Shown here: in pieces, positions 1-64,000 of the stretch
How positions within the stretch are numbered: the first letter of the stretch is position 1
How the letters are laid out: every line of letters starts with the position of its first letter
Virus record (IMG/VR): IMGVR_UViG_3300031992_000038
Coordinates: 1-64,000 of that record
From: a virus
Taxonomy: Duplodnaviria; Caudoviricetes
DNA: 64,000 nt
Direction: 5' to 3' (one strand)
The notes under the pieces: generated by a model
Told to the model about the DNA's origin: nothing
The model's input: the letters and a program-made list of their open reading frames with translations, nothing else
Database searches by the model: none
Program-made: the position numbers and the translations under genes

Positions 1-216
1 ATAATGTGCAGTTAATCAATGTTGGCGCAATCCGAAATGGCCGGCCGCCACGCCTACACCGTCCGCCGGACGGCACGCTTGACACGCCGTTTGTCGCTCG
101 CTGTCATATGTCGGGTATAGACCCACACACTGAAGGCAATCGTGCCAGATGAACATATGCCAACCTCAATATTAAATATATCGGAAACCGCACTTTCTTA
201 CAAGGCTAAAGCAAAA

Positions 217-244
217 ATCGCCTCCATTTCTGAATGGGGGCGAT
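217..244 (-). terminator. Intrinsic terminator of the minus-strand head-gene operon
   Basis: Inverted repeat ATCGCCTCCATT-tctg-AATGGGGGCGAT preceded by an A-run (U-tract on the minus strand), just downstream of ORF 284..715. Confidence 0.6.
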
Positions 245-283
245 GTAATGTAAAATATTGGGTTTTTCGTGCCGCGCGAAGCG

Positions 284-715
284 TCATTTTGGCCACATGA
301 TGATGCATGTGTCGTAGCGTTCAAACGGAACGTCGACAGAACCGGCGGCCATTGCCTTGATATATCCGGATATGACCATGCCGTCGTCGTATGATATTTC
401 TATGTCCCACACTTTGGACATCGGATATCCTTCCTTGTCACGTTCACCCAATATATTCAGTTCACCGCCAAGCGACTCAATGACTGACGCGTAGTCGTCA
501 ACGCACTGCCAGTGGTCGTCTTTGTACAGTCTTGAGTCGATACGGTACTCGTGCACCTTCTTGTATATGCGGTTTATCCTCGCCCGGACAGTCTTTGGGC
601 GTCTTCCGACGAACTTCGACACCTCCCGGTTTGCCAGGTCGTCGGACAGTGACTCGTTTATCCGGTTCATCACTTCTTTCGACACGGCACTGACGATATT
701 ATCCAACGTTCTCAT
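284..715 (-). CDS. Hypothetical protein with leader-like N-terminus
   Basis: 143 aa; N-terminus IVSAVSKEVMNRINES resembles the recurrent leader; 4-bp overlap with the protease gene. Confidence 0.7.
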   Translation of the reverse strand: MRTLDNIVSAVSKEVMNRINESLSDDLANREVSKFVGRRPKTVRARINRIYKKVHEYRIDSRLYKDDHWQCVDDYASVIESLGGELNILGERDKEGYPMSKVWDIEISYDDGMVISGYIKAMAAGSVDVPFERYDTCIIMWPK

Positions 716-1428
716 CCTCTAAGAATTGAGTCTACCTTTTTTATTCTTTCCATGAGCGAGTCACCGCTTTTCGAACGCGACTCGATATATGGGGTCAGTT
801 CCTCCCTTGTCCTTTTGATGTATGCCGAACTTGTTGAAGGCTCAAGCACGACATCCCAACACACCAGGTCAAGGTCGTCACCCACATACAGCGCGTCGAA
901 ACGTTTCTCGACCGAACCGAGCGCTCTTGACGACACGCCGACAAGAAGGTTGTCTATCAGCATGCACGCCACAAGGTCCCCGCTTGTCGAGCACACGCCA
1001 TACCTGCGGAATCCCGGTGAAAGATGGAGCTCCATCTCACCGACTAGCGTCCTGCCCTCCCAGTTCAGGTTGAGTATGTTGTGCGAGATGTCATGCCCGC
1101 TCAGCGCGCTTGACGAAGGATGGTCCAGCGAACCGACTGCGCATCTTGTCTCGACGCGCTCCTTGATGTACCTGTCAACTTCCCTGCGGAGAACATCCTC
1201 GGGGTATATCCGTCCGTTGGCGTTCTTTATTCCATATTTCTGGAACACGGCGGACACGACGAAATGGTCCGGTATCACAAACTGCTTGTTTGAACCTATG
1301 TCCTCGTTTATCTGTTTTACTGTGTCAGAGTTGGCTATGATGTGGCCGTCGCGTTCTATCAGCAGACCGCTCCCGGATTCACCGGCCTTAACCTCCCTGA
1401 TATCTGTTAGATTGTCAAATCTTGTCAT
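712..1428 (-). CDS. Prohead core protease (T4 gp21-like)
   Basis: Motifs KNANGRIYP, GSLDHP, GVSSRALGSV and WDVVLEPS. Start taken at ATG 1428 because the TATTTAT motif overlaps the ORF-track start at 1476. Confidence 0.9.
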   Translation of the reverse strand: MTRFDNLTDIREVKAGESGSGLLIERDGHIIANSDTVKQINEDIGSNKQFVIPDHFVVSAVFQKYGIKNANGRIYPEDVLRREVDRYIKERVETRCAVGSLDHPSSSALSGHDISHNILNLNWEGRTLVGEMELHLSPGFRRYGVCSTSGDLVACMLIDNLLVGVSSRALGSVEKRFDALYVGDDLDLVCWDVVLEPSTSSAYIKRTREELTPYIESRSKSGDSLMERIKKVDSILRG

Positions 1429-1491
1429 TTTTCCGTCAGAATTTATGAATGAATGGCACACTTTGGCGCCATTCAATAAATATAGGCGGAA

Positions 1492-1926
1492 TTAGCATTT
1501 TTCCATCATCTCAAAGCCTGACTTCGTGAATTTGTCGATCAGCATGGTGTTAAGCATCTTCACCAGCGGCCTTGACGAATCGACATTGTCCGCCATTGTG
1601 GTGAATGCCTTCTTCGGTTTGAGATAAAGCGAGTATTTGACGTTTGACCATTTTCCGGTCGACAGGCTTCCCTCGCTGAACTCGATGTCACACAACATCC
1701 GGTCGTCGAAGTGCTCGGAAGAGCGGACAACGCGCTCGGCCGCCTCCATGAATGCCGGTTTGATCCCGCACACACACTGCGAATAGTCTGACATCCGCGT
1801 CTGCGGACGTATCTTGCCTTTGACCTTGACATATATCACCTCAGGCGATATGTCGTTCATCACACTTACGGTGGCAGAGAACACTTTGCCGACACCGTCA
1901 ATCGGTACATTCTGATATTTTGGCAT
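1492..1926 (-). CDS. Hypothetical protein
   Basis: 144-aa ORF with ATG start in the head-gene cluster. Confidence 0.7.
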   Translation of the reverse strand: MPKYQNVPIDGVGKVFSATVSVMNDISPEVIYVKVKGKIRPQTRMSDYSQCVCGIKPAFMEAAERVVRSSEHFDDRMLCDIEFSEGSLSTGKWSNVKYSLYLKPKKAFTTMADNVDSSRPLVKMLNTMLIDKFTKSGFEMMEKC

Positions 1927-2004
1927 AAAAAATGTGGTATATCATATAGACATACCACAAAATAAAGAAAATTCAAAAAGACTTAATGTTAAGAAAAGTT
2001 AAAA

Positions 2005-2601
2005 TCAGTCAAAACGTGGTGAAGTGAATGGTCTTGTCCTAAACGACGCCGCCTTTTTTGTCCTGTCCGGTTTTTCTGAAGGTGCTGATGTTTCTTCGCC
2101 GTCACCGAGAATGTCGTCGCGCCTCACCGACTCATTGGTCTCGTCGGCGTCGTCCGAACCGTCCTCGGCGTTGCTGAGCAGTTCACCCATCTCCCCTTGG
2201 GGAATTCCTTCGGCCGTCTGTTTGAGTATCATTCCGGCCACATACTTGGAGAGGTCGGTGTCCGGCTGCGGAAGGCTCTGGTTATACGACCGCAGCGACT
2301 GCGACAGTTTACCTGTCAGTTGCTGGATGAAGCGTTTCGGGTCGGTCTCCTCGTCAGCCTCGACTCCGGGGTCGAAGTTCGTGTCGTACGGGTTGAAACC
2401 GTCGTCGGCGCCACCAGGTGGAGGAAGCATTCCATCCTGTCCCTGGTTTCCGCCGAACGGATCGGCGCCGCCTGCCATGTCCATACCTCCGAAGTCAGGA
2501 CCCGTCATGTCCTGTGGCACGCCGGGTCCGGGAATTCCTTGTCCGCCCATACCGTCGCCGGGCATCATTCCGGCGTCAGGCGCTGACGGCACCTTCAGCA
2601 C
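2005..2601 (-). CDS. Gly/Pro/Asp-rich protein; probably the frameshift extension of 2613..4037
   Basis: Weak GTG start; the frame is open back to the A9 run ending the upstream gene, in its -1 frame. Confidence 0.65.
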   Translation of the reverse strand: MLKVPSAPDAGMMPGDGMGGQGIPGPGVPQDMTGPDFGGMDMAGGADPFGGNQGQDGMLPPPGGADDGFNPYDTNFDPGVEADEETDPKRFIQQLTGKLSQSLRSYNQSLPQPDTDLSKYVAGMILKQTAEGIPQGEMGELLSNAEDGSDDADETNESVRRDDILGDGEETSAPSEKPDRTKKAASFRTRPFTSPRFD

Positions 2602-2612
2602 TTTTCTCTCAG

Positions 2613-4037
2613 TCAGTCTTTTTTTTTAACTGCGTCAAAAATTGAATCCGTGATGACGTCGATGACCTTCTCGGTGTATGGGTCACCGTTTCCGATCTTG
2701 TTTCCGTAAGGAGAGTTTCCTTTGGTCGAGTCGTCGTTCCAGTCCTTTCCGAACCTGTCTGGCATATTGTGGTTCGGGTATGTCATCGGCTCCTTGCGGT
2801 ATGCCGGATGTTTACCAAAGTCATTCAGCACAACCTCGTATATCCTCTCTCCTCCTTTGCGGCCGCGTGATTCATAGAAGTCTGTGTCATCCAAGTATCC
2901 GTCATCATCATCACCTGAAGTCAACGAATTCACGAGTTCCCTCCATTTTGCATCATCACTGACATCCTCGATACCTTTAAGATTTTGTTCATAGCCAGGT
3001 TCAGCTTCCGGGAACGGCACATCATCATCATATTCTTCATCATCGTCCGGATCGAGGTCGCTCAACTCATCGTCGGTGTAGTCTTCGTCTTTGTCCGGGA
3101 CCTCGTCAAACCCCTCGACGTCGTCAGGGTCTACGTCCTCTGATTCTGTCATGTAAGGATCTCCGTTACCGACATCGCCGGTACCGGTTCTCGGGAAATT
3201 CTGGTCGTCGGTGTTGTGCACGGCCTTCTCTTCCTTGATCGGGTCGGTGTCCGCTTCGCCCTGGTTGCTTTCGCTGCCGAGTTCGTCCGTGTACGGCGCA
3301 GAACTGCCTACGCTTGTCTCATTCCTCTTGTCCATGTAGTTGTCGGCGTGACGGTTCCATGCCAGCACCTGTTCCTCTGTCAGTTTCACGGTCTTTCCCT
3401 CGGCCACGGTTCCCTTGATGTCGTATCCGTCAGACTTGTCGGCTTTGGGTTTTTCAGTGTAAGGCGATGCTCCTTTTGTCTTAGCACCTTTTTTGTCCGG
3501 AGACTCTGTGTATGTGTCACTGGCGGGACCGTTTTCCGGTTTCTCACCCTTGTCACCGGTGGTTCCGACATAAGTGGTTTCCGCTTCCTTTCCCTCCTCT
3601 ATGAGGATGGAATTGTTCACAATCTGGTTGAAACGGTCAATCTCGTTGCGCATCTCCTTTGTCTCGTTGATCTGCCACTCGGCCGGTTTGACCGTATGGA
3701 ACTGCTCGATGACCTTCTTGCTGCCGCACGACTCGTTGATTTCCTTCATCAGCACGTCGAACTGCTTCGATGCCACAGAGTATGTCGTGTACTCATTGGC
3801 CTTTTTGTTCATGTAACCGCCTATGTAGTCGTAATCCTCGGCCAAAATCTCAGTGTCCTTTTTCGGGGCGACCTTGATGTAGAACTTGTTGCATTCGCGC
3901 AGTATTCCGTAGGTCTTTCCGTCCGCCGCCTTTACGTGGTACTCGACGACAGGAGCGCCTGACGACTTACTTGTGTCGTTGCCGAAGTTGATCAACTTCT
4001 GCATCCTCTTTATTTCGCCATCATAAATTTTGCTCAT
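2613..4037 (-). CDS. Acidic prohead core/scaffold-like protein
   Basis: 474 aa, very D/E-rich, many (L/I)xE sites (INE, IEE, LTE, IKE); near the protease; TATTTAT motif at 4084-4090. Function is inferred. Confidence 0.6.
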   Translation of the reverse strand: MSKIYDGEIKRMQKLINFGNDTSKSSGAPVVEYHVKAADGKTYGILRECNKFYIKVAPKKDTEILAEDYDYIGGYMNKKANEYTTYSVASKQFDVLMKEINESCGSKKVIEQFHTVKPAEWQINETKEMRNEIDRFNQIVNNSILIEEGKEAETTYVGTTGDKGEKPENGPASDTYTESPDKKGAKTKGASPYTEKPKADKSDGYDIKGTVAEGKTVKLTEEQVLAWNRHADNYMDKRNETSVGSSAPYTDELGSESNQGEADTDPIKEEKAVHNTDDQNFPRTGTGDVGNGDPYMTESEDVDPDDVEGFDEVPDKDEDYTDDELSDLDPDDDEEYDDDVPFPEAEPGYEQNLKGIEDVSDDAKWRELVNSLTSGDDDDGYLDDTDFYESRGRKGGERIYEVVLNDFGKHPAYRKEPMTYPNHNMPDRFGKDWNDDSTKGNSPYGNKIGNGDPYTEKVIDVITDSIFDAVKKKD

Positions 4038-4097
4038 GATTGAACTGTATATCCTTAAAAATTTGTTATTTTCTATTTACCAAATAAATAGTGCGGT

Positions 4098-4877
4098 TCA
4101 CCGGATTGAATTGACCGAGTCATATGTCTTGTTGACCCAATCCCACAATTTGTCGAGGTATCCCTCTCTCCGCAGCACCTTCCATATGATGTTTCCGCTG
4201 CTCATCTCCCTCGCCTTTGAGGACAGGCCGCTCTTGCGGAGGTTCTTGAGCCGGTCGAATATCTTGATCAGGTTGTCACATGACTTTTTCTTCGGGGCGT
4301 CGCTCTTCGACCTCCTTATCCTGCGGATCTCGTCGTCGATGTCCGTCATGTATTTCGCGGCGGTGTCCTTGATGTATGTGGTGTTCAACCTGGCGTCCGA
4401 CAGGTCCTCAGGTTCACTCACCCATTTGTTGTCCTCAAGCGAGAACACGCCGGAGGATTTTGACGGTTCACCGGAATCCTCAACCGAAATCTCGACCGGA
4501 TAACCGTATATCTTGAGCGATTCGTGCGAGTCTGACCACTCATTCTTCTTGGCGCTGAAATAATCCTTGACAAACTCTTTCCTGCGGTCCCACACTTTCG
4601 AGAAGTCCACGACCACATGCAGGTCAATGTCAGAATACTCGGACCAGTTATAATTGGCCAGCGAACCGGTGAACACAATGTCCTTCGGTTTCACCCACGG
4701 CACAGCAAGCGTGTCGACAAAGTCCCAAGCCATGTCAAGCAGCGCCCTTCGGACGTTCGGCTTGAGTCTGTCGCCGTCCCACAGCTTGCCGTTAAGTTTG
4801 TCCTTCACGGCAAACGAGTCGAGTCTTACTTCGTCTGACTCCACCTCATTGATTATTTCTGTGTCAAGTTCTAACAT
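4098..4877 (-). CDS. Pol-beta superfamily nucleotidyltransferase
   Basis: GSLANYNWSEYSDIDLHVV fits the GS-x-DxD motif; third acidic residue region VEISVE. Confidence 0.8.
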   Translation of the reverse strand: MLELDTEIINEVESDEVRLDSFAVKDKLNGKLWDGDRLKPNVRRALLDMAWDFVDTLAVPWVKPKDIVFTGSLANYNWSEYSDIDLHVVVDFSKVWDRRKEFVKDYFSAKKNEWSDSHESLKIYGYPVEISVEDSGEPSKSSGVFSLEDNKWVSEPEDLSDARLNTTYIKDTAAKYMTDIDDEIRRIRRSKSDAPKKKSCDNLIKIFDRLKNLRKSGLSSKAREMSSGNIIWKVLRREGYLDKLWDWVNKTYDSVNSIR

Positions 4878-4925
4878 TACTCAAAAATAAATAACGCGTT
4901 CTTTGGTAATTCAGAAAAAAAACAT

Positions 4926-4933
4926 TACCTTTG
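4926..4933 (+). promoter_or_regulatory. Bacteroidota-type -7 element TAnnTTTG (representative site)
   Basis: Also at 15574, 20571, 27216, 31311, 49174, 59633, 60838 and 62627, each upstream of non-structural genes. Confidence 0.75.
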
Positions 4934-4958
4934 CGCCGTAAAAATAGACATAAAGCAT

Positions 4959-6056
4959 ATGAACACTTCAAACCCTCACATCATCGTGCCGAGGCCAAGG
5001 GAGATAGTGGCATACCTGGACGAGCACGTTGTCGGACAGTCTGCCGCCAAACGTACACTCGCCGCGTCGGTGTTCAACCATTACAAGAGAGTCCTGATAA
5101 ACAAGTACGGCGCTGGCGACACGTCCGACGAGTCACTCGCCGACGTCACAGTGGACAAGTCAAACATATTGATGGCCGGGCATACAGGCACCGGCAAGAC
5201 ATACATGGTAAAGATGATTTCCAAGGCGATAGGAATACCGTGCTATGTCGCGGATTCGACGAAGATAACAGAGAGCGGATATGTCGGGGACGATGTCGAG
5301 TCAATACTTGTCGGCCTGCTTCAGCAGTGCGGGTACAACATAGACCTTGCGGAGATGGGCATTGTCGTGCTTGACGAGATCGACAAGATAGGCCGAAAGT
5401 CGGACAACCCGTCCATCACAAGGGACGTCGGCGGCGAGGGAGTGCAGCAAGGACTGCTAAAGATTGTCGAGGGCAGCGTTGTCGGAGTTCCCCCGAACGG
5501 AGGGCGCAAACATCCGGAGCAGCCACTCGTTTATGTGGACACAACGGACATACTGTTCATCGGAATGGGGGCGTTTGACGGTCTTGACAACATCATAGAG
5601 CGCAGAATGAACCGGAAATCAGTCGGGTACAACCGTGTCGACACGTCCGGATGCGACGGGAATCCTCTATCCCATGTGACGCCTGACGACCTCAAGAAGT
5701 TCGGAATGATACCTGAACTCATCGGCCGCTTCCCGGTGATGACCTACACGGACAACCTGACAGAGGATGACATGTACCGCATACTTACCGTTCCGAAGAA
5801 CAACATAATCAGCCAATACAGGAAACTGTTCTCGGTCGACAACATCAACCTCACATTCACGGACGAAGCGATAAGGAATGTGGCGTCGGCGACCATGCGC
5901 CTCGGAATAGGGGCAAGAGGGATACGCGGTGTCATGGAGAAAATAATGTCAGACGTCACGTTTGACACAGAACCGGGCGGTGATTTCACCGTAGACGTGA
6001 AATATGTGTCGGAACGGATAGAAAAAATGGCGCCGATGCTGACAAAGGCCGCATAA
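4959..6056 (+). CDS. clpX: ClpX-like AAA+ ATPase lacking the N-terminal zinc-binding domain
   Basis: [16 protein letters not shown] pore loop, [33 protein letters not shown]. Confidence 0.93.
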
Positions 6057-6125
6057 GTAGAACCGCTTGCCTGTTGCTGAACGACGCCGATATTAAATAG
6101 CACGACAAAGACAAATACACAAACA

Positions 6126-7169
6126 ATGAAAAAAGTGAGATTATATGGGTTCTGTGGTAGGAAAAGAAGCGGAAAGACCACATTGGCCAATATGATGGCA
6201 GAAAACGTAAGACCCGTCAAGATAGTATCTTTTGCTGACCCGCTCAAGGAACTTGTGTGCGAGATACTTGATGTGAACATCCGTGAGCTGGACACGATGA
6301 AGGCGAGCGGTGTAGAAATAGACGGCACAATGCGTGACCGTGTGACTGACATTGTCCACAGGCACACACTCATACCGATAAGCGACATCGTGGACAAGGT
6401 CGGACAACTCCGCCTGCGCACGGTCAGGGATTATCTGCAGGAGATAGGCACTGACCTGATAAGGAAGTGCGACCCTGACTGGCACGTCAACAGGATAAGG
6501 GGCAAGGTCGATCACCTCATCAAGAGCGGACACTGTGTCGTGATAGACGACGTGAGGTTCACGAATGAAAAGGACATGATAGAAGACATGGGCGGCGAAT
6601 GCTTCTTCGTCGTCCGTCCGGACTGCATAGACGTCTCAAACCATGTGTCCGAGACAAATCTGAGATGGCAAATGTTCGACAGCGAGCACATCATCATCAA
6701 CGACAGAAGCCTCGCCAATCTTTCAGACGCCCTTCGCACATCCATTGAAGACCCTTGTAACTGCTGGAACTCGTTGACGGTCGCCGACCGCATGGACATT
6801 TTCGGATACCGCATGCCTTCTGACAAGGAATGGGGATGCGCACTGACGGACAAAATGCATGCTGACGAGTGGCTCGTGTCGCTGATGGGGATGGGGGAGA
6901 GCGGGTATTACGCGATGAACATACCGGTAAGGTCACGCGAGGACGCTTCGAAACTGATGGGCAAGTTCCATTCGAGGTTCCAGAAGACAAGCAAATACGG
7001 GGACAACATAGGGTATGTGACCGTGATGTGCCCGCTAATTATCGAAAACTTAAAACTGCATCTTGGAAATGGGAACAAAACGGAAGAAACCGTCACAGAC
7101 AGTTGGGACGCTGGACGAATACATCAAGGCGAACCGGGCCGCGAGCCGGACAGAGGAGATGGAACTTAA
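6126..7169 (+). CDS. Deoxynucleoside monophosphate kinase with C-terminal extension
   Basis: GFCGRKRSGKTT, SFADPLK, LQEIGTDLIR, VIDDVRFTNE, HVSE. Confidence 0.85.
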   Translation: MKKVRLYGFCGRKRSGKTTLANMMAENVRPVKIVSFADPLKELVCEILDVNIRELDTMKASGVEIDGTMRDRVTDIVHRHTLIPISDIVDKVGQLRLRTVRDYLQEIGTDLIRKCDPDWHVNRIRGKVDHLIKSGHCVVIDDVRFTNEKDMIEDMGGECFFVVRPDCIDVSNHVSETNLRWQMFDSEHIIINDRSLANLSDALRTSIEDPCNCWNSLTVADRMDIFGYRMPSDKEWGCALTDKMHADEWLVSLMGMGESGYYAMNIPVRSREDASKLMGKFHSRFQKTSKYGDNIGYVTVMCPLIIENLKLHLGNGNKTEETVTDSWDAGRIHQGEPGREPDRGDGT

Positions 7170-7416
7170 CGGCTGGCGATGGAAGGCGAAGGACAGGCCG
7201 CACAAGAACAAGAAGAAGTATGACAGAAAAAGGGACCGCCGAGTGATTCTCGACAGTCCCTTTCCTATTATTATGCTGAACCGGTGTCTTTATGCCTTCA
7301 CGACCTCATACACCTTCACGCCGTCCTCGACCGACTCGTTCACGGTGTACCCGTCCTCGAGCAGGTTGACCGGACCGTTCGGTTCGCCATACGAAACCAT
7401 CGGGTTGAACCCATAG
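7069..7416 (+). CDS. Small basic protein; candidate ArfA/BrfA-like ribosome rescue factor
   Basis: First ~55 aa: YIKANRAASRTEEM...HKNKKKYDRKRDRR. No stop before a terminator hairpin; the rest of the frame is antisense to the fibre gene. Confidence 0.5.
   Translation: MGTKRKKPSQTVGTLDEYIKANRAASRTEEMELNGWRWKAKDRPHKNKKKYDRKRDRRVILDSPFPIIMLNRCLYAFTTSYTFTPSSTDSFTVYPSSSRLTGPFGSPYETIGLNP
7229..7263. terminator. Terminator hairpin between convergent genes
   Basis: AAAGGGAC...GTCCCTTT stem, fully paired with GU wobbles and followed by U5 on the minus strand. Confidence 0.7.
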
Positions 7417-10079
7417 AACTTGCCTCCGTAGATGTGGATCCTCTTGTCGGTCGGGTCCCAAGTCTTGTCAAGGTAGTTCACAAGGAACTTGAAGTTTCCG
7501 TTTACGTCGACATCGGCCGGATTGTCCTGTCCGTTGTTGAGTTTGAACACACCGCCGTAGACGTTGATCGTCGCTTTTGAACTTCCGAGATACAATGTGT
7601 GGGTGTTGCCCTCGAAGGTGCCGTTCATAATGTTGATGGTCGAGTTTCCGTCCGCCCAAAGACCGTAACTGCGCGTGCTCTTGAACGTGCCGTTTCCGTC
7701 TATTGTCAGGTTGACAGAACCCCTTGTCATTATTCCGCTGTTGGCGTCGTCTATCGTGAGCGTCCTCCCGTTCATGTCGAGTTTCGAGTTGCCTGACGCG
7801 ATGATTCCGTACACGATTCTGGCCCTTGTGATGTCCTCATCCATTACCGTTATACCCGGACTGAGCAGAGCTGAGTTCAGTGACGGACCGTCAGAAACAT
7901 GCGTCTCCTTGCATGACACGGTGTAATCCGTGTTGTTTGAAACCTCACCAATTCGGTTCTCCACCGCGATGTCGTTCACGATGACATTACCTTTCTCGAC
8001 GACAAGTTTGTTGATGTGAGCGTTCTGTGTGACTATCAGCGTGTCAGCGCCTACGTTCGAGGTCAACTCGTTCCACTGTCCCTTGTTCAGTGTCACGGTC
8101 GAGTTTGGCGCATTGATTGTCGCAGACGGAACATTACCGTTCTCTTCAGTGTTTGCGTTCGCTATGCCGAGGTTGGCTGATGTGTCAGAAGCGATGACAG
8201 AACCGTCAGCGAATGTCACACCTGATATCGTGTTGTTCTTGGTCAGTCCGTCCTCGTTGTCCACAACCACACTGTTTGCTGTCAGGGTTGTGTTCGAAAC
8301 GGCCGACAACGACGCGTTATGGAGTGTTATCGTGTTAAAATCGCCACTCATCTTTACGCTTGTCACTGAACCGCTCTCAGTCGCCGGCGCCGGTGATTCG
8401 ACTGTGACCGACACAGGTTCTTCTGAAGTGTTGTTCAAGGTAAAAGACTTCGGGCTTGACAGCGTCACGGTCGCGTTGTCCTGAATCGGCGCTGTCACAG
8501 ACATTGACTTGGTTGTCTCCGGGATAGTCACGTCGCCAAGCTCACCCTCAGTTATTGTGACTGAAGTGTTAGTGTCAGACAGTGTGCTTTCCACATAGTC
8601 AGCGTTGATTGACGTTGCGGCGTCTCCGGTGACCACTGAATGCACCGCTTCCAGAAGCGCGGCGTACTTGCCGTTCAGTTCGTCATACTTGTCTGTTGTG
8701 ACGTAATTTTCCATGTCCGGGAGGTCCGTTGTCTTGGCGAACGCGTCATGGTCAATGTTCTCAAGCGCAGATATCCTGTCACCGAGAGCTCCGTCCTTCT
8801 CGTCGACATATGCGGTCTTCGCGTATTCCGACAGGTCCTGATGCTCGGTAAGATATCCTTTTTCGGCAAGTTCACTCTCCGTCACGTATTCAGACAGGTC
8901 CTGATGCTCGGTAAGGTATCCTTTCTCGTCAAGTTCAGTCTCCGTCACGTATTCAGACGGGACCTCGGTCAAGTATTCACCCTTAGGCTGGTAAGTCTCT
9001 TCTGCGGCGGCAACTTTGAGGTACTCACCCATATCCGGGAGGTCCGCTGTCTTGGCGAACGCGTCGTGGTCAATGTTCTCAAGCGCAGATATCCTGTCAC
9101 CGAGAGCTCCGTCCTTCTCGTCGACATATGACGTTGACGCCTTTTCTGACAATGTGCTCACGATACCGGCAACCGCATCCGTGTTGTCGTTCAATGCGTC
9201 AGAAATCTCCTTGAGCGTGTCAAGCGCCTCAGGAGCGTCGCCCACCAGCTGACTTATCTTGGTGTCGACATATTCGGTCTTCGCGTATTCCGACAAGTCC
9301 TGATGCTCTGTCAGATAACCCTTCTCGTCAAGTTCAGTCTCCGTGACATATTCGGACGGGACCTCGGTCAAGTATTCGCCCTTGGGCTGGTAAGTCTCTT
9401 CGGCGGCAGCAACTTTGAGGTACTCATCCATGTTCGGAAGATCATCAGTCTTTGCGTATGCGTCAAGCTGTTCCGTCTTGGCGTATGCGTCAAGGTCTTC
9501 GGCCTTTGCGTACGCGTCAAGCTGTTCCGTCTTGGCGTATGCTTCAAGGTCCTCGGTCTTTGCGTACGCGTCAAGGTCTTCGGTCTTGGCATATGGTTCA
9601 AGCGCGGTGTTCACGTCGTCCATTGTGACGAACGCTGACGTGTCTGGCATCTCAGGAAGTTCATCCTTCTTGACGAATGTTTCGTCGGCATCCTGCTTGG
9701 TGTAAACGTCGTCAACGTTTGCCTTTGAAGCAAGTGCATCATTCAGAGCGCCCAGACCTGTCTCGCTGTCAGTCAGTACAGCGGCGATCTCCTTGATTGT
9801 GTCAAGATCCTCAGGCGCACTTCCGACAAGATTCTCGATTGCCGTGTTCACCTTTTCGTCAGCGATATTGCCGGCTTCTTCCCTGTCAACCTTGTTGGTC
9901 TCGATGTCGTCTATTTTGGCCGCAACCTCACTGAGCGTGTCCATTTCCTCGGGGGCATTGTCCACAACGCCGCTTACCGCGTTGTTAACCATCTCCTGCA
10001 GAGGAGCGTTTTTGTCGTATTCGGCATTCCTGACGCTCAAGTCAGAATACCCGTAGCCATATATAAGTTCTTCCTTCAT
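7290..10079 (-). CDS. Repeat-rich tail fibre/virion appendage-like protein
   Basis: APEALDTLKEI-type motifs (three copies), LDAYAKTE 9-aa repeats, GYLTEHQDLSEY repeats, beta-rich C-terminus; TATTTAT at 10100-10106 supports the ATG at 10079. Confidence 0.7.
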   Translation of the reverse strand: MKEELIYGYGYSDLSVRNAEYDKNAPLQEMVNNAVSGVVDNAPEEMDTLSEVAAKIDDIETNKVDREEAGNIADEKVNTAIENLVGSAPEDLDTIKEIAAVLTDSETGLGALNDALASKANVDDVYTKQDADETFVKKDELPEMPDTSAFVTMDDVNTALEPYAKTEDLDAYAKTEDLEAYAKTEQLDAYAKAEDLDAYAKTEQLDAYAKTDDLPNMDEYLKVAAAEETYQPKGEYLTEVPSEYVTETELDEKGYLTEHQDLSEYAKTEYVDTKISQLVGDAPEALDTLKEISDALNDNTDAVAGIVSTLSEKASTSYVDEKDGALGDRISALENIDHDAFAKTADLPDMGEYLKVAAAEETYQPKGEYLTEVPSEYVTETELDEKGYLTEHQDLSEYVTESELAEKGYLTEHQDLSEYAKTAYVDEKDGALGDRISALENIDHDAFAKTTDLPDMENYVTTDKYDELNGKYAALLEAVHSVVTGDAATSINADYVESTLSDTNTSVTITEGELGDVTIPETTKSMSVTAPIQDNATVTLSSPKSFTLNNTSEEPVSVTVESPAPATESGSVTSVKMSGDFNTITLHNASLSAVSNTTLTANSVVVDNEDGLTKNNTISGVTFADGSVIASDTSANLGIANANTEENGNVPSATINAPNSTVTLNKGQWNELTSNVGADTLIVTQNAHINKLVVEKGNVIVNDIAVENRIGEVSNNTDYTVSCKETHVSDGPSLNSALLSPGITVMDEDITRARIVYGIIASGNSKLDMNGRTLTIDDANSGIMTRGSVNLTIDGNGTFKSTRSYGLWADGNSTINIMNGTFEGNTHTLYLGSSKATINVYGGVFKLNNGQDNPADVDVNGNFKFLVNYLDKTWDPTDKRIHIYGGKFYGFNPMVSYGEPNGPVNLLEDGYTVNESVEDGVKVYEVVKA
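8717..9590. repeat. Internal direct repeats in the fibre gene
   Basis: Near-identical ~95-bp blocks (~8717-8812 and ~9035-9130), ~130-bp blocks (~8895-9030 and ~9297-9430) and tandem 27-bp units at ~9450-9590. Confidence 0.85.
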
Positions 10080-10280
10080 AATTTGAAACTTTATCACTAA
10101 TAAATATGGACTACAGAAACTACTGAAAACTGTTGTTTTTTGCCTCAAGGATGACGGCACATTATTTATGAAGGATGCGCGGCGTCAAAATCACACGGCG
10201 GCGGGGAGTCAATTTTCCGCCCACGGGCCTGTTTCCGCGCATCATGACGGGCCCACAAAATAATCAAGAAAAACAACATT

Positions 10281-10733
10281 ATGAGAAGACGAACACTAAT
10301 GAGAGCCCTGATTGCGCTGCTGATGTCATTCACCGCACTCTTCACCATGGCTCAGGACGCCTATGGCGACACGACGAAAAATGAACAATGGCAACTGCTC
10401 ATAAGGGCGATTAGCGCAGTAGAGAGTGGTAACAATCCTAAGGCCGTGAACGGCCAGCACGCCGGACTGCTTCAGATATCACCGGTGTGCGTGAGAGAAT
10501 GCAACAACATCGCGGGATACAAGAAGTACACCTACAATGACAGGTTCAGTGCTGAAAAGTCAATCGAAATGTTCGAGTTGATACAGTCAAAGTACAACCC
10601 CGGCCGCGACATAGAGAGGGCCGCAAGACTGTGGAATGGGGGAATGGGAGGAGTCCTGCACCCGAAGAGGACGGACAGATACTACCGAGCGGTAAAAAAG
10701 AAGATGGATCAACTGTCAGCGGATAGAGATTGA
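10281..10733 (+). CDS. Lysozyme-like/lytic transglycosylase with N-terminal signal or anchor
   Basis: AISAVES (catalytic Glu), GLLQI and ARLWNGG motifs; hydrophobic N-terminus. Confidence 0.75.
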   Translation: MRRRTLMRALIALLMSFTALFTMAQDAYGDTTKNEQWQLLIRAISAVESGNNPKAVNGQHAGLLQISPVCVRECNNIAGYKKYTYNDRFSAEKSIEMFELIQSKYNPGRDIERAARLWNGGMGGVLHPKRTDRYYRAVKKKMDQLSADRD

Positions 10734-10838
10734 AAAAAAAAGGGAATGATATACTATTTGTCCTTCCTAATCTTTTAAGATAAATATCATTAAAACTCAA
10801 ATGCGGCCAAACTGACCGCATTTTCTGTATTTACAGGC

Positions 10839-10846
10839 TATTTATA
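10839..10846 (+). promoter_or_regulatory. Putative phage late promoter TATTTAT (representative site)
   Basis: On the sense strand upstream of about 15 structural or leader-bearing genes (positions listed in findings). Confidence 0.65.
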
Positions 10847-10862
10847 AGAAAAAGACTTGATT

Positions 10863-11315
10863 ATGAAGAAGACTATTAAACTTAGTGAATCAGACTTACA
10901 TAGGATTGTGAACGAATCTGTAAAAAGAATCCTAATGGAAGATTGGGAAAGCCCATTGCAACAATATAAAAACTCACCATATCCACCCGTTAATTTAACG
11001 ATAAAAGGAAAAATTGATGATTTTGACCGTACAAAAGGTTATGATTACCAATTTGACAAATCGTCTGATACGAATACAAACCATCGAGAACCAACGGCAT
11101 CTGATAAATTGAGAAAATACGGAAGCCTTAGAGGTGCTGCTATGCGATATAGAGTCAGCAATGGAAGGAATGCCGAAATAGGTGATGCTTTGATAGAATA
11201 CGGAATAGAGCAAGGTATTGAACGGGGAAATAAGTCGGATGAGCAATACGCATGGTTTATCGCAAAACTAATTGCTTCAAGGCAGATTCCATTTGACGAA
11301 AATAGCGAATATTAA
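10863..11315 (+). CDS. IS passenger protein with leader MKKTIKLSESDLHRIVNESVKRILME
   Basis: AT-rich ORF inside the TIRs; TATTTATA at 10839-10846; its stop overlaps the transposase stop (TTAA). Confidence 0.8.
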   Translation: MKKTIKLSESDLHRIVNESVKRILMEDWESPLQQYKNSPYPPVNLTIKGKIDDFDRTKGYDYQFDKSSDTNTNHREPTASDKLRKYGSLRGAAMRYRVSNGRNAEIGDALIEYGIEQGIERGNKSDEQYAWFIAKLIASRQIPFDENSEY

Positions 11316-12256
11316 CCCACCATCTTCACGTCCCAATAACGGACGATACCGATGGACTTTTCGAACATCATACGGAAGCGGCTCTCAGGGGTCGCTTCCC
11401 TTGTATTCCAACGGAACAACTGCTCGTCAATGTACCTCTGAAGATAGGTCTTGCTGACAAAGTGGTACGTGCCGAAAATCACATGCTTGAAATGCGCCCA
11501 AAAGCCCTCAACGCTGTTGGTGTGGATACCATTGGGACGAACAAACTCCTTCTTGCCGTGACTTACATAGTCGTGACGGAAACCCGCCTTGGTCAGTCCC
11601 TGATACGAAACCAATTCATCGGTCAACAGGTGTGCATTCTCACGGATGAACTGCTTGATAATGGGCATCAAGGTCTTGGCCTTGGTATCCTCGACCTTCA
11701 TGACAACGGTCTTACCATCACGCTGTAGCATACCGAAAATAGGGGTCTTGGTCTTGGTGGAGCGACCCTGTGTGCCTTCGGTCTTCTTGCTTTCGTGCTT
11801 GTTGATTTCACGGCCACCAAGGTACATTTCGTCCATTTCCACGTCACCGTCAAGGGCAACGGCATCGTCCTGTGCGTACAGGGTACGGATTTTGTGCAGC
11901 ATGTACCAAGCTGTTTTCTGAGTAACCTCGCAGTCACGGGCGAGTTGGTGAGAGGAAACGCCCTTCTTGTGTGAGGAAACGAGGTACATGGCGATGAACC
12001 ACTTACTCAGAGGCAAGTTGCTGCTTTCAAAGATAGTGCCGACCTTACAGGAGAAGTTATGCTTGCACTTGTTGCAACGGAAACGGCCATCGGTGCGCTT
12101 TACGCAGTGATGCTCACCGCAGATTGGGCAGATAACATCGTCACCCCAACGTGCTTCGGTGAGGGTGTCGATGCAGGTCTGCTCGTTGCTGAAGTGACGG
12201 ATGACCGAAACAAGGCTCTTAAACCCAGTGAAATCTATGTTATTCATGACCTTCAT
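11312..12256 (-). CDS. IS1595 (ISXO2-like) DDE transposase
   Basis: Zn ribbon CPICG...FRCNKC, VEMDEMYLGG, LLTDE, HTNSVEGFW, YIDEQLFRWN. Confidence 0.93.
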   Translation of the reverse strand: MKVMNNIDFTGFKSLVSVIRHFSNEQTCIDTLTEARWGDDVICPICGEHHCVKRTDGRFRCNKCKHNFSCKVGTIFESSNLPLSKWFIAMYLVSSHKKGVSSHQLARDCEVTQKTAWYMLHKIRTLYAQDDAVALDGDVEMDEMYLGGREINKHESKKTEGTQGRSTKTKTPIFGMLQRDGKTVVMKVEDTKAKTLMPIIKQFIRENAHLLTDELVSYQGLTKAGFRHDYVSHGKKEFVRPNGIHTNSVEGFWAHFKHVIFGTYHFVSKTYLQRYIDEQLFRWNTREATPESRFRMMFEKSIGIVRYWDVKMVG

Positions 12257-12400
12257 ACTATGTTTTCTATTATTATAGTACAAAGGTACTAGAAAATCCA
12301 GCAAAAACGGGAATATTTTTAGCTAAAGAAAGCTAGCAATCAGCTAATTAAAGCTAACGAGAGGATTTGGGGACAAATAGTATATCATTCCCAAAAAAAA

Positions 12401-12420
12401 TGGCGGCAACAATGCCGCCA
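12401..12420. terminator. Terminator hairpin adjoining the IS target site
   Basis: TGGCGGCA-acaa-TGCCGCCA next to A8 (U-tract for the minus-strand gene). Confidence 0.7.
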
Positions 12421-12428
12421 TAAGTGTT

Positions 12429-13091
12429 TCATCTACGATAGTAAGTGTTGTAGACATCCTGAGTCAGACCATGGTCGAGCAGCACCGGCATCGCCCCTCC
12501 GTCACGTTTGGCAAGACCCCAGTTCCTGATGGCGACAATGTCGGCGTTCTCCTCTTGCGAGTTGCACAAGTAATCCTCCAGGTCGCTGAAGAACTCAAGC
12601 TCGTCGGTAAGTTCGGAATACCTTTCATCTGACATCTCTATATGCCGCCAACCGCCATACCGCGAATACCTTGCGAAAGTCGTGTAACAGAAATCTACAA
12701 ATTCGTCAAACGTCACACCCAGGCACGCCTTGAAGTCAGACCTTTTTGCCGGCAGCACATACTCGCACTCAATCCACATGTCGTTATCGTAGTCGGCCGA
12801 GAATATCCTCGGGAAAATGTCGTATCTCTGTTTCCATCCCTCCGATTCAACCCTGTTCTGCGCCGTCCCCTTCTCGTTTTTGGCGAGTTTCAGACATCTT
12901 TCGTCGTCAATCTGGAAAACCATCCGCGACGACCCGTTCCCTATCGGCTGGCCGAGATGCTCCTTGCAGTATCTGACTTTTCCGGCGTATGTCCGGATTG
13001 ACTCAAGTTCATCTGTGCTGAACTTGCCGTCTGTCGCCTCATTCAGTATGCGTGATTGCTGCTCTTCTGTCAACACTATTACTTTGTCCAT
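12429..13091 (-). CDS. Protein-kinase-like protein with leader
   Basis: IGNGSSRMVF Gly loop, CLKLAK, QNRVE, ADI..RNWG and LLDHG; leader VIVLTEEQQSRILNEA. Confidence 0.65.
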   Translation of the reverse strand: MDKVIVLTEEQQSRILNEATDGKFSTDELESIRTYAGKVRYCKEHLGQPIGNGSSRMVFQIDDERCLKLAKNEKGTAQNRVESEGWKQRYDIFPRIFSADYDNDMWIECEYVLPAKRSDFKACLGVTFDEFVDFCYTTFARYSRYGGWRHIEMSDERYSELTDELEFFSDLEDYLCNSQEENADIVAIRNWGLAKRDGGAMPVLLDHGLTQDVYNTYYRR

Positions 13092-15491
13092 TCAAATGTC
13101 CGCTGATGTCAGGGTCGAACCCTTGCCGCGGCCTCCGTCTATAATTAGCGTCGCCACGTCATCTATCACCGACTGCACGGCGCGTTTGACCGGACGTCCG
13201 CCCATCTTTCCGTCCCCGACCGAGTCCATGACCCTCTTCTTGGCCTTTTCGACAAAACTTCCGTCTACCGTGAGTCCCGCCTTTTCTATCTTTTTCACCG
13301 CGGCGGATATCTCTATGTCGGCAATCTTCGAGAGGTCATCGGGCGACAGCGGCTTGAACATGATGACGTCATCCACGCGGTTCATGAACTCCGGCTTGAA
13401 TTTTCTCCTTATGGCGTTCCTGTACACGCTCTCCGACATCCCCGTGTTCGGCGTGAACCCGATTCCGTCACCCCGGGCGGCGGCCTCAGACGCGCCGACG
13501 TTGGACGTCATGATTATGATTGTGTCCCCGAAGTCGACTGTGACACCCTTGTTGTCAGTCAGCCGTCCGTCGTCGAACACTTGGAGAAGAACGTCATGTA
13601 CTTCGTCTGCCGCCTTCTCGACCTCATCCAGCAATATGACGCATTTGCCCTTCTTCTTCACCGCCTCAGTCAGTTGCCCACCGTTCTCGTAGCCTACATA
13701 CCCCGGCGCAGAACCGTAAAGCTTGTTGACGGACATCTTGTCGCCGTATTCGCTCATGTCCAGCCTGACCATCGATTTCTCGTCTCCGAACACCTCCTCG
13801 GCGAGTTTCTTGGCCGTGTGCGTCTTGCCGGTGCCGGTGCTTCCGATAAACATGAAGACTGATGGTTTCCCGTGGTCAGAAAGTCCGGCAGACTGCCTTC
13901 TGACAACTTTTGACACCCTCTCAACCGCTTCATCCTGTCCGATGACCTTGGCCGACAGACGCTCGTAAAGGTTCTTTGTCGCGTCCGGTGAAGTCGGGGC
14001 GGAACCATTGCCGCACCGTCCGTTTATGACATCGTCAATGTCATCTTCGGTGATGTCTTGCGACCTTTCGGACATTTTCTCCTGTTTCTCAAGGAACGAC
14101 AGATGGTTTTTGAGTTCAAGCAGTTGGAAGTCGATGCGGTTTATGTCCTCTTCCGTGTACCTTGACGGGTGGTCCACGGTGTCCCTCCTGAGCGCAAGAC
14201 CCTCGTCAAGTTTCTTTTTCGCGTCCATCATCTCGGGACTGTCACCGTCCATCACGCTCTTTCGTGCCCCGGCCTCGTCGAGCAGGTCATATATGGTGTC
14301 CGGCAGCACGCATTGCTTCATCCGCTTCTTTGCCGTTTCCGTGCAGTGCCGTATAACCTCGCGCGAGAACCGCACGCCGTGGAAATCCTCCAGCGGACGT
14401 TTCGACGAGTCAACTATGTCGACACACTCTTCCACACTTTTCTCTTCCAGGTCGACACGGCAGAACCTGCGCTTGAAGAACGGGTTCGACTCGATGAGCG
14501 AAGAGTAATCTTTCGGTGTCGCAGTGCATATGAACAATATGTTGCGGTCACTCAGCATCATGTCCATGATGGTTTCTATCCCCATGTCGCTGTAGTGGGC
14601 GTCATCCGACAGTGCACTGCGTATATTGTCAATGAAGAACACGTAGCAGTCACGGCCGTGCGCCTCGTTGACCACAGACTTGAACTGTTCTTCAAATATG
14701 CCCTTTATGCCGTTGGACGGCATCAGGTCCGCAAGTTTCATCTCCATGAGTTTCCTGTTCGACAGGAACTGCGGCACATCACCGCTGACAAAGAGGTTCG
14801 CGATATGTTTCACCGTCGACGTCTTTCCGACGCCCGGCTCACCGACGAGCACGACATTGTTACGCTCGCGCCGCGCCCACACCGTGAATATAGAGTTAAG
14901 GACAGAACCGTTTCCGAACACCGGAGGAATGTTTCCGCGCTCAGCGGCCACGTTCAGGTTGGTCAACAAGTTCTCGACATAGGAGTTCGTCATGATTTTC
15001 TCTTGTCTCTGCGACTCCGCGGCAGAGGTCTCTTCGTTGTCCGGGTTCTCTTCGTATCCCCTACGTCGCTTCGACTCTTCGAGCATCTGTTTCTTGGTTA
15101 TTCCGTATCGCGACGCTATCTTGTTGGCGAACTGGCTCAGCGACAGCATGACTGACCAGAACTCGGTCGACGTGTGCGAATCCTTTCCGTCCTTGCACAT
15201 CCGCTTCATTATCGCGTCGAACTTCTGCGAGTACTCCGCTCCGTCAGAACCTGTCCCGCTGTCAGAATCTCCGCTGTTCCTCAGATGCGTGTCAAGCTCT
15301 TCAGTCATCTTGGCATAGTCGCTTGTGAGCGTTATGGACCTAAGCACAGAGTTGGCCTCGCAGTCGTCATATTCAAGAGTCCCGAGCATGAACGGCACAA
15401 CGTCTATCTTGTCGATGCCATAGCGTGGCGCTACCTCCTCGCGCACATACTTGAGCAATGCCGCCAACTCGGGAGAAATACTGTATTCCAT
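13092..15491 (-). CDS. ClpC/ClpA-type double AAA+ chaperone
   Basis: GEPGVGKT, GSTGTGKT, RLDMSEY, GYVGY, LLDEVEKA, DGRLTD and a GIGF ClpP-docking loop. Confidence 0.9.
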   Translation of the reverse strand: MEYSISPELAALLKYVREEVAPRYGIDKIDVVPFMLGTLEYDDCEANSVLRSITLTSDYAKMTEELDTHLRNSGDSDSGTGSDGAEYSQKFDAIMKRMCKDGKDSHTSTEFWSVMLSLSQFANKIASRYGITKKQMLEESKRRRGYEENPDNEETSAAESQRQEKIMTNSYVENLLTNLNVAAERGNIPPVFGNGSVLNSIFTVWARRERNNVVLVGEPGVGKTSTVKHIANLFVSGDVPQFLSNRKLMEMKLADLMPSNGIKGIFEEQFKSVVNEAHGRDCYVFFIDNIRSALSDDAHYSDMGIETIMDMMLSDRNILFICTATPKDYSSLIESNPFFKRRFCRVDLEEKSVEECVDIVDSSKRPLEDFHGVRFSREVIRHCTETAKKRMKQCVLPDTIYDLLDEAGARKSVMDGDSPEMMDAKKKLDEGLALRRDTVDHPSRYTEEDINRIDFQLLELKNHLSFLEKQEKMSERSQDITEDDIDDVINGRCGNGSAPTSPDATKNLYERLSAKVIGQDEAVERVSKVVRRQSAGLSDHGKPSVFMFIGSTGTGKTHTAKKLAEEVFGDEKSMVRLDMSEYGDKMSVNKLYGSAPGYVGYENGGQLTEAVKKKGKCVILLDEVEKAADEVHDVLLQVFDDGRLTDNKGVTVDFGDTIIIMTSNVGASEAAARGDGIGFTPNTGMSESVYRNAIRRKFKPEFMNRVDDVIMFKPLSPDDLSKIADIEISAAVKKIEKAGLTVDGSFVEKAKKRVMDSVGDGKMGGRPVKRAVQSVIDDVATLIIDGGRGKGSTLTSADI

Positions 15492-15599
15492 TTATGAAAT
15501 CGTGTTTATGTTAAAATAACATAAAGAAAATGTTTAATTCAATACAACACTTGTCCATGTCGGGAAGATTGATTACTTTTGCGGAAAACTTAAAACATA

Positions 15600-16109
15600 A
15601 TGATAGCATACAACAAATACACGGACAACAGGGACCATACATGGTACAACAGTTCAAACGTGATTTACAGCAAGTGCATAGACACCGACACGGATTTGAA
15701 GACACTTGAGATAGTGTTCAAACAGGGCCGCACATACCTGTACCGGGACGTCACGGTGGACGACTACATCATGTTCAAGAATGCCGGGAGCAACGGGGAG
15801 GCGTTCAACAAGTTCATCAGAAAGTACGACTGTGTCAGACTGCCGGACACCGACCTTGACGAACTGTCCAAACTTATGGAAACGTTCCAAAAGGAGGACG
15901 GAGAGACGTCAGAGGCATTCAGCAACCTTCAGTACGCGCTCGCCGTTGACGACAGAACCGGAGAGTTCGAGCTGCGTCTGAACGGACGGACGATATTCAG
16001 CGGAATCGAGGGGAAGGTTTCGATCGTCAGACTTCTCAAGTCCATGTGCATAGCATACACGATGATAGATAAAACAACAACGGAGGACGGAGATGGAAGT
16101 GAGCATTAA
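15600..16109 (+). CDS. KTSC-domain-like protein
   Basis: SSNV..., LEIVFKQGRTYLYRDV, SNGEAFNKFIR. Confidence 0.7.
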   Translation: MIAYNKYTDNRDHTWYNSSNVIYSKCIDTDTDLKTLEIVFKQGRTYLYRDVTVDDYIMFKNAGSNGEAFNKFIRKYDCVRLPDTDLDELSKLMETFQKEDGETSEAFSNLQYALAVDDRTGEFELRLNGRTIFSGIEGKVSIVRLLKSMCIAYTMIDKTTTEDGDGSEH

Positions 16110-16677
16110 AAGAATAAGCGGATGGGAGAACGTGCTTGACGCCGCAAGGTTCACGGTCAACAAACCTGATTTGGAGAAAGAACCGTCACGCACATTCAAG
16201 ACGGACGTGCTTATGGCCGAGCACTCGCCTATACGTTCATTGATATATGTCATAACAATACATGATGTGCCGACTTGGGTTTCACAGCACCTTGCACGGC
16301 ATGACGCGTTCGCAGGGCACAATGTGAGGGAAGGGGCGTCGGACACACATTACGTGGCCACCCAACGCGGTGACCGGACAGGTGAGGACAGAAACAAGAA
16401 ACCACAGGATACACCGGTTAGCCACCGGATACTTTTGAACGCGCAGGATCTTATCACCATCTCACGCAGGCGTCTGTGCTCTTGCGCGTCGGCAGAAACA
16501 AGGCGACTGTGGAAGATGATACGTGATGAGGTGAGAAAAATTGATCCGGAGGTTGCAGACTGCATGGTGTGCGAGTGCGTGTACCGCGGGTTCTGTCCGG
16601 AGATATCGTCATGCGGTTTTGCCGGCACATCGGCATACAAGAAAGAATTAGAGGAATACCGGACGCAAAAATTGTAA
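16093..16677 (+). CDS. thyX: FAD-dependent thymidylate synthase
   Basis: EHSPIR, VSQHLARH, TQR, RRRLCSCA, CVYRGFCPE. Confidence 0.8.
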   Translation: MEVSIKRISGWENVLDAARFTVNKPDLEKEPSRTFKTDVLMAEHSPIRSLIYVITIHDVPTWVSQHLARHDAFAGHNVREGASDTHYVATQRGDRTGEDRNKKPQDTPVSHRILLNAQDLITISRRRLCSCASAETRRLWKMIRDEVRKIDPEVADCMVCECVYRGFCPEISSCGFAGTSAYKKELEEYRTQKL

Positions 16678-16681
16678 TGTC

Positions 16682-18460
16682 ATGGCATACGAAAGACTTG
16701 GATTCACTCCGTCGCCATATCAGGCGAAAGTTTTCGACTTCGTCAGGCACGGGACCGGCAATGGCGTGATCAGCGCAGTCGCCGGGTCAGGTAAGACAAA
16801 AACAATCGTCAACGCGATGAAACTTGTCCCCAAGACAAAGAAATGTCTCTTCATCGCCTTCAACAACAGTATCGTCGACGAACTTCATGAGAAACTGAAG
16901 TCATATCCGAACTGCGTCGCCAGAACGCTTCACAGCCTTGGGTTCCTGATAATAAGGCGCAACCTCGGTGACGAAATATCCATAGACGAGTTCAAATACC
17001 GCACATTCGTCAAACAGAACGTCAAGGAACTTGTCGGGGACGATGAAACCGCGGAAACGATGTCAAAACCCGAGGTGAACCGGTATGTCGACAACATAAC
17101 CGCACTGATTGACTTCTCACGGTTCAATTGCGCGCAGTCGACAAAGGAGGTGGACTCCATAGCGAAAAAATATGGCGTGCCTATACAGATGAACGAGTGC
17201 GAGGCCACTGTGCGATGCCTTAAGTGGGGGCGCGAGCACACGGACACGATAGATTTCACCGACATGGTGTGGCTGCCGTATGAGTTGTCGCTGAAACCGC
17301 TCGGATGCCAATACGACTGGATATTCGCCGACGAGGTACAGGATTTCTCGCTGTTGTCGGTCGACTTGTTCAAGAGATGCTTCAAGCGGGGCACAAGGTT
17401 CATCGCTGTCGGTGACAAGAATCAGATGATAAACCTTTTTGCCGGAAGTTCCGAAGACGCGTTTGACTCTTTGTGCGAAATGCCGAACACGACCGTGTTC
17501 TCGCTGCCGATAACATACAGATGCGCAAAGAATATCGTGAAAGTCGCACAACGGTTCTCACCGGAAACAGTCGCACGCGACGATGCGCCTGACGGGGAAG
17601 TCGTGGACAATTTTCATATCAAGGACATAAGGAGCGGCGACATGGTGATCGCACGCTCAAAGACACCTCTCATAAAACTCTACACCCGCTTCCTCAAGAT
17701 GGGTGTCCCGTGTTACATAAAGGGGCAGGAGATAGGGCGCGAACTGCTCAATACGGTAGATGCCGTTCCCGAAGAGATTACCGAACTGAACAAGGATCTG
17801 CAGCATGACGGCGTGTTCGTCCGGATGTATGACGCCATGTTCGACATGAGGAACCGGCTGATGGCCAAGTACGGACTTGACTTAAACGACGCCACGCTTT
17901 CGTCATACGTGACAAACATGTATGACACCATCAGTTCGCTTGACACTCTCGCAATCGGATGCAAGACGCGTGCCGATCTCGTGAGACGCGTGACATCACT
18001 GTTTGACGAGGACAACAATGGCGTGTGCCTGTCCACGATACACAAGGCCAAGGGTCTCGAGTCCGAAAGGGTGTTCGTGCTGTGCAACTCGACGCTTCCG
18101 TCAAAGCTGGCGAAAACGGATTGGGAGCGCCTACAAGAGCGGAACCTGCAGTATGTGGCATATACAAGACCGAGGACAGTTCTCGGATACGTCTCGGAGA
18201 AGGAGGTGTCACCGAGCGGTTCACTGCTTGAACCGGAGGGAATACTTAGCGAGGCCAAATACATCGAGAACATGGTCTGCCGGGCACTCGGGAAACAACC
18301 GATGAAGGAAATGGGCGACGGCGAAATGGCAAGGTTCAGGATGGACCGTTCGCAAACAGTCATAAACGACAGAACGATGAAACGGAACACTGCGCCCCTA
18401 AAGACACAAAAGACCGCAGGAACCGACCTGCTCGCCGAACTTGTTGACTGTGACGAATAA
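16682..18460 (+). CDS. UvrD/Rep SF1 helicase
   Basis: AVAGSGKT, ADEVQD, VGDKNQ, TYRC, STIHKAKGLE, YVAYTR. Confidence 0.92.
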   Translation: MAYERLGFTPSPYQAKVFDFVRHGTGNGVISAVAGSGKTKTIVNAMKLVPKTKKCLFIAFNNSIVDELHEKLKSYPNCVARTLHSLGFLIIRRNLGDEISIDEFKYRTFVKQNVKELVGDDETAETMSKPEVNRYVDNITALIDFSRFNCAQSTKEVDSIAKKYGVPIQMNECEATVRCLKWGREHTDTIDFTDMVWLPYELSLKPLGCQYDWIFADEVQDFSLLSVDLFKRCFKRGTRFIAVGDKNQMINLFAGSSEDAFDSLCEMPNTTVFSLPITYRCAKNIVKVAQRFSPETVARDDAPDGEVVDNFHIKDIRSGDMVIARSKTPLIKLYTRFLKMGVPCYIKGQEIGRELLNTVDAVPEEITELNKDLQHDGVFVRMYDAMFDMRNRLMAKYGLDLNDATLSSYVTNMYDTISSLDTLAIGCKTRADLVRRVTSLFDEDNNGVCLSTIHKAKGLESERVFVLCNSTLPSKLAKTDWERLQERNLQYVAYTRPRTVLGYVSEKEVSPSGSLLEPEGILSEAKYIENMVCRALGKQPMKEMGDGEMARFRMDRSQTVINDRTMKRNTAPLKTQKTAGTDLLAELVDCDE

Positions 18461-18494
18461 TTAGGATAAGACAGCAAGAAACACCAGCCAGCAT

Positions 18495-19019
18495 ATGGAG
18501 AATATACGAAGAATCGTTATGGAGGCAGTAAGGCGGGCAATACGCGAAGCCGTCTATGATGTCGGAGACTTCCCGATACACTCGAACGGAGACATAGGAA
18601 GGAACCCACTGACCGTGGACAATGGCGGACACGCGTCGCAAGACAAAATCACACAGGCGTCGACTGTTGACGCGTGGGGTGCGTCGTTCCAACCAAAGGA
18701 GATAAAACATCTCATGCCGAACCAATGGATTATATATAAGGTGAAGAACTTCGGAAATCCGGACATCACCGGAACACGGAGCATCTTTGCCAACGGAAAG
18801 GAGATACGGCGGGCGATAGACCTCGTCAATGGTTCGGCCGGACGCAACGGGCGCGGCGTGACATGGAGGGTTGTCGTGGATGGAGACAAAAGCCGTGAAG
18901 CCCTTATGAGCGGATACATGTCCAACGCGTTCTGGGAGTTCAGCTTGGACGGAGGATACGAGTGGTATATCCTCAAACCGGATCCTGTACAAAGACTTAA
19001 ACAAAGTTCACTGAAATGA
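18495..19019 (+). CDS. Hypothetical protein with leader
   Basis: MENIRRIVMEAVRRAIREA. Confidence 0.75.
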   Translation: MENIRRIVMEAVRRAIREAVYDVGDFPIHSNGDIGRNPLTVDNGGHASQDKITQASTVDAWGASFQPKEIKHLMPNQWIIYKVKNFGNPDITGTRSIFANGKEIRRAIDLVNGSAGRNGRGVTWRVVVDGDKSREALMSGYMSNAFWEFSLDGGYEWYILKPDPVQRLKQSSLK

Positions 19020-19291
19020 CACAAGAAATGATATTGACGGTATTGGCGGTCTTACTCGCATTGTTCTGCATTTACGTCGCCGTGGATGAATACAAATTCT
19101 ACCATGGAAAGCCGGGGCGTTCCATAGAGCAGATACAGACTGAAATAGAGTTTTTGGAGAACGAAATAGAACAGAACAGGAAAAATCCGAGCTACCCGAT
19201 GCAATACGCATATGACGCGCTCGACGCGCTTGCCATCGAACTCAGACGAGCCGAATCATGGAACAAGCGACATCCTGAGGACAAAGTTTGA
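19016..19291 (+). CDS. Small protein with N-terminal TM segment and coiled coil
   Basis: Hydrophobic ILTVLAVLLALFCIYVAV; overlaps the upstream stop. Confidence 0.7.
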   Translation: MTQEMILTVLAVLLALFCIYVAVDEYKFYHGKPGRSIEQIQTEIEFLENEIEQNRKNPSYPMQYAYDALDALAIELRRAESWNKRHPEDKV

Positions 19292-19295
19292 CCGT

Positions 19296-20024
19296 ATGAA
19301 ATACATGGGCAGCAAAAACCGCATTGCGGACGACATATTGTCCGTGATGTTGGAAAATTACAGTGGCGGAAGTTTTGTCGACGCGTTCTGCGGAGGATGC
19401 TCCGTCATACAGAGGGTGCCAGACACTTTCCGACGGATAGCGAACGACAAGAACCGCTACCTTGTCGCGATGTGGAAGGCGTTGCTCGACGGGGAACGGC
19501 TCCCGATATTCATCAGCCGCGAGTTTTACTCGGACGTGCGAAGTGACACCCGGTTGGACGGTGACAAGTACAGTGACGGAATCAGAGGATGGGTCGGGTT
19601 TATGGGGTCGTTCAATGGAAGGTTCTTTGACGGAGGGTACTCCGGACACGCTGTCGAAGGAAAGAACGGTTCAGTCAGGGACTACATCAGTGAGAACATC
19701 AACAATACGCTGTCACAGGTTGAACAACTCAAGGGGGTTGAATTCGTGTGCGGTGACTATTCCGAAATGGACATCCCGGACAATTCACTTATATACTGCG
19801 ACCCTCCATACAAAGGGACAAAACAGTACACGACGTCGAAGAATTTTGACTACGGGAGGTTCTATGAATGGATTCATGAAATGAAAGACAAGGGGCATAC
19901 CGTATTCGTCTCCGAATATCAGATGCCCGATGATTTCACCTGTGTCTGGGAGAAGGGCGTAACAAACGCCATGAACCAGACCATAACCAAAAAGACCGTT
20001 GAGAAACTGTTCGTTCCGGTTTAG
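19296..20024 (+). CDS. DNA adenine methyltransferase (Dam/D12 class)
   Basis: MKYMGSK, DAFCGGCSV, YCDPPY. Confidence 0.9.
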   Translation: MKYMGSKNRIADDILSVMLENYSGGSFVDAFCGGCSVIQRVPDTFRRIANDKNRYLVAMWKALLDGERLPIFISREFYSDVRSDTRLDGDKYSDGIRGWVGFMGSFNGRFFDGGYSGHAVEGKNGSVRDYISENINNTLSQVEQLKGVEFVCGDYSEMDIPDNSLIYCDPPYKGTKQYTTSKNFDYGRFYEWIHEMKDKGHTVFVSEYQMPDDFTCVWEKGVTNAMNQTITKKTVEKLFVPV

Positions 20025-20437
20025 AATGTCTGACAGTCGATGATGTTGCTGTCAAGGTCGTCAATGTTGACCTCAATGCTTTCCTTGTCGTTGTTGCGCA
20101 CAAAACGGACGCCGACATTGTTCCCTTCTTCATCTTTGATTGCCTCGACTGCGGTCAGATAGACGTCATCTATAAGGTCGGTCTTGCCGTCACCGCTCCC
20201 GCCTCCATCGGGGTTTATCGTGCGGTCCCCGACGACCAACTGAAGCGTGTCGTCGTCAACCCGCTGAAGATATATGCTGTCAAGCGCCGCCTGTATGGCC
20301 TCCTTGACCTCCTTGTCGGTCGCAATCCCGCCACCTTGGTCCTCGATAGTTATGATGTCACGGCCGTCGTCGTACGGATAACCTTGCCAATAATACATAC
20401 CGCGGCGCATGCCCTGTTCTTTATTGTATTCGTTCAT
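20021..20437 (-). CDS. Hypothetical acidic protein (probably late/virion)
   Basis: ATG at 20437 with TATTTAT at 20454-20460. Confidence 0.65.
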   Translation of the reverse strand: MNEYNKEQGMRRGMYYWQGYPYDDGRDIITIEDQGGGIATDKEVKEAIQAALDSIYLQRVDDDTLQLVVGDRTINPDGGGSGDGKTDLIDDVYLTAVEAIKDEEGNNVGVRFVRNNDKESIEVNIDDLDSNIIDCQTF

Positions 20438-20641
20438 CGCAGATGCTTTCTTGATAAATATTGTGCTCACTGCACATATTGAAGGCAGAACGGGTGAAGC
20501 AAAAAACAACGAACTACCCTCGTTAATTTTTTTTCACACTATTTATTTTTCGTATGTCGTGAAAATGTCATACCTTTGCAACGCCAACATGAGGTTGGCG
20601 AAGCTATATAAGTTATATTATTAGTTAAAAATTAGACAACT

Positions 20642-20809
20642 ATGAAGAAGATTATGTTTGTAATGATGGCGATCGCAGCACTGTCGTTCGCGTCATGTGG
20701 AAACTGTGACAAGAACGCTTGTGCAAACGACACCACACAGGTCAGCGACACGACCGTTGTTGATAGCGTTAGTGCTGACAGCGTCGTTGTTGACAGCGTG
20801 AAGGCGTAA
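20642..20809 (+). CDS. 55-aa lipoprotein (absent from the ORF track)
   Basis: MKKIMFVMMAIAALSFAS-C lipobox; mature part has five D(S/T)(T/V) motifs; TACCTTTG promoter at 20571. Confidence 0.8.
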   Translation: MKKIMFVMMAIAALSFASCGNCDKNACANDTTQVSDTTVVDSVSADSVVVDSVKA

Positions 20810-20918
20810 GTCGCCATCAAACTGCATGCTTTTCAGCATCTGATAGAATATGGGCGGAAGGAATTCCGTCCATATTTATTTTCAAGACGATGATATAATC
20901 TAAAACAAAATACAAGAC

Positions 20919-21188
20919 ATGAACAAAAGACAAATCCGAAAGATAGTCAATGAGGCCGTTTCGCAGGCACTCAGAGAAGATACTGACGCAAGGAGATATA
21001 ATCAGATGGTGGACGCGTTGCTCAGATGCCTCAGCAAAATCGGCAGACACGCCACGGCCGCCGCTTCAGAGATAGCGAACGGGAACATCAGCAGTCCGAC
21101 TGTCCAAGATATAGCAAGATGCTGCAGGACAGTGTATGAATGCGTCAACGAGATGAACGACATGTACGGAGAACCGGCTGACTATTGA
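20919..21188 (+). CDS. Hypothetical protein with leader
   Basis: MNKRQIRKIVNEAVSQALRE; TATTTAT at 20873. Confidence 0.75.
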   Translation: MNKRQIRKIVNEAVSQALREDTDARRYNQMVDALLRCLSKIGRHATAAASEIANGNISSPTVQDIARCCRTVYECVNEMNDMYGEPADY

Positions 21189-21211
21189 CATTTCTACGGG
21201 CATCAAAAAGT

Positions 21212-21251
21212 ACTGCGGACCGTGATTTTCAAACAAACGACGGTCCGCAGT
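21212..21251. terminator. Bidirectional terminator
   Basis: ACTGCGGACCGT...ACGGTCCGCAGT 12-bp stem flanked by A- and T-runs. Confidence 0.75.
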
Positions 21252-21273
21252 CTATTTTTAACCCAAATTCGCC

Positions 21274-21716
21274 CGCTATTGGGATGTGAAGATGGTAGGT
21301 TAATTTAATTCGTGTATGACAAATTGGTCAATCCCAATAGGATATCCTAATACGTAATAGTAATCATCAGGATACTCATCAGCTAATTCTTCATCGCCCG
21401 CATAAAGTTCGGCAAATCCGTTCTCTTTTGCGTATCTCATGACCTTTTCCAAAGCATCAGAAGCATCATATGCATCGCCTACATAGTATAAAGATGACGA
21501 TAAACTGCCAAAACCTATTTCAACACTATAATCGGCGTCTTCCTTTGACTCACAATCAAGGCAAACAGGTGTATCATACGTAGGAACAGAACTCTCCCTT
21601 AGCACCCTTTTTACTGATTCCCTAATCACTCTATGTAGGTCGCTTTCACTAAGTCTTATTCTTCTCTTCATATTCAGTTTCAATATGTTTGTTTTTTATA
21701 AATAGTCTGTAAATGC
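21274..21716. mobile_element. Remnant of a second IS1595 passenger cassette
   Basis: 21274-21303 encodes RYWDVKMVG*, identical to the transposase C-terminus; same TTAA stop overlap; same ATTTACAG(G/A)CTATTTATAA upstream block. Confidence 0.85.
21300..21671 (-). CDS. Former IS passenger with leader MKRRIRLSESDLHRVIRESVKRVLRES
   Basis: AT-rich; leader homologous to 10863 but cargo domain unrelated. Confidence 0.8.
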   Translation of the reverse strand: MKRRIRLSESDLHRVIRESVKRVLRESSVPTYDTPVCLDCESKEDADYSVEIGFGSLSSSLYYVGDAYDASDALEKVMRYAKENGFAELYAGDEELADEYPDDYYYVLGYPIGIDQFVIHELN

Positions 21717-21721
21717 TGACA

Positions 21722-23569
21722 TCAGCGTCTTCCATAACCGCGTCTGCCCATCTTGTGCCTCTGCACACTTTGCTGTAGCCCGTAACCGTTAGGTTTCAGA
21801 CTGGCGTACAGCAGTATCGGCTTGTCAATCTCAAGGCCCACCGTCGAGAACCGCCCGAAATTATGGCCGTTGTCTATGACGGAGAAGTCTATGTGCCTTG
21901 CCTGTTCCTTGTCGGGCAGGAGGATGTGCCATCCGTTGTTCATGCTGCGGTACTCCCACAGCGGCGTGATTCCGTTTTGTGACAGTATGTCCATGACCTT
22001 GCGGTAGACGCGCTCGTCGTCAGAGTCGATGTCAAGGAAGCACAGTTTCCTCTCCGGCCAGTCCTTCGACTGTCCGGCGGCGACTTCCATCTCGTGTCCC
22101 ATGTAGCGGTAATTCCTGTGCCGCTCGAATCTCGGCCTCAGGACGTTGTTTGCGTAGTCGCTCAGAGAGATGAGCGACCTCTTGTTCGGGTGCATATACG
22201 CCCTTGAGTTCGTCGCCTTGCACACGGATATTATCTCGTCGCGTTTTGACATGAGTTCTTGCGCGTTGTGCACCAGGTAATATGTGATGTATTCGCATGC
22301 ATTGTGGTCGAAGTGAAGGTGCATGTTGTCCTTGTGCCTCTTGATGATCTGCACGAACCACACGTCGTCGTCACCGGACGGGTCGAGAATCTTGGAGCAT
22401 ACGTCGTCGAAGTTGTCTATTGTCACCGTCCCGTCTTGGTCAACGGTCCGGGATTCGTAGATTACCTCGCGCACAATTCTTGACACCGCCTCCTCAAGAG
22501 ACACTTTTTGCGAGTATTCGGCAAAGTCCTTGCATCCGTATTCCTTGATGGAGTCGACGAGTTCGTCAAGGTCTGAGAACAGGCAGAACGGAGAACCGTC
22601 CGTGTCCATGACGTACCCCTTCTCGCTCTCCCCGTCAACCTTGTTCACATTTCCGTAGAAGTCATAACCGCGATAAGTGAAACCGAACGAACCGTCCTCC
22701 GGGTTTATCTGTCCCCTCACTCCGTCGAACCACACTTTCGATATCGGACTCTTGCTTCCGTTGTCGACAATGTTGAACTTCCCGTCTTTCTGCACCATGG
22801 TGAATCCGTTTATGGACTGCAGGACTTGGTCGTACTTGTTGCCGAAGTGGAACTCAACGTCCGCGTGGTCGTTGAGGTAGTCGTACATCTCGCGGTTGAG
22901 CATTTTTCTGAATGTTCGACCTTGGTCGAACGAGACGGCATATGGTATGACCGAACTGAAGTCATATGGCAGAGCACAGTGGCCGTCAAGGTTTCCCTTG
23001 TATATCAGACCCCTTACACCGTGCTGATACAGACTTTTGCCATATTCATTCCATAGCGCCACGGCCGAACCGGCTGTCCTACCATGATAAAGACTGTGTG
23101 TGTGTTGGACACAAAGTTTATACATGCGTGCGGCCATTTTCGGTTCAAAACCAAGTGTTATGAACTGGTCGTATATCTGCCATTTTTGCCCGTATGTCTG
23201 TTTGGCCAAATGTTCGTTGAATATCACGAATCCGTTATACCCGCCAACCAGTTTCATCATCACGATGCAGTCACCGTATATTGGTTTTGACTTGACATTC
23301 TTTATCGAGTCAGCCAAGGTGAAGGTACAGTAAACACCAGGTCCGTATCTGTTTCCGCCTTTTTTGCCTGTGTATGTCCTATTGTATCCGTATTTGAATA
23401 TGCTATCCAACTGTTCCTTGAATGCCACGCGGTAAAGGGTCGGCATGCCTTCCCCACTTTCGATCTCCTCGTATGGCGGGAGATAAGTCGCCTCTTGTTG
23501 CTGCGACTCTTTGATTATCTCCTCATGTATCACGCGCTTAAGGTGCTCAAAGTTCTTTTCCATATTCAT
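21722..23569 (-). CDS. Multi-domain protein: ADP-ribosyltransferase-like N-terminus plus AEP/primase-like C-terminus
   Basis: LYR...IFKYGY...RYGPGVYCT (ART/PARP-like); FLDIDS and SMNNGWHI (AEP-like); leader motifs at the N-terminus and internally. Confidence 0.55.
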   Translation of the reverse strand: MNMEKNFEHLKRVIHEEIIKESQQQEATYLPPYEEIESGEGMPTLYRVAFKEQLDSIFKYGYNRTYTGKKGGNRYGPGVYCTFTLADSIKNVKSKPIYGDCIVMMKLVGGYNGFVIFNEHLAKQTYGQKWQIYDQFITLGFEPKMAARMYKLCVQHTHSLYHGRTAGSAVALWNEYGKSLYQHGVRGLIYKGNLDGHCALPYDFSSVIPYAVSFDQGRTFRKMLNREMYDYLNDHADVEFHFGNKYDQVLQSINGFTMVQKDGKFNIVDNGSKSPISKVWFDGVRGQINPEDGSFGFTYRGYDFYGNVNKVDGESEKGYVMDTDGSPFCLFSDLDELVDSIKEYGCKDFAEYSQKVSLEEAVSRIVREVIYESRTVDQDGTVTIDNFDDVCSKILDPSGDDDVWFVQIIKRHKDNMHLHFDHNACEYITYYLVHNAQELMSKRDEIISVCKATNSRAYMHPNKRSLISLSDYANNVLRPRFERHRNYRYMGHEMEVAAGQSKDWPERKLCFLDIDSDDERVYRKVMDILSQNGITPLWEYRSMNNGWHILLPDKEQARHIDFSVIDNGHNFGRFSTVGLEIDKPILLYASLKPNGYGLQQSVQRHKMGRRGYGRR

Positions 23570-25271
23570 TCCTGATCATATTGAGATAATATTTTTTGAG
23601 CGATATGGAGCGGTCGTCCTTTTCTTCCGACTCGCCCATCATGGCGTTGCTTTCAGTGTCGTCGGGTACGGCGTCATACCTGTTCTTGACCATACTTATG
23701 AACTTTGACAGTGGAAGCGATTGCAAAACACCTTCACTCACGCTTATTCCGCGTCTTGACAATGACTCGTATTTGAACGAGTGCTGCGGATGTGTGGCCT
23801 CTATTATCTTCGGTATGATTATGTCCATCAACGGTATGGTGTTCATCGCGTCTTCTGGCGTGACGACATAAGACCTGTACTTTGACGCAAGATCATAGCG
23901 TGGGGTTGTCAGGCTGATGTCGCATATCTCAAGCACCGCTATCGTGCAGAGTGTCGCGAGTTTTTCCACCAGGTCGTCGCGTATCACGCCCATTTTCGGC
24001 GCTGCCGCTTTCGAGTACTCGTATATCGCCCTGGCAATGAACTCATCATCCGGCAAGTTTTGGAACGGTGTGACGTCTATCCGCACCCCAAGTCTGGACG
24101 GACGGGTGCAAAGCGCCTCCACCGCTTTTCTTCTCCTTGACAGAACACGCATCTCGGATTCCGTGCGCTCCTTTGTGTCCTGACGGTTCAGTGCGTCCAA
24201 CTGGTTTGCGAAATCCGGATTCACGCTTTTTTCATACTCTACGGCGCGGTCGTTCATGCCGTGGCCTGACACGTTGCAGTAAAGACCTATCTCGTTTGTC
24301 CACTCGTCGAGCGCCGGATCCTTAGGCGGAACGGTCTGTGACACGTCGTACATCCTCACCTTTTGGAACTGTACATTCGAGTCTTTGCCGCTTATCCTCG
24401 TCGCCTCAATCCTTACCTTGTTCAGCACCTGTGTCGAGCCCATCGCCTTGACCTCCTTGAAACCCTTGTAACCGCAGGCTTTGGCACCGGCGTCCAGATC
24501 CGCGAATGTGAGGGCGGCCTTGTTCATCGGTTTGAGCACGACTATGGGTTTTGCCCCCGGAGCGACAGTGCGGTTAAAGTGTTCCATCCATGTGTGCTCC
24601 TCGCACACGAAACTCGCCTCCGGGAACTGGTCAAGCACCTCCTTGATGTTGTTCGGTGACAGTATGTGGCCGTACTTGCGCTCACATTCCGGCGTCATCT
24701 GGTACCTAAGCAGTCTTTGGCGCACCTTCGGATCGTTCAGTTTGGTGAGCATCTCCTGCCAGTTCGATATCTTCGCCACCTTAGCGTTCTCGATATCCTC
24801 CGCTGTGGCCGTGCTGTTCACCGCCTTCGGTATGATGTCACAGACATTTTCGATGCTTTTCGGCGTGTACTCGTCGAGCTGTTTTATCGCCTCGCCTATC
24901 TTCGCCATGTAGTTCGGCAGCTCAGATGTCGTCTCCATGTTGACAAGCAGCTCGACACCTCCGTGCTCACCCTTTTTCGCGAACATGAATTGTTTCGGTA
25001 TGGCGCTGTTTATCGCCTGTGCGAGCTTATCCTCAGAACCTCCCCACACATGTGTAAGATACACCTTGATAAATTCCTTTTTCGTGCCGTCCTTCGAGTT
25101 GCCGGTCATTGATATCGAACCGGCGACGGTAAGGCTCCCCCTTTTCTTTGCCGCACCAGTTTCACCGTCACCATCCGACTTCTTCGGCCATCTTTTTTTG
25201 ATTGCCTCAAGGACGGCGGTCCGTATTATACTGTTGAGTCTGCTCTCGGTCAGACGTATCGTACGTTTCAT
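23547..25271 (-). CDS. Leader-bearing protein with ArdC-N-like ssDNA-binding region
   Basis: MKRTIRLTESRLNSII; LSPNN..LDQFPEASFV...W...NRTVAPGAKPIVVLKP...MYDVSQT. Confidence 0.55.
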   Translation of the reverse strand: MKRTIRLTESRLNSIIRTAVLEAIKKRWPKKSDGDGETGAAKKRGSLTVAGSISMTGNSKDGTKKEFIKVYLTHVWGGSEDKLAQAINSAIPKQFMFAKKGEHGGVELLVNMETTSELPNYMAKIGEAIKQLDEYTPKSIENVCDIIPKAVNSTATAEDIENAKVAKISNWQEMLTKLNDPKVRQRLLRYQMTPECERKYGHILSPNNIKEVLDQFPEASFVCEEHTWMEHFNRTVAPGAKPIVVLKPMNKAALTFADLDAGAKACGYKGFKEVKAMGSTQVLNKVRIEATRISGKDSNVQFQKVRMYDVSQTVPPKDPALDEWTNEIGLYCNVSGHGMNDRAVEYEKSVNPDFANQLDALNRQDTKERTESEMRVLSRRRKAVEALCTRPSRLGVRIDVTPFQNLPDDEFIARAIYEYSKAAAPKMGVIRDDLVEKLATLCTIAVLEICDISLTTPRYDLASKYRSYVVTPEDAMNTIPLMDIIIPKIIEATHPQHSFKYESLSRRGISVSEGVLQSLPLSKFISMVKNRYDAVPDDTESNAMMGESEEKDDRSISLKKYYLNMIRNEYGKEL

Positions 25272-25342
25272 TGCGTGTAATTCAGTGTTTTTTCTTAAAT
25301 AGCGCGACGATATTTATCAGGAAAACAAACTTTACGCAAGAA

Positions 25343-26338
25343 ATGGGAAAATATCTGCATTCATTCGGTACAAAATCTGCCCATGACGCAGTCTACAATG
25401 GGGATGAGTATCACGAGCCATGGGTAGCATACATTGAGGTTAATCAACTTGTGACATACAACAAGGTCAAGACCAAAGTCGGAGACATCATTTACTATGA
25501 TGGCACATCACTGAAATTCACGAACAAGGACGAATGGAGCGCGTCGCTCGGTACACCTGTGGCGGTGGTTGTGATACCCGCTTCCCATATGTCTGATGGC
25601 AAGTGCAGGGGCATGTCGCTGTGCAACATGTCGTACAAGACGCCGCAGACTGGCGCGCTCGGCACAGGCAATGCAAATGCGTCAACCAACGGCACGAACC
25701 TGACGTGGGGTGTGGAAGGTACGGATGTCGCTGGTCTGGCGAACTACACCAACGTCAAGACCATTGATGGAACGAACGATTACGGATACTTCCCGAGCGA
25801 CCTGTTTGACGGAGGCTATTATTCTATCGCGACAGACACACAAAAGATTGTTTCGCCGTACAACGGTGATGGAACACAGAACTCAGCATATATCACCGCC
25901 GGTCAGGCTCTCGCCGACATGGACGGCAAGGCGAACACCGAAGTGCTCGTAAACCTGTCAGCAATCAAGGACACCTATTCAAGCGGTGCGTTCGCTAACA
26001 ATACGGCGAACTACCCCGCAGCGTTCGCGTGCAGTTTATTCAGCACTGTCGGCACCTCTCAAGGTGACTGGTACCTACCTGCGATCGGAGAACTCGGTTA
26101 CCTGTACACGAGAGTCGAGAAGATAAATGAATCACTCGATGTGCTCGGAGCATCTTCGGTTCAAGTCGGTACTGTGTTGGACGATGACGATTCATTTGGA
26201 TATTGGTGTTGGTCTTCGTCAGAGTACCTTACAAACTTCGCGTGGCACCTCAGCAACGAGGGATACGTGGGTCTCAGCAATAAGGTCAACAACGGTGACG
26301 ACGGCCGCGTGAGGGCGTTCGCCGCTTTTAACATTTGA
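25343..26338 (+). CDS. DUF1566/C-type-lectin-like protein, putative DGR target 1
   Basis: DWYLPAIGEL and WSSSE...AW...RVRAF; TATTTAT at 25311. Confidence 0.8.
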   Translation: MGKYLHSFGTKSAHDAVYNGDEYHEPWVAYIEVNQLVTYNKVKTKVGDIIYYDGTSLKFTNKDEWSASLGTPVAVVVIPASHMSDGKCRGMSLCNMSYKTPQTGALGTGNANASTNGTNLTWGVEGTDVAGLANYTNVKTIDGTNDYGYFPSDLFDGGYYSIATDTQKIVSPYNGDGTQNSAYITAGQALADMDGKANTEVLVNLSAIKDTYSSGAFANNTANYPAAFACSLFSTVGTSQGDWYLPAIGELGYLYTRVEKINESLDVLGASSVQVGTVLDDDDSFGYWCWSSSEYLTNFAWHLSNEGYVGLSNKVNNGDDGRVRAFAAFNI

Positions 26339-26388
26339 CATCCTATGTGTCGCCTTGATTTGTCGGCACGCACAAAACCAATAAAATG

Positions 26389-26421
26389 AATCCGTCCATG
26401 GTGAATCTACATGGACGGATT
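26389..26421. terminator. Hairpin downstream of target 1 (terminator and/or DGR cis element)
   Basis: AATCCGTCCATG / CATGGACGGATT 12-bp stem. Confidence 0.7.
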
Positions 26422-26442
26422 TTCTTGTTAAAGAACGCAATG

Positions 26443-26664
26443 TCAGCAGTTCGGGCACTTGATGCCGCAAACGTGCCTCAGCTGTGGTGTGGGTGGCATC
26501 TCTTGCGAGAAGAACGCCCATCTGTCAGTTCCGCTGAACTCGCCCTGGGCAGCTTTGTTCCATTCGGCGCAACGCTGCTCCGGTATTGATATCAGACGCC
26601 TCTGCTCGGGTATGCCCCAGTTGAATGGGTTCTGCTTGTTGTGTGTGAATGTTATTTCGCTCAT
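26443..26664 (-). CDS. Small hypothetical protein
   Basis: 73-aa ORF, ATG start, IPEQR duplicated, C-terminal CxxxCxxC. Confidence 0.55.
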   Translation of the reverse strand: MSEITFTHNKQNPFNWGIPEQRRLISIPEQRCAEWNKAAQGEFSGTDRWAFFSQEMPPTPQLRHVCGIKCPNC

Positions 26665-26693
26665 GATATTTCTTTTGTAGGTTATTGTCTTAT

Positions 26694-27134
26694 TTAATGT
26701 CCGCAGTGCGAAGTCATGTAGTCCCTGATGAGTTCATTCAGATTGATAAAGTTCCCGCTGATGTCAGCGTTTTCGAACAAGGTGTCCATGTGTGTGCATA
26801 TTCCGCAGGCCGCCTGTTCGATCTGCTTTCCGCAGCAAAGGTGGCACGGTTCGCACGGACACGGTGGCGTCGGTGTCGGTTCCGGGTCTGGGCAAGGACG
26901 GCATCCGTCGCACTTGCATTTGCACTCTCTTATTATCTCCTGCTTAGCAGCCTCTATCTTGCGGTCGATTTCGTCACAACTGCATCCGGTGTCAATGTCG
27001 TCTATCGCGTCGACGACAGCGTCTATTATCGCCCCGGTGTCACAGCTTCCGCTGTCACAGCAGCATTTCCCCGCGTCAATTCCTACCGGGAGTGGATACC
27101 CCCATATGTTGTACATGTCGCCAAGAGCACTCAT
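26694..27134 (-). CDS. Cysteine-rich hypothetical protein
   Basis: 146 aa with CC/CxC clusters and a PEPTPTPP linker; TATTTAT at 27152-27158. Confidence 0.65.
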   Translation of the reverse strand: MSALGDMYNIWGYPLPVGIDAGKCCCDSGSCDTGAIIDAVVDAIDDIDTGCSCDEIDRKIEAAKQEIIRECKCKCDGCRPCPDPEPTPTPPCPCEPCHLCCGKQIEQAACGICTHMDTLFENADISGNFINLNELIRDYMTSHCGH

Positions 27135-27299
27135 CTGTTAGTCGTTTTCCTATAAATATTGTGTCGTTTTAACATACATTAATATTGTTTGTTTTGAAGA
27201 TTCCAAAAATGTCACTAACTTTGCCGTGAAGAAAATAAAAAGCAAATCTTGCGGCGTTGACTGTAACCGGTCGTGCGTCGTATATTAAGTAAGTTTGAT

Positions 27300-27548
27300 A
27301 TGGCACCAATAAAAAGCGTAACACATGGATCACCGGACACGACGGTCGTCGTCGTATGTCCGGAATGCGGTAAGGAACAGAGCGTCACAGTCCGTGAGTC
27401 GGACTGGCGCAGATGGGTCGGTGGCGGATGCCGCGACCTGATATATTCCGCGTTCCCGTATTTGAAGGCAGACGAACGTGAGGTACTGATAAGCGGAATC
27501 TGCGGTGACTGTTGGGACAGCATGTTCAAAGAGGACGACGAGTTGTGA
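27300..27548 (+). CDS. Zinc-finger protein
   Basis: CPECG...ISGICGDCW; TAACTTTG promoter at 27216. Confidence 0.75.
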   Translation: MAPIKSVTHGSPDTTVVVVCPECGKEQSVTVRESDWRRWVGGGCRDLIYSAFPYLKADEREVLISGICGDCWDSMFKEDDEL

Positions 27549-27621
27549 CAAGTGATACTTGACACAATCAGCGCCACCTATCGTGTCTGCATGAGAATAA
27601 AAGACAAACAACCAAAAGGAT

Positions 27622-28452
27622 ATGGACACAATCGAATTTGAACTCGCAAAGGAATGCCAAGAGACCGAGAAGAAGGTGAAACTCCTTGTCGATTTCCTCG
27701 CGACGGACGGTCTGTCGGAACTGATTGGCGAGAAGCAGGTAGAACTGATCACAAAACAATGCGAGGCGCTCGGGAAATACCACGACGCACTGATTGACAG
27801 GGCGAACGACATGGGTGTCGTTGTGGAGGACTACAGAGAACCCATGTTGGACAAGAAGAAGGTCATGATACAGGCGTACGACGACTGCATGCGCGAGCTG
27901 TACGAAAAATCACAGCCGCCCGTCTCATTCGACCTTCTGTCCCTAAGATACCGGGTAGGTGCGATCACAGATGACGACAACGTGTATGACAGGCACTACA
28001 TCTCTCAAGACGAATACAAGTATGTGCTCGGCAAGTACCTCGACGCGTACAACTACAGGGAGCGTTTCACGTCTGACGTGGACGTCATATTGCGCGACCT
28101 CGAGGAAGGCGGGCTTAAGAATGGATATGAGACTGACGAGAACGGATGCAGCCACCGCACGGCGGTGAAGGTGCGGCCTCTGTCCGAACTGATAGGCGAG
28201 GAGAACGCCAAGACCGTCATCGACACGATAAACGAATACAAAAACTTCTACCGCTTCGACCGCGACGAGGAGACATTCAACGTCGCCGTCGGTTTCGGCC
28301 CGTCGCCGTCGCATTCGTTTGAACGGGTTGCGGAATACTGGAAGAAGAACGGGGTCGAGCTTGTCGAGGAGGAAAGGAATCCTGACGACTTCTGGGAACT
28401 TGACGCCTACGGCCCATTCGACGTCATGGACACTGAAATCGAGGAAGTGTGA
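27622..28452 (+). CDS. Hypothetical protein
   Basis: 276-aa ORF with genome-typical codon usage. Confidence 0.75.
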   Translation: MDTIEFELAKECQETEKKVKLLVDFLATDGLSELIGEKQVELITKQCEALGKYHDALIDRANDMGVVVEDYREPMLDKKKVMIQAYDDCMRELYEKSQPPVSFDLLSLRYRVGAITDDDNVYDRHYISQDEYKYVLGKYLDAYNYRERFTSDVDVILRDLEEGGLKNGYETDENGCSHRTAVKVRPLSELIGEENAKTVIDTINEYKNFYRFDRDEETFNVAVGFGPSPSHSFERVAEYWKKNGVELVEEERNPDDFWELDAYGPFDVMDTEIEEV

Positions 28453-28614
28453 CATACCGTCACATCCGCCGGTCATCACAACTGCGGCTGCACTCACGTG
28501 TGGCCGCAATTTTTGCTTGCCCGTTTTTGAATTTTTTAACAGTAATGATTTTGACGTTTGTGATGATGTATGTACCTTTCGCCCGATGTACATATTAACA
28601 TATAAAAATAACCG

Positions 28615-29040
28615 ATGATACAGATTACAGAAAAAACGCTGAAAGACAAATTCATTGAGTACAATGACTTGTACTTCGGGGGCAAGTTGCCGATGCCGGT
28701 TCTGACGACGCACCGGTCATTTTTCGTGTACGGGCAGTTCAGATGCAACCTGCATGCGCCGGGCAGCCGTGTGAGGAACGCGAAAATCAGCATGTCATGC
28801 TACTATGACTACGACGACGACGAGTTCAGGGACATACTTGTCCACGAGATGTTGCACTACAGGCTGAACATGTCGCGGAAATACGACGGAAAGGTCCACG
28901 GTCCGATGTTCTTGGCCGAGGCCGATTCGCTTAACATGAAGTTCGGTCTAAACATAACAGTCAAGCCGGAACTGGTCAAGTCGAGACTGAACAAGAACGC
29001 GCCGAGGTTTTCCCCGGCGCGACTGTTCGTGCGTTGGTGA
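28615..29040 (+). CDS. SprT-like metalloprotease
   Basis: YNDLYFGGKLP, LVHEMLH, HGPMF. Confidence 0.85.
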   Translation: MIQITEKTLKDKFIEYNDLYFGGKLPMPVLTTHRSFFVYGQFRCNLHAPGSRVRNAKISMSCYYDYDDDEFRDILVHEMLHYRLNMSRKYDGKVHGPMFLAEADSLNMKFGLNITVKPELVKSRLNKNAPRFSPARLFVRW

Positions 29041-29053
29041 TTTTCGCCGCTTA

Positions 29054-29608
29054 TCAGTTACGCCATGAGGTAACTGCACCTTTGCTGCGACCCATTGCGC
29101 CCTTGAGTTGGCGGGTTATGACCGCAATCGCTTGCTCCATTGCCGGACCGTGGAGCACGCCGTCCTGATGAAGTTCATTGATTGTGTTCAGGAGGTCCTC
29201 AATCTTGCCGTAGTCTTGATAAGCCTTGTATTGACCCTTGATGCTTTTGACTCTGTCCTCGCCGTATTTCTTGACTTTCTTTTTCGCATCTCCGACTGCA
29301 CGTCTGGCATTTCCGACCGCATCTCCGACCGCACGTCCGGCATTTCCGACCGCATCTCCGACCGCACGTCCGGCATTTCCGATCGCACGTCCGACGTTTC
29401 CGACACCGTTCATAATTGAACGACCTGCGTCGGCCATAGCATCACCGGTTCGTTCGGCATCACTCCTGAACGCGCCAAATATAGAGCGCCCCATATTTTT
29501 CGCTGAATTGAAGAACCCTTTGCGTTCGTCAATCCTCTGCAGTTCGTCATTGACAGCTTCCTCTATGATGGATCTTAACTGACTTTCGCTCAAAGTTATT
29601 TTCGTCAT
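29054..29608 (-). CDS. Leader-bearing protein with 11-aa amphipathic repeats
   Basis: MTKITLSESQLRSIIEEAV; GNAGRAVGDAV repeats. Confidence 0.75.
   Translation of the reverse strand: MTKITLSESQLRSIIEEAVNDELQRIDERKGFFNSAKNMGRSIFGAFRSDAERTGDAMADAGRSIMNGVGNVGRAIGNAGRAVGDAVGNAGRAVGDAVGNARRAVGDAKKKVKKYGEDRVKSIKGQYKAYQDYGKIEDLLNTINELHQDGVLHGPAMEQAIAVITRQLKGAMGRSKGAVTSWRN
29290..29400. repeat. 33-bp tandem repeat (about 3 copies)
   Basis: Unit GCATTTCCGACCGCATCTCCGACCGCACGTCCG. Confidence 0.85.
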
Positions 29609-29751
29609 GTTGCTTACTTAGTTTGATGTTATTTAGTTTTTCTCTTTTTAAATATCAGAATACGTTATACTTTTTTAACATAAAGGATTTGGTCATATTC
29701 AATATTTTTCATACCTTTCGGTTGTTCAAAAAGAATGGAACTAAAGTAATA

Positions 29752-30111
29752 ATGTATATGGAAGAGAAAAAAACAACCGCCAACGAAGTGAACCCGTTCA
29801 TTCCGATGAGACACGACGCGGAGTATGTTGACAGGGTGATAGAATTCGGAGAAGGTTACTTCGGAGGATACGCGAACCGTACACACTACCAGCTGATAAC
29901 CCACAACGGAGACTTTGTCGGATGGCTGAAGGAGTACGAAATCAGTCCGCTCCTCCCAATGGAGGTGATTTTCGAGGTCGTCGACTTGGAGAAGTGCCAT
30001 GACGGATGGGGCGAGACAAAGTCATTCCGTCACATCGATGACTTCCTCGATTACGTAGAGGCGAACAAGGCAGCGATTTTGAAGGCGTATAAGGAAAATG
30101 ATTTTGATTAA
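29752..30111 (+). CDS. Hypothetical protein
   Basis: ATG downstream of an AT-rich promoter region. Confidence 0.7.
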   Translation: MYMEEKKTTANEVNPFIPMRHDAEYVDRVIEFGEGYFGGYANRTHYQLITHNGDFVGWLKEYEISPLLPMEVIFEVVDLEKCHDGWGETKSFRHIDDFLDYVEANKAAILKAYKENDFD

Positions 30112-30226
30112 GGAATTTTAACGTAAAAAATTTGTCCGTTACAAAAAATATGCTTACCTTCGCACTGTCATTATTACGGTGACACAGAGATGAAAAAGAA
30201 ATGTTAACCATATTAAATGTTCTACA

Positions 30227-31207
30227 ATGAGAAAGATCGAAGCAAACATTAAGATGGTCATGATGACCATCGATGAGATTCAGAAGAAATGCAAGCATGA
30301 CACGGCCAACCGCTGCTACATGGCTGACAAGGACGAGGCAGTGCTGAACGGGTACAGCATCGCAGACAGCGACAAGGCAAAGAAACGTATCGCCAAATGC
30401 CGCCGCGCCATCGCAGGAGGTTGGAGCATCTGCTGCCCTATGGTAGTCCACAAAGTCGGCGGGGATATGTACATCACCGACGGTCAGGGCCGTTTCGAGG
30501 CCGCAATCGAGGCCAACAAGTACGCCCTCGTGAAGGGGGAGGCACTTCCTTACGTCGAGATTCCTGTGCTGCTCATCGAGCGTGAAAGCATTGAGCAGAT
30601 GCGCGCCGACATCAAGTCGATGAACACGAACAACACCAACTGGAACAGCATGGACATGCTGCACTGCGAATCCGTCATTAAGGGCGGAGAGATAGCCGAG
30701 CGCTACTCGACAATCCGCCGGTATCAGGACACACTCGGACTCAGCACGGACTATATCCCCCGCATCATCCTGTTCGGTGACCACCGCCACTCGCGCAACG
30801 ACGTGCTGAACGTCAAGCAAAGCGAGCACGCGGAGTTCATGTTGGGTGTGTTCAAGCAGTTCTATGAGTCGCAGGAGACACGCACCAACCGAAAACTGCG
30901 CAACAAGGCGCGCCGCGTCGAGGTGGCAATGTCACTGTGGAGCATTGTCAACCACATCATCAACGCTTGCGGTCACGACAACGAGGAACTGTTCACCGAA
31001 GTTGTCAACAACGCGATCACAAAACTGTGCGCAGCGCTGAGCCGAATGAACGACGACGAGTACATGCGCACGATGGGCAGCCGCTCGTTCTATGTCGGGA
31101 ACACGTTCGCTGACATCATCGCATCACGCAACCGCAACCAATATATCGCCGTCGCGATCAACAATTTCCGGGCGGCAAAGTTCGGAAAGACGCCGGTGGC
31201 GGCGTGA
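30227..31207 (+). CDS. ParB/Srx-like N-terminal domain protein
   Basis: PMVV...YITDGQGRFEAA. Confidence 0.65.
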   Translation: MRKIEANIKMVMMTIDEIQKKCKHDTANRCYMADKDEAVLNGYSIADSDKAKKRIAKCRRAIAGGWSICCPMVVHKVGGDMYITDGQGRFEAAIEANKYALVKGEALPYVEIPVLLIERESIEQMRADIKSMNTNNTNWNSMDMLHCESVIKGGEIAERYSTIRRYQDTLGLSTDYIPRIILFGDHRHSRNDVLNVKQSEHAEFMLGVFKQFYESQETRTNRKLRNKARRVEVAMSLWSIVNHIINACGHDNEELFTEVVNNAITKLCAALSRMNDDEYMRTMGSRSFYVGNTFADIIASRNRNQYIAVAINNFRAAKFGKTPVAA

Positions 31208-31338
31208 CAAATGTTGAGCATAGGGGCATCAAGACGGAGAGTCGCGATGCCCTTTTGTTCTTTTAAAACATTTTTAACGAGAAACACTTTGGTGTGTGGA
31301 CACATTTTATTATCTTTGTCGCACTAAAGGAAAACAAC

Positions 31339-31554
31339 ATGAACTACAAAGAGAAATATGATGCGGCGGTCGAAGCCATGCAGAAGATTATGGACAGCAG
31401 GGCGGACTTGGTACGAATGTCGAAGTTAAAGAAACGTCTGCAAGCAATTTTTCCGGAACTCAAAAATAGCACTGCGCAAGACAAGGACAGCGAACATGGT
31501 GCCGGTGCAGATGAAGAGTTGACGGCAGAAAAGACACAACACTATACGAACTAA
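31339..31554 (+). CDS. Short member of the YKEKY...FPELK paralogue family
   Basis: MNYKEKY...LQAIFPELK, shared with 35544, 37189 and 38497. Confidence 0.65.
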   Translation: MNYKEKYDAAVEAMQKIMDSRADLVRMSKLKKRLQAIFPELKNSTAQDKDSEHGAGADEELTAEKTQHYTN

Positions 31555-31566
31555 CATTCTAAACAA

Positions 31567-31836
31567 ATGGCGGCAAAAGACTACACATTCGCGGCAGGAT
31601 GGAAAGACATCTACCTGACAAAGAAAACGAAACCGAGAAAAAACGGTCTGCATGTGATGAGTACAGACCGCAGACCACTAGAGGAGCAAGAAATCCTGTA
31701 CATCGTTGAGAATTACCTTCGCATGTATTGCAAGAGGAACGAGACGAATGAGGTGACGGTGACAAACGACGGCAAACCGGTGTTCAAGATGGTTCTGATC
31801 GGCAAAGAAAATGACGAACCAACCACCAACGATTGA
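31567..31836 (+). CDS. Hypothetical protein
   Basis: 89-aa ORF in a co-directional cluster. Confidence 0.65.
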   Translation: MAAKDYTFAAGWKDIYLTKKTKPRKNGLHVMSTDRRPLEEQEILYIVENYLRMYCKRNETNEVTVTNDGKPVFKMVLIGKENDEPTTND

Positions 31837-32155
31837 GAATCAAAATGTCATGGCGAAAATAGACGGAAAATACGAACAGCCTCTTACAGAAAGGCTCCTT
31901 GAACGAATCAAGGCGGAGGACAGCATAACCAAACGCCACCACCTGATTCCGATATACCTTCACGAAAGGGATGTGCAGATTCAAAAGGTGCTGGCGAACA
32001 TCGAGAACGACGACATAGACTTTGCTATGGTGATTGAGCAACTGTGGGAGGACCTGCAGCTTGCATGCGAACAAATCAAGGCCACAATGGTCAGGAGTGA
32101 TTTCTATGCGGACAGTTTTAATCTTACCAAATGGGACAGCAAAACAGACAGATAA
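31811..32155 (+). CDS. Hypothetical protein
   Basis: ORF in a co-directional cluster; start uncertain. Confidence 0.6.
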   Translation: MTNQPPTIENQNVMAKIDGKYEQPLTERLLERIKAEDSITKRHHLIPIYLHERDVQIQKVLANIENDDIDFAMVIEQLWEDLQLACEQIKATMVRSDFYADSFNLTKWDSKTDR

Positions 32156-32160
32156 ACATC

Positions 32161-32634
32161 ATGGAACAATCAACAAGGAAACCACTTTCAAGAGAAGATG
32201 AGAAACTCCTCTACATCGACCTGTCAGCGAGACTGCCGTACGGAGTTCGCTTTATCACGACTGGTTCGGACTTCCCGTTCAGACTTGAATGGTTCGACGA
32301 CCGCCGACGCGCAAACGGAACGGTAAGACTTGAACATGTGATTCCTATCCTTCGCCCGATGTCTTCAATGACCCCGGAAGAACGAGAAGACTTCTGGAAA
32401 AATGTACTCGATATTGATTGGCGTGAATTGGAATTTGACGAAGAACCAGATGAAGTGCCATTCCCTTTTACGGAAAATGATTGCGGATTTTATCTAGACA
32501 ATCTTTATTTAACCGACTTGTTTGCCGTAATTGATTGGCTCAATGAACATCACTTTGACTGGCGAGGGCTTATTCCTAAAGGCATCGCATTGAGTACTGA
32601 GGAATTTAAGTTCAACCCATATAAAAATCAGTAA
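32161..32634 (+). CDS. Hypothetical phage protein (DLSARLPYGV / LRPMSSMT type)
   Basis: ORF in a co-directional cluster; 3' end duplicated at ~33490. Confidence 0.7.
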   Translation: MEQSTRKPLSREDEKLLYIDLSARLPYGVRFITTGSDFPFRLEWFDDRRRANGTVRLEHVIPILRPMSSMTPEEREDFWKNVLDIDWRELEFDEEPDEVPFPFTENDCGFYLDNLYLTDLFAVIDWLNEHHFDWRGLIPKGIALSTEEFKFNPYKNQ

Positions 32635-32637
32635 TTT

Positions 32638-33426
32638 ATGGGCGCAATAGATAAAATCTATCTCAAGAAAGACGACTACTTGGCATTCAAAGAGTGGTGC
32701 AAAAACCAACCGCCACTTCATGACAAGTACGGAAAGGAGATGCATATCACCGACTACTTGTGGAACATAGATGACGACGCATGGGGTGACGGAGACAATA
32801 CCCGCCCTGTGATGGGCGCACCATATTATGTCGATGCATACATCATCCGCAACTGCCCAATTGAAGGCGTTCAGGAGGAACTGCAACTCCACTATGGATA
32901 TTGGTCACAGGAACGAATCCGTGACTTTTATGAAAGTGTAAAGAATTATAACCCCGATAAAGACGGATCCCCATACTGGGCCAAACTTGCGGATTTCATC
33001 TTCAATGATGACGGCACAATGTCTATTAAAGGACTAGAAAAATCATCTTATGAAGAAATTCTTCATGGAGAATTGTATGCCTCACCATATCGTACCGGTT
33101 TGGAATATGGTTCTCATTTCAGACTGATTAAGTCCCCGAACGGAAAGAGAACAATTCCGTTCAATAGACCGGCAAAAGGAATGTGGTGGGTAACTGTTGA
33201 AAATACAAATGACCAATATGATTCCATGTGGTACACTGAAGGTACTGACACCTGGGATTTCACGGACGAGTTTGTGGTTGGATGCGGTATCTCAAACATC
33301 GCTTACGTGAAGACTATTACAGCTCTCGCAAGGAAAATCAGAAAGTGGAAACTCCCCATCGGAACAAAAGTAATTGCTACTGGAAGATATGTTGGTGAGG
33401 AATATGAATTCGTTGTGAAAAAATAA
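32638..33426 (+). CDS. Hypothetical protein
   Basis: 262-aa ORF. Confidence 0.75.
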   Translation: MGAIDKIYLKKDDYLAFKEWCKNQPPLHDKYGKEMHITDYLWNIDDDAWGDGDNTRPVMGAPYYVDAYIIRNCPIEGVQEELQLHYGYWSQERIRDFYESVKNYNPDKDGSPYWAKLADFIFNDDGTMSIKGLEKSSYEEILHGELYASPYRTGLEYGSHFRLIKSPNGKRTIPFNRPAKGMWWVTVENTNDQYDSMWYTEGTDTWDFTDEFVVGCGISNIAYVKTITALARKIRKWKLPIGTKVIATGRYVGEEYEFVVKK

Positions 33427-33489
33427 AAAACATTCTCGAAGAATATAAATTCCACTGTCTTAATATATGCTCAAACGAAGCTGAAATGT

Positions 33490-33584
33490 TTGATTGGCTC
33501 AACAAAAAGATGTTCGGCTACAGAGGTTTGATTCCTAAAGGAATCGCATTGAGTACTGAAGAATTTAACCCGTATAACGCATAA
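33490..33584 (+). pseudogene. Duplicated 3' fragment of the 32161..32634 gene
   Basis: Encodes FDWLNKKMFGYRGLIPKGIALSTEEFNPY versus IDWLNEHHFDWRGLIPKGIALSTEEFKFNPY. Confidence 0.75.
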
Positions 33585-33598
33585 CGATTAAAAGAAGA

Positions 33599-34417
33599 AT
33601 GAACGAAGGGAAATCATACATAAACAGGATTTACAACGAGGACTGCCTCGCCACGATCGAACGCCTTGCTGAAAACCGTGTCCGTGTGGACGGCGTGATG
33701 ACATCACCGCCATACAACATGACACCGCGGAAGGGCGGTTATGCCGATACCGGAAGATATGACTCGTACAACGATTGGTTGCCGGAGGGCACCTACATAG
33801 AATGGACTGTCAATGTATTCAACCAACTAAACACGATACTTCGCGCCAACCGTGTTATCCTGTACAATTTCTCCTACTCCATAGAGAACCCTGCGCTACC
33901 GTATAGACTCGTATACGCCATAACGGAGGAAACACCGTTCGACCTGATAGACACCATCATATGGAAGAAAAAGTCGGGACTCCCATTTCCAGCAAACGGC
34001 AAGAGGCTGTCACGCAATTGGGAGTACGTGTTCGTGTTCGCACGAAAAACCGAGACGAACACCTACGAAAACAACCGCAAGGTGAAATCCGTCAGCGAGA
34101 AGACCGGACAGAAATACTACGAGGTGACATACAACTTCGTCGAGGCGGCAAACAACGACGGAAAGACGCCGATAAACCAGGCAACCTACTCCACAGACCT
34201 GTGTCTGAAACTCTTCAGCACATACTTCAAGCCCGGATGGGTCATATACGACCCGTTCTCCGGAACCGGCACAACGGCGGTGGCGTCAAAAATATACGGG
34301 TGCGACTATATAGGAAGCGAGATAAGCAAGGCGCAGTGCGATCACGCAGAGGAACGGATTTCAAATCTTCGTGACAACTTGAACGAGCAAAAGGATATGG
34401 CCAACCGAAGAGTTTAA
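33599..34417 (+). CDS. N4/N6 DNA methyltransferase (beta class)
   Basis: TSPPYN before YDPFSGTGTT. Confidence 0.9.
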   Translation: MNEGKSYINRIYNEDCLATIERLAENRVRVDGVMTSPPYNMTPRKGGYADTGRYDSYNDWLPEGTYIEWTVNVFNQLNTILRANRVILYNFSYSIENPALPYRLVYAITEETPFDLIDTIIWKKKSGLPFPANGKRLSRNWEYVFVFARKTETNTYENNRKVKSVSEKTGQKYYEVTYNFVEAANNDGKTPINQATYSTDLCLKLFSTYFKPGWVIYDPFSGTGTTAVASKIYGCDYIGSEISKAQCDHAEERISNLRDNLNEQKDMANRRV

Positions 34418-34435
34418 CCCCTACAATAGAAAGCA

Positions 34436-34675
34436 ATGAAAAAGATTATCCTATTGGCAGTTGCAATCTTGATGATGGTGGGGTGTGCTGAAGAAAGTAC
34501 TCAACCAATAGAGTCGCTTGAAATGCGCACATATATTGTTGACTCATGCGAATACGTTGGCAAGCATATTGGTAGTCGATGGGGCATACTTGCCCACAAG
34601 GGTAACTGCCGATATTGCGCAGAGCGCAGAAAGCAAGAACTTGAGGCATTGGCCGAACAACTAAAAGGGAAGTAA
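34436..34675 (+). CDS. Small lipoprotein
   Basis: MKKIILLAVAILMMVG-C; HKGNCRYC. Confidence 0.7.
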   Translation: MKKIILLAVAILMMVGCAEESTQPIESLEMRTYIVDSCEYVGKHIGSRWGILAHKGNCRYCAERRKQELEALAEQLKGK

Positions 34676-34678
34676 GAT

Positions 34679-35541
34679 ATGGAAGCATGGAAAATGACAG
34701 GTGACCTGTATGACGATGTGAAGATAGTTCACGAGGCTATCTGTGGTCTTCATTCAATGGTCGAAACTCTCGAAAAAGAGTGCATGGTGCGTGATAAGGG
34801 TAAGGTCGCCACTGAGTTGTTTATACACATTAACGATGTAAAACGTGAGATGGAGAAGGTGGTTTCTGAAAGCGAAAGAATAATGCGACGAGCTGACATT
34901 GACCGGTTTGGACCTTTAAGCAAATATATAAGGCCCTATTTGGCATTTTAAAAAACGACATTATGGAAGCACCGGAGAAGATTTATATTCACCCCGATAT
35001 AGGTGGTAGAGAATTTTTGCGTCCTTGGTTACATAGACCAGCAAACAACGAAAGTGTTGAGTACACCCGTACTGATGCTTTTATCGAGAAGGCGTGTAAA
35101 TGGTTGGAAAGTTTATATGCACCTGATGGTTCTATTGCTCCATGTCATGTGCATATAATTGAAGATTTCAAAAAATATATGGAAGGAGAGTAAGATATGG
35201 CAACAATTAAAAGTTACACCTCGTTAGAGCAGTCCAAGAAACTGGCAGAGATATTGCCGGTTGAGAGTGCGGACATGAGATATGCGCCTTTCGGTGACAC
35301 ACATCCGTGGTTTTGGCATGGTCACTTACTTGAGAAAGGGGCAATCCCATGTTGGAGTCTTGCTGCATTGCTTGGTATTTTGTCTTTTCCGGCATTACGC
35401 TATGATATAGAAGATGGTGAGGGTGGATGGATTGTAAGTTGCGAAAAGGATGATAAAGGGTATCTTTCATATTATAGGGACAACCCCGTTGATACATGTT
35501 ATGACATGATTATCAAGTTACACGAGCAAAAAGTATTGTAA
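34679..35541 (+). CDS. Three small hypothetical genes (34679..34951, 34963..35193, 35197..35541)
   Basis: Tightly spaced ATG ORFs; 35197 shares T/S...L...ADM...P.WS with 60856. Confidence 0.65.
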
Positions 35542-35543
35542 TT

Positions 35544-36263
35544 ATGGACTACAAAGAAAAGTATGAACAAGGTCTTGAATGTATTCAAGAGATACTGTGT
35601 GGTGCCGGTGACTCAATCAAGACATCTATATTAAGAAAAAGATTACAACCTTTCTTCCCAGAACTCCAAGAGTCAGAAGACGAGAGGATAAGGAAAGCAC
35701 TCATTGAATATTTTGAAGAACAATGTGATATGAGTGATTGGAACGGTGTTTATGGCTATCAAGTTCTTGCTTGGCTTGAAAAGCAAGGCATACAACCAAC
35801 CGACAAAGTTGAATCAAAGTTCAAGGTTAGGGATTGGATTACTAATGGACATTATACTCGTTTAATTGTTGGAGTTAATTCAAGGCATTATCAATTTAAG
35901 AATGGGGATGCTAAGTACATAGATGATATAGACAAAAATTATCACCTTTGGTCAATCGCTGACGCAAAAGACGGTGATGTACTTGTCGCTTCCGATGGTT
36001 CAATCTTTCTTTTTGCAGGCGTTGATGATTGTGCTTGTAAGTATTATGTCGCACTTACAACCGACAACTATGTTAAAATCAATTATGTTAAAATCAATAA
36101 AGAAGTAGATAGTGGATATTGGGAAACGTCAAAAGCAGTCCATCCAGCCACCAAAGAGCAACGAGACCTGCTTTTTTCAAAAATAAAAGAAGTTGGCTAT
36201 GCTTGGGATGATGAGAAGAAAAAACTGTCATATATAAAGTCAATAAAACGACTAACGAACTAA
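35544..36263 (+). CDS. YKEKY/ESEDERIRK/AWLEKQG family protein
   Basis: Modular motifs shared with 37189 and 38497, including WSIADAKDGDVL and HPATKEQRDLLF. Confidence 0.75.
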   Translation: MDYKEKYEQGLECIQEILCGAGDSIKTSILRKRLQPFFPELQESEDERIRKALIEYFEEQCDMSDWNGVYGYQVLAWLEKQGIQPTDKVESKFKVRDWITNGHYTRLIVGVNSRHYQFKNGDAKYIDDIDKNYHLWSIADAKDGDVLVASDGSIFLFAGVDDCACKYYVALTTDNYVKINYVKINKEVDSGYWETSKAVHPATKEQRDLLFSKIKEVGYAWDDEKKKLSYIKSIKRLTN

Positions 36264-36277
36264 GCAAAGTTAATAAC

Positions 36278-36898
36278 ATGGGTTTTAGAATTAGTTTATA
36301 TTGCGTGCCAAAAGAAATCATCCATAAGTATGAAAATTTCACAGAGGATGATTATCGCGCAGATAAAGATGGCATTATGTTCAATGAACTCCAAAAAGAA
36401 TGCGTCAAGTATGACACATTGACTAATATCATTGTCAGGGACTATGAAGATAAGTTTTCGTCCCGACTGTTTAAGAATGAACTTGCCATTGAGGATGATA
36501 TGTATTTTGGCACAATATCCAAAGAACAACTTTTGAACATCATAAAAGAAGTACGGACTAACTATATCATAAAATGGCTCAACGGGAGACGTGTTGATAG
36601 TAAAGGCAAATTGGGTGATGTGTGGTTAAACCCACCATCGTATTTGTGTAAAGATGGCGGATGGACCGCCGAAGAAGCAATGAAGGCTAATCAAGGTGAA
36701 TGGAACCTTAAAGCCAATAGATGGATTTATGACTGGTGGGATGGCGAGAAGAGACATTATCTTAACATAGATATAGATATGGACAATAAATGGATTGTTT
36801 CTGGCTCAGATTCGTATGAATATCTAATATTTGATCTAATCCACATATTAAAAATTTTTGACTGGGAAAATGATACATTGGTTTGTATCGGTGGTTAA
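36278..36898 (+). CDS. Hypothetical protein
   Basis: 206-aa AT-rich ORF. Confidence 0.7.
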   Translation: MGFRISLYCVPKEIIHKYENFTEDDYRADKDGIMFNELQKECVKYDTLTNIIVRDYEDKFSSRLFKNELAIEDDMYFGTISKEQLLNIIKEVRTNYIIKWLNGRRVDSKGKLGDVWLNPPSYLCKDGGWTAEEAMKANQGEWNLKANRWIYDWWDGEKRHYLNIDIDMDNKWIVSGSDSYEYLIFDLIHILKIFDWENDTLVCIGG

Positions 36899-36921
36899 AA
36901 CTGTAGCATACAAAGGCAAAA

Positions 36922-37167
36922 ATGATTGACGAGAAATGCAAAACATGCACAGAATTAATAGTTCCTTACTTTGGACTATACGATAGGCCGCAACCAAAGT
37001 TGCCAGAAGAATTGAAAGTCGGTACATGCAAATGCAATATGGACCTCAGTGACCGAATGGAAGAAGGATACTATGGATGGTGCCACCCAGATCTATGCAA
37101 AGGGTCCGGACACCCGTATTATTTTGTTTATCACGGAAAAAACATCGATATTGTGTTTAACAATTAA
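36922..37167 (+). CDS. Small Cys-containing hypothetical protein
   Basis: 81-aa ORF. Confidence 0.6.
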   Translation: MIDEKCKTCTELIVPYFGLYDRPQPKLPEELKVGTCKCNMDLSDRMEEGYYGWCHPDLCKGSGHPYYFVYHGKNIDIVFNN

Positions 37168-37188
37168 CAAGAAAAACGTTACATTCAT

Positions 37189-37968
37189 ATGGACTACGAA
37201 AAGAAATACAAAGATGCGCTTGATAGAGCAAAGGAAAAATATAGTGCATGCTCCGCACCGGCGCTTCTCGAATACATTTTCCCCGAACTCAAGGAGAGTG
37301 AGGGTGAAAGAATAGTAAAATGTTTGCTCAACTACTTCAATCATGTCCGTTATAATGGACTTGACCTAAAAGGTACAGATGTTGATGAAGTTATTGCCTG
37401 GCTTGAAAAGCAAGGCGAACAGAAACCTATTGACTATAATGAGGAATTAAAGAAATGTCGAGAAAATCCTTTATATTTCTTTGATAAATATGTGTCTGTA
37501 AAGCTCAAAAACCAAAAGCCAACTTGGGGTAAAGAGGATGAGAAGATAAGGAAAGAACTTATCACACATTTCAGAAATACAAGATGTGTAACAGAAGAAG
37601 GAGGTGAAACAATAGCAAAATGGATTGCTTGGCTTGAAAAGCAGAAAAATACCACAGACAAAGAGTACGTGTTTAGACCGTTGGCAGGTGACACCATCGA
37701 AAAAGCGGCGGAGCGAGCGGTTGAATTGGACGGTAAAGTTGTTCTGGCGTTCAATGGCGCTTACATACCGGTAGGTGATAAAACAAAAGATGAAATTGTC
37801 GCAGAATATCGCAATTGGGTTAAAAAGCAAGGCAAGCAACATTCTCATGTTGATATTGACAAGATGGTTGATGAATTTGCCGATACTGAAGTCGAGGGCT
37901 ATGGCCTTCCGAGTATGATTGAGGTAGATGCATATCGTAGGGACATTGAAGATGCGCTCGAAAAATAA
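37189..37968 (+). CDS. YEKKY/AWLEKQ family protein
   Basis: Repeated ...IAWLEKQ modules. Confidence 0.75.
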   Translation: MDYEKKYKDALDRAKEKYSACSAPALLEYIFPELKESEGERIVKCLLNYFNHVRYNGLDLKGTDVDEVIAWLEKQGEQKPIDYNEELKKCRENPLYFFDKYVSVKLKNQKPTWGKEDEKIRKELITHFRNTRCVTEEGGETIAKWIAWLEKQKNTTDKEYVFRPLAGDTIEKAAERAVELDGKVVLAFNGAYIPVGDKTKDEIVAEYRNWVKKQGKQHSHVDIDKMVDEFADTEVEGYGLPSMIEVDAYRRDIEDALEK

Positions 37969-38015
37969 CGTGAGCGTGAATGTCGTAGTTGTTGAACGAA
38001 TAAAAGATTGAGATT

Positions 38016-38492
38016 ATGACACAGGAAGAATTATATCAACAATATCTTGATGAGGTGAGTTCATTTGAAAGATATGGCAGCAAAAATGTTCTTACGTTTG
38101 ACGAGTGGAAATGGATTAAATCCACAATAGAGAATACTCGACCGGTATGTGAATCTGAACTAAATTCATACAAAGAATTATTGGGTCACACAACTCAAGA
38201 TATTGATACGTTAGAATAAGAAAAATTTTGAAACAACATGAAAGTTTGGTTAACTCTTGAAAAGGACCATTTTGGTACCGATAAAGTAATGTTGTGGTTC
38301 GATAAGCCGCAAAAGGTATATGATAAATTTCTTGGGAGAGAAACCTGGACTTTGGGGGAATACGCACATTTTTACTACCCGCTCTTGACATTAAAAGATG
38401 TCAACTATCTGGTAACTGAAGAGAACTCACCGCTTGAAATATATCTTCCGTTCATGCGTGAATTTGTTGTCGATCAAACCAAGTTAATTTGA
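38016..38492 (+). CDS. Two small hypothetical genes (38016..38219, 38238..38492)
   Basis: ATG ORFs in a co-directional cluster. Confidence 0.6.
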
Positions 38493-38496
38493 AATT

Positions 38497-39411
38497 ATGA
38501 AAGAACTTACTATAGAACAAAAAGCAAAAGCCTATGACGAGGCTTTAGAACGGGCGAAGAAATTGCAAGAAACTTGCGACAGTACGGCAGTAGTAGGATG
38601 GTGTGAGTATATCTTACCAGAACTCAAAGAGAAAGAGAGCGAGGACGATAGAACGAGAAAAGCAATACTTACAGGACTTATTGACTGTAGAGACGCCCCA
38701 GATTTGGGGTGGAGCGATTTCGGCGGTGTTAATATTGATGAGTGTATCGCTTGGATTGAGAAGCAAGGCGAACAAACTCATGCCGCACTTGACCAACCGG
38801 AAGTGACTAAGACAGGCGACCAAGAACTTGAACCAATGTTTAATGAAGGTGATTGGGTGGTATATGACCACAGACCTTACCAAGTCGTAGAACTTCCAAA
38901 AGAAGGCTATATTAATTTAGGTTTAAGAAGAAATGGAAAAGTCGAATTTGCACCCTCCCCTTATTGCAGACATTGGTCTATACAAGACGCAGAGGACGGC
39001 GATGTGCTGGCATCTGAGTTAACCGACTTCATATTTCTTTTCAGAGGTATTAAGGACAACAAAATTGATTTTTATTGTTCCTACGACACCAGACTCGAAT
39101 GGCCCGAGCCCGAACCTGATGATAGATTCGTCATCAAGGATACCAACCTGTATTATGGAAGGGTAGAAAAATCACAAGACATCCATCCCGCCACCAAAGG
39201 ACAACGAGACCTGCTTTTTGAAAAGATGAAGGAAGAGGGTTATGAATGGGATGGGGAAAAGAAAGAGTTGAAGAAGATTAAGCCCAAGAAACTTGATCCA
39301 GACAAGGTGATCGAGTGGCTGCGTAAAAACACCTGCACGGGTTGTTGGGATAGGGCTGATACAGCGATATCACAACGTATTGACAGATTCAAAAAAGATT
39401 TCAGACTATAA
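38497..39411 (+). CDS. KAKAYDEALERA/AWIEKQG family protein
   Basis: Paralogue of 35544. Confidence 0.75.
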   Translation: MKELTIEQKAKAYDEALERAKKLQETCDSTAVVGWCEYILPELKEKESEDDRTRKAILTGLIDCRDAPDLGWSDFGGVNIDECIAWIEKQGEQTHAALDQPEVTKTGDQELEPMFNEGDWVVYDHRPYQVVELPKEGYINLGLRRNGKVEFAPSPYCRHWSIQDAEDGDVLASELTDFIFLFRGIKDNKIDFYCSYDTRLEWPEPEPDDRFVIKDTNLYYGRVEKSQDIHPATKGQRDLLFEKMKEEGYEWDGEKKELKKIKPKKLDPDKVIEWLRKNTCTGCWDRADTAISQRIDRFKKDFRL

Positions 39412-39444
39412 TAACTGAAGATTACTACAAAACGACAGAATAAA

Positions 39445-40131
39445 ATGGGAACTTCTAAACAGTCACAAAAGGAAATTGGTATAGAGTCAGCCATTCTCCG
39501 CCTAAGGGAACTGCATGACTTGATCAAGGAACATCCATACTGGATGGCCTTCAAGTTCCATATGTTCAAACGTGAGATATATCCAATGTATGAAGAAGTG
39601 TTTGAATTATATTCTTATCTAAGATTCAATAAAGAATATAAAGATTCTGACTCTCCGTGGTTTGCCACAATGTCAACCATTTATCATGATTTTCATTCAA
39701 TGCTCGGAATCCTAATTTACAACCCCAGAATTTTTGAAACGCCGGTTGAGGATACTGACTTGTTCAAACAGTATTACCTTCCGATGTTGCAGAATTTTCT
39801 TCAGATTCTACACTTCTTCGTCGAGGGCATGAATGCGCCGGAAAACATGGTGATGTACATGCCGGACAAGGTCCATAACCCAAAAACCATGCACAAGTAC
39901 ATGCCGGTGTATCACGAGAATTGGAAAGATGAATCAGGATATAACTTTTGGTTTGACGGATATTATAAGTGGAGAGCATTAAAATGCATTAAGAAAGATG
40001 ACGTCAACAAAGCAATCGAAAAATTCAAAAAATTAACGCATGAGACAACAAGTGCGTCTTTAAAAGAATTTTATCAACACGCAATAATGGACATCGAAAA
40101 CGGAACGGCATTGGTACATAAAATCATTTAG
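39445..40131 (+). CDS. Hypothetical protein
   Basis: 228-aa ORF. Confidence 0.7.
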   Translation: MGTSKQSQKEIGIESAILRLRELHDLIKEHPYWMAFKFHMFKREIYPMYEEVFELYSYLRFNKEYKDSDSPWFATMSTIYHDFHSMLGILIYNPRIFETPVEDTDLFKQYYLPMLQNFLQILHFFVEGMNAPENMVMYMPDKVHNPKTMHKYMPVYHENWKDESGYNFWFDGYYKWRALKCIKKDDVNKAIEKFKKLTHETTSASLKEFYQHAIMDIENGTALVHKII

Positions 40132-40152
40132 TAACACCATACAAAGTTGAAG

Positions 40153-40470
40153 ATGGACAAGATTCTTGACCTACCGCTCAAGAAAGAGTTGCACGAATTG
40201 ATTGGTCCAACCAAGGAGGATATTGCAATGCTTTATGAGAACGAGTCTAGGGAACTACTGAATGAGGCGGCCGCGGCCGACAACAGCGGCTCGTTCGAGA
40301 CCGTCGTATTCCCCATCATCCGCAGGGTATTCTCGAAACTGCCTGCAAACGACTTGGCGAATGCGCATCTCATAGAAGAGTTTCCAACGACCTTTCCTAC
40401 CCATGAATGGGCTGAGGTCATCGGCAACATCCATGATAATCCCGAACTACTAGAAAGTGACACAAACTGA
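40153..40470 (+). CDS. Chimeric ORF: major-capsid-protein fragment plus YopX-like tail
   Basis: LYENESRELLNEA...SGSFETVVFPIIRRVFSKLPAND (gp23-like N-terminal region); EVIGNIHDNPELL (YopX C-terminus). Confidence 0.6.
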   Translation: MDKILDLPLKKELHELIGPTKEDIAMLYENESRELLNEAAAADNSGSFETVVFPIIRRVFSKLPANDLANAHLIEEFPTTFPTHEWAEVIGNIHDNPELLESDTN

Positions 40471-40669
40471 AGGCAAGTGTATGACAATGGACAAGGAGAA
40501 CGGAACGTCATTGGTACGCAAAATCATTTAGGAACGCCACACGGAGCACGAAAAAGTCAAGAAAAATTTTGTTAAGGATTTTTAACACCGAAAATTTGCC
40601 CCGACCGGTTATTATGCTTACCTTCCCACCATAAGCAAAAAGTTAAACCATTCAGACAAAATTCATAAG

Positions 40670-43111
40670 ATGACTAAAATCTCCAAATTCCACGAGCTAA
40701 TCAAGAACGCCCACATCGAGAAGGACGTCGAGAGCGTATACACCCAGGGCATCACCATGTATTTCCCTGAGGCTGATATTGAACACCCGTTCGCGTGCGA
40801 CAGTTTCATCGACACGAAGACTGACAACGGCAAGATGCTCAAGCTCATCATCGAGTACAAGTTCGATGAGGACTTCTCGACCCGAACCGCACGCTCAAAG
40901 GTCATCGCACAGGTGCTTTATTACATGAAGCGCTTCGAGCAGAACGGCATGATTCTTCCCAACGTTGTCATGGTCGGCGACGTGAACGAGTGCTTCGTGT
41001 TCCACAGCAACGACATCATCAAATACCTCGACGAGGACATCGACTGGACAATCGCCCCGTCAGAGGCCCATCACCGCAACCCAGACCTTGTCATGAAGCT
41101 GAACGACGACGAGAACGTCAACCCGTTCATATTCCGCATTGACGAGCATTTCTCGTTCAAGAGCGTTGTAGAGCGCATCAAACAACTCGCCGACAACATC
41201 CAGCGGTACGTGCACGTGACCGAGCACAACATCGCCACCATATTCGAGTACTTCTGCGACAGGGTAATCAAGGACCGCAAGAAGATTCAGGCGAACGACC
41301 TCGTCGCCGTGTTCATGGGAGTGATAACGAAGGGGGAGAACTACTACAAGCACCCTAACAAGAAGAACACGCTCGTCACGCCGTTCGGGAACATCAGCAT
41401 CAACTCGGACGGGTACGACTCGTTCTTCTCGTACTTCAACCGCAACTACACGCCGCAGGAGAAGAACCGATTCGCCGAGATTTCGGACCGACTGATTGAG
41501 GATACGAACCGCAGAAACAAAGGGGAGTTCTACACTCCGACCTTGTTCGTGGACTATGCCCATAAGATGATTGCCGAGCAGTTCGGAGAGGACTGGAAGG
41601 AGAAGTACGTGGTGTGGGACAATAGCGCAGGAAGCAAGAATCTCACCCGTGACTACTACTTCAAGGAACTGTATTCGTCAACGCTCGAACAGGCCGAACT
41701 TGACATCTCATCACAATATAATAAGGAGGCGACGTCATTCCAGTTCGACTTCCTCAACGACCCGTTGGAGAAACTTCCGCAGGGGCTGAAGGACGCGCTT
41801 GAACAGGACAAGCCCATCATCTTCTTCATGAATCCGCCTTATGCTACAGCAGCAAGTGGAAAGGGAAAAGATGGGAAAACAAACGTTTCAAATACAATTG
41901 TTTATGATACAATGATTGATGATTGTGGAAGGTGCAGCCAGAATCTTTATGCACAGTTCATCTACCGTATCATGATGATTAAGCGTAAATATAATTTGAC
42001 AGACTGTCACATAGCTATGTTCACCAAAACCTTGCATTTGACAGGTAGTAGTTGGAAGAAATTTAGGGATGAATTCTTCAAAGATTTCAATTATATCAAT
42101 GGATGCATGTTCAATGCTTCTCACTTTGCTGACTGTTCTGATAAATGGGGCATTTCATTTGCTATATGGAAATCAAATATGCCAAACAGCATTGATAATT
42201 TCACACATATTCTAATTGATAGCAAAGACGGTGAAATTGTTAATGTTGGCGAAAAAACATTATACAATATGGACAGCCAACAATCCGCAAGCGATTGGGT
42301 AAGAGAGGGGATAAAGGGGATTGAAAAAGAATTAAGACCACACCTTTCAAGCGCAATAACGATTTCGGAGAAACAAAATCAAACGCTAGCGAAAAATGCG
42401 TTAGGAAGTCTAATGTCGTTATCAAATAATGTATATGAAAACGCACAAGGCGTTGGTTTGTCTTCAACAATTCAAACAAAAGGCAGCGCATGCATTTCAA
42501 TATCTATTCTTCCGACGAATTTCACCCGTTGCACCTCTCTGTTCGCGGCCCGCAAGTTAGTAGTCGGTAACTGGATTAACGACAAGGACGAGTACATGGC
42601 ACCGAACACGGAGCACGAGAAGTGGCAGGAGTTCGAGAGTGACAGTGTTGTCTATTCGCTGTTCAACACCTCTTCCAATCAGTCTTCTCTCCGCAATGTG
42701 GAGTACAAGGGCAAGTCATGGGACATCAAGAACGAATTTTTCTGGATGTCCAAGGACGTGATGATGGCATTGGCCGAGGAGTTCTCCAACGACTACTGCT
42801 ACAACGACGCCCGCGTGTCAGACGAGCGATATGTGTACAAACTCCTTCAGGGAATGGAGTTGAGCAAGGAGGCGCGTGACGTCCTGCTGAAGGCAACGCA
42901 GATTGTCGCCAAGTCGTTCCCTTACCGACAGATGTTCAACGAGGAGCATCCAGAGTATCAGGTAATTAACTGGGATTGCGGATGGTACCAGGTCAAGGCG
43001 ATTGCAAAGGAATACCTGAAGGATGACCTTGAGGAGTTCAAAGCGCTCTACAAGAAACTCTCGGAGAAGATGCTCCCGATGGTGTATGAACTAGGGTTCT
43101 TGAGAAAGTAA
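40670..43111 (+). CDS. Type IIG-like restriction/methyltransferase fusion
   Basis: N-terminal D...IIEYK nuclease-like motif; GEFYTP, VWDNSAGSKNL and FMNPPY. Confidence 0.75.
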   Translation: MTKISKFHELIKNAHIEKDVESVYTQGITMYFPEADIEHPFACDSFIDTKTDNGKMLKLIIEYKFDEDFSTRTARSKVIAQVLYYMKRFEQNGMILPNVVMVGDVNECFVFHSNDIIKYLDEDIDWTIAPSEAHHRNPDLVMKLNDDENVNPFIFRIDEHFSFKSVVERIKQLADNIQRYVHVTEHNIATIFEYFCDRVIKDRKKIQANDLVAVFMGVITKGENYYKHPNKKNTLVTPFGNISINSDGYDSFFSYFNRNYTPQEKNRFAEISDRLIEDTNRRNKGEFYTPTLFVDYAHKMIAEQFGEDWKEKYVVWDNSAGSKNLTRDYYFKELYSSTLEQAELDISSQYNKEATSFQFDFLNDPLEKLPQGLKDALEQDKPIIFFMNPPYATAASGKGKDGKTNVSNTIVYDTMIDDCGRCSQNLYAQFIYRIMMIKRKYNLTDCHIAMFTKTLHLTGSSWKKFRDEFFKDFNYINGCMFNASHFADCSDKWGISFAIWKSNMPNSIDNFTHILIDSKDGEIVNVGEKTLYNMDSQQSASDWVREGIKGIEKELRPHLSSAITISEKQNQTLAKNALGSLMSLSNNVYENAQGVGLSSTIQTKGSACISISILPTNFTRCTSLFAARKLVVGNWINDKDEYMAPNTEHEKWQEFESDSVVYSLFNTSSNQSSLRNVEYKGKSWDIKNEFFWMSKDVMMALAEEFSNDYCYNDARVSDERYVYKLLQGMELSKEARDVLLKATQIVAKSFPYRQMFNEEHPEYQVINWDCGWYQVKAIAKEYLKDDLEEFKALYKKLSEKMLPMVYELGFLRK

Positions 43112-43141
43112 GGAATATATTGCTTAATCGTTTATAATTTC

Positions 43142-43600
43142 ATGGAAATAAAGTTCAAGACGAAAGATGAGATAGAAAGCATTGCTCTTCACGAGTTGAG
43201 AAAGTCGCCAAACAAGAAACTGCTCAGCAACACGAACGTGGACTGTTTCATAAGCGGGTGGAATGCCGCGTCGAACGACATCAGGTCACAGATGACCGCG
43301 GAGAAACTGAAAGAGTTCAGGGAGTATCTGAAGGAACTGTCGGAGTACTGCGACGAGAGAATGAGACGTCAGAACGAAGACCTCGGTTACAGCGGTTATA
43401 TGTACACGGTTCCCAGCGACGCGCAGTTGATATTTGAACTGTGGAAACGTGTCGGTGAAGCCTGTGAGACGATAAGCGCGAACCTCGAGAACGTCAAAAT
43501 GAGCCGCGGCGAGTATTACGACAAGGTGAAAGGATGCGGGGATGAATCCACTACACCTTTGCTATGCCGGATTCATGGGAGACAGATGAAAGCATTTTAA
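43142..43600 (+). CDS. Hypothetical protein
   Basis: 152-aa ORF. Confidence 0.7.
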   Translation: MEIKFKTKDEIESIALHELRKSPNKKLLSNTNVDCFISGWNAASNDIRSQMTAEKLKEFREYLKELSEYCDERMRRQNEDLGYSGYMYTVPSDAQLIFELWKRVGEACETISANLENVKMSRGEYYDKVKGCGDESTTPLLCRIHGRQMKAF

Positions 43601-43680
43601 CCATTTTTAACGAAATAAAATTGTTCATCTCAGAAACTTTGTGTACCTTCCACAATCAGAAAACAAAATGTTTTGTCATT

Positions 43681-44139
43681 ATGGACAGATTCAAAGCAAT
43701 ACAGGACGAGATTATCAGCAAGTACCGCGTGAACATTGACGCCAATTCCACGTGCCGGACACGGACGCATGCCCACGTGAGGGAGCGCAGGGTGTGCAAA
43801 TGGGTGCGGAAGAACAGTTTCGAGAGCACGTTCACGCTCCTTCATGAGGTTGGTCACATAGAGACGAAAAAGTCCTCGATGCGCCGTTCCGAGAGCGAGT
43901 ATTATGCGACGTGTTGGGCGTTGGATAGATGCCGCGAATACGGTCTGCAGGTGCCGGAGAAGACCCTCCACGTGTATCAGCGGTACATCCTTCAGGAAGT
44001 CGCGAGAGGCAAACGCAGGGGCGGGTGCGGATACGGAGAGTTGAACATTTACAAGTATTACGGCATTGACAAGACAATCAAGCAGTTCGTAGGCGAGCTG
44101 GAACCGGCGTGGGCGAGATGCATAGCGCCGTGGATTTAG
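43681..44139 (+). CDS. HExxH metallopeptidase-like protein
   Basis: TLLHEVGH with downstream ESEYYA. Confidence 0.65.
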   Translation: MDRFKAIQDEIISKYRVNIDANSTCRTRTHAHVRERRVCKWVRKNSFESTFTLLHEVGHIETKKSSMRRSESEYYATCWALDRCREYGLQVPEKTLHVYQRYILQEVARGKRRGGCGYGELNIYKYYGIDKTIKQFVGELEPAWARCIAPWI

Positions 44140-44203
44140 CTGTTAAGTTTTTGGATTGAGGTTTCTTTCGGGTTATATTCTTATTTAAGACTAAATAAAG
44201 ATT

Positions 44204-47200
44204 ATGAAAAAATTTGCAAACCTCCAGAAGGAGGTAAAGACTGTCAAATTTGGGCTTAAGCCAATTGGAATGACAGAAAAGTTCATCAAGGATAGAGGTC
44301 TCCTTGACGCGCAGTATTCAATCAACGACAGACTGGAAGAGGCGAAACTGGTCCTTGACCGTGTATATCTCGATGTCCTCAGCCGAAGTATGTCGTCCAT
44401 TGACCCGAAAATCGCTGACGGGTTGTATGACGTGTGGCTGAAAGACCAGAAAAAGTTCACTAACAGCAATGAGTTCAATTCCGCTAAAGATACATTTGTT
44501 GGCAAAATTAAAGGATATATTAGAGAACTAATTAAAACCGAGAAAGAAAATTATGACTTTAATGTCAATAATATCCTAAACGATATAGACACCTTCTGCG
44601 GTGGGGATGATGTCTTAAAGAGCGAACTACACAGCATTAAGAATGACTTTAGCGGACGTTCAGCTTATTTCACGGAATATTGCACCAGCAAAAACCCTGC
44701 ATTGTTCGGAACCGAAACAAATTCTTCCTCATATCGTGTCTTTAATGAGAACCTTGTGACATTCTTCAAGAATGTGAAAGCGTTCCGCTCAATCAGTCCT
44801 GATCAAATGACGACGGTTCTTAAATTTGTTGATGGTCTCGATGAAATCATGGTACCGGATAATGGTTTGAAGTATATTCTGCAATCAGACATTGACGTGT
44901 ATAATAAGGTGATTGCTGAATACGCTTCTGCGCGACAGGAACTCCAAAGCAAGGACAAGGGGTTGAGCCTTCCGAAACTTGAGAAACTCGCGAAGCAGAT
45001 TCTTTCTGAGGCCGAGAAGAAATTCCAGCCAATCGAGAGTGACGAGGAGGTGTTTTCGTTCCTGGACGAGAACATCGAAGACCTTACGTCCGCAATATTG
45101 AAACTGAAAGAGTTGTTCAGTGGGATTGGTTCGATTTATGACAAGGAGAAAATCCTGATTGCAAAGAAGGTGAAGGCTAAAAAGGATGAATTCTCCATGA
45201 TTTCGAACGCCTGCATGCATAGTTGGGACGGAATAAAGAACCTAATCATAGAGAACTGGAAGGCTGAAAATCCTAAGGGTAAGGAAAACGTAAAGGACAA
45301 GAAAGCAAACAAATTCTACAAGCAGTTAAGCAATATTTCATTGCTTGAACTTGAAAAAATCACGAACAGTGATGCGGCAACATCTTATCTGATCGGACTA
45401 GGCGAGAAGAACGACAGAGAACTTCAGGAGGCTGACCTTGCTTCACTCGCCATAAACGCTTACAACGTGTTCAAGGAAGAACACGAGAAGGGTCTTGACA
45501 AGAGACTCAAGAACATTGATAACTCAAAGAACATAAACGCATTCTTTGACACGCTGATTAGACTGAAGGACTTCATCTCCCAGATATATGTCGGAGAGGG
45601 CATAGATGACACCTGCGAGTTCTATCAGGAACTTCTTCCTGCGAAATGCAAACTCGAGGAGGTTGTCAGTGAGTGGGTAAGAATCCGAAGTTACCTCACC
45701 AAGAAGGACTACATTCAGAACGAACTGCGTGTCTATTTCGGATTGAACGCGAATTTGATGGGTGGGTGGACACACAAAGAGAATGGTGAGTTTCCAAAAC
45801 GTTCAATTATGTTCAAGGGTGTCGGGGACGATTATTATGTCGGAATTCTTGCTGGGGTTTCCAGTGCCAAAAAGATTTTAAATGGAGAAATAGGTGACGG
45901 AAGATTCCGATATCTTGACATAACAAATTATGACAAAAAGAATATCGAAAGACTTGTTCAAACTTTTTGTGGTGGCAAGAAACCAGATGAAGATGGCCTT
46001 ATTAAAGTCCTCACAAGCAAAGAATGGGCACAAAAGTACCCAAAGTTAGTTTTGGAGAAAACCGATGGGTTCAGCAGTACAGACGAAATCTATAAATCAC
46101 TTTGCCATCAAGAAATGAGATGGGTTGCATGTTCACGCGAAGCCGTAGACACGATGGTTGAGAGTGGTGATTTGTATCTCTTCAAACTTTCTTGTCGGGA
46201 TTTCAGCAAGCATTCAAAAGGTAATCCACAACTGTACACTATGTACCTGCGTGCGCTGTTAAGTGACGACAATCCGATTGGAAGATATTTCATCAATGGT
46301 AACGGAAAAATCACTTTCAGACCGAGGACAGTTGTCGACAATACAAATATTGGTGATTTCGCCATCCACAGGGCAAATTTCCCCATTGATAACAAGCGGA
46401 ACATTGAAGGCGGTGAGAAAAGTGCCACGTATCCATATGACATTGAGAAGAACAAGCGTTTCAAGTCGGATTCATGGTTCATCAGTTTACCGTTATCCGT
46501 GAACGAAGGCAAGAAAATCACCCAAAAGGAAATCAATGACCTTGTCAACGGCATGATTTCAACCGGTGAGATTAAGCACGTCATCGGTATTGACCGCGGC
46601 GAAAGGAACCTTGTCACCGTATCTATCGTGAACAAGGACACAATGGAAATCGTTGAGCAAAGAAGTCTGAACATCATCGGCAACACAGACTATAACAAAC
46701 TCATGGATGAGATGAGCGAGAACGTTAAGGATGATAGGAACAATTTGCGATTGGAAAGTTCGATGAGAAACATGTCCGAAGGTTATGTCAGCCATGCCGT
46801 GAATGAAATAGTACAACTTGTCAGGAAATACAATGCAGTAATCGCGATGGAAAACCTGGACAATCTTGGGCGCGGTAAAATCATCAAGAACATCTACACG
46901 AAGTTCGAGAACCAGTTATTGGACAAACTGTCGTTCATGGTGTTCAAGGATGTTGACAAGAACGACATTGGTGGCGTATACAATCCGCTCACGATGGCAA
47001 TAAAGAAGACGGACCAAACTAAATATGAAAAAACGTTGTCGCAGAACGGTATTGTTTTTTCGGTATTGCCTCAATACACATCAAGCATCGACCCTGTAAC
47101 TGGTTTTGCGAATGTGCTTGACATGCAGAATGTGAAGACTATTGACTCGATCAAGAAGTTCTTCTACTCATTCGACTATATACGCTATGACAAGGAACAT

Positions 47201-47824
47201 GACCATTTCGTGTTTGGCGCCGACTGGAAGAAATTCAAACTAAAGAACAGTGTAAAGGTGAATGAATTGAACAGGACCGAATGGACACTTGTGTCAAGTG
47301 GAATAAGGATCAGGTACAAAAAGACAAAGAACAGTTCGCACCGAACCATTGAGGAGCATGACCCTACTGAGGAACTCAAGAGAGCCATCGGAAGGTCTGG
47401 AAACAATTTCATGGAATGCGGAAACATCAAGAACATAATCATGAACCAGGACTCACATGACATCCTTGACGAATTCCTTGATGCGGTAAAACTGATTCTG
47501 CAGATGAGAAACAGCAAAGGGGAAGAGGACTACATCCTGTCACCGGCGCTAGACGAAAACGGAAAGCAGTTTGACTCACGTGAGCGTCATGGACAAACAA
47601 TGCCGAAAGACGGTGATACGAATGGCGCTTACAATATCGCAAGACGGGCCGTTATGCTCATCAGGAATGGTGATGACAATAAATATGACAGCAATGTGCA
47701 CTGGTTGAATTTTGCGCAAACCGAAGGAAGAATGCAAACCTTAGGTAATGTGCAAAGTACAAATTTTGACAACGAGTTCAAAACTAATGAGTTATGTTAT
47801 TCCGCATCGAAAAGGGTGGGGTAA
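44204..47824 (+). CDS. cas12a: Type V-A CRISPR effector Cas12a (divergent, 1206 aa)
   Basis: N-terminal KTVKFGLKPIG; RuvC-I IGIDRGERNL; RuvC-II IAMENL; YTSSIDPVTGF; LQMRNS; RuvC-III DGDTNGAYNIARR; adjacent V-A-like array. Confidence 0.93.
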   Translation: MKKFANLQKEVKTVKFGLKPIGMTEKFIKDRGLLDAQYSINDRLEEAKLVLDRVYLDVLSRSMSSIDPKIADGLYDVWLKDQKKFTNSNEFNSAKDTFVGKIKGYIRELIKTEKENYDFNVNNILNDIDTFCGGDDVLKSELHSIKNDFSGRSAYFTEYCTSKNPALFGTETNSSSYRVFNENLVTFFKNVKAFRSISPDQMTTVLKFVDGLDEIMVPDNGLKYILQSDIDVYNKVIAEYASARQELQSKDKGLSLPKLEKLAKQILSEAEKKFQPIESDEEVFSFLDENIEDLTSAILKLKELFSGIGSIYDKEKILIAKKVKAKKDEFSMISNACMHSWDGIKNLIIENWKAENPKGKENVKDKKANKFYKQLSNISLLELEKITNSDAATSYLIGLGEKNDRELQEADLASLAINAYNVFKEEHEKGLDKRLKNIDNSKNINAFFDTLIRLKDFISQIYVGEGIDDTCEFYQELLPAKCKLEEVVSEWVRIRSYLTKKDYIQNELRVYFGLNANLMGGWTHKENGEFPKRSIMFKGVGDDYYVGILAGVSSAKKILNGEIGDGRFRYLDITNYDKKNIERLVQTFCGGKKPDEDGLIKVLTSKEWAQKYPKLVLEKTDGFSSTDEIYKSLCHQEMRWVACSREAVDTMVESGDLYLFKLSCRDFSKHSKGNPQLYTMYLRALLSDDNPIGRYFINGNGKITFRPRTVVDNTNIGDFAIHRANFPIDNKRNIEGGEKSATYPYDIEKNKRFKSDSWFISLPLSVNEGKKITQKEINDLVNGMISTGEIKHVIGIDRGERNLVTVSIVNKDTMEIVEQRSLNIIGNTDYNKLMDEMSENVKDDRNNLRLESSMRNMSEGYVSHAVNEIVQLVRKYNAVIAMENLDNLGRGKIIKNIYTKFENQLLDKLSFMVFKDVDKNDIGGVYNPLTMAIKKTDQTKYEKTLSQNGIVFSVLPQYTSSIDPVTGFANVLDMQNVKTIDSIKKFFYSFDYIRYDKEHDHFVFGADWKKFKLKNSVKVNELNRTEWTLVSSGIRIRYKKTKNSSHRTIEEHDPTEELKRAIGRSGNNFMECGNIKNIIMNQDSHDILDEFLDAVKLILQMRNSKGEEDYILSPALDENGKQFDSRERHGQTMPKDGDTNGAYNIARRAVMLIRNGDDNKYDSNVHWLNFAQTEGRMQTLGNVQSTNFDNEFKTNELCYSASKRVG

Positions 47825-47895
47825 ACAACTAAAAAGAAGAAAAGACCAAAGCCGCTCATTTCCAATGGGTTGGATTAAAAACTTGGGCGGATAGG

Positions 47896-48597
47896 GTCTA
47901 TCAAAGATAAGAAATACCTACTTGTGTAGGTTTTTATGGACACAATGTCCGACTCTGCGGTCTATCAAAGATAAGAAATACCTACTTGTGTAGGTGGAGT
48001 GGTGCAGACAGATGTCCGATAAAGTCTATCAAAGATAAGAAATACCTACTTGTGTAGGTTATATAAAACCATGAAAAAATGAAGTAGTCTATCAAAGATA
48101 AGAAATACCTACTTGTGTAGGTCTTGATTGAGACGATGTCCGACTCTGCGGTCTATCAAAGATAAGAAATACCTACTTGTGTAGGTTAATCAGTTGGGCG
48201 GAGAAATTAAGCGCGTCTATCAAAGATAAGAAATACCTACTTGTGTAGGTGACATCTCACTTCCATGCTCCTTCAAAGTCTATCAAAGATAAGAAATACC
48301 TACTTGTGTAGGTCGGTTGTCAAACTTGATTCCTGTCTTCGTCTATCAAAGATAAAAAATACCTACTTGTGTAGGTTAAGGAGGGCTTACAGGCTATTGG
48401 GATGGTCTATCAAAGATAAGAAATACCTACTTGTGTAGGTAGGTTATTAGTTATTTTCAGCGTTTTCGTCTATTAAACATAAGAAATATCTACTTGTGTA
48501 GGTATTGGGACTTGACAAACTTACAATTCTTCGTCTATTAAAAATAAGAAATACTTACTTGTGTAGGTACAATTGGACACCAAGTCTATTAAAGATA
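47896..48597 (+). CRISPR. CRISPR array: 11 full 36-bp repeats plus a truncated 12th; ten spacers of 27-29 bp and a final 15-bp spacer
   Basis: Repeat GTCTATCAAAGATAAGAAATACCTACTTGTGTAGGT starts at 47896, 47960, 48024, 48087, 48151, 48215, 48278, 48341, 48405, 48468 and 48533; partial at 48584; degenerates distal to cas12a. Confidence 0.98.
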
Positions 48598-48762
48598 TTA
48601 ATCTGAAATTCATACTTCCTCAAGAAGTAAAAAACTTCTAACTGATTATTTGATATGGAAAACAATAACGGTTGGTCGCTTAACCGGGACGCCTGAAAAG
48701 GCGACACATTGGTGTTAGATGGCAAAACTTGACACAATAATTGGTACAAAACATTAAATAAT

Positions 48763-49146
48763 ATGGACCACACTATTACAATGTACACATGGGAGGTCGT
48801 TCTTTTCCTGTTTCTATACCTCGCGCTTTTCTTCTATGTCATATGGTCAAAGTCAAAAAGACAGTTGAACCCGGACATGTTTGATCGTGAAGGTGAAGTC
48901 AAACCGGTTGTTTTCAAGATAGTGAAGGCGGAAATGTCCGCAACGACGAAGTGTGAGGACGGTCCGCCAGTCCACCGCATGCTATGTAAGTACACCGCGG
49001 TCAACAGTTTTTTCAGAAAGCCGGGACTCAAAGACTACGAGTGCGACTTCTACGTGTTCTACGACGTCGCTGGCAAGTACAATATCGGCGATACGCTCAA
49101 ATTGGACAGTGTGTCGAAGGAATGCGACAATGTTAAACAAAACTAA
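48763..49146 (+). CDS. Hypothetical membrane-anchored protein
   Basis: N-terminal TM segment VVLFLFLYLALFFYVIW. Confidence 0.7.
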   Translation: MDHTITMYTWEVVLFLFLYLALFFYVIWSKSKRQLNPDMFDREGEVKPVVFKIVKAEMSATTKCEDGPPVHRMLCKYTAVNSFFRKPGLKDYECDFYVFYDVAGKYNIGDTLKLDSVSKECDNVKQN

Positions 49147-49220
49147 AGACTTGCCGATGTAAGATTTTTTTCCTATCTTTGCTCTCGTTGTCCAAAAAAC
49201 GATAATAAGGAGAATAAGAC

Positions 49221-49463
49221 ATGGCACTAAAATTAAGAAAAGATTCTGATTTCTATACACGAGTGATGAACGTCATCCAAGCAATGGAAGAAAATAATGT
49301 TAGGATTGAATGTGTTGATGGCGAATTTCGTATTTCTGATACAACTGAAGGGGCATCAGAACGACTTCAAGACATGATTCTGCATGATGGTGAGAATGAA
49401 CCTGTTCGAGTATTACCTTCAGATTTTGACACTGAATACACATTAAAAGTTTTTGATTCTTAA
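49221..49463 (+). CDS. Hypothetical protein
   Basis: 80-aa ORF; TATCTTTG promoter at 49174. Confidence 0.7.
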   Translation: MALKLRKDSDFYTRVMNVIQAMEENNVRIECVDGEFRISDTTEGASERLQDMILHDGENEPVRVLPSDFDTEYTLKVFDS

Positions 49464-49486
49464 TTGGTTTAAAAGCGCAGACAAGA

Positions 49487-49520
49487 AAATCCGCCGATTG
49501 CGAAAAGCGTCGGCGGATTT
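49487..49520. terminator. Hairpin between convergent genes
   Basis: AAATCCGCCGA...TCGGCGGATTT, similar to the hairpin at 58291-58324. Confidence 0.7.
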
Positions 49521-49566
49521 GTGCATCTATAGGTCACGGCCTCAAATGACCGGGCGGTCTGACGTG

Positions 49567-50058
49567 TCAACGTTTGTACTTCGCCTTGGCGTCATATATG
49601 CAATTGTCCAGCTCGCTGTAGAACTGTCCGCTAAGGTACTGCAGTCGCTTCTCGTACTCGTACTCTTCGTAGTGGTCATAGAACTCTTCTTCCGGAACCT
49701 TGTCGTATATTTCGTTCTCGTTGCTCGCCGGCATCACCTCGTCAAGGTCGAAATCGAGAGTGAATGCGGTGCTTTTAAGGCCACATATGACGGTGTCGCG
49801 CAGGAACTCATCGCCGCCTGCGGCGTTGATCGCATTCAGCACCTTTTCCATCTGTTGCTGCTCGATTTGCAAGTAGCGGAGCGCTGACGGGTTGTGCAGT
49901 TTTTCGTCCGCCTGTGACACCAGTTCCGCGAACTCGTTGTATATATTCTCCAGCGGTGCCGTGTCGACACTTGACGATGACTCGTTCAGTGCACGCCTAA
50001 CGCTTTCCGAGACAATTCTTCTTATATAGTTTCTGGTGATGTTTGCTTTTCTTGCCAT
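49567..50058 (-). CDS. Hypothetical protein with leader
   Basis: ITRNYIRRIVSESVRRALNES; TATTTAT at 50081-50087. Confidence 0.75.
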   Translation of the reverse strand: MARKANITRNYIRRIVSESVRRALNESSSSVDTAPLENIYNEFAELVSQADEKLHNPSALRYLQIEQQQMEKVLNAINAAGGDEFLRDTVICGLKSTAFTLDFDLDEVMPASNENEIYDKVPEEEFYDHYEEYEYEKRLQYLSGQFYSELDNCIYDAKAKYKR

Positions 50059-50155
50059 ATCATTCTTTGTTTGTCTTGACATAAATAGCGGACTATCTGT
50101 GGATTTTCTTTATGTGTCATGTGCAGTTGCCAAACCTAATGCGATACACCGAAGG

Positions 50156-51250
50156 TCAAATGTTAAAAGCAGCGAACGCCCTCACGCGAACGTCGCCATA
50201 GACATTACTCTTATCGCTGTATGCCACGCTACCAAGGCTGTTGAGCTCCCACGCATGGATTGTATCGTTCTCTGTCGAAGACCAACACCAATATCCCAAA
50301 GAATCGCAGTCCTTCGTGTAGTCGCCGAACTGAACGGCCGAGGATCCGAGCGCATCGAGCGACTCGTTAATCTTCTTGGCCCTTGTGTACAGGTATCCGA
50401 GTTCTCCGATTGCGGGCAGGTACCAATCACCTTGAGAGGTACCGATTGTGCTGAACAGGTGGCACGCGAAAGCGGCTGGATAGTTCGCCGTATTGTTAGC
50501 GAACGCGCCGCTTGAATAGGTGTCCTTGATTGCGGACAGGTTGACGAGCACTTCGGTGTTCGCCTTGCCGTCCATGTCGGCGAGAGCTTGCCCTGCCGTG
50601 ATGTATGCCGGATTCTGAGAACCGTCCGAGGTGTATGGGGAAATGACAAGTTCGCTGTCCGATACGACGTGAGTATATTGCTTGCTAATTGTCCTCCACC
50701 AAGCAGTCTCGGTGTCGTCCGTGTTGTCTTGGGTGGTCATGTCATACGTGCCGTCACCTATGATTGTTATTTGGGTCATTCCCTTGTACAGGTCGCTCGG
50801 GAAGTAACCGTTCATGTTCGTTCCACCTGTGGTCTTGATTGTGGTGTAGTTCGTCAAACCATCGACATGTGTTCCTTTCACACCCCAAAACAGGTTCGTG
50901 CCGTTGGTCGCTGCGTTATCGTTGCCTGTACCGAGCGTGCCAGTCTGCGGTGTCTTGTACGACATGTTGCACAACGACATGCCCCTGCATTTTCCGTCAG
51001 GCATGTGTGATGCAGGAATCACGACCACCGCAACGGGTGTGCCGAGTGACGAGTTCCATTCATCCTTGCTTGTGGATTTCAGTGCCGTTCCATCATAGTA
51101 GATTATGTCACCGGCTTTGGGCTTTGGCTTGTTGTATGTCACCTCGTCTGTAGCGTCGATCAACGCAGTCCATGGCTCACCGTATTCCTGCCCATTATAG
51201 ACCGCGTCATGCTCCGCCTTTGTTCCAAATAAATGTAGATATTGTTCCAT
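50156..51250 (-). CDS. DUF1566/CLec-like protein, putative DGR target 2
   Basis: Close paralogue of 25343; WSSTE...RVRAFAAFNI. Confidence 0.8.
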   Translation of the reverse strand: MEQYLHLFGTKAEHDAVYNGQEYGEPWTALIDATDEVTYNKPKPKAGDIIYYDGTALKSTSKDEWNSSLGTPVAVVVIPASHMPDGKCRGMSLCNMSYKTPQTGTLGTGNDNAATNGTNLFWGVKGTHVDGLTNYTTIKTTGGTNMNGYFPSDLYKGMTQITIIGDGTYDMTTQDNTDDTETAWWRTISKQYTHVVSDSELVISPYTSDGSQNPAYITAGQALADMDGKANTEVLVNLSAIKDTYSSGAFANNTANYPAAFACHLFSTIGTSQGDWYLPAIGELGYLYTRAKKINESLDALGSSAVQFGDYTKDCDSLGYWCWSSTENDTIHAWELNSLGSVAYSDKSNVYGDVRVRAFAAFNI

Positions 51251-51410
51251 GTGTTAAAAACAGTGTTTTTTTTGCTATAAATATCTGAACATATTAGGAA
51301 TTTTGGTAATGCCGGACCAAAGTCATGACGACACAGTAGGGCGGGAAAAAACCGTTGCATAAACCTCAATGTTTCTGTGCACTATTTATCAACAAAAGGA
51401 TGAAATCATT

Positions 51411-51752
51411 ATGAGAAGAGTAGTCATAACAGAGTCGCAGTACGCCGCTTATTGTGGGTTGAGCGAGGCCGACGGCAAACTTAAGATTGACGTGGACAAA
51501 GCGGTCAAAGACATTCCGAACAGCGGAACAATGAACGCGTCACAGAAACTCAACACAGTGGCGACCAAACTCGGCAACCCGAGCGGTGTGGACTACGTCA
51601 CCGGTTCGGAGACCGGGACGCAAGACAGTTCGTCAACGTCCGGAACGGTGAACGACAGTGTGATACGCAAGTCAGACATCGACAAGGCGATGCGCGAGGC
51701 GCTGAAAAGAAACTCAAGACTTTACACGGTAAAAGACTTTCTCGCAAGATGA
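51411..51752 (+). CDS. Hypothetical protein with short leader
   Basis: MRRVVITESQY...LSE; TATTTAT at 51383. Confidence 0.7.
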   Translation: MRRVVITESQYAAYCGLSEADGKLKIDVDKAVKDIPNSGTMNASQKLNTVATKLGNPSGVDYVTGSETGTQDSSSTSGTVNDSVIRKSDIDKAMREALKRNSRLYTVKDFLAR

Positions 51753-52864
51753 ACAGAGGATTCACACAGACAATACCGACGGCGGTGTCTGAATCAATAC
51801 TTGACGCGATAAGGTCAGGCGACACGTCGCTGATGGACAACCCGGCAGTGCCGGTCATCGGCGGAGAGAGCATACTCGTCAGACTGGTCGCCGAAAAGGT
51901 CGGAAAGTTAGGCGATTGTTCCGACGTCGCCGGCATGCACAACAGACTGTCCGAACTGATCACGGAGTGCATGGGACGCGAACGGGACAACCGTCCGGCG
52001 CTCGAGTCGCTGTGCGCTGATGTCGTCCTCGACATGCTTCAGGTGCCTGACGACATGGTCACGCTTGACGTGAAACTGACCGAGAACATCGATGACTCCT
52101 CGCAGAGGCTTCTGCCCGAGTCGGACGACGAATATGAGTACGACAGCCTGTCCGACATGTCGGACATGGAGGACGAGATAGCGCGCCGCCGCATGATGAA
52201 CGCCATAGTGACAGGAGCGTCCGTCGCTCTTTCGTCAAACGTAAAATCGTACGTGCAGAACGTGTTCGACATAGACCCGTATCTTCCGTCACTGTACAAG
52301 GAGATAATGGAGCTGAACGAGAAACTGCTTTATCTTGACGGGGATGTCAGTGATGAAGGCGGAAGCACAAAAGGCGCCGTTGTGGACGTCAGTCTCGGTT
52401 CGCCGGACAAGACAGTCGTGGTCAAGGCGCGGGGCGTGATATTCCCGATGCTGCTGGCCGAGACCATCAAGGGCGTCCTCGAGATAGCGTCTTCCCACGG
52501 ACTTCCGGACGACATGCGCCGGGCGGAGCACATCATGAAGTGCGCCGACTACAGTTCGTCGGAGGTGTGGGACATGCGTCTCGGAACCATCATATGGGAC
52601 AGGATATACGGACAGACACCGGACGTGGATCCGAGTTATCTGATACTTGCCCTCGCCGAGATGGGCACCGCTGAATTCACCGGCGCCGTTAAAGAGATGA
52701 TAGCGTGCACGCGCGAGGGAAAGCGCATCGCCGATTCGATATGTGAAGACATCCGCTACGAGTTGGAGCAGGACGACTTTGACGCCCACATGCACGACAT
52801 GGCGGACAAGTACCGCATGGACGACAGCGAAGACCCTGACGACGACATGCTAAGAGGATGGTAA
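51749..52864 (+). CDS. Hypothetical protein upstream of terminase
   Basis: 371-aa acidic ORF in the packaging operon. Confidence 0.75.
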   Translation: MNRGFTQTIPTAVSESILDAIRSGDTSLMDNPAVPVIGGESILVRLVAEKVGKLGDCSDVAGMHNRLSELITECMGRERDNRPALESLCADVVLDMLQVPDDMVTLDVKLTENIDDSSQRLLPESDDEYEYDSLSDMSDMEDEIARRRMMNAIVTGASVALSSNVKSYVQNVFDIDPYLPSLYKEIMELNEKLLYLDGDVSDEGGSTKGAVVDVSLGSPDKTVVVKARGVIFPMLLAETIKGVLEIASSHGLPDDMRRAEHIMKCADYSSSEVWDMRLGTIIWDRIYGQTPDVDPSYLILALAEMGTAEFTGAVKEMIACTREGKRIADSICEDIRYELEQDDFDAHMHDMADKYRMDDSEDPDDDMLRGW

Positions 52865-52879
52865 CAAAATTCATTTAGG

Positions 52880-54745
52880 ATGAGCAAACAAGAAGAATAT
52901 CTGAAGTGTTACCAAGACAAGACACGGATATACTTTATAGAACACTACCTGTCCACATACAACGCTGACGACAGGAAGGAGACCCCGTTCATTCTATTCC
53001 CGAGGCAGAAGGAGTTCCTCCGCAGTCTCGCCACCAACCAGAACACGATAGCAATCAAGCACAGGCAGGCCGGAATCACGACAGTGTCAAGCGCCTGGAT
53101 AACCGGACAGTGCGTGTTCGCGAACAAGAAGTCGCCGGAGACAGTGCTGTGCATAGGGAACAGTCTTGACATATCACAGCAGCTGCTTGACAAAATGGGC
53201 ACGTTCATCGACCAAGTCCCGAGGTGGATGTGGGGCGGCGACTATTACTCGCCGGACCCGAACAGCCCGAAGAACTCCAAGTCCATATTCAAGACGAGGA
53301 ACCAGAAGATGATAGAACTCGTCAACGGATGCAAACTGTACGCACGCTCGTCAGGACCGCACGCCGCGCGAGGAATCTCGGCCGTGTCAATACTGATATT
53401 CGACGAGGCGGCGTTCATACAGGACGGTCCTGCGGTCTATGCCCAGGCCGTCGCAGCGCAGTCGTCAGTCGGCGAATCGTCTAGATGCATCATGGTGTCG
53501 ACACCAAACGGCAAGGACCAATTGTACTACAAGACATACGCCAATGCGATCAGCGGCGAGAACAACTACCATCCAGTCGAGTTCAAGTGGTTCCAGGACC
53601 CGAGGTACAACCGCAACCTCAAATGGTACAAGCTAGACAGTTCGACCGGCGAGATGAAGTGGGACATCGACCAAGTGGTGAACCGCCGCGGCGACATCGT
53701 CTATGATGAGGAAAGATGGCGCTCGCTTGAGCGGGACGGATGGACTCCGACTTCTCCGTGGTTTGAGGGGATGTGCAAGACACTCAACAATGACGAAATG
53801 CGCATAGCGCAGGAGCTGCTCGTGTCATTCCTCGGTTCTTCGGACAACGTTCTCCAACCTGAAGTGATTGACTTCCACCGCACGGCAAACGTCGTCGACA
53901 TCACAGACGACTGGCCGCTGCGAGATCCCCTTATAAAGGAGACGTGGATATGGAAAGACCCGGTTCCGTCGCACCGATACATCGTGGCGTGCGACGCGTC
54001 GACCGGTTCGTCCGAGGACCGCACGGCGATAGAAGTGATAGACATAGACGCCAAAGACGACCGCGGCGTTCCTTATTTCGACCAAGTGCTCGAATACTAC
54101 GGGAAAATGACGGGCGACGAGATAGGGGAGATGCTGTACAATTACGGGAGGGCGTACAATGACGCGCTGATCATCGTCGACTGCATCGGAGGGTACGGTG
54201 ACGCCGCGATACTCACGCTCATGAACCTCGGTTACACGAACCTGTACTACGACGAGCCGCAACTGAAGACATATGTGGCAATGAACCAATACTCTCCGTC
54301 CGCGCAGTCAGACACGCTCCCCGGTTTCAGGTCGAACAACCTGCGCATACAGATGCTGAGCAATTTCGTCACACTTCTCAAGACCAACGCGCTCAGAATA
54401 CGCAGCCGCCGCGTGATCACCGAACTCGAGACATGGGTGTGGAAGAACGGGCGTCCGGACCATATGGACGGCGCGCATGACGACAGCATAACGTGCCTGG
54501 CAATGGGCGGCTTCATCATACAGTTCTACCTCATGAAGAACGAGGAGAGCAAAAGACGCGACGCCGCAATCGTGAAGTCGTGGTGCGTCAACAACTCATA
54601 CGAGCGGCGCGAGACGCAGGCCAGCAACGGAACGGCGAACAATCACCCGATGCCGATATATTCGTCGCGCAGCATGGAGATGGACCGCCAGCGGAGGCTG
54701 CAGGCGATGCTCATGATAGGCGGATTCGGCAGGAAAAAGCGTTGA
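52880..54745 (+). CDS. Terminase large subunit (T4 gp17-like)
   Basis: KHRQAGITT, LIFDEAAF, VSTPNG, IAQELL, VACDAS, HDDSI. Confidence 0.93.
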   Translation: MSKQEEYLKCYQDKTRIYFIEHYLSTYNADDRKETPFILFPRQKEFLRSLATNQNTIAIKHRQAGITTVSSAWITGQCVFANKKSPETVLCIGNSLDISQQLLDKMGTFIDQVPRWMWGGDYYSPDPNSPKNSKSIFKTRNQKMIELVNGCKLYARSSGPHAARGISAVSILIFDEAAFIQDGPAVYAQAVAAQSSVGESSRCIMVSTPNGKDQLYYKTYANAISGENNYHPVEFKWFQDPRYNRNLKWYKLDSSTGEMKWDIDQVVNRRGDIVYDEERWRSLERDGWTPTSPWFEGMCKTLNNDEMRIAQELLVSFLGSSDNVLQPEVIDFHRTANVVDITDDWPLRDPLIKETWIWKDPVPSHRYIVACDASTGSSEDRTAIEVIDIDAKDDRGVPYFDQVLEYYGKMTGDEIGEMLYNYGRAYNDALIIVDCIGGYGDAAILTLMNLGYTNLYYDEPQLKTYVAMNQYSPSAQSDTLPGFRSNNLRIQMLSNFVTLLKTNALRIRSRRVITELETWVWKNGRPDHMDGAHDDSITCLAMGGFIIQFYLMKNEESKRRDAAIVKSWCVNNSYERRETQASNGTANNHPMPIYSSRSMEMDRQRRLQAMLMIGGFGRKKR

Positions 54746-54791
54746 CTAAGGCAGAACAATTCGGCATTTTTACTAAAACAGCGAGAACAAA

Positions 54792-56843
54792 ATGGCAAAA
54801 CCGACAATTTTTCAAAGACTGACCAACATATTCTCGGACTCCCCCAAGACATCGAAGACTGTCAACAGGTACGGCATCGACGCCAACGACATACTGTTCA
54901 GGACGACCGACAAGGACGAGTTCGACTCAAAGAAACTTGAGTACAGACAGCAGAACTTGCTGGCGAGACAGTGGAGGCGCGCCCAGTACGACGTGGCCAA
55001 CAGACAAGTGGCCGGGCTGAACGAGGTGAAACTCATGTACCGCGACGCCGACCTTATGGACACATTCCCCGAGATCGGGGCGGCGCTTGACATCGTGTCG
55101 GAAGAGGCGTGCACGATAAAGAACAGCGGATACATGGTGAACGTGACCTCGAAGTCCGACCGCGTGGCGTCCATACTGAGGGACCTGCTCGTCAACAGGC
55201 TGTCAATACACACGACACTTCCGATGGTGTGCCGCAGCATGTGCAAGTACGGCAACACATACATGCTCCTCAACACGGACATGGACAACGGCGTGATGGG
55301 ATGGAAACAGTTGCCGGTCTATGAGATGGAAAGGTACGAGAACGGCATGCTCAACGCATACGCATCACCCGGAATAAGCATGTCGGCGATAAACCCTGAC
55401 AAGTCAACGTCGACCAAGTTCGTGTGGGTCGGGAACAACGAGTTCATCGCCTACCAGAACTGGCAGGTCGCCCACTTCAGGCTTCTGTACGACTCGCTGT
55501 ACCTACCGTACGGCATGTCATATCTCGCAAAGGCGAGGAGGCATTTCCGCATGCTGTCAATGATGGAGGACATGATGCTCATATACCGCCTCGAGAGGTC
55601 GGTCGAGAGAAGGGTGTTCAAGATAAACGTCGGAACTATCGACGACGCGGACGTTCCGGCATACGTGCAGCAGATAGCGGACAACTTCAAGAGGACACCG
55701 GTGATCGACCCTATGACCGGTCAGATTGACCTGCGAAAGGGCGTCATGTCGCAGATGGACGACTATTTCATCCCTGTCAGGGACCCGAACGAGCCGAACC
55801 CGATCGAGACACTGGCGGCGGCGCAGAACATGAACGCGATGGACGACATCAAGTTCGTTCAGAACAAAGTCATGACAGCGCTCCGAGTGCCAAAGTCGTT
55901 CCTGAACTTCGAGGAGGAGAAGGGTGACGGAAAAAACCTGTCGATGCTTGACGTGAGGTTCACGAGGACAGTGAACAGAATACAGCAGGCGCTTCTCATG
56001 GAACTCAACAAGATATGCATCATACACCTGTACCTGCTCGGTTTCGTCGACGACCTCACGAACTTCACACTCACTATGAACAACCCGTCCTCACAGGCCG
56101 AGATGCTTGAATTCGAGAACCTCGCCAAGAAGATAACCACGGCAAAGGACGCCGTGTCGGACGCTGGAAACGGAATACCGGTCTACTCGCTCGCAAGGGC
56201 GTGGAGGGAAATTCTCGGATGGTCAGACAAGGAAATCGAGGAGAACCTCGACAACCTGCGCCTCGAGAAAGCGCTCGCGGCGGAACTCGAGAACACGAGC
56301 GACATCATCAAGAGGACAAGGATATTCGACAAGATAGACAACGTGTACGGCGAACCCGGCGCAGAATACGGACAGTCGTCCGGCGGACAGGGTGACGAAG
56401 GTCCCGGCGGCGGAGGCCCCGGCGGAGGAGGATTCGGCGGCGGCATGGGTTCGTTCGATTTCGCTGACGAAGAAGGCGACATGTCAGGCATGGGAGAAGA
56501 AGGCGACATGGGAATGGACATGGCGGCCGGCGAGGATATCGGCGGAGAAGGCGGCGAAGAGACGAATGGCGGGCCTGAGGCCGCTCCACCGCAAGAGTCG
56601 ATATCGCGCATGATGGACCGGGCGCTCAAACAGTCGCTCAACGAGCAGGAACGCATCAAGAACGAACTGATTGAGAAGAGCCGACGGTACACACAGATGC
56701 TCAAGGAACGAAAGAGCGGAACGCGCATGACCAACGAACCGTCGACAAGCGAACCAACATTGTCGGACAAGACATTCCTCGTCAACGAGGAACTGAACGC
56801 CGTGTCGCAGGAACTCAAGAAGATAATCAACCCCACCAAGTAG
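54792..56843 (+). CDS. Portal vertex protein (T4 gp20-like)
   Basis: MEDMMLIYRLERSVERRVFKINVG, DDYFIPVR, ALRVPKSFL; Gly/Glu-rich tail. Confidence 0.93.
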   Translation: MAKPTIFQRLTNIFSDSPKTSKTVNRYGIDANDILFRTTDKDEFDSKKLEYRQQNLLARQWRRAQYDVANRQVAGLNEVKLMYRDADLMDTFPEIGAALDIVSEEACTIKNSGYMVNVTSKSDRVASILRDLLVNRLSIHTTLPMVCRSMCKYGNTYMLLNTDMDNGVMGWKQLPVYEMERYENGMLNAYASPGISMSAINPDKSTSTKFVWVGNNEFIAYQNWQVAHFRLLYDSLYLPYGMSYLAKARRHFRMLSMMEDMMLIYRLERSVERRVFKINVGTIDDADVPAYVQQIADNFKRTPVIDPMTGQIDLRKGVMSQMDDYFIPVRDPNEPNPIETLAAAQNMNAMDDIKFVQNKVMTALRVPKSFLNFEEEKGDGKNLSMLDVRFTRTVNRIQQALLMELNKICIIHLYLLGFVDDLTNFTLTMNNPSSQAEMLEFENLAKKITTAKDAVSDAGNGIPVYSLARAWREILGWSDKEIEENLDNLRLEKALAAELENTSDIIKRTRIFDKIDNVYGEPGAEYGQSSGGQGDEGPGGGGPGGGGFGGGMGSFDFADEEGDMSGMGEEGDMGMDMAAGEDIGGEGGEETNGGPEAAPPQESISRMMDRALKQSLNEQERIKNELIEKSRRYTQMLKERKSGTRMTNEPSTSEPTLSDKTFLVNEELNAVSQELKKIINPTK

Positions 56844-56887
56844 ACACAGCAAAATATTTATTGATTGCAAACAAAAAACGAACATCA

Positions 56888-57775
56888 ATGACAGACTACA
56901 CTGAAATATTCGAGAAGGCCGGCGAGATGATGGACAAGGCACGCAAACTGTACGGAGAAGGAAACATCACCGGCGGAAACAAGGCCCGAGAGGAGGCCAA
57001 CCGGATGTACGAGTCGGCCGAACGATACGCAAACTCAGACGACGGGAAGCTTACCGCGCTTTACGGCGAGAACCGAAACTTCGGGATAGTGATGCGCGTG
57101 CTGCGCGAAAACGTCAGCAACGGAAACATCGGGGACAAGCACATCAGGAAACTGATACGGGAGTCACTCGGCGCAATCAAGTCAGACCCGGCGCTCAAGG
57201 CCGAGGCCGCCATGTACATGGCGCTCACCGAGTCATCGGACGTGAAGGACAGCGCGGCATACGTGGAGAGAGCGCTCTCGCTTACCGACGGTTTCAGGGC
57301 GCGCGAACTGCGAGAGGCGAACGAACGACTGATAAGGATACTTCAGGAGAACAGGGCGGACGAGTACGTAAACATCCCGGACCGAGACATCGAGATGTAC
57401 GACATAATCGAGTCCGCCATGCTGACACGCAAAGACCCGTCGCGCATCAACGAGTACATCGAAGACCGAGGCAAACTGGCCGAGGCGCTGATCACTGACG
57501 ACGAGGAGAACGGACTGACTGACGACGAGGAGAAACTGATCGAAGACGTCCTCGGCGACGGAGGAAACACGGAGGAAATCTACAACGGAACGAAGGAAGA
57601 AGCGCTCGAGTCCGTCAAGAGGGTATCCGAGCAATCCGGACAGGACGCTGAAACACGCGACAAGCTCAACTCAATCTACGAGGACATCATATCCAAGGAG
57701 TTCCGTCCGGGTTTTGACGCCCTCAAGGACATCGCCGAATTCGTCGAGATAAAAAATGTCATCGACGGACAATAA
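56888..57775 (+). CDS. Hypothetical head-cluster protein
   Basis: Acidic helical ORF after the portal; TATTTAT at 56855. Confidence 0.75.
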   Translation: MTDYTEIFEKAGEMMDKARKLYGEGNITGGNKAREEANRMYESAERYANSDDGKLTALYGENRNFGIVMRVLRENVSNGNIGDKHIRKLIRESLGAIKSDPALKAEAAMYMALTESSDVKDSAAYVERALSLTDGFRARELREANERLIRILQENRADEYVNIPDRDIEMYDIIESAMLTRKDPSRINEYIEDRGKLAEALITDDEENGLTDDEEKLIEDVLGDGGNTEEIYNGTKEEALESVKRVSEQSGQDAETRDKLNSIYEDIISKEFRPGFDALKDIAEFVEIKNVIDGQ

Positions 57776-57798
57776 CAACACACATCAAACAACTGACC

Positions 57799-58266
57799 AT
57801 GACAATAACCGTAGACCGCAAATACAAGATGTCCACATACACCATATCGAACCTGTTCATAGACGGGGAATGGTTCTGCAACGTGGTGGAGGACAAAGAC
57901 AGGGGACTCAAGCAGTCCATGAAACCTGACGAGATAAAGAAAATCAAGAAAAAGGACGTGACAGCAATACCCGCCGGAACGTACAACGTGACGATCAATG
58001 TTCCGTCACCGAAATTCTCGACAAAAGCGTTCTACAAGACACACGCCAACGGAGGCAGAGTGCCGAGGATTCTCGACGTGCCCGGTTTCGACGGCATACT
58101 GATACACTGCGGAAGCAACGCCACACACAGTTCAGGTTGCCTCATCGTAGGGTACAACAAGATAAAAGGAGGTGTCACTGACTCACAGACCGTTTTCAAG
58201 GCGTTGTACAAGAAGATGTTAGAAGCAGCAAATAAGGGCGAAAAAATAACCATCAAGATAGGTTAA
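57799..58266 (+). CDS. DUF5675-like protein (putative peptidoglycan-active, L,D-transpeptidase-like)
   Basis: TAIPAGTY and GILIHCG....SSGCLIVG. Confidence 0.75.
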   Translation: MTITVDRKYKMSTYTISNLFIDGEWFCNVVEDKDRGLKQSMKPDEIKKIKKKDVTAIPAGTYNVTINVPSPKFSTKAFYKTHANGGRVPRILDVPGFDGILIHCGSNATHSSGCLIVGYNKIKGGVTDSQTVFKALYKKMLEAANKGEKITIKIG

Positions 58267-58290
58267 AGGGTCTATACAACTTAACGAGGA

Positions 58291-58324
58291 AAATCCACCG
58301 ACGGTTCGCACTATCGGTGGATTT
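58291..58324. terminator. Hairpin downstream of target 3
   Basis: AAATCCACCGA...TCGGTGGATTT with a GCGA loop on the minus strand. Confidence 0.7.
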
Positions 58325-58373
58325 CCTTTATGTATTATGTGCATTTTTCAAAACTAAGGAGACACGCAGAATG

Positions 58374-59501
58374 TCAAATGTCAAAAGCCGCGAACGCTCT
58401 CACGCGAAGGCGTTGATTGCCAAAGTCTTCGCCCTTAAGTCTATTGAACACGTTGCCATTGAGTTCGAGGCTCCACGCGGCTTCTGCATCGCACTCTGAG
58501 GAAGACCAACACGCAAGCCCCAAAGAATTGCTGTCATTCGTGAGGTCTCCGAACTGAACGGCTGAGTCACCAAGAGCAGTGAGCGACTCGTTTATCTTCT
58601 TAACTCTTGTGTACAGGTAACCCAATTCTCCGAGCGCTGGCAGGTACCATTGATTTTGCTCTGTCCCAATTGTGCTGAACAGGTGGCACGCGAACGCTGC
58701 GGGATAGTTCGCCGCATCGTTAGCGAATGCGCCGCTTGAATAGGTGTCCTTGATTGCTGACAGGTTGACAAGCACTTCTGTGTTCGCCTTGCCGTCCATG
58801 TCTGCTAGCGCCTGGCCCGCTGTGAGGTACGATGGGTTCTGAGAGCCGTCTGAAGCATAGGGGGAGATGGCGAATGGTGGCTCGTATGGACCATCCCATG
58901 GGTCTTCGCCCTCACCGATTTCAGACCACCAAGAGGTCTCGGTGTCCACCGTGTTGTCAATGACGGTTATGGGATATGTGCCATTACCGATTATCTCAAT
59001 CGTCGACATGCCCTTGTATAGGTCGCTCGGGAAGTGCCGATTACCTCTTGATGTCTGCCCGTCACTGAACATTAAGCTTTGGTAATTCGTCAGTCCTGCG
59101 ACATCCGTACCTCCCACACCCCACCTAAAGTTCGTGCCGTTGGTCACTGCGTTATCGTTGCCTGTTCCGAGCGTTCCTTCCTGCGGTGTGACATACGACA
59201 TGTTGCACAGAGACATGCCCCTACACTTTCCGTCAGGCATGTGCGACGCGGGGATAACAACCACCGCCACAGGCGTTCCGAGAGAAGCGTTCCATTCATC
59301 CTTGCTTGTCGCATTCAGCGTTCCGTTGCTCTCAGCATAGATGATTGAACCCGGAATGTTCTTGTAATCAATGACGGCCACCTTGTTGTATGTCACCGTG
59401 GTATCCGCGGTGATGTAGCCGACCCAAGGTTCATTGTACCCTTCGCCGTTATAGACAGCGTCATGGGCGGATTTTGTATCAAATAAATGCAAATAAGCCA
59501 T
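58374..59501 (-). CDS. DUF1566/CLec-like protein, putative DGR target 3
   Basis: Close paralogue; WSSSE...RVRAFAAFDI; TATTTAT at 59526-59532. Confidence 0.8.
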   Translation of the reverse strand: MAYLHLFDTKSAHDAVYNGEGYNEPWVGYITADTTVTYNKVAVIDYKNIPGSIIYAESNGTLNATSKDEWNASLGTPVAVVVIPASHMPDGKCRGMSLCNMSYVTPQEGTLGTGNDNAVTNGTNFRWGVGGTDVAGLTNYQSLMFSDGQTSRGNRHFPSDLYKGMSTIEIIGNGTYPITVIDNTVDTETSWWSEIGEGEDPWDGPYEPPFAISPYASDGSQNPSYLTAGQALADMDGKANTEVLVNLSAIKDTYSSGAFANDAANYPAAFACHLFSTIGTEQNQWYLPALGELGYLYTRVKKINESLTALGDSAVQFGDLTNDSNSLGLACWSSSECDAEAAWSLELNGNVFNRLKGEDFGNQRLRVRAFAAFDI

Positions 59502-59644
59502 TTCTTAAGTAATGTTTGTCTTTACATAAATAGCAGTACCATTTTCAGTAACCAACGAAACGGTCGAAACTAAGACTCCCCTGTTTTAATGAATTTTAAC
59601 ATTAAAAAATTTGTTTCATCCGTAAATTTTACTATCTTTGCGGC

Positions 59645-59950
59645 ATGAAAGAGAAGAAGATATTATTCATCACCGACCGCCACCAAAACTGTTGGATATG
59701 CGAACTGAACAGCGTGAAGTCCGGACTTATACTTACCGACGCCGACTACTCCGTGTCCACCGGTGTGATGACGCTGCATGACCCTCCTCAGGCGATTGAG
59801 AACGAGTCAAACGCCAACGTCAGGGAGGCGACCGAACAGGAAAGGACGATGTTCTTGAGAATAAAGGACAGCAATGCTGTCATTGAGCGAGACGAGTCAA
59901 CCGGAAAGGAGAACAACGAAAAGACTGAAACGAATGGACAAGACAAATGA
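59645..59950 (+). CDS. Hypothetical protein
   Basis: ATG 5 nt after TATCTTTG (59633-59640); possibly leaderless. Confidence 0.6.
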   Translation: MKEKKILFITDRHQNCWICELNSVKSGLILTDADYSVSTGVMTLHDPPQAIENESNANVREATEQERTMFLRIKDSNAVIERDESTGKENNEKTETNGQDK

Positions 59951-60809
59951 CATCATAGGGGCGTGCTACCCCGGCGGGTACATACGCCAATGCGACTGTG
60001 CCGACCTGATGGACAGCATGATAGAACGCGGGGACAAGGTCGACCTCATCGTCACGTCACCGCCGTATGACGATCTGAGGACATACGGAGACGTCGCGAT
60101 ATGGAACTTCGACAAGTTCATGGACCGCGCATTGAAGATGGGTGATGTGCTCAATGACGGAGGAGTGCTTGTGTGGGTCGTCGGAGACGCCACCGTGAAG
60201 GGCGGGGAGACAGGCACGTCATTCAGGCAGGCGCTGTTCTTCATGGACGCCGTCGGGTTGAAACTGCACGACACAATGATATACGAGAAGAACTCGTCCA
60301 CATTCCCGGCGAAAAGGACGGGCAACCGATACACGCAGATTTTCGAATACATGTTCGTTTTTGTGAAGGGGAAAAAACCGCGTGTGGCCAATCTGATATG
60401 TGACAAGGCCAACAAATGGGCCGGGCACACGTCTTGGGGCGACCAGATCATATATGAGGTGGACGGCACCCGCAGCAACCTCGGCAAGACCAAACCGGTG
60501 CCGGACTTCAGTCCGCGCACAAACATATGGAAGTACACCGTCGGGTTCAACGGGAGGAAGGGGCATCCGGCACAATTCCCGGACCGGCTCGCCCTTGACC
60601 ATATACTAACGTGGACGAACGAGGGGGACACCGTTTTCGACCCGTTCCTCGGAAGCGGGACAACGGCAATCGCCGCCATCAGGAGCGGCCGCAGGTTTAT
60701 CGGGAGCGAGACAAACCCCGAATATTTCGAGATATGCAAGAAGTACATCAGTGCCGAATATGACAAGATGAAAACGGATTCTGACGCGAATACAGTTAAA
60801 AACTGTTAA
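59934..60809 (+). CDS. N4/N6 DNA methyltransferase (beta class)
   Basis: VTSPPYD, HPAQFP, FDPFLGSGTT. Confidence 0.92.
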   Translation: MDKTNDIIGACYPGGYIRQCDCADLMDSMIERGDKVDLIVTSPPYDDLRTYGDVAIWNFDKFMDRALKMGDVLNDGGVLVWVVGDATVKGGETGTSFRQALFFMDAVGLKLHDTMIYEKNSSTFPAKRTGNRYTQIFEYMFVFVKGKKPRVANLICDKANKWAGHTSWGDQIIYEVDGTRSNLGKTKPVPDFSPRTNIWKYTVGFNGRKGHPAQFPDRLALDHILTWTNEGDTVFDPFLGSGTTAIAAIRSGRRFIGSETNPEYFEICKKYISAEYDKMKTDSDANTVKNC

Positions 60810-60855
60810 TGTACTTGCACAATTCATATTTTTTTATTACCTTTGCGAATAAACT

Positions 60856-62579
60856 ATGAAATATAAAGCGATGAACAGAAGACTTGGTACAACAATCAGC
60901 ACGAGCCGTGCGCTCATCGAGGCCGGTGTCGACGCACAGACTGCCGACATGAAGTGGTCGGTTGTTGACGGCGAGTGGGACCTGGCTCCGCTACATCACG
61001 TGTTCAACGTGAAGTCGGAGTCATACAAGAGCGGCAAGGCATATCCGGCGTGGTCATGGGACTGTCTCTTCTCCATGCTGCCGACCGCAATAACGATAAA
61101 GAACAAGAACGGCAACCTCTGCAACTGCAGACTGTCTGTCGTGCGCAACGGCACTGAGATAGTCGAGCACAGGTACATGCCGATACAGCAGACAGACCCT
61201 GACGAGTTCTGTGAGAAGACATGTTCCCATCCCATTCCTGTCGAGTCTGCCGCAGAGATGGTAATTTGGTTACACAAACGTGCGGATGAAGATACAGACG
61301 GCAGAAAATAACAACGGAAAGTTTGTCGCACGCTTCAAACCGTGCGCGGTGTGCAAATGGCGAACAATCATGACGCCAGATCACACGCAGGCGATGGAGT
61401 TTGACACTGCCGAAGACGCACGAATACACATAAAACAAACATATACATGGAAAAGGTTAATAAGAAACTTAATGCAAAAAATAAAATAGTATGCGAATTG
61501 AACTCCAAGTTCTATGTGTTCGGGCTGGGCGGAACACCTGCCGGCGAGAAGTACGCGTACAGTGCATACAAAGTAAACGAAAACAACAACAAAGAGTATT
61601 ATTTCTCCATTGAAAGCGTAAACAGTGACAAGACTGTCACATTCAACGGAAAGAAATACTCCGACACCGGGTCATTGATCAAGGCCGTTGACGAATACAA
61701 CTCGTCATTAAAGTATCCGATCGCCACTTACGACCCAATGCTCTCTGACCATTGGAGGATGGAGGAACGGGTGCTGTCCTATCTGAAGGACACTGTCGGT
61801 TTCAAGGCACATTCTGACGGTGAGTACGGGTACAGCGACTACGTGCTCGAGACGTCGAACGGGAACAGATTCATGACACTCGGATTGTCACGCACGAGCG
61901 ACAAAGACACCATCCGCGTGTCGTTGGACGGAAAGACCAGCATGATATTCGAGATTACCGACGAGGACTCCGCAATCAGGACAATAAACGTGTTCCTTAT
62001 GTCTTCATGCGCAAGCGCAATCAAAATGGCGACAGACGTGAGCGGTTCGCTTTTTGAGGGATTCGCAATGGACGACAACATCAAGGAGTTCGACGGGTCA
62101 ATTCGATGCTTCCTCGACGGCGGATACGACCCGAGGGAAAAAGTGCTCAAACAACTTGAGGATGCGGCGGAGGCAATCCGTGAAAGTCTAAAACGGGAGT
62201 CTGAACGATGAGCGGAGGGGCGTACGATTACATACAATGCCGTCTTGACGAGGTTGTCGGTCGTATGGTCAAGGAGATATCGCTGTTCGGAAAGACGCTT
62301 ACGCAGCAAGACTATGACCGTCTTGACGAATCCGACAAATGGTGGCATGAGGTGGGAGAACCGCTCGGAAACATAACGTCGGAGGAAGCGCTCAAACGCT
62401 TCCGCGAGTGCGCCGAGATAGTGGCGAAGGCCCGAATAGCGATTGAACGCGCCGACTACCTTGTGAGCGGTGATGACAGTGACGATTCTTTCGTCAAACG
62501 ATATGACGAGGAAATGGACGCCCTCGGCAAGTCCATGGCGGACGGTTCGTTCTTCAACCCCGAAAAGTATTTCGACTGA
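60856..62579 (+). CDS. Four hypothetical genes (60856..61311, 61286..61489, 61447..62211, 62208..62579)
   Basis: Overlapping ATG ORFs after TACCTTTG at 60838. Confidence 0.65.
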
Positions 62580-62653
62580 TAAAAGTTTTTTTGCACTTTT
62601 TATTTTCCCGTGTTCATAAAATTTTGTATCTTTGTGGAAAATTTGTAGCAAAC

Positions 62654-63463
62654 ATGGAGAAATACATCAAGACAAACCTGAGGTGGCCGGGCGGAAAATC
62701 CCGTATGATGAAGATACTGAAGAATTATCTGCCGGAACGCATCGACAAATACTATGAGACATTTGTCGGTGGAGGGAGCGTAATGCTGTACATAACGCAG
62801 GCTTACCGTCCGTCGGTGAACATCGCCAATGACATAGACGAGTCCCTCATCAACTATTACAGATCCATCAAGGAAGACCCGTCCGGGGTGATGGAGAAGT
62901 GCATGAGCATAAAGGAGAAGTACGGTCCTGACGAGTTCAAAGAAGTGTTCCGAACCCTCGACAGAAACACCGCACACGGTTTTTTCATCTACAACAAGTC
63001 GTCTTTCTCCGGTATCGGCAGGAATTTCTCCCGTCTGGCGTACATAAGGAATTTCAGCGTTCAGTCAATAAACAAGATTTCTGACGTGTCCGGTGTGATA
63101 CAGGACGTGGATTTCATATGCGCAGACTATCAGGACATCGGAGACCTCGACGGGTTTTTCATATACATGGATCCGCCATATTACGAGAACAGCAGCAAAG
63201 GACTCTACGGCGAGCACGGAAACCTGCACAAGGGGTTCGACCATGACAGGATGTTCGAATGGGTGGAACGGATGTCAAAGAGGAACAAAATCATGATAAG
63301 CTACGACAATTCAGAATATGTCAGGTCAATGTACAAGGGCTATCACATACACGACTTCGACTTCGTGTACTCAATGACAAACACCGGCGGGAACCTGTGC
63401 AAGACAGGAAAAGAAATCGTCATAACAAACTATGATGTCAGAAACAATGAGACTCTTCAATAA
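62654..63463 (+). CDS. Dam-like DNA adenine methyltransferase
   Basis: LRWPGGKSR, ETFVGGGSV, YMDPPY. Confidence 0.92.
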   Translation: MEKYIKTNLRWPGGKSRMMKILKNYLPERIDKYYETFVGGGSVMLYITQAYRPSVNIANDIDESLINYYRSIKEDPSGVMEKCMSIKEKYGPDEFKEVFRTLDRNTAHGFFIYNKSSFSGIGRNFSRLAYIRNFSVQSINKISDVSGVIQDVDFICADYQDIGDLDGFFIYMDPPYYENSSKGLYGEHGNLHKGFDHDRMFEWVERMSKRNKIMISYDNSEYVRSMYKGYHIHDFDFVYSMTNTGGNLCKTGKEIVITNYDVRNNETLQ

Positions 63464-63674
63464 AACGGCGCTCAGAACCTCAGTGGCAGCGGTGGCGGTA
63501 GCGGCCGCGGCACTGCTGACGTCATGCGAGCGCGGAAGCAGTAACGGATACACCGTTGTGCACAGGACGGCGTACTGGGACTGTCTGAAACTGAACGACA
63601 GCACCATACTCTGCATACCAACTGCCGAGATGGGAGACAGCGGAATGTCGCCTACATTGCTGATAGTGAAATAA
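63447..63674 (+). CDS. Small lipoprotein
   Basis: Hydrophobic stretch followed by LTS-C lipobox. Confidence 0.65.
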   Translation: MRLFNKTALRTSVAAVAVAAAALLTSCERGSSNGYTVVHRTAYWDCLKLNDSTILCIPTAEMGDSGMSPTLLIVK

Positions 63675-63696
63675 CAGACAAAACAAGATACGGAAA

Positions 63697-64000
63697 ATGA
63701 TATATGTCGGATATCAGGGAATAGGAAAGTCCACATTGTGCCGAAAACACGGCGAATGCGTCGATCTGGAAAGCTCAGTCTTTTTCGTGGACGGAAAAAG
63801 ACATCCGGAATGGTACAAGGTATATGCCCGCATGGCGGAGCACCTGTCCGCACAGGGGAAGACCGTGTTCACTTCGTCACACAAACAGGTCCGCCAGTAC
63901 ATGAACGACAGCGGCATAGCATTCACGGCGGTCACGCCGGCGCCAAGTCTCAAGGACGCATGGACGGAGAAACTGCGCGTCAGATACGAGTCAAGCGGCA
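63697..64000 (+). CDS. P-loop NTPase/kinase (partial; runs off the window)
   Basis: MIYVGYQGIGKSTL. Confidence 0.7.
   Translation, partial: MIYVGYQGIGKSTLCRKHGECVDLESSVFFVDGKRHPEWYKVYARMAEHLSAQGKTVFTSSHKQVRQYMNDSGIAFTAVTPAPSLKDAWTEKLRVRYESSG

Follow-up and report, generated by a model that had tools for sequence, protein, structure and literature searches.

One N-terminal leader peptide shared by many unrelated proteins of rumen jumbo phages: a candidate capsid-targeting propeptide

Giant T4-like phages of one rumen clade reuse a single 26-residue N-terminal peptide on many unrelated proteins. This leader was studied in a 64,000-nucleotide window (positions 1 to 64,000 of IMG/VR record IMGVR_UViG_3300031992_000038), in the 115,873-bp contig to which the window belongs and in related phages. 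The leader is real, though less uniform than an earlier note on this DNA described, and that description is partly confirmed. The leader is probably, with considerable reserve, a capsid-targeting propeptide of the kind represented by the T4 capsid-targeting sequence (CTS), being longer and much more widely used.

Occurrence of the leader

The earlier note placed the leader at the start of about 11 genes and suggested scanning the genome with a model of it. A leader HMM was therefore built and run against all six reading frames of the 115,873-bp contig (2,661 segments). The full leader of 26-27 residues was found at the start of four of the 11 named genes (10863+, 21671-, 25271- and 29608-), and only its second half (IRRIVxESVxxALxE) in three others (18495+, 20919+ and 50058-). 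The remaining four (715-, 13091-, 23569- and 51411+) gave no significant match in any of the six frames, so that this part of the original claim lacks statistical support. Outside the window, the same contig carries four further full leaders (69254+, 72188-, 109827+ and 110210+); one more copy, at 110822, is C-terminal, and another, at 72002, is internal and weak. Every other segment remained without a match below E 0.5, which places the motif far above chance.

Among the full leaders, that of 10863..11315 (+; MKKTIKLSESDLHRIVNESVKRILME...; HMM E 6e-15) belongs to the passenger gene of an IS element and has the promoter-like motif CTATTTAT at 10838, 25 nt ahead of the ATG, while that of 21300..21671 (-; MKRRIRLSESDLHRVIRESVKRVLRE...; E 3e-14) belongs to a fossil IS cassette with CTATTTAT at 21705. 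The other two begin a 574-aa protein encoded at 23547..25271 (-; E 7e-8; motif CTATTTAA at 25302) and a 184-aa protein with amphipathic repeats encoded at 29054..29608 (-; MTKITLSESQLRSIIEEAVNDELQRIDE...; E 3e-7; motif GATATTTAA at 29656). Half leaders are carried by 49567..50058 (-; ...IRRIVSESVRRALNE; E 4e-4 over model positions 12-27), with CTATTTAT at 50088, 30 nt ahead of the ATG at 50058; by 20919..21188 (+; MNKRQIRKIVNEAVSQALRE; E 0.016), with CATATTTAT approximately 45 nt upstream; and by 18495..19019 (+; MENIRRIVMEAVRRAIRE; E 0.018), from whose upstream region the promoter motif is absent.

The gene at 284..715 (-; ...EVMNRINE) lies directly downstream of the protease gene and resembles the leader without significance, having no HMM match; in the relatives G001 and G005 its position is held by a full-leader gene. 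In 12429..13091 (-; PHROG 4301), only the first half is leader-like (VIVLTEEQQSRILNE), and not significantly so (E 57). The leader claimed for 21722..23569 (-; ...HLKRVIHEEIIKE) is unsupported, this gene having no HMM match and no Pfam family. The likeness of 51411..51752 (+) is limited to MRRVVITESQ and is not significant by HMM; CTATTTAT occurs at 51382, 29 nt ahead of its ATG. By eye, these four genes retain leader-like fragments, e.g., VLTEExxxRILNE or VVITESQ.

Anatomy of the leader and diversity of the bodies

Over its 26-27 model positions the leader begins with a basic extended stretch (MKKxIRL), continues as an N-capped helix (TESDLHRIVKESVNRIL) and ends in x-E. The sequence and logo indicate that the helix is amphipathic with a single hydrophobic face. 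Column 24 is L or I in 95% of leaders and column 26 is E in 83%; beyond this point, conservation breaks off abruptly. Of 127 leader-bearing ORFs from this contig and from 76 IMG/VR loci, 122 have the module no more than 8 residues from a Met start (P ~1e-120); among 6,791 database clusters, the best 150 include 133 with an N-terminal copy. Furthermore, when leaders were compared in pairs, 66% of the identical residues had different codons; thus, the leader is conserved as a peptide and not as a DNA repeat. Conservation of L24 and E26 could reflect helix structure instead of cleavage.

When residues beyond 30 were compared by BLAST, 119 tagged proteins fell into 89 body families, which bears out the claim that the leader sits on unrelated proteins. 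These bodies are mostly small and on average acidic (mean charge -4 per 100 aa). The 574-aa body (23547..25271) has homologues both with and without the leader. Proteins with two to four leader copies also exist; they retain the Met and the translated 5'UTR, and the internal and C-terminal copies look like fused cassettes. The domain labels given in the earlier note (kinase-like, ART-like and ArdC-like) found no confirmation in Pfam or PHROGs. A language model gave a weak ArdC-N / polyvalent-protein lead for the 574-aa protein (Atlas score 0.87); the PF08401 ArdcN model went unmatched, and no Pfam match appeared even at E 10. As the functions of the cargo are almost all unassigned, the term 'injected effectors' is conjecture.

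Promoter-like motif and head module

TATTTA(T/A) is present upstream of seven of the 11 named genes, in agreement with the statement that it precedes most leader genes. A fuller motif, (C/G/T)TAT(A)TTA(T/A), has 26 sites in the contig, of which at least 22 are intergenic (P ~4e-11), typically 25-35 nt ahead of an ATG. In the relatives, the motif stands at fixed distances before 70 of 143 leader genes, against approximately 2% expected. Motifs of the CTATTTAT type are common to the leader genes, the protease gene, the EPWV adhesin genes, with which the leader genes are interleaved, and the genes at 2613-4037 and 4098-4877. One example site (4084..4091, -) lies upstream of the non-leader gene 2613-4037, in the cluster beside the protease; this gene is without a match in Pfam, PHROG or PDB. 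Comparable sites occur at 1484 (protease), at 4895, and at 51285 and 59533 (adhesins), and none of the contig's 26 sites falls in the early-gene array at 74-104 kb. Only the genes downstream of the motif suggest that it may serve as a late promoter.

The protease gene (712..1428, -) encodes a T4 gp21-type prohead serine protease (Peptidase_S77, Pfam PF03420, 68 bits vs. a cut-off of 27; PHROG 207, head maturation protease). Aligned with T4-type gp21 and the G005 ortholog, the protein keeps His103, Ser166/167, Asp192 and a C-terminal L-x-E, and the gp21 homologue named in the earlier note therefore stands. T4 gp21 cleaves after the Glu of I/LxE (PMC12991175).

Related rumen jumbo phages of 225-412 kb carry 10-32 leader copies per genome, and their identity to this phage is 45-50% in TerL, 54% in the portal and 42-46% in the protease. 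The S77 protease is present in five of six near-complete relative genomes; it was not found in G002, a 95%-complete relative in which the leader genes adjoin the contig end. A full-leader gene lies directly 3' of the protease gene in G001 and G005, and in G005 a very acidic leader protein is encoded between portal and protease. In T4, the core proteins gp67, gp68 and gp22 occupy this portal-protease interval. The idea of a portable tag and propeptide, put forward in the earlier note, thus draws on the N-terminal position, the unrelated bodies, the sharp (I/L)-x-E boundary, the S77 protease, the shared motif, the head-module location and a body found with and without the leader, and it falls short in the four unsupported genes.

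Proposed mechanism and alternative functions

Core binding, cleavage, packaging and injection of the tagged proteins are steps that we infer from sequence, and they would proceed as follows. Late in infection, the tagged proteins would be produced alongside head and fibre proteins. The hydrophobic face of the helix would bind a common prohead-core partner, either scaffold/core proteins or the inner shell, and bodies fused behind the leader would thereby be co-assembled into the head. The S77 (gp21-type) protease would cleave after the Glu of (I/L)-x-E, perhaps also at the internal (I/V)-x-E-S, and the freed body inside the capsid could exit together with the DNA when the next cell is infected. 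Diversification may proceed by cassette exchange, involving IS1595 transposons with promoter, leader and cargo as well as tandem fusions, from which internal or C-terminal leader stubs remain.

The single hydrophobic face would also suit an uncleaved docking or oligomerisation helix, in which (I/L)-x-E is structural only and the leaders bind each other or a hub other than the prohead interior (the capsid exterior or a tail/adhesin scaffold). We consider this unlikely, while counting it as a real competitor. The 89 unrelated bodies require a common partner and leave its identity free, the interleaved EPWV adhesin genes have the same promoter motif, and proteins with 2-4 copies do occur. However, a removable tag better accounts for the strictly N-terminal placement and for the abrupt end of conservation behind Glu26, and in relatives the leader genes adjoin the protease and occupy the portal-protease interval. 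The multi-copy proteins, in turn, resemble fused cassettes more than designed repeats.

It is very unlikely that the leader is a recognition tag for phage AAA+ unfoldases, by which late proteins would be singled out to be unfolded, remodelled or destroyed at a set time. Recognition of Clp substrates often relies on short terminal peptides, and AAA+ unfoldase genes are present at 4959-6056 (ClpX-like, its N-terminus recognised by eye) and 13092-15491 (ClpA/B/C-like). The phage has a two-ring Clp-type ATPase with AAA_2, AAA_lid_9 and ClpB_D2-small domains (PHROG 4871, 'ATP-dependent protease'), and next after the Clp gene comes 12429-13091, whose resemblance to the leader is weak. However, a conserved 26-aa helix is unlike the known short Clp degrons, ClpP was not noticed in passing on the contig, and this reading would account neither for the (I/L)-x-E ending nor for the location beside portal and protease genes or the promoter common with structural genes.

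If the leader works as the proposed capsid-targeting propeptide, the capsid-packed protein set of a large uncultured rumen jumbo-phage clade could be read from sequence, and Prevotellaceae hosts would probably be the recipients of the packed proteins. The 10-32 proteins per genome, in thousands of mostly uncharacterised families, would form a candidate list of first-minute anti-defence and takeover functions. In addition, the leader would provide a longer, well-defined targeting peptide with which T4-like heads could be filled with foreign proteins, and it would illustrate how a transposon disperses tagged cargo genes. The T4 CTS principle, described for a few proteins in a single model phage, would be widened to a general, evolvable delivery system.

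Carriage by IS1595-type transposons

The earlier note had missed the carriage of the leader by IS1595-type elements, its single chromosomal copies in Prevotellaceae and its internal and C-terminal modules. The element in the window (10742..12392) comprises a promoter, a leader-tagged passenger gene and a convergent transposase gene, and has perfect 22-bp terminal inverted repeats (10742-10763 and 12371-12392, 100% complementary). The transposase gene (11312-12304, -) converges with the leader gene 10863..11315, whose end abuts the transposase 3' end. The family name IS1595 is provisional, being taken from the N-terminal zinc-ribbon-like sequence. Homologues of the transposase, 50-96% identical, lie beside leader genes in at least 20 other loci. 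Passengers of such elements make up 22 of the 143 leader genes, and the leader is their sole conserved part. In this contig, a transposase adjoins only two of approximately 13 leader copies, and the fossil cassette of the 21671- gene still contains RYWDVKMVG* at 21274-21300 (+), left over from the C-terminal end of a transposase.

Two cultured Prevotellaceae genomes have one leader copy each, with no visible phage genes nearby in the 8-kb loci examined. Together with the IS1595 passengers, these copies indicate that the leader is able to exist outside a phage genome, which counts against the capsid-targeting reading. The transposons may be mobile cassettes of promoter, capsid-address tag and cargo that move back and forth between jumbo phages and the chromosomes of Prevotellaceae, a scenario that we hold to be doubtful and largely speculative. 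Host copies would be activated by the late transcription of an infecting phage and loaded into capsids, as a selfish hitch-hiker or a 'Trojan horse' of the host, and recombination within the leader would allow phages to sample new cargo continually.

The conserved leader of these passengers, and a weak match of the C-terminal copy in 110210-110905 to RelB_like_antitoxin (E 1.4e-3, 18.8 bits, cut-off 27), would also fit half of a ribbon-helix-helix-like DNA-binding or dimerisation unit (beta-strand KxIRL plus helix) for transposition control or gene regulation, with the IS1595 passenger as its primary home and the phage copies descended from it; this is the least credible reading and highly improbable, as that family was touched by one of nine leader peptides and its cut-off reached by none, the conserved module lacks a second helix and forms no strand-helix-helix unit of ~45 aa, the two isolate genomes have one copy each vs. 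10-32 per jumbo phage, most phage copies are not beside a transposase, and large tagged proteins such as the 574-aa protein are left unexplained.

Comparison with known systems

The closest parallel to the proposed propeptide is the T4 CTS, together with the gp21-cleaved propeptides of IPII, IPIII and Alt (Mullaney and Black, 1996; reviewed in PMC9958956 and PMC5694885). The T4 CTS can bring even GFP into the head, and gp21 cuts this sequence off (PMC9958956). Alt is trimmed at both ends, and propeptides often have several sites (PMC9958956; PMC5694885). Like the CTS, the leader is a short N-terminal peptide common to otherwise unrelated proteins, ends in an I/L-x-E site with an S77 prohead protease encoded nearby, and belongs to genes in a T4-like head module (Portal_T4, gp21-type protease). 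Portability, experimentally proven for the T4 CTS (GFP), is predicted for the leader. However, at 26-27 aa, the leader is 2-3 times longer than the CTS (~10-20 aa), by inspection lacks similarity to MKTYQEFIAE, is partly borne by IS1595 transposons and marks 10-32 genes per genome and thousands of metagenome clusters, compared with a handful in T4. T4 internal proteins are basic, whereas the leader-tagged bodies are acidic on average.

The T-even phages reportedly have polymorphic ip loci in which differing IP genes retain the same leader, as Repoila et al. are said to have described in 1994. A constant leader with interchangeable bodies is found here as well, a pattern that suggests recombination in the leader/promoter region. 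Unlike in the ip loci, cassettes are exchanged here also by way of tandem fusions and on a transposon bounded by terminal inverted repeats, and the scale is far larger.

In phiKZ-like giant phages, many internal or ejected proteins are loaded via N-terminal propeptides that a protease removes; paralogues can have identical N-termini, and propeptides can contain several cleavage sites (PMC5694885; PMC10052503). The proteases phiKZ gp175 and SPN3US gp245 are of the S80 type and cut A/S/G-x-E (PMC5694885; PMC10052503). These propeptides are mostly >100 aa, protein-specific and cleaved at A/S/G-x-E, whereas here one short module ending in I/L-x-E is reused.

The transposon resembles the IS1595 family in its DDE transposase, terminal inverted repeats and one additional passenger gene. 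IS1595 subgroups with passenger genes include, e.g., ISNwi1 and ISNha5 (ISfinder). Unlike in known IS1595 elements, the passenger body varies behind a constant phage-type promoter and leader, and the element is found mainly in jumbo-phage genomes.

Presence and conservation of the leader peptide

HMMs of the leader, a 26-27-residue N-terminal peptide ending in (I/L)-x-E, were built first from eight clear copies and then, more broadly, from 122 copies, and both were run on all six frames of the 115,873-bp single virus contig whose first 64 kb form the window. The full module was found in the window in the genes starting at 10863+, 21671-, 25271- (gene 23547-25271) and 29608- (E 3e-7 to 6e-15), and beyond it at 69254+, 72188-, 109827+ and 110210+ (E 4e-10 to 3e-15). 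Three genes, 50058-, 20919+ and 18495+, carry its second half only (IRRIVxESVxxALxE; E 4e-4 to 0.018). The earlier note had assigned the leader to 11 genes, of which four thus bear it in full and three in half, whereas 715-, 13091-, 23569- and 51411+ gave no significant E-value and contain, by eye, short fragments that were not counted as evidence. The scan of the contig and its relatives that the note had proposed left these four unsupported but added copies outside the window and in jumbo contigs. A weak internal copy lies at 72002, and a C-terminal copy at 110822 forms the end of the 110210 gene.

The consensus of the leader is MKKxIRLTESDLHRIVKESVNRILxE. L7, T8, E9, L12, V20 and L/I24 are near-invariant and E26 is present in 83% of copies, after which conservation drops abruptly. 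The module end, (I/V)-(L/I)-x-E, is the consensus of gp21, the T4 prohead protease, and the internal (I/V)-(V/I)-x-E-S is a possible second cleavage site. Among the eight full copies, different codons are used at 66% of identical-residue pairs, including both serine codon families; therefore it is the peptide that is conserved, and a DNA repeat is ruled out. Single-sequence AlphaFold2 modelling of the two-copy protein 110210-110905 reached a pLDDT of 39; it shows no more than that both leader copies are helical, and it was given no weight. HMM matches on CRISPR spacer translations (AESDIVSIK) scored about 1 bit, which is chance level.

A portable N-terminal module

With a leader profile, 6,791 of 1.84 billion cluster representatives matched at E<=1e-3, and 289 of them at E<=1e-10; a back-translated DNA pattern matched 76 IMG/VR loci, and whole-record scans of five jumbo contigs counted 21, 10, 32, 14 and 12 copies. 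Across the contig and the 76 loci, the module starts no more than 8 residues from a methionine in 122 of 127 leader-bearing open reading frames (P about 1e-120). The 119 longer tagged proteins fall into 89 BLAST families after residue 30, and a 574-residue body has homologues both with and without the leader. Given this N-terminal position, the unrelated bodies and the occurrence of one body in both states, the leader is a portable N-terminal unit.

High-scoring database proteins with two to four leader copies are, to judge from their sequences, probably tandem fusions: 41 of 116 strong internal copies still begin with methionine, and several of those inspected come after a translated 5'UTR that is conserved (NESKNMNKK). 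The gene 110210-110905 likewise ends in a C-terminal stub that looks like the fossil of such a fusion. As relics of this kind, internal copies would be no argument against an N-terminal function.

Tagged proteins have a median length of 128 residues and bodies that are acidic on average. Pfam and PHROGs searches with the cargo proteins originally named gave nothing useful, so the kinase, ART and ArdC labels attached to them were not confirmed and are still unverified; across a set of 60 tagged proteins, the two databases yielded one Pribosyltran match and two unnamed PHROGs. Speculatively, small, acidic and aromatic-rich bodies would suit DNA-mimic-like anti-defence proteins.

The phage and its relatives

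The portal gene of the contig is of T4 type (Portal_T4, 263 bits), and genes for a large terminase and a Peptidase_S77 prohead protease are also present. The portal is only 34% identical to those of the nearest GenBank phages, and a tblastn search with a leader protein gave no genuine match among 50,697 GenBank phages. The phage's actual relatives are uncultured contigs in IMG/VR, 225-412 kb long and sampled from the ruminant gut (identities of 45-50% for TerL, 54% for the portal and 42-46% for the protease), and a cultured relative does not appear to exist. For 31 further leader-bearing contigs, CheckV estimates put the genome at roughly 250-400 kb; therefore the present contig probably holds about one third of a jumbo-phage genome.

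Also encoded in the window are two ATPases, a ClpX-like one recognised by eye (4959-6056(+)) and a ClpA/B/C-like one with two rings (13092-15491(-); AAA_2, AAA_lid_9, ClpB_D2-small; PHROG 4871); no accompanying ClpP was noticed on this contig. The major capsid protein of the contig was not found; PDB sequence searches gave no match with 2613-4037 and two chance-level matches (E 0.3-0.5) with 51749-52864. A low-GC island (GC 0.39-0.47 vs about 0.51 elsewhere) contains a 1,206-aa open reading frame with a putative Cas12a-like N-terminus (44204-47824(+)) and a 52-aa stretch (40213-40368(+)) sharing 69% identity with positions 43-94 of a 679-aa protein of the related rumen jumbo phage G005 (locus L081:10893-12932). 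This protein is encoded after the gene for an acidic, scaffold-like protein at L081:9329-10822 and is possibly the major capsid protein; its remainder has no match on the contig.

Promoter-like motif and synteny

The motif (C/G/T)TAT(A)TTA(T/A) occurs at 26 sites in the contig, at least 22 of them intergenic, with none in the 74-104 kb array. The statement that TATTTA(T/A) precedes most of the named genes held, since the motif lies 25-35 nt upstream of 7 of the 11, as it does for the protease gene, gene 2613-4037 and putative 'EPWV' adhesin genes. In the relatives it precedes 70 of 143 leader genes at a fixed 23-34 or 41-45 nt, compared with about 2% predicted from its density. From the identity of the downstream genes, we infer that the motif is a late promoter. 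A GTTATTTAT motif also stands 18 nt upstream of 4098-4877(-), a nucleotidyltransferase-domain gene (NTP_transf_2, 25.5 bits; PHROG 36119) that is found a few genes away from that of the protease and is an unusual neighbour for head-morphogenesis genes.

Directly downstream of the protease, G005 and a second relative, G001, have a full-leader gene, a place taken here by the weak gene 284-715. G005 encodes a very acidic leader protein between portal and protease, followed by a divergent 497-aa protein of net charge -63 that begins with the half-leader-like MSKNIRSKVVRESLL. According to genome annotation, T4-type phages have the prohead core proteins gp67, gp68 and gp22 at these positions.

A second shared N-terminal module, YLHLFxTxxxHDAVYxGxxYxEPWVA, precedes different bodies in at least nine proteins, including 25343-26338(+), 50156-51250(-) and 58374-59501(-) in the window and 67744-68391, 72364-73746 and 104651-109784 beyond it. 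Most of these genes have a CTATTTAT-type motif upstream, the same as for leader genes.

The prohead protease and the proposed function of the leader

The gp21 homologue reported at 712-1428(-) proved sound: it is a Peptidase_S77 protein in which an alignment to the gp21 of a T4-type coliphage shows His103, Ser166/167 and Asp192 to be retained, together with an L-x-E near its own C-terminus. T4 gp21, with H85 and S140 as catalytic residues, cleaves at I/LxE motifs, after the Glu (PMC12991175). The protease genes of G001 (L080:7810-9633) and a further relative, G003 (L082:7940-9094), are split by large insertions, encoding 607 and 384 aa vs 238 aa here, with unrelated sequence between two homologous halves.

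In T4, a capsid targeting sequence (CTS) of roughly 10 residues on IPII and IPIII is able to bring even GFP into the core of the prohead (PMC9958956). Propeptides of 10-20 residues are cut by gp21 from IPs, Alt, gp23 and gp24, with Alt trimmed at both ends (PMC9958956, PMC5694885); they often have several sites, which would aid fragment clearance (PMC5694885). The features of the leader match those known for T4. On balance, we lean towards an enlarged CTS-type propeptide: its amphipathic helix would bind a common partner in the prohead core, cleavage by the S77 protease would fall after Glu26, and the fused body would remain inside the head. Multi-copy fusions would then yield protease-cut polyproteins. 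All functions considered here for the leader are proposals from sequence.

The helix cannot have co-evolved separately with each of 89 unrelated bodies, so a shared external partner can be inferred robustly; equating that partner with the prohead core is less secure. The helix might instead stay uncleaved and dock onto another late structure, which we regard as unlikely. That the leader is a tag for the phage's Clp-type unfoldases is more doubtful still, as it leaves the cleavage site, synteny and promoter unexplained. A ribbon-helix-helix-like or IS-related function is hardly credible, with a single RelB-like match below threshold, by which the former is largely ruled out, and 10-32 non-IS copies per phage.

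A full-text literature search, peptide strings included, found no paper describing the leader. Its principle is shared with the T4 CTS and the phiKZ/SPN3US propeptides and has a known precedent in the T-even ip loci; therefore it is a variant and not a new principle. It stands apart in length, in scale (thousands of clusters) and in being carried by transposons.

Carriage by an IS1595-type element

A 1,651-bp IS element (10742-12392) carries gene 10863 as its passenger, together with a transposase gene in convergent orientation (11312-12304); its terminal inverted repeats, 22 bp long and perfect, span 10742-10763 and 12371-12392. Gene 21671 has, on its 3' side, nine residues left over from the C-terminus of the same transposase. 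Over all loci, 22 of 143 leader genes adjoin a homologous transposase in convergent arrangement, and their bodies differ while the leader is nearly constant.

Among 185,579 species genomes, 26 leader loci were found. Nearly all come from MAGs of rumen Bacteroidales, and phage contigs binned in error may account for some of these. Two belong to cultured rumen isolates, Segatella bryantii DSM 11371 and Prevotella sp. MA2016, in each of which ordinary chromosomal genes surround a single copy. Thus the tag is mainly a phage feature, occasionally carried by IS elements into host chromosomes, and the evidence points to Prevotellaceae as hosts. The Prevotella copy is the passenger of an intact IS1595-type cassette (L104:4805-6220), and that of S. 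bryantii belongs to a fossil one (L101:6932-7195) with the phage-type GATATTTAT motif still upstream.

Follow-up and report, generated by a model that had tools for sequence, protein, structure and literature searches.

An IS1595-family transporter insertion sequence with a leader-tagged cargo gene in a T4-like jumbo phage contig, and its relatives in phages and Bacteroidales

The stretch of DNA analysed here (the window; 64,000 nucleotides, the initial 64 kb of an IMG/VR virus record of 115,873 bp) contains, at positions 10742-12392, an intact 1,651-bp IS1595-family element inserted in the contig of a giant gut/rumen phage. This element belongs to a distinct clade of "transporter" insertion sequences (tIS) in the IS1595 family. 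We consider it probable that the clade acts as a shuttle with a cargo slot and a phage-type cargo, and that it has spread among jumbo phages and Bacteroidales hosts. The cargo would be NEVERTHELESS phage-type, since it is equipped with the TATTTAT(A/T) element of the phage and with a helix module often present on the proteins of this phage.

Structure of the element, its insertion site and its host phage

The element is bounded by perfect terminal inverted repeats. The left repeat, GGGAATGATATACTATTTGTCC (10742-10763, plus strand), is complementary at 22 of 22 positions to the right one (12371-12392, minus strand), which is its exact reverse complement, and the chance of such a perfect 22-mer pair within 1.9 kb is negligible. 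Two identical copies of the target-site duplication, AAAAAAAA (eight A), flank the repeats at 10734-10741 and 12393-12400. The A-run to the left of the element is nine bases long because its first A doubles as the last base of the TGA stop codon of the upstream gene. The perfect repeats and the exact duplication point to a recent insertion of the window copy.

Two convergent genes lie between the repeats. On the minus strand, positions 11312-12256 code for an intact 314-aa IS1595-family DDE transposase, which matched the Pfam models DDE_Tnp_IS1595 (PF12762; 6.7e-44, profile positions 2-153 of 153) and, in its N-terminal part, Zn_ribbon_IS1595 (PF12760; 5.7e-10, residues 24-66), as well as the NCBIfam model transpos_IS1595 (NF033547; 1.8e-63, 214 bits against a cut-off of 75). 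On the plus strand, positions 10863-11315 code for a 150-aa passenger (cargo) protein; the TAA stop codon of this gene overlaps that of the transposase, and its G+C content, 32-38%, is lower than that of the flanks (about 50%). Upstream of the passenger gene, a backbone hairpin near the left end of the element (10799-10823; -14.9 kcal/mol and z = -3.7 on the minus strand) forms the 5' edge of the cargo slot, and a promoter-like motif, TATTTATA (10839-10846, plus strand), lies 16 nt 5' of the ATG. The first 26 residues of the passenger constitute a leader module, MKKTIKLSESDLHRIVNESVKRILME (10863-10940, plus strand), which ends in L-x-E and was recognized by a leader-profile match and by helix prediction. 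A terminator-like hairpin for the passenger (11374-11399, plus strand) lies within the transposase gene, at the 3' end of its coding sequence. The DDE domain, the zinc ribbon, the inverted repeats and the 8-bp duplication place the element in IS1595, and the presence between the repeats of a gene unrelated to transposition makes it a tIS. An earlier note on this DNA had described an IS1595 element with perfect 22-bp repeats, an A8 duplication, a transposase and a convergent AT-rich passenger, and all of these are present in the sequence. It had also attributed to the passenger an upstream motif and an N-terminal leader, and both proved to be typical of the phage's own genes.

To the left of the element there is an intact gene for an SLT-domain lytic transglycosylase (10281-10733, plus strand; PF01464, 3.3e-07), and to its right an intact phage gene of 220 aa (12429-13091, minus strand; phrog_4301). 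The latter is followed by an intrinsic-terminator hairpin (12400-12421, minus strand; -16.7 kcal/mol, z = -5.3) and then by T8, and it was in the T-tract of this terminator that the element landed. Since the target was a terminator T-tract, no gene was broken: the insertion disrupted no ORF, in agreement with the insertion without gene damage that had been proposed, and the terminator of the 220-aa gene keeps its T8 tail because of the target duplication. An empty allele of this site would read ...GATTGAAAAAAAAA joined directly to TGGCGGCAACAATGCC. No empty-site allele was found in a pattern scan of metagenome contigs, and relatives of the 220-aa gene showed just 39-46% identity and no synteny.

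The completeness of the record was estimated by CheckV at about 32%; given its 115,873 bp, the phage is therefore probably in the jumbo range. Outside the element, the phage codes for a T4-type prohead protease (Peptidase_S77; 712-1476, minus strand; 3.1e-20, above the Pfam cut-off), and relatives of its genes adjoin T4 gp13-like and sheath-like genes. The host contig is that of a T4-like jumbo phage. An assembly chimera, in which host-derived IS reads had been joined into a phage contig, would be compatible with a record that is a metagenome assembly and with a passenger whose G+C content is unlike that of the flanks. However, the exact 8-bp duplication occurs at an otherwise continuous terminator, the same element occupies other sites in a number of independent phage contigs, and related elements are found in a phage genome that is complete and has terminal repeats. 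We regard a chimera as extremely improbable.

Cargo slot, sister copies and decayed derivatives

The exact left repeat together with a matching left end was found at loci L005-L010 and L106-L140, in phage and metagenome contigs; the repeat scan yielded 35 metagenome contigs plus a 974-bp derivative devoid of transposase. Thirteen metagenome contigs, in which a 19-mer is followed by AGACAAATTC, were set aside, as they represent unrelated bacterial contexts (for example, L117) and not this element. The backbone of the element is fixed: the left repeat is followed by about 60 nt that end in the hairpin, and the transposase gene and the right repeat make up the rest. The stem sequence of the left hairpin varies among copies with its pairing preserved. 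The cargo slot extends from this hairpin to the stop codon of the transposase, and it holds a single 150-aa gene in the window copy and one to four passengers in the sister elements.

Copies of the same IS species contain at least seven unrelated leader-tagged cargos, genes for BspA-type leucine-rich repeat (LRR) proteins, or several genes. The cargo is a 174-aa gene in L112, a 125-aa gene in L113 and LRR-type genes in L132 and L137, while L125, a complete 3,034-bp element, has four genes, including one for a 210-aa leader protein, and a TACAGGAA duplication. The transposases of L125 and L132 are 96-97% identical to that of the window, and yet they are accompanied by other cargo. Beyond the first 30 residues, the leader-tagged cargos gave no BLASTP match to each other, with the exception of L112 and L120, which carry the same cargo. 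The check proposed in the earlier note, a search for different cargos behind one leader, was thus positive.

The limits of the slot are sharp. Homology to the window element stops just past the left hairpin, at about element position 82; when promoter and leader are common to both cargos, it extends into the leader, to positions 135-168. On the other side, it restarts with the stop codon of the transposase, precisely at position 570/571, in eight of eight variants. These boundaries could be due to selection against broken transposases, and not to a dedicated exchange mechanism.

These data also bear on a simpler explanation, namely that this is an ordinary IS with an accidental phage-gene hitch-hiker, whose promoter and leader reflect the origin of the gene, with neither slot design nor phage adaptation. 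Passenger-carrying members of IS1595 are already known, the promoter and leader of the passenger match those of resident genes, and the sharp boundaries could represent a survivorship effect. Nevertheless, cargo was present in all of the more than 25 clade members examined, with no bare IS among them, and transposases sharing 96-97% identity are associated with unrelated cargos, whose two junction points are the same. Moreover, phage-type cargo is carried by chromosomal copies too (see below). On balance, an accidental hitch-hiker is improbable, and we favor the shuttle with a cargo slot.

The insertion sites of the copies are many and distinct, and the targets are AT-rich 8-mers; exact 8-bp duplications were found in L009, L011, L013, L015, L017, L021, L023, L029, L030 and L125. 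The 974-bp derivative (L009 and its copies) has the same 22-bp repeats, a AATTATAA duplication and two intact-looking ORFs, lacks the transposase and is present at several insertion sites. Two homologues of the window passenger (97% and 79% identity) were located in other phage contigs in which no intact transposase is left; in both cases, the exact left repeat lies ahead of the gene and transposase remnants lie behind it. The decayed copies L005 and L006 keep the part of the transposase gene that contains the hairpin of the passenger (11374-11399).

The window itself contains the relic of a second, older element (21269-21710, minus strand), consisting of a promoter block, a leader and the 3' end of a transposase gene. 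Its promoter block, at 21696-21710, matches that of the element (ACAG.CTATTTATAA), and the same leader is found here on a different cargo of 123 aa (21300-21671). The 36 nt straight after the cargo stop (21269-21304) correspond to the last 11 residues of the transposase (FARYWDVKMVG*), and the inverted repeats and the remaining transposase have been lost. These copies may be arranged in a decay series, from the intact element to internally deleted forms (L006), to a left repeat plus cargo (L005 and L010), and to the 21.3-kb relic. After insertion, the transposase would decay and the cargo would persist.

Upstream motif and leader module of the cargo

The motif (A/C)TATTTAT(A/T) was found 16-45 nt ahead of nearly all passengers, whether phage or chromosomal. 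In the phage record, 12 of the 17 occurrences of TATTTAT[AT] lie 5-60 nt 5' of a called gene in the sense strand, compared with 15% for AT-only 8-mers (p = 5e-7). Fibre and head-module genes are among those bearing it, and the list includes genes for a 929-aa fibre-like protein, for four paralogues of the YLHLF...EPW family and for a 474-aa acidic protein near the protease. This distribution fits a putative late promoter. The T4 late promoter, TATAAATA, was rejected as the identity of the motif, as none of its seven occurrences in the phage record was upstream of a gene; therefore, the motif of the element differs from the T4 late motif.

The leader MKKTIKLSESDLHRIVNESVKRILME was found on other genes of the same phage, the 116-kb record containing about 12 leader genes. 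The leader of the window passenger gave the best match in the record (61.8 bits), to a profile from the A3 alignment that has this very leader as its first row. Between two leader copies of the window, a serine codon differs (TCA versus AGC) and several further changes are synonymous as well, which indicates that the leader is selected at the peptide level. A helix was predicted by AlphaFold2 at residues 9-24 of the passenger. The passenger had no match in Pfam, PHROG or NCBIfam, its AlphaFold2 model (mean pLDDT of 48.9) was too poor for a fold search, and the look-alikes in the Atlas reached scores of at most 0.78 and TM values of at most 0.39. The kinase-, ART- and ArdC-like labels that the earlier note had given to resident leader proteins were dropped, since these proteins had no Pfam hit.

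An exhaustive profile search detected the leader in 8,719 protein clusters (50% identity) at E <= 0.001. Nearly all leader proteins retrieved by a word-based search are unnamed, of metagenomic origin, 80-780 aa long and devoid of Pfam domains, and some of them are coded on contigs of 380-560 kb. No model in Pfam, PHROG or NCBIfam covers the module, and no match to it was found in deposited phage genomes at E <= 1. Among the best 120 database proteins, the first copy of the leader lies at most 12 residues from the N-terminus in 103, and further internal copies are present in 54. The leader can also be internal or near the C-terminus, at times with two to four copies per protein. As for its end, 147 of 154 copies have E at P1, and 145 of 154 have L or I at P3; the passenger of Hoylesella loescheii ends in VLKR, not in LxE.

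The cleavage preference of gp21, the prohead protease of T4, is (L/I)-x-E. In T4, N-terminal propeptides of 10-20 residues (CTS) target diverse internal proteins and Alt, and are removed by gp21; in giant phages these propeptides are longer and multiply cut, with Glu at P1 (PMC3012670, PMC5694885). By analogy, the leader may be a prohead-targeting propeptide like the T4 CTS, cut by the S77 protease of the phage after (L/I)xE, a reading to which we give a little less than even chances. Loading of the leader-tagged passenger into the virion is plausible, and we hold it with the same reserve; its support is that the leader ends in (L/I)xE and that the phage codes for a T4-type prohead protease. 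The internal and repeated copies of the leader fit multi-site processing or, equally, a generic interaction helix. The leader resembles the CTS in being a short conserved N-terminal peptide on unrelated proteins, with Glu at P1, in a phage that codes for a gp21-type (S77) protease. It differs from it in its length (26 residues versus 10-20), in having no sequence likeness to it, in also occurring in internal or repeated positions and in that its packaging and its cleavage are hypothetical. In addition, the genes for the internal proteins of T4 are at fixed loci, whereas the window cargo is transposon-borne.

The leader profile gave 26-62 bits on ORFs beside transposases at least 50% identical to that of the window, and less than 14 bits at all more distant IS1595 loci fetched. 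A leader so tightly tied to this transposase clade and absent beside more distant members of IS1595 could be taken as the accessory module of a bacterial element, for instance a transposition or regulatory partner, the leader genes of the phage being leftovers of past insertions; the 21.3-kb relic indeed indicates that at least one of the "resident" leader genes came by an IS. However, most of the 8,719 clusters bearing the leader have no nearby sign of an IS, the approximately 12 leader genes of the 116-kb record compare with one transposase and one relic, and many clade members hold LRR or other cargo devoid of leader. In five host genomes (2.0-3.3 Mb) there was one leader hit each, which was always an IS passenger, and one transposase copy each; such a single copy per genome also speaks against an accessory module, which we consider very unlikely. 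The phage-type nature of the cargo remains our preferred reading.

Distribution of the clade, relation to known systems and implications

Transposases 54-67% identical to that of the window were found at eight IMG/VR loci, with related repeats and exact AT-rich 8-bp duplications; related repeats (GGGAAC[GT]ATATAC...) are present in at least 20 relatives. The passengers are leader-tagged in L015-L018, and of the BspA type (LRR_5) in L011-L013 and L016. Complete or near-complete phages account for four of the eight IMG/VR records; they measure 345-413 kb and harbor one or two copies of the element, and one of them has direct terminal repeats. The spacer orthologous to the insertion site of L013 is uninterrupted in a related 413-kb phage. 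Among 50,697 deposited phage records, the search for an IS1595 transposase recovered only three fragments with at most 40% identity, and no DNA match to the element was found in deposited phages.

A scan of 185,579 species genomes revealed the clade in Bacteroidales, with 57-66% identity, and in a few bins labelled as Bacillota. The chromosomal location is plain for at least three loci: L021, in the isolate Hoylesella loescheii An865, is flanked by lptF/G, a C1 peptidase gene and dxs (DXP synthase); L019, in a Prevotella bin, adjoins an MBOAT gene; and L028 sits between hisS (HisRS) and a GH2 gene. Several of the "genome" loci are metagenome bins and are possibly mis-binned, L021 being the only one from an isolate. 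In a tree of the fetched loci, the clade was supported at 100/98, and phage and chromosomal copies were intermixed, forcing at least four phage/chromosome switches. The element is therefore not phage-restricted, and the restriction to one phage clade proposed in the earlier note was not supported, given these copies at housekeeping sites of Bacteroidales chromosomes. The idea of a "phage-adapted transposon" thus stood in part: the passenger, its phage-type motif and leader, and the variety of cargos agree with it, but the restriction to a phage clade did not hold.

Since the cargo is phage-type and, in the five host genomes, the leader occurs only inside the element, the chromosomal copies are likely a spill from phage to host. 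This direction is read from where the leader occurs. Most probably, therefore, the family transports ready-to-express accessory genes between jumbo phages and spills into their hosts. The sharing of the IS points to Prevotellaceae as candidate hosts. We have also considered a stronger form of this proposal, in which the element is a phage-adapted delivery vehicle: its cassette slot would swap genes provided with a late promoter and a capsid leader, a swap perhaps guided by homology in the leader-coding part and, at the opposite edge, by the end of the transposase gene; the gene products would be expressed late, packed in the head and injected, and the element would seed host chromosomes. We regard this stronger form as rather doubtful.

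Siguier, Gagnevin and Chandler reportedly described in 2009 passenger-carrying members of IS1595 as "transporter IS", of the ISPna2+ and ISNwi1+ types, which are said to be recorded also in ISfinder. The clade shares with them a transposase with a Zn ribbon and an ISXO2-like DDE domain, short inverted repeats, an 8-bp duplication and passengers within the repeats. It differs from them in its presence in both jumbo phages and bacteria, in a slot whose edges are fixed and whose unrelated genes turn over rapidly, and in a cargo with a phage-type upstream motif and a shared N-terminal module. The 974-bp derivative (L009 and its copies) resembles MITEs and other non-autonomous IS derivatives, in that it has the same repeats, no transposase and several sites; unlike MITEs, which are non-coding, it keeps its two intact-looking ORFs. 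As in integron cassettes, there is a fixed platform with a slot for unrelated promoter-dependent small genes and a hairpin at the edge of the slot. Unlike in integrons, there is no tyrosine recombinase and there are no attC or attI sites: the platform is a DDE transposon, whose transposase gene is the sole enzyme gene in the element where an integron would have IntI, each cargo has its own promoter, and the edges of the cargo are the backbone hairpin and the transposase stop codon, not repeated attC-like sites.

A full-text literature search found no published description of the leader peptide, or of IS1595 in combination with a passenger and a phage. As far as we found, what is undescribed is a clade that is kept in jumbo phages and shared with their hosts, always loaded, with a sharply bounded slot of high turnover and with cargo bearing a phage motif and module. 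Insertion sequences are rare in phage genomes, and they are usually viewed as damage. In the present case, giant phages retain a transposon lineage that is always loaded and lies in harmless AT-rich spacers, and whose cargo outlives the transposase. Jumbo phages would thereby have a route for acquiring accessory genes and exchanging them among themselves and with their Bacteroidales hosts. If the leader were a head-targeting propeptide, it would mark the repertoire of injected proteins of a large group of uncultured gut/rumen phages, and, like the T4 CTS, it might be used to tag foreign proteins for packaging. If the element were in addition the delivery vehicle considered above, it would provide jumbo phages with a portable arsenal of ejected effectors.

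A candidate promoter motif and the head-morphogenesis genes

The whole 115,873-bp phage record (G000) contains a directional motif, TATTTAT(A/T), that precedes about 12 genes, fibre-like and head-module genes being among them, with examples in the window at positions 4090, 10106, 20873, 27158, and 51283. This motif is different from TATAAATA of T4, and it is a candidate phage-specific promoter.

The head-morphogenesis block contains a gene for a T4-type prohead protease (Peptidase_S77) on the minus strand (712-1476), and its neighbours are located at 284-715, 1492-1926, 2005-2601, and 2613-4037. Upstream of the protease gene, the proteins encoded in this same block are acidic and rich in Gly and Pro, and they may serve as scaffold or core components; Pfam gave no match for any of them.

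Insertion spacers and cargo in related elements

In a related phage, represented by a 34-kb contig of NCBI assembly GCA_016648615.1, the gene order is fibre-like, SLT, and ClpB-like ATPase, with only about 50 nt separating the SLT gene from the ATPase gene. The contig contains neither the IS nor the gene for the 220-aa protein that flanks the insertion in the window phage. In the 413-kb phage carrying a related IS1595 element (locus L013), a GIY-YIG homing-endonuclease-like gene (2032-2793) immediately adjoins the element, whereas the related phage G001 lacks this gene in its orthologous spacer; a single spacer of the 413-kb phage thus holds two mobile elements.

A 22-bp repeat identical to that of the window element was found at two other loci, L110 (356-3600) and L140 (approximately 6700-9969). 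After this repeat come two genes, one encoding a D12-class adenine methyltransferase (PF02086, 1.6e-35) and the other a 675-aa protein. The cargo is of a defence or modification type, located behind the same end as in the window element. In L140, another copy of the repeat, imperfect but oriented the same way, is found at a distance of 1.6 kb, and the interval separating the two copies contains leader genes.

Further occurrences of the leader

Five database proteins (P0003, P0004, P0007, P0026, and P0031) contain two to four leader modules within a single predicted protein, and Met-Lys-Lys often precedes an internal copy. These proteins look as if they arose by fusion of, or read-through between, adjacent leader genes; in P0007, a homologue of the 21.3-kb cargo of the window is linked to a second leader protein.

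In other huge-phage contigs of 216 and 351 kb (L100-L102, approximately 3694-4170), a leader-tagged gene (MAKTVIRLNEDELKGMIKNILKE...) was observed after a homologue of the 220-aa flanking gene, with ATATTTATA upstream of the leader-tagged gene. Since ATATTTATA and the leader gene are found together in these contigs, the candidate promoter and the leader also move jointly outside IS elements.

Follow-up and report, generated by a model that had tools for sequence, protein, structure and literature searches.

According to the survey by Al-Shayeb et al. 2020 (PMC7162821), the CRISPR-Cas systems of huge phages usually lack Cas1, Cas2 and Cas4, and their compact arrays are directed at rival phages. 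The effectors presented there include the miniature Cas12j (CasPhi), Cas12-lambda and V-F/V-U proteins, and no type V-A system is listed in the passages considered here. Other reports (PMC12676247; 6-3_NODE_18_674, PMC11748809) describe a Cas12a or Cas12a-like protein encoded by a phage, with a compact array but no accompanying cas genes, like the locus presented here. The canonical proteins (LbCas12a, Lb2Cas12a, FnCas12a, AsCas12a) belong to type V-A loci, in which cas12a is typically adjoined by cas4-cas1-cas2, genes that are inessential for interference. Cas12a reads a T-rich PAM on the 5' side, makes staggered cuts in dsDNA and degrades ssDNA in trans. A related nuclease, Cas12a2, shares with Cas12a the type of crRNA handle and the WED/RuvC core; from the work of Dmytrenko and colleagues in 2023, it is said to have a zinc ribbon where Cas12a has Nuc.

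The system described here is another instance of this known phage weapon type, not a new type. It belongs to a very large sheep-gut phage, which carries its own Cas12a and a small CRISPR array. As in the huge-phage systems of the survey cited above, the phage exceeds 200 kb, the array is compact (11 repeats), the catalytic residues are conserved, adaptation genes are missing nearby and a use against rival phages is presumed; the effector differs, being a full-size Cas12a of 1206 aa. The locus is probably a working type V-A interference module, consisting of Cas12a and a self-processed array, on a huge ruminant-gut phage of at least 330 kb.

The window, 64,000 nucleotides, is the first part of a 115,873-bp virus record of IMG/VR (IMGVR_UViG_3300031992_000038). 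The record carries a T4-like portal and terminase, and the same genes are present on a 330,287-bp ruminant-gut contig, so that the preliminary description of the Cas12a as phage-encoded is borne out; with a genome of at least 330 kb, the record is only about one third of it. Pfam returned no match to Cas1, Cas2 or Cas4 over the whole record (about one third of the genome), which extends to 115,873 bp an absence first claimed for the window. The canonical locus of P0066, used as a control, shows Cas1 and Cas2 next to cas12a. The genes upstream (40670–44139) were considered as parts of the system and rejected: none is matched by Pfam or PHROG, or credibly by PADLOC, and loci L002 and L003 do not conserve them beside cas12a. 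Rfam gave no match in the window, a sigma-70 promoter scan gave fewer matches than expected from shuffling, and the predicted terminators are the repeat hairpins themselves. The effector gene and its unusual parts are the following.

44204–47824, plus strand: cas12a gene (P0001), encoding a 1206-aa type V-A effector from a divergent lineage (TIGR04330, PADLOC, Pfam, AlphaFold)
45854–46171, plus strand: shortened PAM-interacting (PI) region between WED-II and WED-III, residues 551–656 (length comparison, hhalign, fragment model)
46745–46747, plus strand: codon of Leu-848, which stands where the bridge helix otherwise has its anchor Trp (alignment of representatives)
47720–47821, plus strand: C-terminal extension, residues 1173–1206 (alignment, pLDDT)

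P0001 is a genuine but unusually divergent Cas12a. Its score against TIGR04330, the NCBI equivalog model of Cas12a, is 557.2 bits (cut-off 300), 15 Cas12a models of PADLOC match it (best E 4e-192), and hhalign aligns residues 2–1182 to Cas12a with a probability of 100%. A sequence search of the PDB gave 26 matches, all of them Cas12a. Pfam recognizes RuvC_1 (7e-52), NUC (6e-37) and, weakly, REC1. REC2 is without a Pfam match, and the bridge-helix anchor is altered; the fold of the REC lobe and bridge helix is nonetheless predicted by the model and by hhalign. The full AlphaFold model (pLDDT 80) superimposes on the LbCas12a-crRNA complex with a TM of 0.77, and the best 50 structural matches of a fold search are all Cas12a. 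The domain order is that of the canonical proteins, of which Lb2Cas12a even has the same length (1206 aa).

The preliminary description had reported that the catalytic residues are retained, and the alignments agree. The RuvC residues D797, E883 and D1138 and the Nuc arginine R1102 (LQMRNS) fall in conserved columns, and H722, K731 and K749 of the WED RNase are invariant in alignment A1; all are common to P0001 and canonical Cas12a. Nuclease and RNase activities are predicted from these residues only. Metatranscriptome contigs match portions of the gene at 99–100% identity; as DNA carry-over is possible, they argue only weakly for its transcription.

The largest departure from canonical Cas12a concerns the PI region. 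From YYVGIL to LYLF, P0001 counts 107 aa and LbCas12a ~140, and the median for the 139 other representatives of Cas12a clusters is 146; the P0001 segment is the shortest among the 143 sequences sampled; the KLLPGxNKMLPK motif is missing, PF22222 does not match P0001, and the position aligned with K538 of LbCas12a is not a Lys. The PI region also has the highest dN of all domains. The claim of a divergent PI region therefore stands as far as length (34–39 aa shorter) and the lost LPGxNKMLPK loop are concerned. It does not extend to the fold: hhalign still aligns the region to Cas12a, and a fragment model that contains it (pLDDT ~90 in the PI region) matches the WED/PI part of LbCas12a and FnCas12a with Z scores of 17–18 over 257–259 residues. 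Because these models match Cas12a structures, the PI domain is, as modeled, trimmed and not absent. Nor is the length unique, as two other Cas12a clusters (P0271 and P0176) have equally short PI segments. Furthermore, K578 and K579 appear to be placed where the PAM lysine loop would be, at a strand-helix junction. In an ESM Atlas feature search, the PI segment reached 0.84 to Cpf1_PI-like clusters, which is below the meaningful level.

At the bridge helix, the anchor Trp reported as replaced is indeed Leu-848. Of the 139 other representatives, 135 have Trp here; P0001 and its two close relatives, P0002 and P0003 (85–88% identity), have Leu, while a more distant one (P0124, 35%) keeps the Trp. 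The lid, also noted as short, lacks 3 aa in P0001, but this deletion is private, the lid of P0002 and P0003 being of full length. The C-terminal extension was read correctly: about 30 additional residues follow WLNFAQ, whereas the canonical proteins stop 3–17 aa past it. This tail is predicted to be disordered (pLDDT <50 from residue 1177) and is kept in P0002 and P0003.

Do these changes, as the preliminary description proposed, give the nuclease a different or relaxed PAM, or an altered trans-cleavage, compared to the TTTV-dependent Cas12a? This is a serious possibility, although somewhat less than an even one. It is suggested by the shortest PI segment in the sample, the missing loop and lysine and the high dN, and even close Cas12a orthologs are known to differ in PAM (PMC7261169). 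The kept PI fold with its two lysines, as placed above, points the other way, and no PAM can be read, since the databases searched yielded no protospacer. The hydrophobic replacements W971A and W971F of the bridge-helix Trp in FnCas12a leave the enzyme active (PMC8136826), and the lid deletion is absent from P0002 and P0003.

The interference module proposed here also comprises the array, which follows the gene after a leader.

47825–47895, plus strand: array leader, nearly identical in L002 and L003, where it likewise lies 5' of the first repeat
47896–48568, plus strand: CRISPR array with 11 repeats (36 nt) and 10 spacers (27–29 nt), the two distal repeats being degenerate
47932–47959, plus strand: spacer 1, leader-proximal synonymous variant of spacer 4 (sequence comparison)
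48123–48150, plus strand: spacer 4, the older variant, with the same protospacer as spacer 1 (sequence comparison)
48569–48604, plus strand: remnant of the old array end, a ~15-nt spacer and a truncated 12th repeat (read from the sequence)

The 36-nt repeats end in a 3' hairpin of the Cas12a type (CCUAC-UUGU-GUAGG), which folds as expected. As in canonical systems, there is no tracrRNA candidate: no anti-repeat of at least 11 nt occurs within 38–54 kb. The handle, AAUACCUAC-UUGU-GUAGGU in the phage and AAUUUCUAC-N4-GUAGAU in canonical Cas12a, is changed at -2, -15 and -16, and the changes covary: the canonical A(-2)-U(-15) pair becomes G-C, and U(-1)/U(-16) becomes U-A. In the L003 repeat, a stem pair shows a compensatory change from U-A to C-G. 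The altered handle probably makes the phage crRNAs partly orthogonal to a canonical host Cas12a. A contig assembled from one DNA run skips 47894–48404, most likely because the repeats collapsed during k-mer assembly. No RNA contig covers the array, which is uninformative given that repeats do not assemble.

Spacers 1 and 4 differ solely at positions 1, 4, 7, 10 and 13, and their reverse complements both encode AESDIVSIK. All five changed wobble sites, out of ten, thus lie in positions 1–13, for which chance is 1 in 252 by our own arithmetic. The differences are confined to the PAM-proximal (seed) half, a pattern that fits escape of the target followed by re-acquisition. The peptide resembles an N-terminal leader common to many of the phage's own proteins, which suggests that the target is a related phage.

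No target was recovered by the searches. The degenerate pattern of spacers 1 and 4 has no credible match in IMG/VR, in 185,579 GTDB species genomes or in JGI metagenomes, and spacers 5, 6, 7, 8 and 10 have none in IMG/VR. A blastn comparison of the whole array with GenBank phages and PLSDB plasmids gave chance-level matches only; there are no self-targets within the 116-kb record, and the phage's spacers do not match any of the fetched loci. A spacer of L020 matching G000:111586–111607 (20 of 22 nt, E 0.006) was judged to be due to chance. The repeat itself was sought in IMG/VR and in the 185,579 GTDB species genomes: the single matches are at chance level and none is accompanied by the upstream repeat half, and no host array with the phage's repeat was found in either collection. 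The spacers might instead hit chromosomal genes of the host, redirecting or killing it, as has been proposed for some huge phages (PMC7162821), and the missing viral protospacer in IMG/VR would agree with this. It is unlikely, considering that the spacer 1/4 pattern is unmatched in the 185,579 species genomes and that the encoded peptide recalls a phage protein leader.

The known members of the lineage are P0001, the two relatives at 85–88% (P0002 and P0003) and P0124, the one at 35%. Their separation from other Cas12a, proposed earlier, is supported by phylogeny: the identity of P0001 to canonical Cas12a is about 25–30%, and the four form a clade with an SH-aLRT of 99–100, in an unrooted tree without outgroup and with support values from quick IQ-TREE and FastTree runs. 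By its description, the sequence of PMC12676247 nests within host Cas12a diversity, whereas P0001 sits on a long branch with only the one relative at 35%. Searches with the clade alignment yielded no further relative in IMG/VR or the JGI metagenomes, and tblastn against GenBank phages matched none. The lineage is rare and fast-evolving. It is under purifying selection, with dN/dS values of 0.26–0.34 in comparisons of three intact copies, which come from different samples; constraint is strongest in the RuvC and Nuc segments (0.07–0.26 in most comparisons). The leader is conserved and the spacer content differs among the 85–88% relatives, L002 having a mini-array with a single spacer. One substitution counts against a working module: directly behind the RuvC-I Asp, where all 139 of 139 others have Arg, P0002 and P0003 have Leu (R798L).

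This substitution, together with the private lid deletion, the single-spacer array of L002 and the absence of adaptation genes from 116 kb, could mean that the system is a decaying or binding-only relic, its nuclease impaired and the module acting at most as a crRNA-guided repressor, or having no activity. Such decay is slightly more doubtful still than host targeting: the reading frame is intact in three samples under the constraint just given, every catalytic residue is kept, and the spacer turnover and seed-escape pair argue for ongoing use. A Cas12a2-like, RNA-triggered nuclease with collateral activity, leading to abortive infection, is very improbable, as the complementarity of the spacer 1/4 crRNAs to the sense (mRNA) strand of the target concerns one protospacer and the altered bridge-helix anchor is set against a strong Nuc match with its Arg and against sequence and fold matches that are all Cas12a; P0001 has both Nuc and bridge helix, in contrast to the zinc ribbon and different bridge-helix insertion of Cas12a2.

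For the working interference module, the steps can be drawn by homology to Cas12a. The conserved leader would drive transcription of the array, and the WED RNase would cut the repeats 5' of the 3' hairpin, yielding crRNAs with a ~19-nt handle and a 27–29-nt guide, without tracrRNA. The single RuvC site and Arg-1102 of Nuc would then cleave PAM-flanked dsDNA, most likely that of rival phages or of further mobile elements sharing the host. Two synonymous alleles of one protospacer would be the targets of spacers 1 and 4, spacer 1 having been acquired after seed escape. Since no adaptation genes are present in 116 kb, new spacers would depend on proteins encoded elsewhere, in the host or in the remaining two thirds of the phage genome.

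Among the Cas12a relatives examined, the closest ones, picked by tree position, are found in phage-like loci without adaptation genes in 7 of 7 cases. The tree neighbours P0256, P0220 and P0263 belong to the same supported subset of 21–22 tree rows as P0001 and come from gut-metagenome contigs of 9–12 kb (L020–L023), which carry cas12a and an array without Cas1, Cas2 or Cas4 and consist largely of small genes lacking annotation or of DNA methylases. They differ from P0001, with ~30% identity to it, in their longer PI segment (191–224 aa), the kept bridge-helix Trp and canonical or near-canonical handles. A bolder and rather speculative proposal is that P0001–P0003 and P0124 are a phage-specialised lineage, in which the minimal PI region and the re-paired handle give a non-TTTV or relaxed PAM and no guide cross-talk with a host Cas12a; spacers 1 and 4 would then be left over from an arms race of seed escape among huge rumen phages, with the conserved leader at the N-terminus of many of their proteins as a possible target.

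None of these findings overturns the current understanding of Cas12a. They extend the CRISPR systems known from huge phages by a full-size effector of type V-A, and the phage-like loci of all seven relatives suggest that Cas12a may circulate among gut phages more than appreciated. The two synonymous spacers offer a compact natural record of escape in the seed region and of renewed targeting. Given the trimmed PI region and the co-varied handle, it is reasonable to look to this lineage for a different PAM and for orthogonal crRNAs, both of which would be useful for multiplexed editing.

The IMG/VR virus record that begins with the window is 115,873 bp long, with a CheckV completeness of 32%. 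A 330,287-bp ENA contig of sample ERZ27257202 also encodes the Cas12a protein, together with one that is encoded at the far end of this record, so the element is a huge phage. Matching DNA occurs in public runs of sheep and cattle gut metagenomes, from 12 studies. Most of the ORFs of the window other than those listed here have no Pfam or PHROG match.

Features of the phage and of the CRISPR locus in the window
40670-44139, three co-directional genes (813, 152 and 191 aa), directly upstream of cas12a
44204-47824, + strand, cas12a ORF (P0001, 1206 aa)
71 nt directly after the cas12a ORF, array leader
47896-48568, CRISPR array, eleven 36-nt repeats and ten spacers of 27-29 nt
52880-54745, T4-like large terminase
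54792-56843, portal

The cas12a gene lies within a low-GC stretch (0.38-0.47 over ~31-50 kb, against 0.50-0.55 in the rest of the phage), which may be accessory or recently acquired. This region (~31000-50000) also holds an N6/N4 DNA methylase (33599-34417) and many unannotated genes, next to the CRISPR module. No family match was obtained for the three upstream genes, save a marginal PglZ-like match of the third (E 5e-4), and they do not adjoin cas12a in L002 or L003, the loci of its two closest relatives.

By sequence, catalytic residues and predicted fold, P0001 is a Cas12a. It scores 557 bits with the NCBI equivalog model for Cas12a/Cpf1 (cut-off 300), and all PADLOC Cas12a models match it (best E 4e-192). 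Pfam detects RuvC_1, NUC and a weak REC1, and neither REC2 nor the PAM-interacting (PI) domain; canonical homologues have a strong REC2 match and, in most cases, a PI match. In a profile-profile comparison with 30 canonical sequences, the clade of P0001 aligns with 100% probability across residues 2-1182. The AlphaFold2 model of residues 1-1200 (mean pLDDT 80.4, pTM 0.70) superposes on LbCas12a-crRNA complexes with a TM of 0.77, and the best 50 fold matches are all Cas12a. The retention of the RuvC acidic triad (D797, E883, D1138), the Nuc arginine (R1102) and the crRNA-processing residues (H722, K731, K749), claimed in the preliminary description, is borne out: all occupy conserved or invariant columns. 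P0002 (L002:445-4071) and P0003 (L003:922-4539), the relatives with 88% and 85% identity, have Leu for Arg after the RuvC-I catalytic Asp (IGIDLGERN); this Arg is present in 139/139 other Cas12a representatives, as well as in P0001 and in P0124, a relative with 35% identity. An identity as Cas12a2 is ruled out, because the Nuc domain is present and the listed PDB sequence and fold matches are all Cas12a. Of the type V-A features that could be checked, only the cas4-cas1-cas2 neighbourhood, which is non-essential, is clearly absent.

The PI region had been described as divergent, with a segment roughly 30 aa shorter than in LbCas12a and without the PAM loop. Between WED-II and the LYLF strand, the segment has 107 aa in P0001 and P0124; in P0002 and P0003 it has 108. 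The median in 139 other 50%-cluster representatives is 146 (10th percentile 137), and two other clusters are nearly as short (P0271, 108; P0176, 111). The deficit relative to LbCas12a is ~34 aa, and no LPGxNKMLPK is present in P0001. The predicted fold, however, is kept. In a separate model of residues 485-800, the PI region is confident (pLDDT about 90), and this model matches the WED/PI portion of both FnCas12a and LbCas12a (Z 17-18, 257-259 residues aligned); the PI domain as modeled is thus reduced but still present. Judging by the alignment and by secondary-structure prediction, K578/K579 would sit at the strand-to-helix junction occupied by the canonical PAM lysine loop, which makes them candidate PAM lysines.

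The other deviations noted from the sequence are also found. The anchor Trp of the bridge helix, present in 135 of the 139 other representatives and in P0124, aligns with Leu-848 in P0001-P0003. This replacement need not disable the enzyme, as the W971A and W971F variants of FnCas12a still cleave (PMC8136826). The lid is 3 aa shorter in P0001, but this has no parallel in P0002, P0003 and P0124, where its length is usual. The C-terminal tail extends ~30 aa beyond the canonical end and is predicted to be disordered. Overall, the observations of the preliminary description are confirmed and its interpretation is partly supported.

The array ends distally with two degenerate repeats, followed by a truncated 12th repeat. 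The repeat folds as expected into a 3' hairpin, and in L003 one stem pair is changed on both sides, from U-A to C-G. In Cas12a crRNA numbering, the handle sequence is A(-19)A U A C C U A C U U G U G U A G G U(-1). It was compared with the canonical AAUUUCUAC-N4-GUAGAU, whose numbering and contacts are those of the AsCas12a and FnCas12a structures. The canonical pair A(-2)-U(-15) becomes G-C and the mismatch U(-1)/U(-16) becomes a U-A pair, with U(-10) and A(-18) unchanged. The handles of P0124 and of the tree neighbours P0256, P0220 and P0263 are canonical or near-canonical. That of P0263 has a GTAGAG end and a C at -16, hence a G-C pair at -1/-16. There is no tracrRNA candidate, as no anti-repeat of at least 11 nt occurs within 38-54 kb.

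The absence of cas1, cas2 and cas4 from the window extends to the entire 115,873-bp record, where no match to Cas1, Cas2 or Cas4 was found. The same kind of look-up shows Cas1 and Cas2 directly after cas12a in the canonical control locus of P0066. Adaptation genes could be located in the other 215 kb of the phage, beyond the record. Compact arrays without acquisition genes are the rule in the CRISPR systems of huge phages (PMC7162821). Arrays with the phage repeat handle were found neither in 185,579 species genomes nor in IMG/VR; borrowing of host adaptation machinery by the phage is thus putative.

None of the spacers matches elsewhere in the 116-kb record, and the collections searched yielded no protospacer. 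Spacers 1 (47932-47959) and 4 (48123-48150) are in the same register and differ only at positions 1, 4, 7, 10 and 13. Their reverse strands both encode AESDIVSIK, all five changes being synonymous. As arrays are not under coding constraint, the two spacers must have been acquired separately, from different alleles of the same gene. The PAM-proximal half holds all five changes (a chance of 1 in 252 given ten wobble sites, by our own arithmetic), a pattern consistent with escape of the target through seed changes and its later re-acquisition at the leader end. Spacer 2 (47996-48023) has an in-frame S-D-I codon triplet in common with both. AESDIVSIK and the S-D-I triplet opposite spacer 2 resemble an N-terminal leader found on many of this phage's proteins, for example IKLSESDLHRIV and ITLSESQLRSII. 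By translation, this leader of ~20 aa (K-x-I-[KR]-L-[ST]-E-S-x-L-x-x-I-[IV]-x-E-[SA]-V) opens several unrelated proteins.

Genes in the window with the shared ~20-aa leader
Starts at 715, 10863, 21671, 25271, 29608 and 50058

The spacers may be directed at the 5' gene ends that code for this leader in a related phage. Such a phage is a plausible target, since the spacer-encoded peptide resembles the leader of the phage's own proteins.

P0001-P0003 come from different samples and are all intact, with pairwise dN/dS of 0.26-0.34; constraint is strongest in the Nuc, RuvC-III and WED segments, and dN is highest in the PI region (0.09-0.18; dN/dS 0.30-0.63). Across the three loci the array leader is kept and the spacers vary. 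In the mini-array of L002 (L002:4143-4218), a single full repeat is followed by a 19-nt spacer and a truncated repeat, with converging genes directly after, and the spacer of the L003 array differs. Contigs from sheep-gut metatranscriptomes, which are blind to strand and RNA ends, match parts of cas12a and its neighbours with 99-100% identity, DNA carry-over being possible.

That phages can carry class 2 systems lacking adaptation modules has been known since 2020 (PMC7162821), and individual Cas12a or Cas12a-like sequences associated with phages are also on record (PMC12676247; PMC11748809). The gene adjoining P0124 matches phage families (phrog_7964, E 1e-85). The three tree neighbours, the nearest ones looked up, each have cas12a and an array but no Cas1/2/4, on contigs of 9-12 kb packed with small unannotated genes or DNA methylases. 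The P0256 array has ~50 repeats in two blocks.

Tree-neighbour regions on phage-like gut-metagenome contigs (P0256, P0220, P0263)
L020:8400-11500
L022:9850-10160
L023:6460-7000

The context is phage-like in 7/7 rows examined, picked by tree position and with one control, so a radiation of Cas12a among phages is a lead rather than a result.

Among 5.8 billion clustered proteins, the only close relatives are P0002 and P0003, on contigs of ~5 kb each; the next matches are at ~30% identity. HMMER, run exhaustively against 1.84 billion representatives, added one member, P0124, aligned end to end. The remaining matches have ~30% identity, and the alignment of most is split into at least two pieces, interrupted at the PI region. 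No relatives were found in IMG/VR and JGI metagenomes (pattern scan and tblastn) or in GenBank phages. The distinct clade that had been proposed is recovered: P0001-P0003 and P0124 group together in both FastTree (143 rows) and IQ-TREE (53 rows), with support of 99-100, on a long stem within a supported subset of 21-22 rows, in trees that are star-like and unrooted. P0001 is part of a rare, divergent, phage-borne lineage of Cas12a.

Follow-up and report, generated by a model that had tools for sequence, protein, structure and literature searches.

Cas12a orthologs share one crRNA handle, and their crRNAs are largely interchangeable (PMC11031708); this shared handle prevents the independent use of two Cas12a enzymes in one cell. 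A phage-borne CRISPR array that adjoins a cas12a gene departs from the common handle, which raises the question of whether the RNA and the protein that reads it have changed together. A sequence-only reading of the locus had proposed that they co-evolved, perhaps so that phage crRNAs and host Cas12a do not cross-load. A natural Cas12a with a jointly changed handle and jointly changed reader residues would provide a starting point for orthogonal pairs and a clue to the residues that set specificity, and it touches on the question of how CRISPR systems of one subtype, phage-borne and host, coexist in a cell or keep their guides apart. We analyzed the first 64 kb (the window) of a 115.9-kb IMG/VR virus record with an estimated completeness of 32%.

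A variant handle with a conserved stem

The array (47896–48568, plus strand) contains eleven repeats of 36 nt, starting at 47896, 47960, 48024, 48087, 48151, 48215, 48278, 48341, 48405, 48468, and 48533, and ten full spacers of 27–29 nt. Repeat 1 lies at 47896–47931, exactly where the sequence-only reading had placed it, and its 19-nt handle (47913–47931, plus strand) reads AAUACCUAC-UUGU-GUAGGU. The repeat 3′ end given in that reading is seen in nine repeats: repeats 1–9 share the DNA 3′ end AATACCTAC-TTGT-GTAGGT, and the single change in repeat 8 is located in its 5′ part. Because nine in-register copies of the motif are present and the 115.9-kb record has no further instance of the pattern, the variant is not a product of chance. 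A 71-nt leader (47825–47895, plus strand) separates the cas12a stop codon from the array, which follows cas12a downstream and in the same orientation. A scan for promoters of the sigma-70 type, as distinct from the Bacteroidota type, found none in this leader, and the array may thus be transcribed together with cas12a.

Numbered as in the AsCas12a crRNA, the canonical stem has five pairs, UCUAC/GUAGA, to which a non-canonical U(−16)·U(−1) pair is added (PMC6507119). Compared with the canonical AAUUUCUAC-loop-GUAGAU, the phage handle has three base differences that affect two pairs. The −15:−2 pair is C-G in place of U-A (U(−15) to C, A(−2) to G), a compensatory exchange that bears out the earlier claim. 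The third difference replaces U(−16) by A, which can pair with U(−1) in place of the U·U pair. The sixth pair that the sequence-only reading expected from this change is also predicted by ViennaRNA, which folds the 19-nt phage handle into a 6-bp stem (−7.3 kcal/mol), compared with a 5-bp stem for the canonical handle (−4.8 kcal/mol). The bases A(−19), A(−18), U(−17), and U(−10), which make tertiary contacts, are the same in both handles.

The distal end of the array is degenerate, and pairing is retained there through wobbles. The handle of repeat 10 (48468–48503, plus strand; AAUAUCUAC..GUAGGU) has a U(−15)·G(−2) wobble, which is the expected intermediate between U-A and C-G, and that of repeat 11 (48533–48568, plus strand; AAUACUUAC..GUAGGU) has a U(−14)·G(−3) wobble. 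A 15-nt spacer remnant and a truncated twelfth repeat (GTCTATTAAAGATA; 48584–48597, plus strand) follow at the distal array end. In its 36-nt repeats with a predicted 3′ stem–loop, its 19-nt handle, and its position relative to cas12a, the array resembles canonical type V-A loci (As/Lb/FnCas12a). It differs from them in the C-G pair at −15:−2, in A(−16), and in the 6-bp stem, and hence does not have the conserved V-A handle, which is a conserved trait and no formal criterion of the type.

Phage origin and integrity of the locus

The source is a jumbo phage from the ruminant gut (sheep). A large terminase and a T4-like portal are encoded 5–7 kb downstream of the locus, an identical Cas12a protein is present on a 330-kb contig, and near-identical DNA is found in sheep-gut metagenomes. 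Together with the 116 kb recovered at 32% completeness, the terminase and portal genes and the 330-kb contig place the genome above the 200 kb that defines huge phages. No matches to the Cas1, Cas2, or Cas4 families were found in the 115.9-kb record, itself about 32% complete; the cas4-cas1-cas2 module that this record lacks is typical of, and optional in, canonical V-A loci. Nearly all of the CRISPR systems in phages are without Cas1, Cas2, and Cas4 (PMC7162821), and the present locus is alike in this respect. It further resembles the huge-phage CRISPR systems surveyed earlier (Al-Shayeb et al, 2020; PMC7162821) in being phage-borne and in having an effector with conserved catalytic residues, but that survey lists types II, V-I, V-U, V-F, and Cas-phi, and V-A and a divergent handle are absent from it.

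The cas12a gene (44204–47824, plus strand) encodes a protein of 1206 aa, identified by Pfam and PDB matches and with intact catalytic columns. The RuvC_1 (7e-52), NUC (6e-37), and REC1 (2e-10) domains, shared with canonical V-A proteins, all score above the Pfam cut-offs, and the best PDB matches are all Cas12a/Cpf1 chains (down to E 6e-103), although identity to solved Cas12a proteins is only about 25–33%. As in the canonical enzymes, the RuvC triad (D797/E883/D1138) and the Nuc arginine are intact, within the motifs IGIDRGE, AMENL, DGDTNGAY, and QMRNS. Two of the pre-crRNA RNase residues (H800, K809, and K860 in AsCas12a) are kept as H722 and K749, while the middle lysine is R732.

Contigs from other sheep and gut samples carry the same repeat with different leader-proximal spacers, which could represent spacer turnover or assembly collapse. 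A 10-kb contig from a sheep-gut run (X1) contains window repeats 1 and 2, a different first spacer, and then window spacer 10 (compare window 47932–47995); either the array of that sample is shorter or otherwise different, or the assembly has collapsed. Within the window, spacers 1 and 4 (47932–47959 and 48123–48150) differ at five positions, and their reverse complements both encode the nonapeptide AESDIVSIK, in which all five differences are synonymous. The pattern is compatible with several acquisitions directed at a coding target that was diversifying. Spacer 2 has the core GATGTCCGA in common with spacers 1 and 4. Searches for protospacers gave only chance-level matches in GenBank phages, no match of the degenerate spacer 1/4 pattern in IMG/VR, and no self-target with up to six mismatches in the 115.9-kb record; in the reverse direction, 1251 V-A spacers from sampled bacterial and metagenomic loci gave only chance matches of 13–18 nt to the phage. 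Since these searches found no protospacers, neither a host nor a PAM was inferred.

Rarity of the handle and its closest relatives

The stem halves of the handle are reported to be nearly identical among Cas12a orthologs (PMC11031708), and the handle stem to be conserved over 300 loci (PMC12375029). Our own sample agrees with these reports. Among the best 80 metagenomic Cas12a loci, 54 had an adjacent array, and every one of these arrays (39 distinct repeats) reads AAUUUCUAC-loop-GUAGAU, in line with the near-universal status that the sequence-only reading had given this sequence; none has the phage variant. The exact phage 19-mer has no match in IMG/VR.

A search for CCUAC-NNNN-GUAGGU units in two neighboring copies covered 185,579 species, with one genome each. 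The C-G swap was found in V-A-type arrays of about five genomes, a lower bound because the scan needed 4-nt loops and two neighboring copies: a Fibrobacter rumen MAG, RUG13580 and RUG13696 (both rumen), the Bacteroidales MAG Cd354_bin43, and a Limnohabitans MAG. IMG/VR adds one further array, in a 640-kb megaphage. The sequence-only reading had listed, as one of two results that would count against it, a variant that is common in bacterial V-A loci; with the C-G swap in about five of 185,579 species and the variant in 0 of 54 arrays, it is not common.

All five bacterial genomes share the C-G swap at −15:−2 with the phage, and RUG13580 shows two further departures, a non-U base (G) at −16 and the loss of the Asn, His, and Arg residues discussed below. 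Three of the partly variant bacterial loci differ from the phage in keeping U(−16) and a canonical or near-canonical protein motif, and their proteins, like those of the other loci, are 30% or less identical to the phage Cas12a. A at −16 occurs in none of the C-G-swap genomes, save in one degenerate RUG13580 repeat, and among the data scanned the full combination of C-G swap and A(−16) is found only in the phage clade. Thus, the handle is a real and rare natural variant in a phage-borne, adaptation-less type V-A system.

The clade includes two relatives from other samples, with Cas12a proteins 88% and 85% identical to that of the window and nearly identical leaders. The closer one has the same handle as the window. 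In the other, the handle reads AAUACCUGC-UUUU-GCAGGU, in which a second compensatory swap has turned A(−12)-U(−5) into G-C, with a predicted folding energy of −9.3 kcal/mol. Among the 50%-cluster representatives, the next in line is P0004, at only 36% identity, and its contig ends in a repeat with the canonical 5′ half-handle AAUUUCUAC. In IMG/VR, a protein scan found no closer relatives, and two alignment scans gave only five distant viral Cas12a loci. In an alignment of 19 handles, deliberately enriched for variants, the −15:−2 pair is CG in seven, UA in seven, and UG in two, and is unpaired in none. Since this pair is never unpaired and the swaps are compensatory, the stem is under selection for pairing, while its sequence is moving within the phage clade. 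Side by side with these, two viral arrays that are otherwise canonical (L048, 4119–4137; L051, repeat 2) have one repeat ending in GUAGGU, with a U·G wobble at −15:−2; this wobble is a single-step intermediate towards the C-G swap.

Association between position −16 and Cas12a residues

From an alignment of 145 Cas12a proteins, we extracted the positions at which the phage clade departs from residues that are otherwise conserved. At the N-terminus, K15 (codon 44246–44248, plus strand), within KTVKFGL, replaces the conserved arginine of KTLRFEL (R18 in AsCas12a, R17 in Lb2). In the WED domain, Q676-L677-Y678 (codons 46229–46237, plus strand) form the motif P-Q-L-Y-T in place of the canonical P-N-L-H-T (N759-L760-H761 in AsCas12a). 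The phage clade hence has K, Q, and Y at the positions of As R18, N759, and H761. In the AsCas12a structure, R18 and N759 presumably contact U(−16) and H761 presumably contacts U(−1), contacts that reportedly come from the 2016 work of Yamano and colleagues. Our assignment of N759 and H761 to P-N-L-H-T is supported by the fact that the AsCas12a numbering used places the established RNase residues correctly (H800, K809, and K860); a literature search for Asn759/His761 returned nothing relevant. For the arginine, the Lb2 R17A substitution abolishes cleavage (PMC10013913).

The asparagine of P-N-L-H-T is kept beside all 54 canonical metagenomic arrays and about ten further canonical loci, and its loss tracks a change at −16: a base other than U is found at this position in six of eight lineages in which Asn is replaced, versus none of about 65 loci that retain it. 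The six are the present phage (Gln; A at −16), RUG13580 (Lys; G), the phage-like contig that encodes P0061 (Asp; −16:−1 varies between A-U and C-G among its repeats), a 92-kb viral contig (Ser; G or A), P0141 (Asp; C), and P0038 (Lys; G, in a single repeat at the contig edge). The exceptions, Limnohabitans (Ser) and P0137 (Asp), keep U(−16). The handles of P0004, P0021, P0022, P0079, and P0038 were read from truncated or single repeats.

In a FastTree phylogeny, the variants fall in separate places, and the canonical P0004 is the sister of the phage clade. The tree requires a minimum of seven changes in the Asn column, six at −16, and five for the C-G swap. In phylogenetically independent pairs, −16 follows Asn in about four of five and never goes the opposite way; a sign test on these pairs is not significant (median p 0.125), and five pairs cannot reach significance. 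Among 401 Bacteroidales genomes, 16 encode a Cas12a, and because all of these keep Asn, they add no informative pairs; the class of RUG13580 comprises only seven genomes. The C-G swap has no association with Asn and is present in three bacteria with canonical or near-canonical protein motifs.

Two residues were considered as sole partners of −16 and rejected. The arginine of KTLRF is absent in about a third of the representatives, and P0012 (Cys) and P0022 (Ser) have canonical handles. For the histidine of PNLHT, P0021 and P0079 (both Tyr) and three G-N-N metagenomic loci are canonical, as judged from 5′ handles or arrays.

The proposal that protein and handle co-evolved is thus supported in part. 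The support concerns −16, where PQLYT and KTVKF accompany the change and Asn loss tracks non-U bases; for the C-G swap, no linked protein change was found. The change of U(−16) to A coincides with replaced WED residues that would be expected to read that pair, and the pattern across lineages is consistent in direction, if thin in statistical terms.

Alternative explanations for the variant

Our preferred reading, which we regard as probable, is that of a working phage-borne V-A system in which the C-G swap would need no protein change, A(−16) is matched by a change in the protein, and the resulting pair is at least partly orthogonal. The handle could instead have arisen by neutral drift, through tolerated compensatory or near-neutral changes in a long-isolated lineage whose crRNAs would stay interchangeable with canonical Cas12a; the phage array would then simply be a rare sequence variant of an ordinary V-A system. 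The lineage is indeed isolated, with its nearest 50%-cluster representative at only 36% identity, and the C-G swap arose at least five times, including in bacteria with canonical protein motifs. Single-step G·U intermediates are seen in repeat 2 of the otherwise canonical L048 array and in window repeats 10 and 11, and a passage in PMC4647450 describes the Fn stem as tolerant of structure-keeping changes. Drift accounts less well for position −16. Orthologs that are only about 25–30% identical keep an identical stem and U(−16) (PMC11031708; PMC12375029; our 54 arrays), which points to strong constraint at −16; a change of U(−16) nearly inactivates LbCas12a (PMC12279986), and in the lineages studied here it co-occurs with replacement of an otherwise conserved Asn. 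We consider drift as the whole explanation unlikely, if far from negligible.

At the other extreme, handle and protein may have been selected apart because this prevents cross-loading of crRNAs between phage and host, in both directions. The phage context speaks for such insulation, as do two other −16 variant lineages on virus-like contigs (L045 and L050). The bacterial genome G006, described below, holds a canonical array and Cas12a together with a repeat of the variant-handle kind, which shows that one cell can contain divergent handles, and phage arrays that copy host repeats exist, since the mini-array handle of the 640-kb megaphage equals that of the Bacteroidales Cd354 arrays. However, none of the 1251 sampled bacterial and metagenomic V-A spacers matches the phage, no V-A system of a host turned up, and ordinary bacterial loci that have cas4-cas1-cas2, L134 for example, contain −16 variants as well. 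The present data cannot separate selection from drift; the host-insulation motive is speculative, and we consider it quite improbable as the driver of the change. Least convincing is a decaying locus, in which a relic array would have acquired an odd handle once constraint was lost. The degenerate distal repeats, the lack of cas1, cas2, and cas4 in the 115.9-kb record, and the lack of protospacers in GenBank phages, IMG/VR, and the record itself would all fit decay, but the handles are identical in nine repeats, every handle change keeps pairing, and the 1206-aa ORF is intact with all catalytic residues. Moreover, homologs with 85–88% identity and the same leader and handle type persist in two other samples, and leader-proximal spacers differ in contigs from other samples. 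Decay is hence very hard to reconcile with the locus as found, and we give it almost no weight.

Predicted consequences for crRNA exchange

Under the preferred reading of a working and partly orthogonal system, Cas12a would cut the array transcript 5′ of A(−19), and the resulting crRNA would carry a 19-nt handle with the usual pseudoknot and a stem of six rather than five base pairs. The U(−15)-A(−2) pair would have become C-G through a G·U intermediate, a structure-preserving path that appears to have been taken several times and would need no protein change. At −16, the change from U to A would replace the non-canonical U(−16)·U(−1) pair by a Watson–Crick A-U pair, and on the protein side the presumed canonical readers of the U·U pair would have changed with it, Asn/His of P-N-L-H-T to Gln/Tyr and Arg of KTLRF to Lys.

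The two changes are expected to differ in effect. As PMC4647450 puts it in a passage citing Zetsche 2015, the FnCas12a stem–loop tolerates sequence changes that retain its structure; within the reach of that passage, the C-G swap alone is unlikely to block anything, and it is recurrent and probably neutral for specificity. Position −16 has been probed by mutagenesis in LbCas12a, where it is the fourth base (RRS-4) of the AAUU “repeat recognition sequence”, a U whose pairing partner is the final U of the repeat (PMC12279986). Its replacement by A, G, or C almost abolished cis and trans cleavage, and the U-to-A mutant still formed the target-bound complex (PMC12279986). These engineered crRNAs change the same U as the phage handle, U to A included; they differ in being artificial single changes that kill cleavage on a canonical enzyme, whereas the phage change is natural, fixed across the array, and accompanied by protein changes. 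By analogy with these mutants, phage-type crRNA would bind canonical Cas12a yet not license cleavage, and since the U(−16) mutation nearly abolishes cleavage by LbCas12a, a one-way incompatibility of phage crRNA with canonical Cas12a is likely. On the same analogy, orthogonality of the phage Cas12a–handle pair to canonical V-A systems is plausible.

A broader proposal would be that Cas12a has a specificity code, in which Asn/His of the WED domain and Arg of KTLRF are set against the −16:−1 pair, and that this code has been switched several times, in several cases on phages, giving pairs that do not cross-talk, with the phage pair as a natural orthogonal Cas12a. We put this forward tentatively and with more doubt than conviction. 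If it were true, phage crRNAs might act as cleavage-dead decoys on host Cas12a, an idea suggested by the retained target binding of the LbCas12a U-to-A mutant.

Other variant V-A loci

The searches also uncovered several variant loci outside the phage clade. RUG13580 (G001, contig C9; L041, 4132–7575) encodes a 1147-aa Cas12a-like protein without the RuvC and Nuc catalytic residues: the RuvC-I Asp (IGISRGT), both RuvC-III Asp residues (NEISNSAY), and the Nuc Arg (KLQNS) are lost, and the RNase His/Lys residues are kept. More than 40 repeats with the handle AAUGCCUAC-UAUU-GUAGGU are distributed over three contigs (arrays in L014, L018, and L028). Judged by these residues, the protein resembles a naturally DNase-dead Cas12a that has a handle of its own. 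In its relative G006 (contigs C214 and C279; L137, L138, and L160), a canonical V-A array adjoins a canonical-type Cas12a (PNLQT), and one AAUGCCUAC variant repeat lies on another contig, so that two handle types are present in one genome.

The complete 640-kb megaphage mentioned above (IMGVR_UViG_3300037067_007156; L031, 4404–4800) carries a V-A mini-array of four repeats. Their handle, AAUUCCUAC-UAUU-GUAGGU, is exactly the one found in the Bacteroidales Cd354_bin43 arrays. A search of this megaphage for the Cas12a RuvC_1 domain gave no match, and it possibly borrows a host Cas12a. A single hairpin that resembles a repeat, with a 9-nt inverted repeat on its flanks, lies about 150 nt upstream of the mini-array. 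In Cd354_bin43 itself (L038; G002, contig C68, minus strand), the 1250-aa Cas12a adjoins another Cas12-like ORF, at least 963 aa long, which has an N-terminus of the ..KTVRFKL.. type and may be a Cas12a2-like partner.

The phage-like contig with P0061 (L045, 6890–7910), which also encodes DnaB, Pol III alpha, and a ligase, has 15 heterogeneous repeats upstream of this Cas12a. Either A-U or C-G forms the sixth pair, depending on the repeat, and in all of them stem pair 2 is mismatched (A·C or A·A). Finally, the bacterial locus L134 has C at −16 in the repeats of its array (8167–8429), together with a solitary canonical repeat (AAUUUCUAC-UUUC-GUAGAU, near 1435–1478) on the other strand, upstream of cas12a and in opposite orientation, which may be a regulatory cr-like RNA.

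Follow-up and report, generated by a model that had tools for sequence, protein, structure and literature searches.

The window analyzed here, a stretch of 64 kb, is the initial part of a 115,873-bp virus record from IMG/VR that is about 32% complete according to CheckV. It encodes a terminase, a portal protein, a tail-fiber protein, a Clp-like protease and a helicase, and thus represents a fragment of a huge phage; a contig of about 330 kb with an identical Cas12a is also on record. The public sequencing runs that contain this stretch are sheep and bovine gut metagenomes, and the source is a huge phage from ruminant guts. The features of the locus under study are:

44204–47824, + strand: cas12a, 1206 aa, type V-A effector (by Pfam and phmmer)
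47825–47895, + strand: CRISPR leader, 71 nt, A-rich, from the cas12a stop codon to the first repeat
47896–48568, + strand: CRISPR array, 11 repeats of 36 nt and 10 spacers of 27–29 nt
47932–47959, + strand: spacer 1, targets integrase allele A of a 25-kb temperate phage
48060–48086, + strand: spacer 3, targets the 25-kb phage as well, at the ribosome-binding site and start of its major capsid gene
48123–48150, + strand: spacer 4, targets integrase allele B of the same 25-kb phage at the same site as spacer 1
48187–48214, + strand: spacer 5, targets a second, unrelated phage
48584–48619, + strand: decayed terminal repeat remnant, after a truncated spacer of 15 nt (by direct reading)

The region from 32000 to 50000, which holds cas12a and the array, has a GC content of 38–47%, compared with about 50% elsewhere in the window. 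Its open reading frames are mainly without Pfam matches, and an N6/N4 DNA methylase is encoded at 33599–34417.

The Pfam domains RuvC_1 (7e-52), NUC (6e-37) and REC1 (2e-10) were detected in the Cas12a protein, and phmmer comparison with the Cas12a chains in the PDB yielded highly significant matches to ReChb (6e-103), Lb2Cas12a (2e-95) and LbCas12a (2e-89). Judged by these similarities, the protein is a type V-A effector, that is, a single large effector with a split RuvC, a Nuc domain and homology to Cas12a. The repeats have the features expected of a type V-A array as well: they are 36 nt long and end, directly 5′ of the spacer, in a predicted Cas12a-type hairpin with a 5-bp stem and a 4-nt loop (CCUAC-UUGU-GUAGG-U, written ...AAUACCUAC-UUGU-GUAGGU). 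In a relative with 85% identical Cas12a, the repeat (L034, 4613–4648) has the stem CCTGC...GCAGG instead of the CCTAC...GTAGG of the window (47896–47931); this double change from A-U to G-C is compensatory, so that the crRNA hairpin is kept. Because the hairpin lies at the 3′ end of the repeat, the 5′ end of the spacer is the PAM-proximal seed, in agreement with the sequence-only reading of this locus. T-rich 5′ PAMs (TTTV) flank the protospacers of spacer 1 (TTTC), spacer 3 (TTTA) and spacer 5 (TTTA).

The two degenerate repeats of the array are the final two, at the end far from cas12a, and the array of the relative L033 is decayed at its end in a similar fashion. The 71-nt stretch between cas12a and the first repeat is nearly identical in two relative contigs, the Cas12a proteins of which are 88% and 85% identical to that of the window. 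Together, the degenerate far end and the conserved stretch adjoining cas12a place the leader beside cas12a and make spacer 1 leader-proximal, so that spacer 1 is presumably the newest spacer.

No Pfam match for Cas1, Cas2 or Cas4 was found within the 115,873-bp record, which covers about a third of the genome, and the open reading frames neighboring cas12a have no Pfam match. The absence of local cas1 and cas2 claimed in the sequence-only reading therefore holds for the 116 kb on record, and extends to cas4, but is limited to that third of the genome. Given that no adjacent cas4-cas1-cas2 module is present in the record, the locus is classed as a minimal effector-plus-array system, like those of other huge phages. 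The array repeat is absent from IMG/VR, and among 185,579 species genomes it gave only 11 single matches, which is the chance level, and no host array. IMG/VR contains no close relative of the Cas12a either; the two relatives found in Logan (L033 and L034) have collapsed arrays. Similarly, the Logan contigs that cover the window skip the array through a 509-nt repeat collapse and hence are silent on array variants. A close relative from a gut run (run X3), aligned to 48475–48700, has a different last spacer and small repeat changes, so that array content turns over among near-identical phages.

The most conspicuous feature of the array is the similarity of spacers 1 and 4. As the sequence-only reading had stated, the two spacers have the same register, are identical at 23 of 28 positions, and differ at positions 1, 4, 7, 10 and 13; on the reverse strand, both encode AESDIVSIK, with all five changes silent. 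Direct comparison reproduced each of these observations. The PAM-distal 15 nt are accordingly identical. When all spacers of the array were compared, the best other pair shared at most 15 of 23 overlapping bases, and an identity of 23/28 is expected by chance with a probability of about 3e-10 (arithmetic). The similarity of spacers 1 and 4 is far beyond chance. The probability that the five differences all fall in one codon phase is about 0.005, and if the spacers are read on the forward strand, the residue is altered in three of the four fully readable codons. Outside the array, the shared 15-mer does not occur elsewhere in the 116-kb record, and self-targeting was rejected.

The target was identified by searching for the peptide, one of the checks proposed on the basis of the sequence, and both alleles are present in public data. 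The site comprises codons 34–42 (AESDIVSIK) of a large serine recombinase (integrase) of 539 aa with Resolvase, Recombinase and Zn-ribbon domains. The contig that carries this gene is 25,001 bp long and has direct repeats at its termini. Genes for a terminase, a portal protein, a prohead protease, an HK97-type capsid protein and the tail are located on it as well; this contig is a small temperate phage. The target site immediately precedes the conserved EKESG motif of the serine recombinase family, a position that fits the lack of replacement changes there. No relative was found among cultured phages.

A codon-degenerate pattern for AESDIVSIK yielded one match in IMG/VR, and the same sequence was present in a metagenome contig in ENA. 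Exact spacer patterns, or patterns with N at the five variable positions, had no match in IMG/VR, and the exact and codon-degenerate patterns together, applied to IMG/VR and the JGI metagenomes, recovered allele A alone. Three metagenome sequences fitted the codon-degenerate pattern, two of which (L005 and L006) did so by chance, in unrelated frames, and were discarded. Allele A comes from IMG/VR, ENA and one Logan run (L003, L007 and L021). It matches spacer 1 at 27 of 28 positions, with a mismatch at spacer position 25, and is flanked by a TTTC PAM on the non-target strand. Allele B was found via three other members of the 90% protein cluster of the integrase and is represented by eight full-length Logan contigs from eight runs (L008–L015). 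It matches spacer 4 at 27 of 28 positions, with a mismatch at position 19 and identity at all five diagnostic positions. The sequence at the PAM position of allele B is TCTC, not TTTC, owing to a silent GAA to GAG change in the codon next to the protospacer. Thus, the flanks, which the sequence-only reading had proposed to inspect for the PAM, differ between the alleles. Searches with short integrase fragments for further alleles recovered relatives at 55–67% only.

Each spacer matches the opposite allele at 22 of 28 positions, that is, spacer 1 has one mismatch to A and six to B, and the converse is true of spacer 4. An exact 28/28 source was found for neither spacer (27/28 was the best match for both), nor were source haplotypes with GCA and TCG at codons 34 and 36. 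The four sequences can be arranged in a series, in which allele A is separated by one step from spacer 1, spacer 1 by five steps from spacer 4, and spacer 4 by one step from allele B. Each living allele is thus one base further away from its own spacer than the captured form.

An alternative origin of the peptide, the N-terminal leader of a sibling phage protein (LSESDLHRIV...), was rejected because the actual target is the integrase; the leader-coding sequences of the window have at least nine mismatches to either spacer. In a six-frame motif search, several unrelated open reading frames of the window were observed to share the N-terminal motif (K/R)xI(K/R)L(S/T)ES.L..(I/V), which is unrelated to the spacer target:

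10860; 21674, − strand; 25274, − strand; 29614, − strand: open reading frames with this motif

The other spacers extend the target range of the array. Spacer 3 matches the 25-kb phage at 26 of 27 positions, with a TTTA PAM and a mismatch at position 5. Its site is identical in the A-type and in seven B-type contigs, and there is no hot spot of substitutions. One contig (L042, 600–635) has an extra A in the A-run of this protospacer, just 5′ of the capsid start codon; the mismatch at position 5 is common to the other eight target-phage contigs examined. Spacer 5 matches a 33.6-kb IMG/VR contig (L044, 1501–1528) at 27 of 28 positions, with a TTTA PAM, within an open reading frame of 266 aa that has no family match. 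The array is therefore aimed at no fewer than two different phages. For spacers 2 and 8, a search of IMG/VR with 20-nt seeds gave no match; spacers 2 and 4 overlap by 9 nt, which is no more than chance would produce among 45 pairs. TTGNCAAACTT is common to spacers 7 (48314–48340) and 10 (48504–48532), as is the terminal CTTC, with a length difference of 3 nt between the two; no target was found for either. These spacers may be another pair derived from related targets, or the similarity may be due to chance.

The two integrase alleles differ at 66 of 1620 nt (4.1%), with 54 silent and 11 replacement codons. These differences are distributed unevenly. In codons 34–46, a stretch that spans the protospacer, the PAM and eight more bases, 10 of the 13 codons are silently changed, compared with five silent changes in the next-densest window of 13 codons; when the silent changes were shuffled 200,000 times, the maximum per window was nine, and none of the shuffles reached 10. 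No other 40-nt stretch of the 3.2 kb over which A and B align well has as high a density of differences. The raw hot-spot statistic is inflated, because the site was reached via the spacers, and the five seed-side changes were given beforehand. Beyond the five codons that define the pair, however, there are eight flanking codons, of which five differ, where the background is about 8%; the probability of this is about 2e-4 (arithmetic). Substitutions are thus in excess at the protospacer and PAM, at a site that was chosen after the spacers had been seen. Across the aligned DNA, differences between A and B near TTTV sites average 2.4 versus 1.5 per 32 nt, a comparison with overlapping windows that is confounded by AT-rich intergenic DNA and includes the focal site.

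Cleavage by Cas12a occurs after positions 18 and 23, counted from the PAM, which correspond here to nt 109 and 104 of the integrase coding sequence. The mismatch of allele B at position 19 therefore adjoins the predicted cut in the non-target strand. A third type of change is present in a single Logan contig (L016, 238–783), in which an in-frame deletion of 1074 nt between two copies of the 10-base sequence GGCAGAGCGT reduces the integrase to 181 aa and removes the protospacer along with most of the catalytic domain. Nucleotide 90 of the coding sequence is the last of the near copy, so that the deletion begins 14–19 nt from the predicted cuts at nt 104–109. Flanking SNPs identify this contig as a third lineage, and the phage would be unable to integrate. 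As to the PAM of allele B, some Cas12a enzymes accept C-containing PAMs, and TCTC may still be usable for the Cas12a of the window. The interpretation offered in the sequence-only reading, escape in a constrained gene, is thus partly supported: the silent hot spot, the PAM change and the deletion are marks of the escape type, and the site adjoins the EKESG motif.

How did two versions of one site come to be in the same array? One conceivable route, in which a single repeat-spacer unit was duplicated and its copy mutated at random, could appeal to the in-register identity of 23/28 and to nothing else. The five differences reproduce natural differences between A and B, all of them fall on third codon positions, and the surrounding repeats are unmutated. 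The sequence-only reading had named the existence of a single natural allele, with the other a mutated duplicate, as the observation that would overturn it; both synonymous alleles were found in nature, and given that each spacer matches its own allele, duplication with subsequent mutation is practically ruled out. A more elaborate version is that a duplicated spacer 4 unit had its PAM-proximal 13 nt rewritten from allele A without Cas1-Cas2. The PAM-distal 15 nt, which are identical in both spacers and one base off each extant allele, would be compatible with such an origin, as would the absence of cas1, cas2 and cas4 from the record, and spacer 1 would then be B-like at codon 34 and A-like elsewhere. 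However, unsampled intermediate haplotypes account for the identical PAM-distal halves more simply, the search for adaptation genes covered a third of the phage genome only, and the two units are separated by spacers 2 and 3. Moreover, the spacers are flanked by repeats without homology to the target, so that conversion would have to begin and finish inside 28 bp; no such mechanism is known. We consider this origin extremely unlikely, and of the two implications that the sequence-only reading had drawn, templated updating of spacers found no evidence in its favor. The other, strong site preference, is plausible, and retention by selection explains the shared site equally well. That an array without adaptation genes re-samples or rewrites a spacer at a fixed site as the rival recodes, by site-directed, primed-like or templated renewal, appears very unlikely.

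More weight has to be given to an account without any escape, in which two long-diverged phage lineages co-circulate and each was sampled once at a favored PAM site, the silent patch is a mosaic recombination tract that owes nothing to CRISPR pressure, and the deletion variant an unrelated defective phage. The divergence of 4.1% between A and B extends across the gene, several smaller silent clusters make the differences clumpy elsewhere in the integrase too, and downstream modules are replaced outright. The ratio of transitions to transversions in the patch of codons 34–46 equals that in the rest of the gene (transitions and transversions are about equally frequent throughout the integrase), and the silent patch could be an ordinary recombination tract. 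Furthermore, the conserved site of spacer 3 lacks a comparable hot spot, and one protospacer can be acquired independently more than once (PMC5071653). Against this account, the patch coincides with the protospacer and PAM within a few bases, takes in the PAM base itself, and has twice the density of any other window. The left end of the deletion lies next to the predicted cut, at the distance given above. Finally, about 350 TTTV sites are present in 21.6 kb of the target phage, and the probability that two of the three spacers against this phage share one of about 400 such sites is about 0.7% under uniform sampling. Taken together, these observations make the account without escape unlikely. 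We consider it probable, instead, that the array supplies guides for Cas12a against rival phages, that spacers 1 and 4 are separate captures, and that the target changed through escape driven by Cas12a.

According to this preferred reading, cas12a and the 10-spacer array would form a minimal type V-A system that is used against rival phages, and spacers 1 and 4 would derive from two separate captures of one PAM-flanked site of 28 bp, from two natural variants. An older B-like variant with a TTTC PAM would have given rise to spacer 4. Pressure by Cas12a would then have favored descendants with an altered site and an unaltered protein. In allele B, the PAM would have been lost (GAA to GAG, TTTC to TCTC) and the mismatch beside the cut gained. 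In allele A, the five seed-side third codon positions would have been changed, whether through a series of mutations or through recombination over a short patch; having retained TTTC, this allele could be captured again, as spacer 1. In the third variant, recombination between the 10-bp repeats beside the cut would have deleted the site. The spacers were presumably installed by Cas1-Cas2(-Cas4) in trans, encoded either by a host or in the two thirds of the phage genome that lie outside the record. The site may recur because TTTV sites are scarce in a target with 55% GC and because constrained coding sites would give lasting immunity. From the order of the array, in which spacer 4 is the older one, from codon preference, and from a distant outgroup, we infer that the B-like form was met first and that A and B represent two exits from it. 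Specifically, allele A has the minor codon at 5/5 positions (ATT, ATA, AAA, GAA and AAA) and B has the preferred codons, and the outgroup shares three positions with B and one with A.

Same-site spacer pairs, as well as phage arrays directed against rival phages, are already known; what is added here is resolution, in that the target gene was identified, both alleles were found, and three kinds of escape mark were observed at one protospacer. Most of what is known about phage-encoded CRISPR systems comes from inventories of genes, and cases in which the target has been identified, with variation on both sides, are few. In the present case, two guides, two natural alleles, a lost PAM and a cut-side deletion are in hand, for a gene that permits silent changes only. 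The four or five target variants and the two crRNAs make up a natural test set, with which the mismatch and PAM tolerance of a compact, divergent Cas12a, as well as the renewal of an array without cas1 and cas2, can be addressed. No new mechanism is revealed; rather, findings on escape from Cas12a in the laboratory have counterparts in wild gut viruses. If the array were indeed renewed at a fixed site, the integrase would be the first field record of three Cas12a escape routes, namely silent recoding of the seed, loss of the PAM, and cut-side microhomology deletion, at a single protospacer.

Several known systems invite comparison. The vibriophage ICP1, reported on by Seed and colleagues in 2013, is said to use a type I-F CRISPR-Cas system against the PLE island. 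As in the window, a phage, in that case a lytic one, would aim its own array at a rival mobile element in the same host; ICP1, in contrast, reportedly has a full adaptation module and acquires spacers, and the effector type, the target type and the host all differ. Andersson and Banfield, in 2008, reportedly found that short recombination blocks alter spacer-sized stretches of viral genomes and so defeat stored spacers. That work is said to concern archaeal and bacterial hosts in acid-mine biofilms, whereas here the pressure would come from another phage and the change is confined to silent sites of one constrained gene.

Among huge phages, arrays without adaptation genes target rival phages (Al-Shayeb et al., 2020, PMC7162821). 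The system of the window resembles these in that it is phage-encoded, has a compact array and an effector with intact nuclease domains, and lacks cas1, cas2 and cas4 nearby. It differs in its effector, a regular full-length Cas12a; the paper names V-I, V-U, V-F and CasPhi, but never Cas12a. A further difference is the resolution reached here, which extends to the phage that is targeted, to its two alleles and to the escape marks. In the type I-C and I-F systems of Legionella pneumophila, two independently acquired spacers share one protospacer, and the arrays preserve traces of repeated encounters with a single mobile element (Rao et al., 2016, PMC5071653). Those are bacterial type I systems with their own Cas1-Cas2 and priming, whereas the window has a phage-borne type V-A system without adaptation genes, and its spacer pair, unlike that of Legionella, comes from two silent alleles.

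A parallel to the changes in the target is provided by the escape of phage lambda from FnCas12a. There, a single mismatch is often tolerated, so that additional mutations build up; mutations distal to the PAM appear close to the cut; selection favors microhomology deletions where the target is non-essential; and several mismatched crRNAs combined protect better against the phage (Schelling, Nguyen and Sashital, 2023, PMC10132644). The escape of lambda took place in the laboratory and within days, whereas the wild gut phages appear to display three matching outcomes, namely silent change at multiple sites, a cut-side mismatch together with loss of the PAM, and microhomology deletion.
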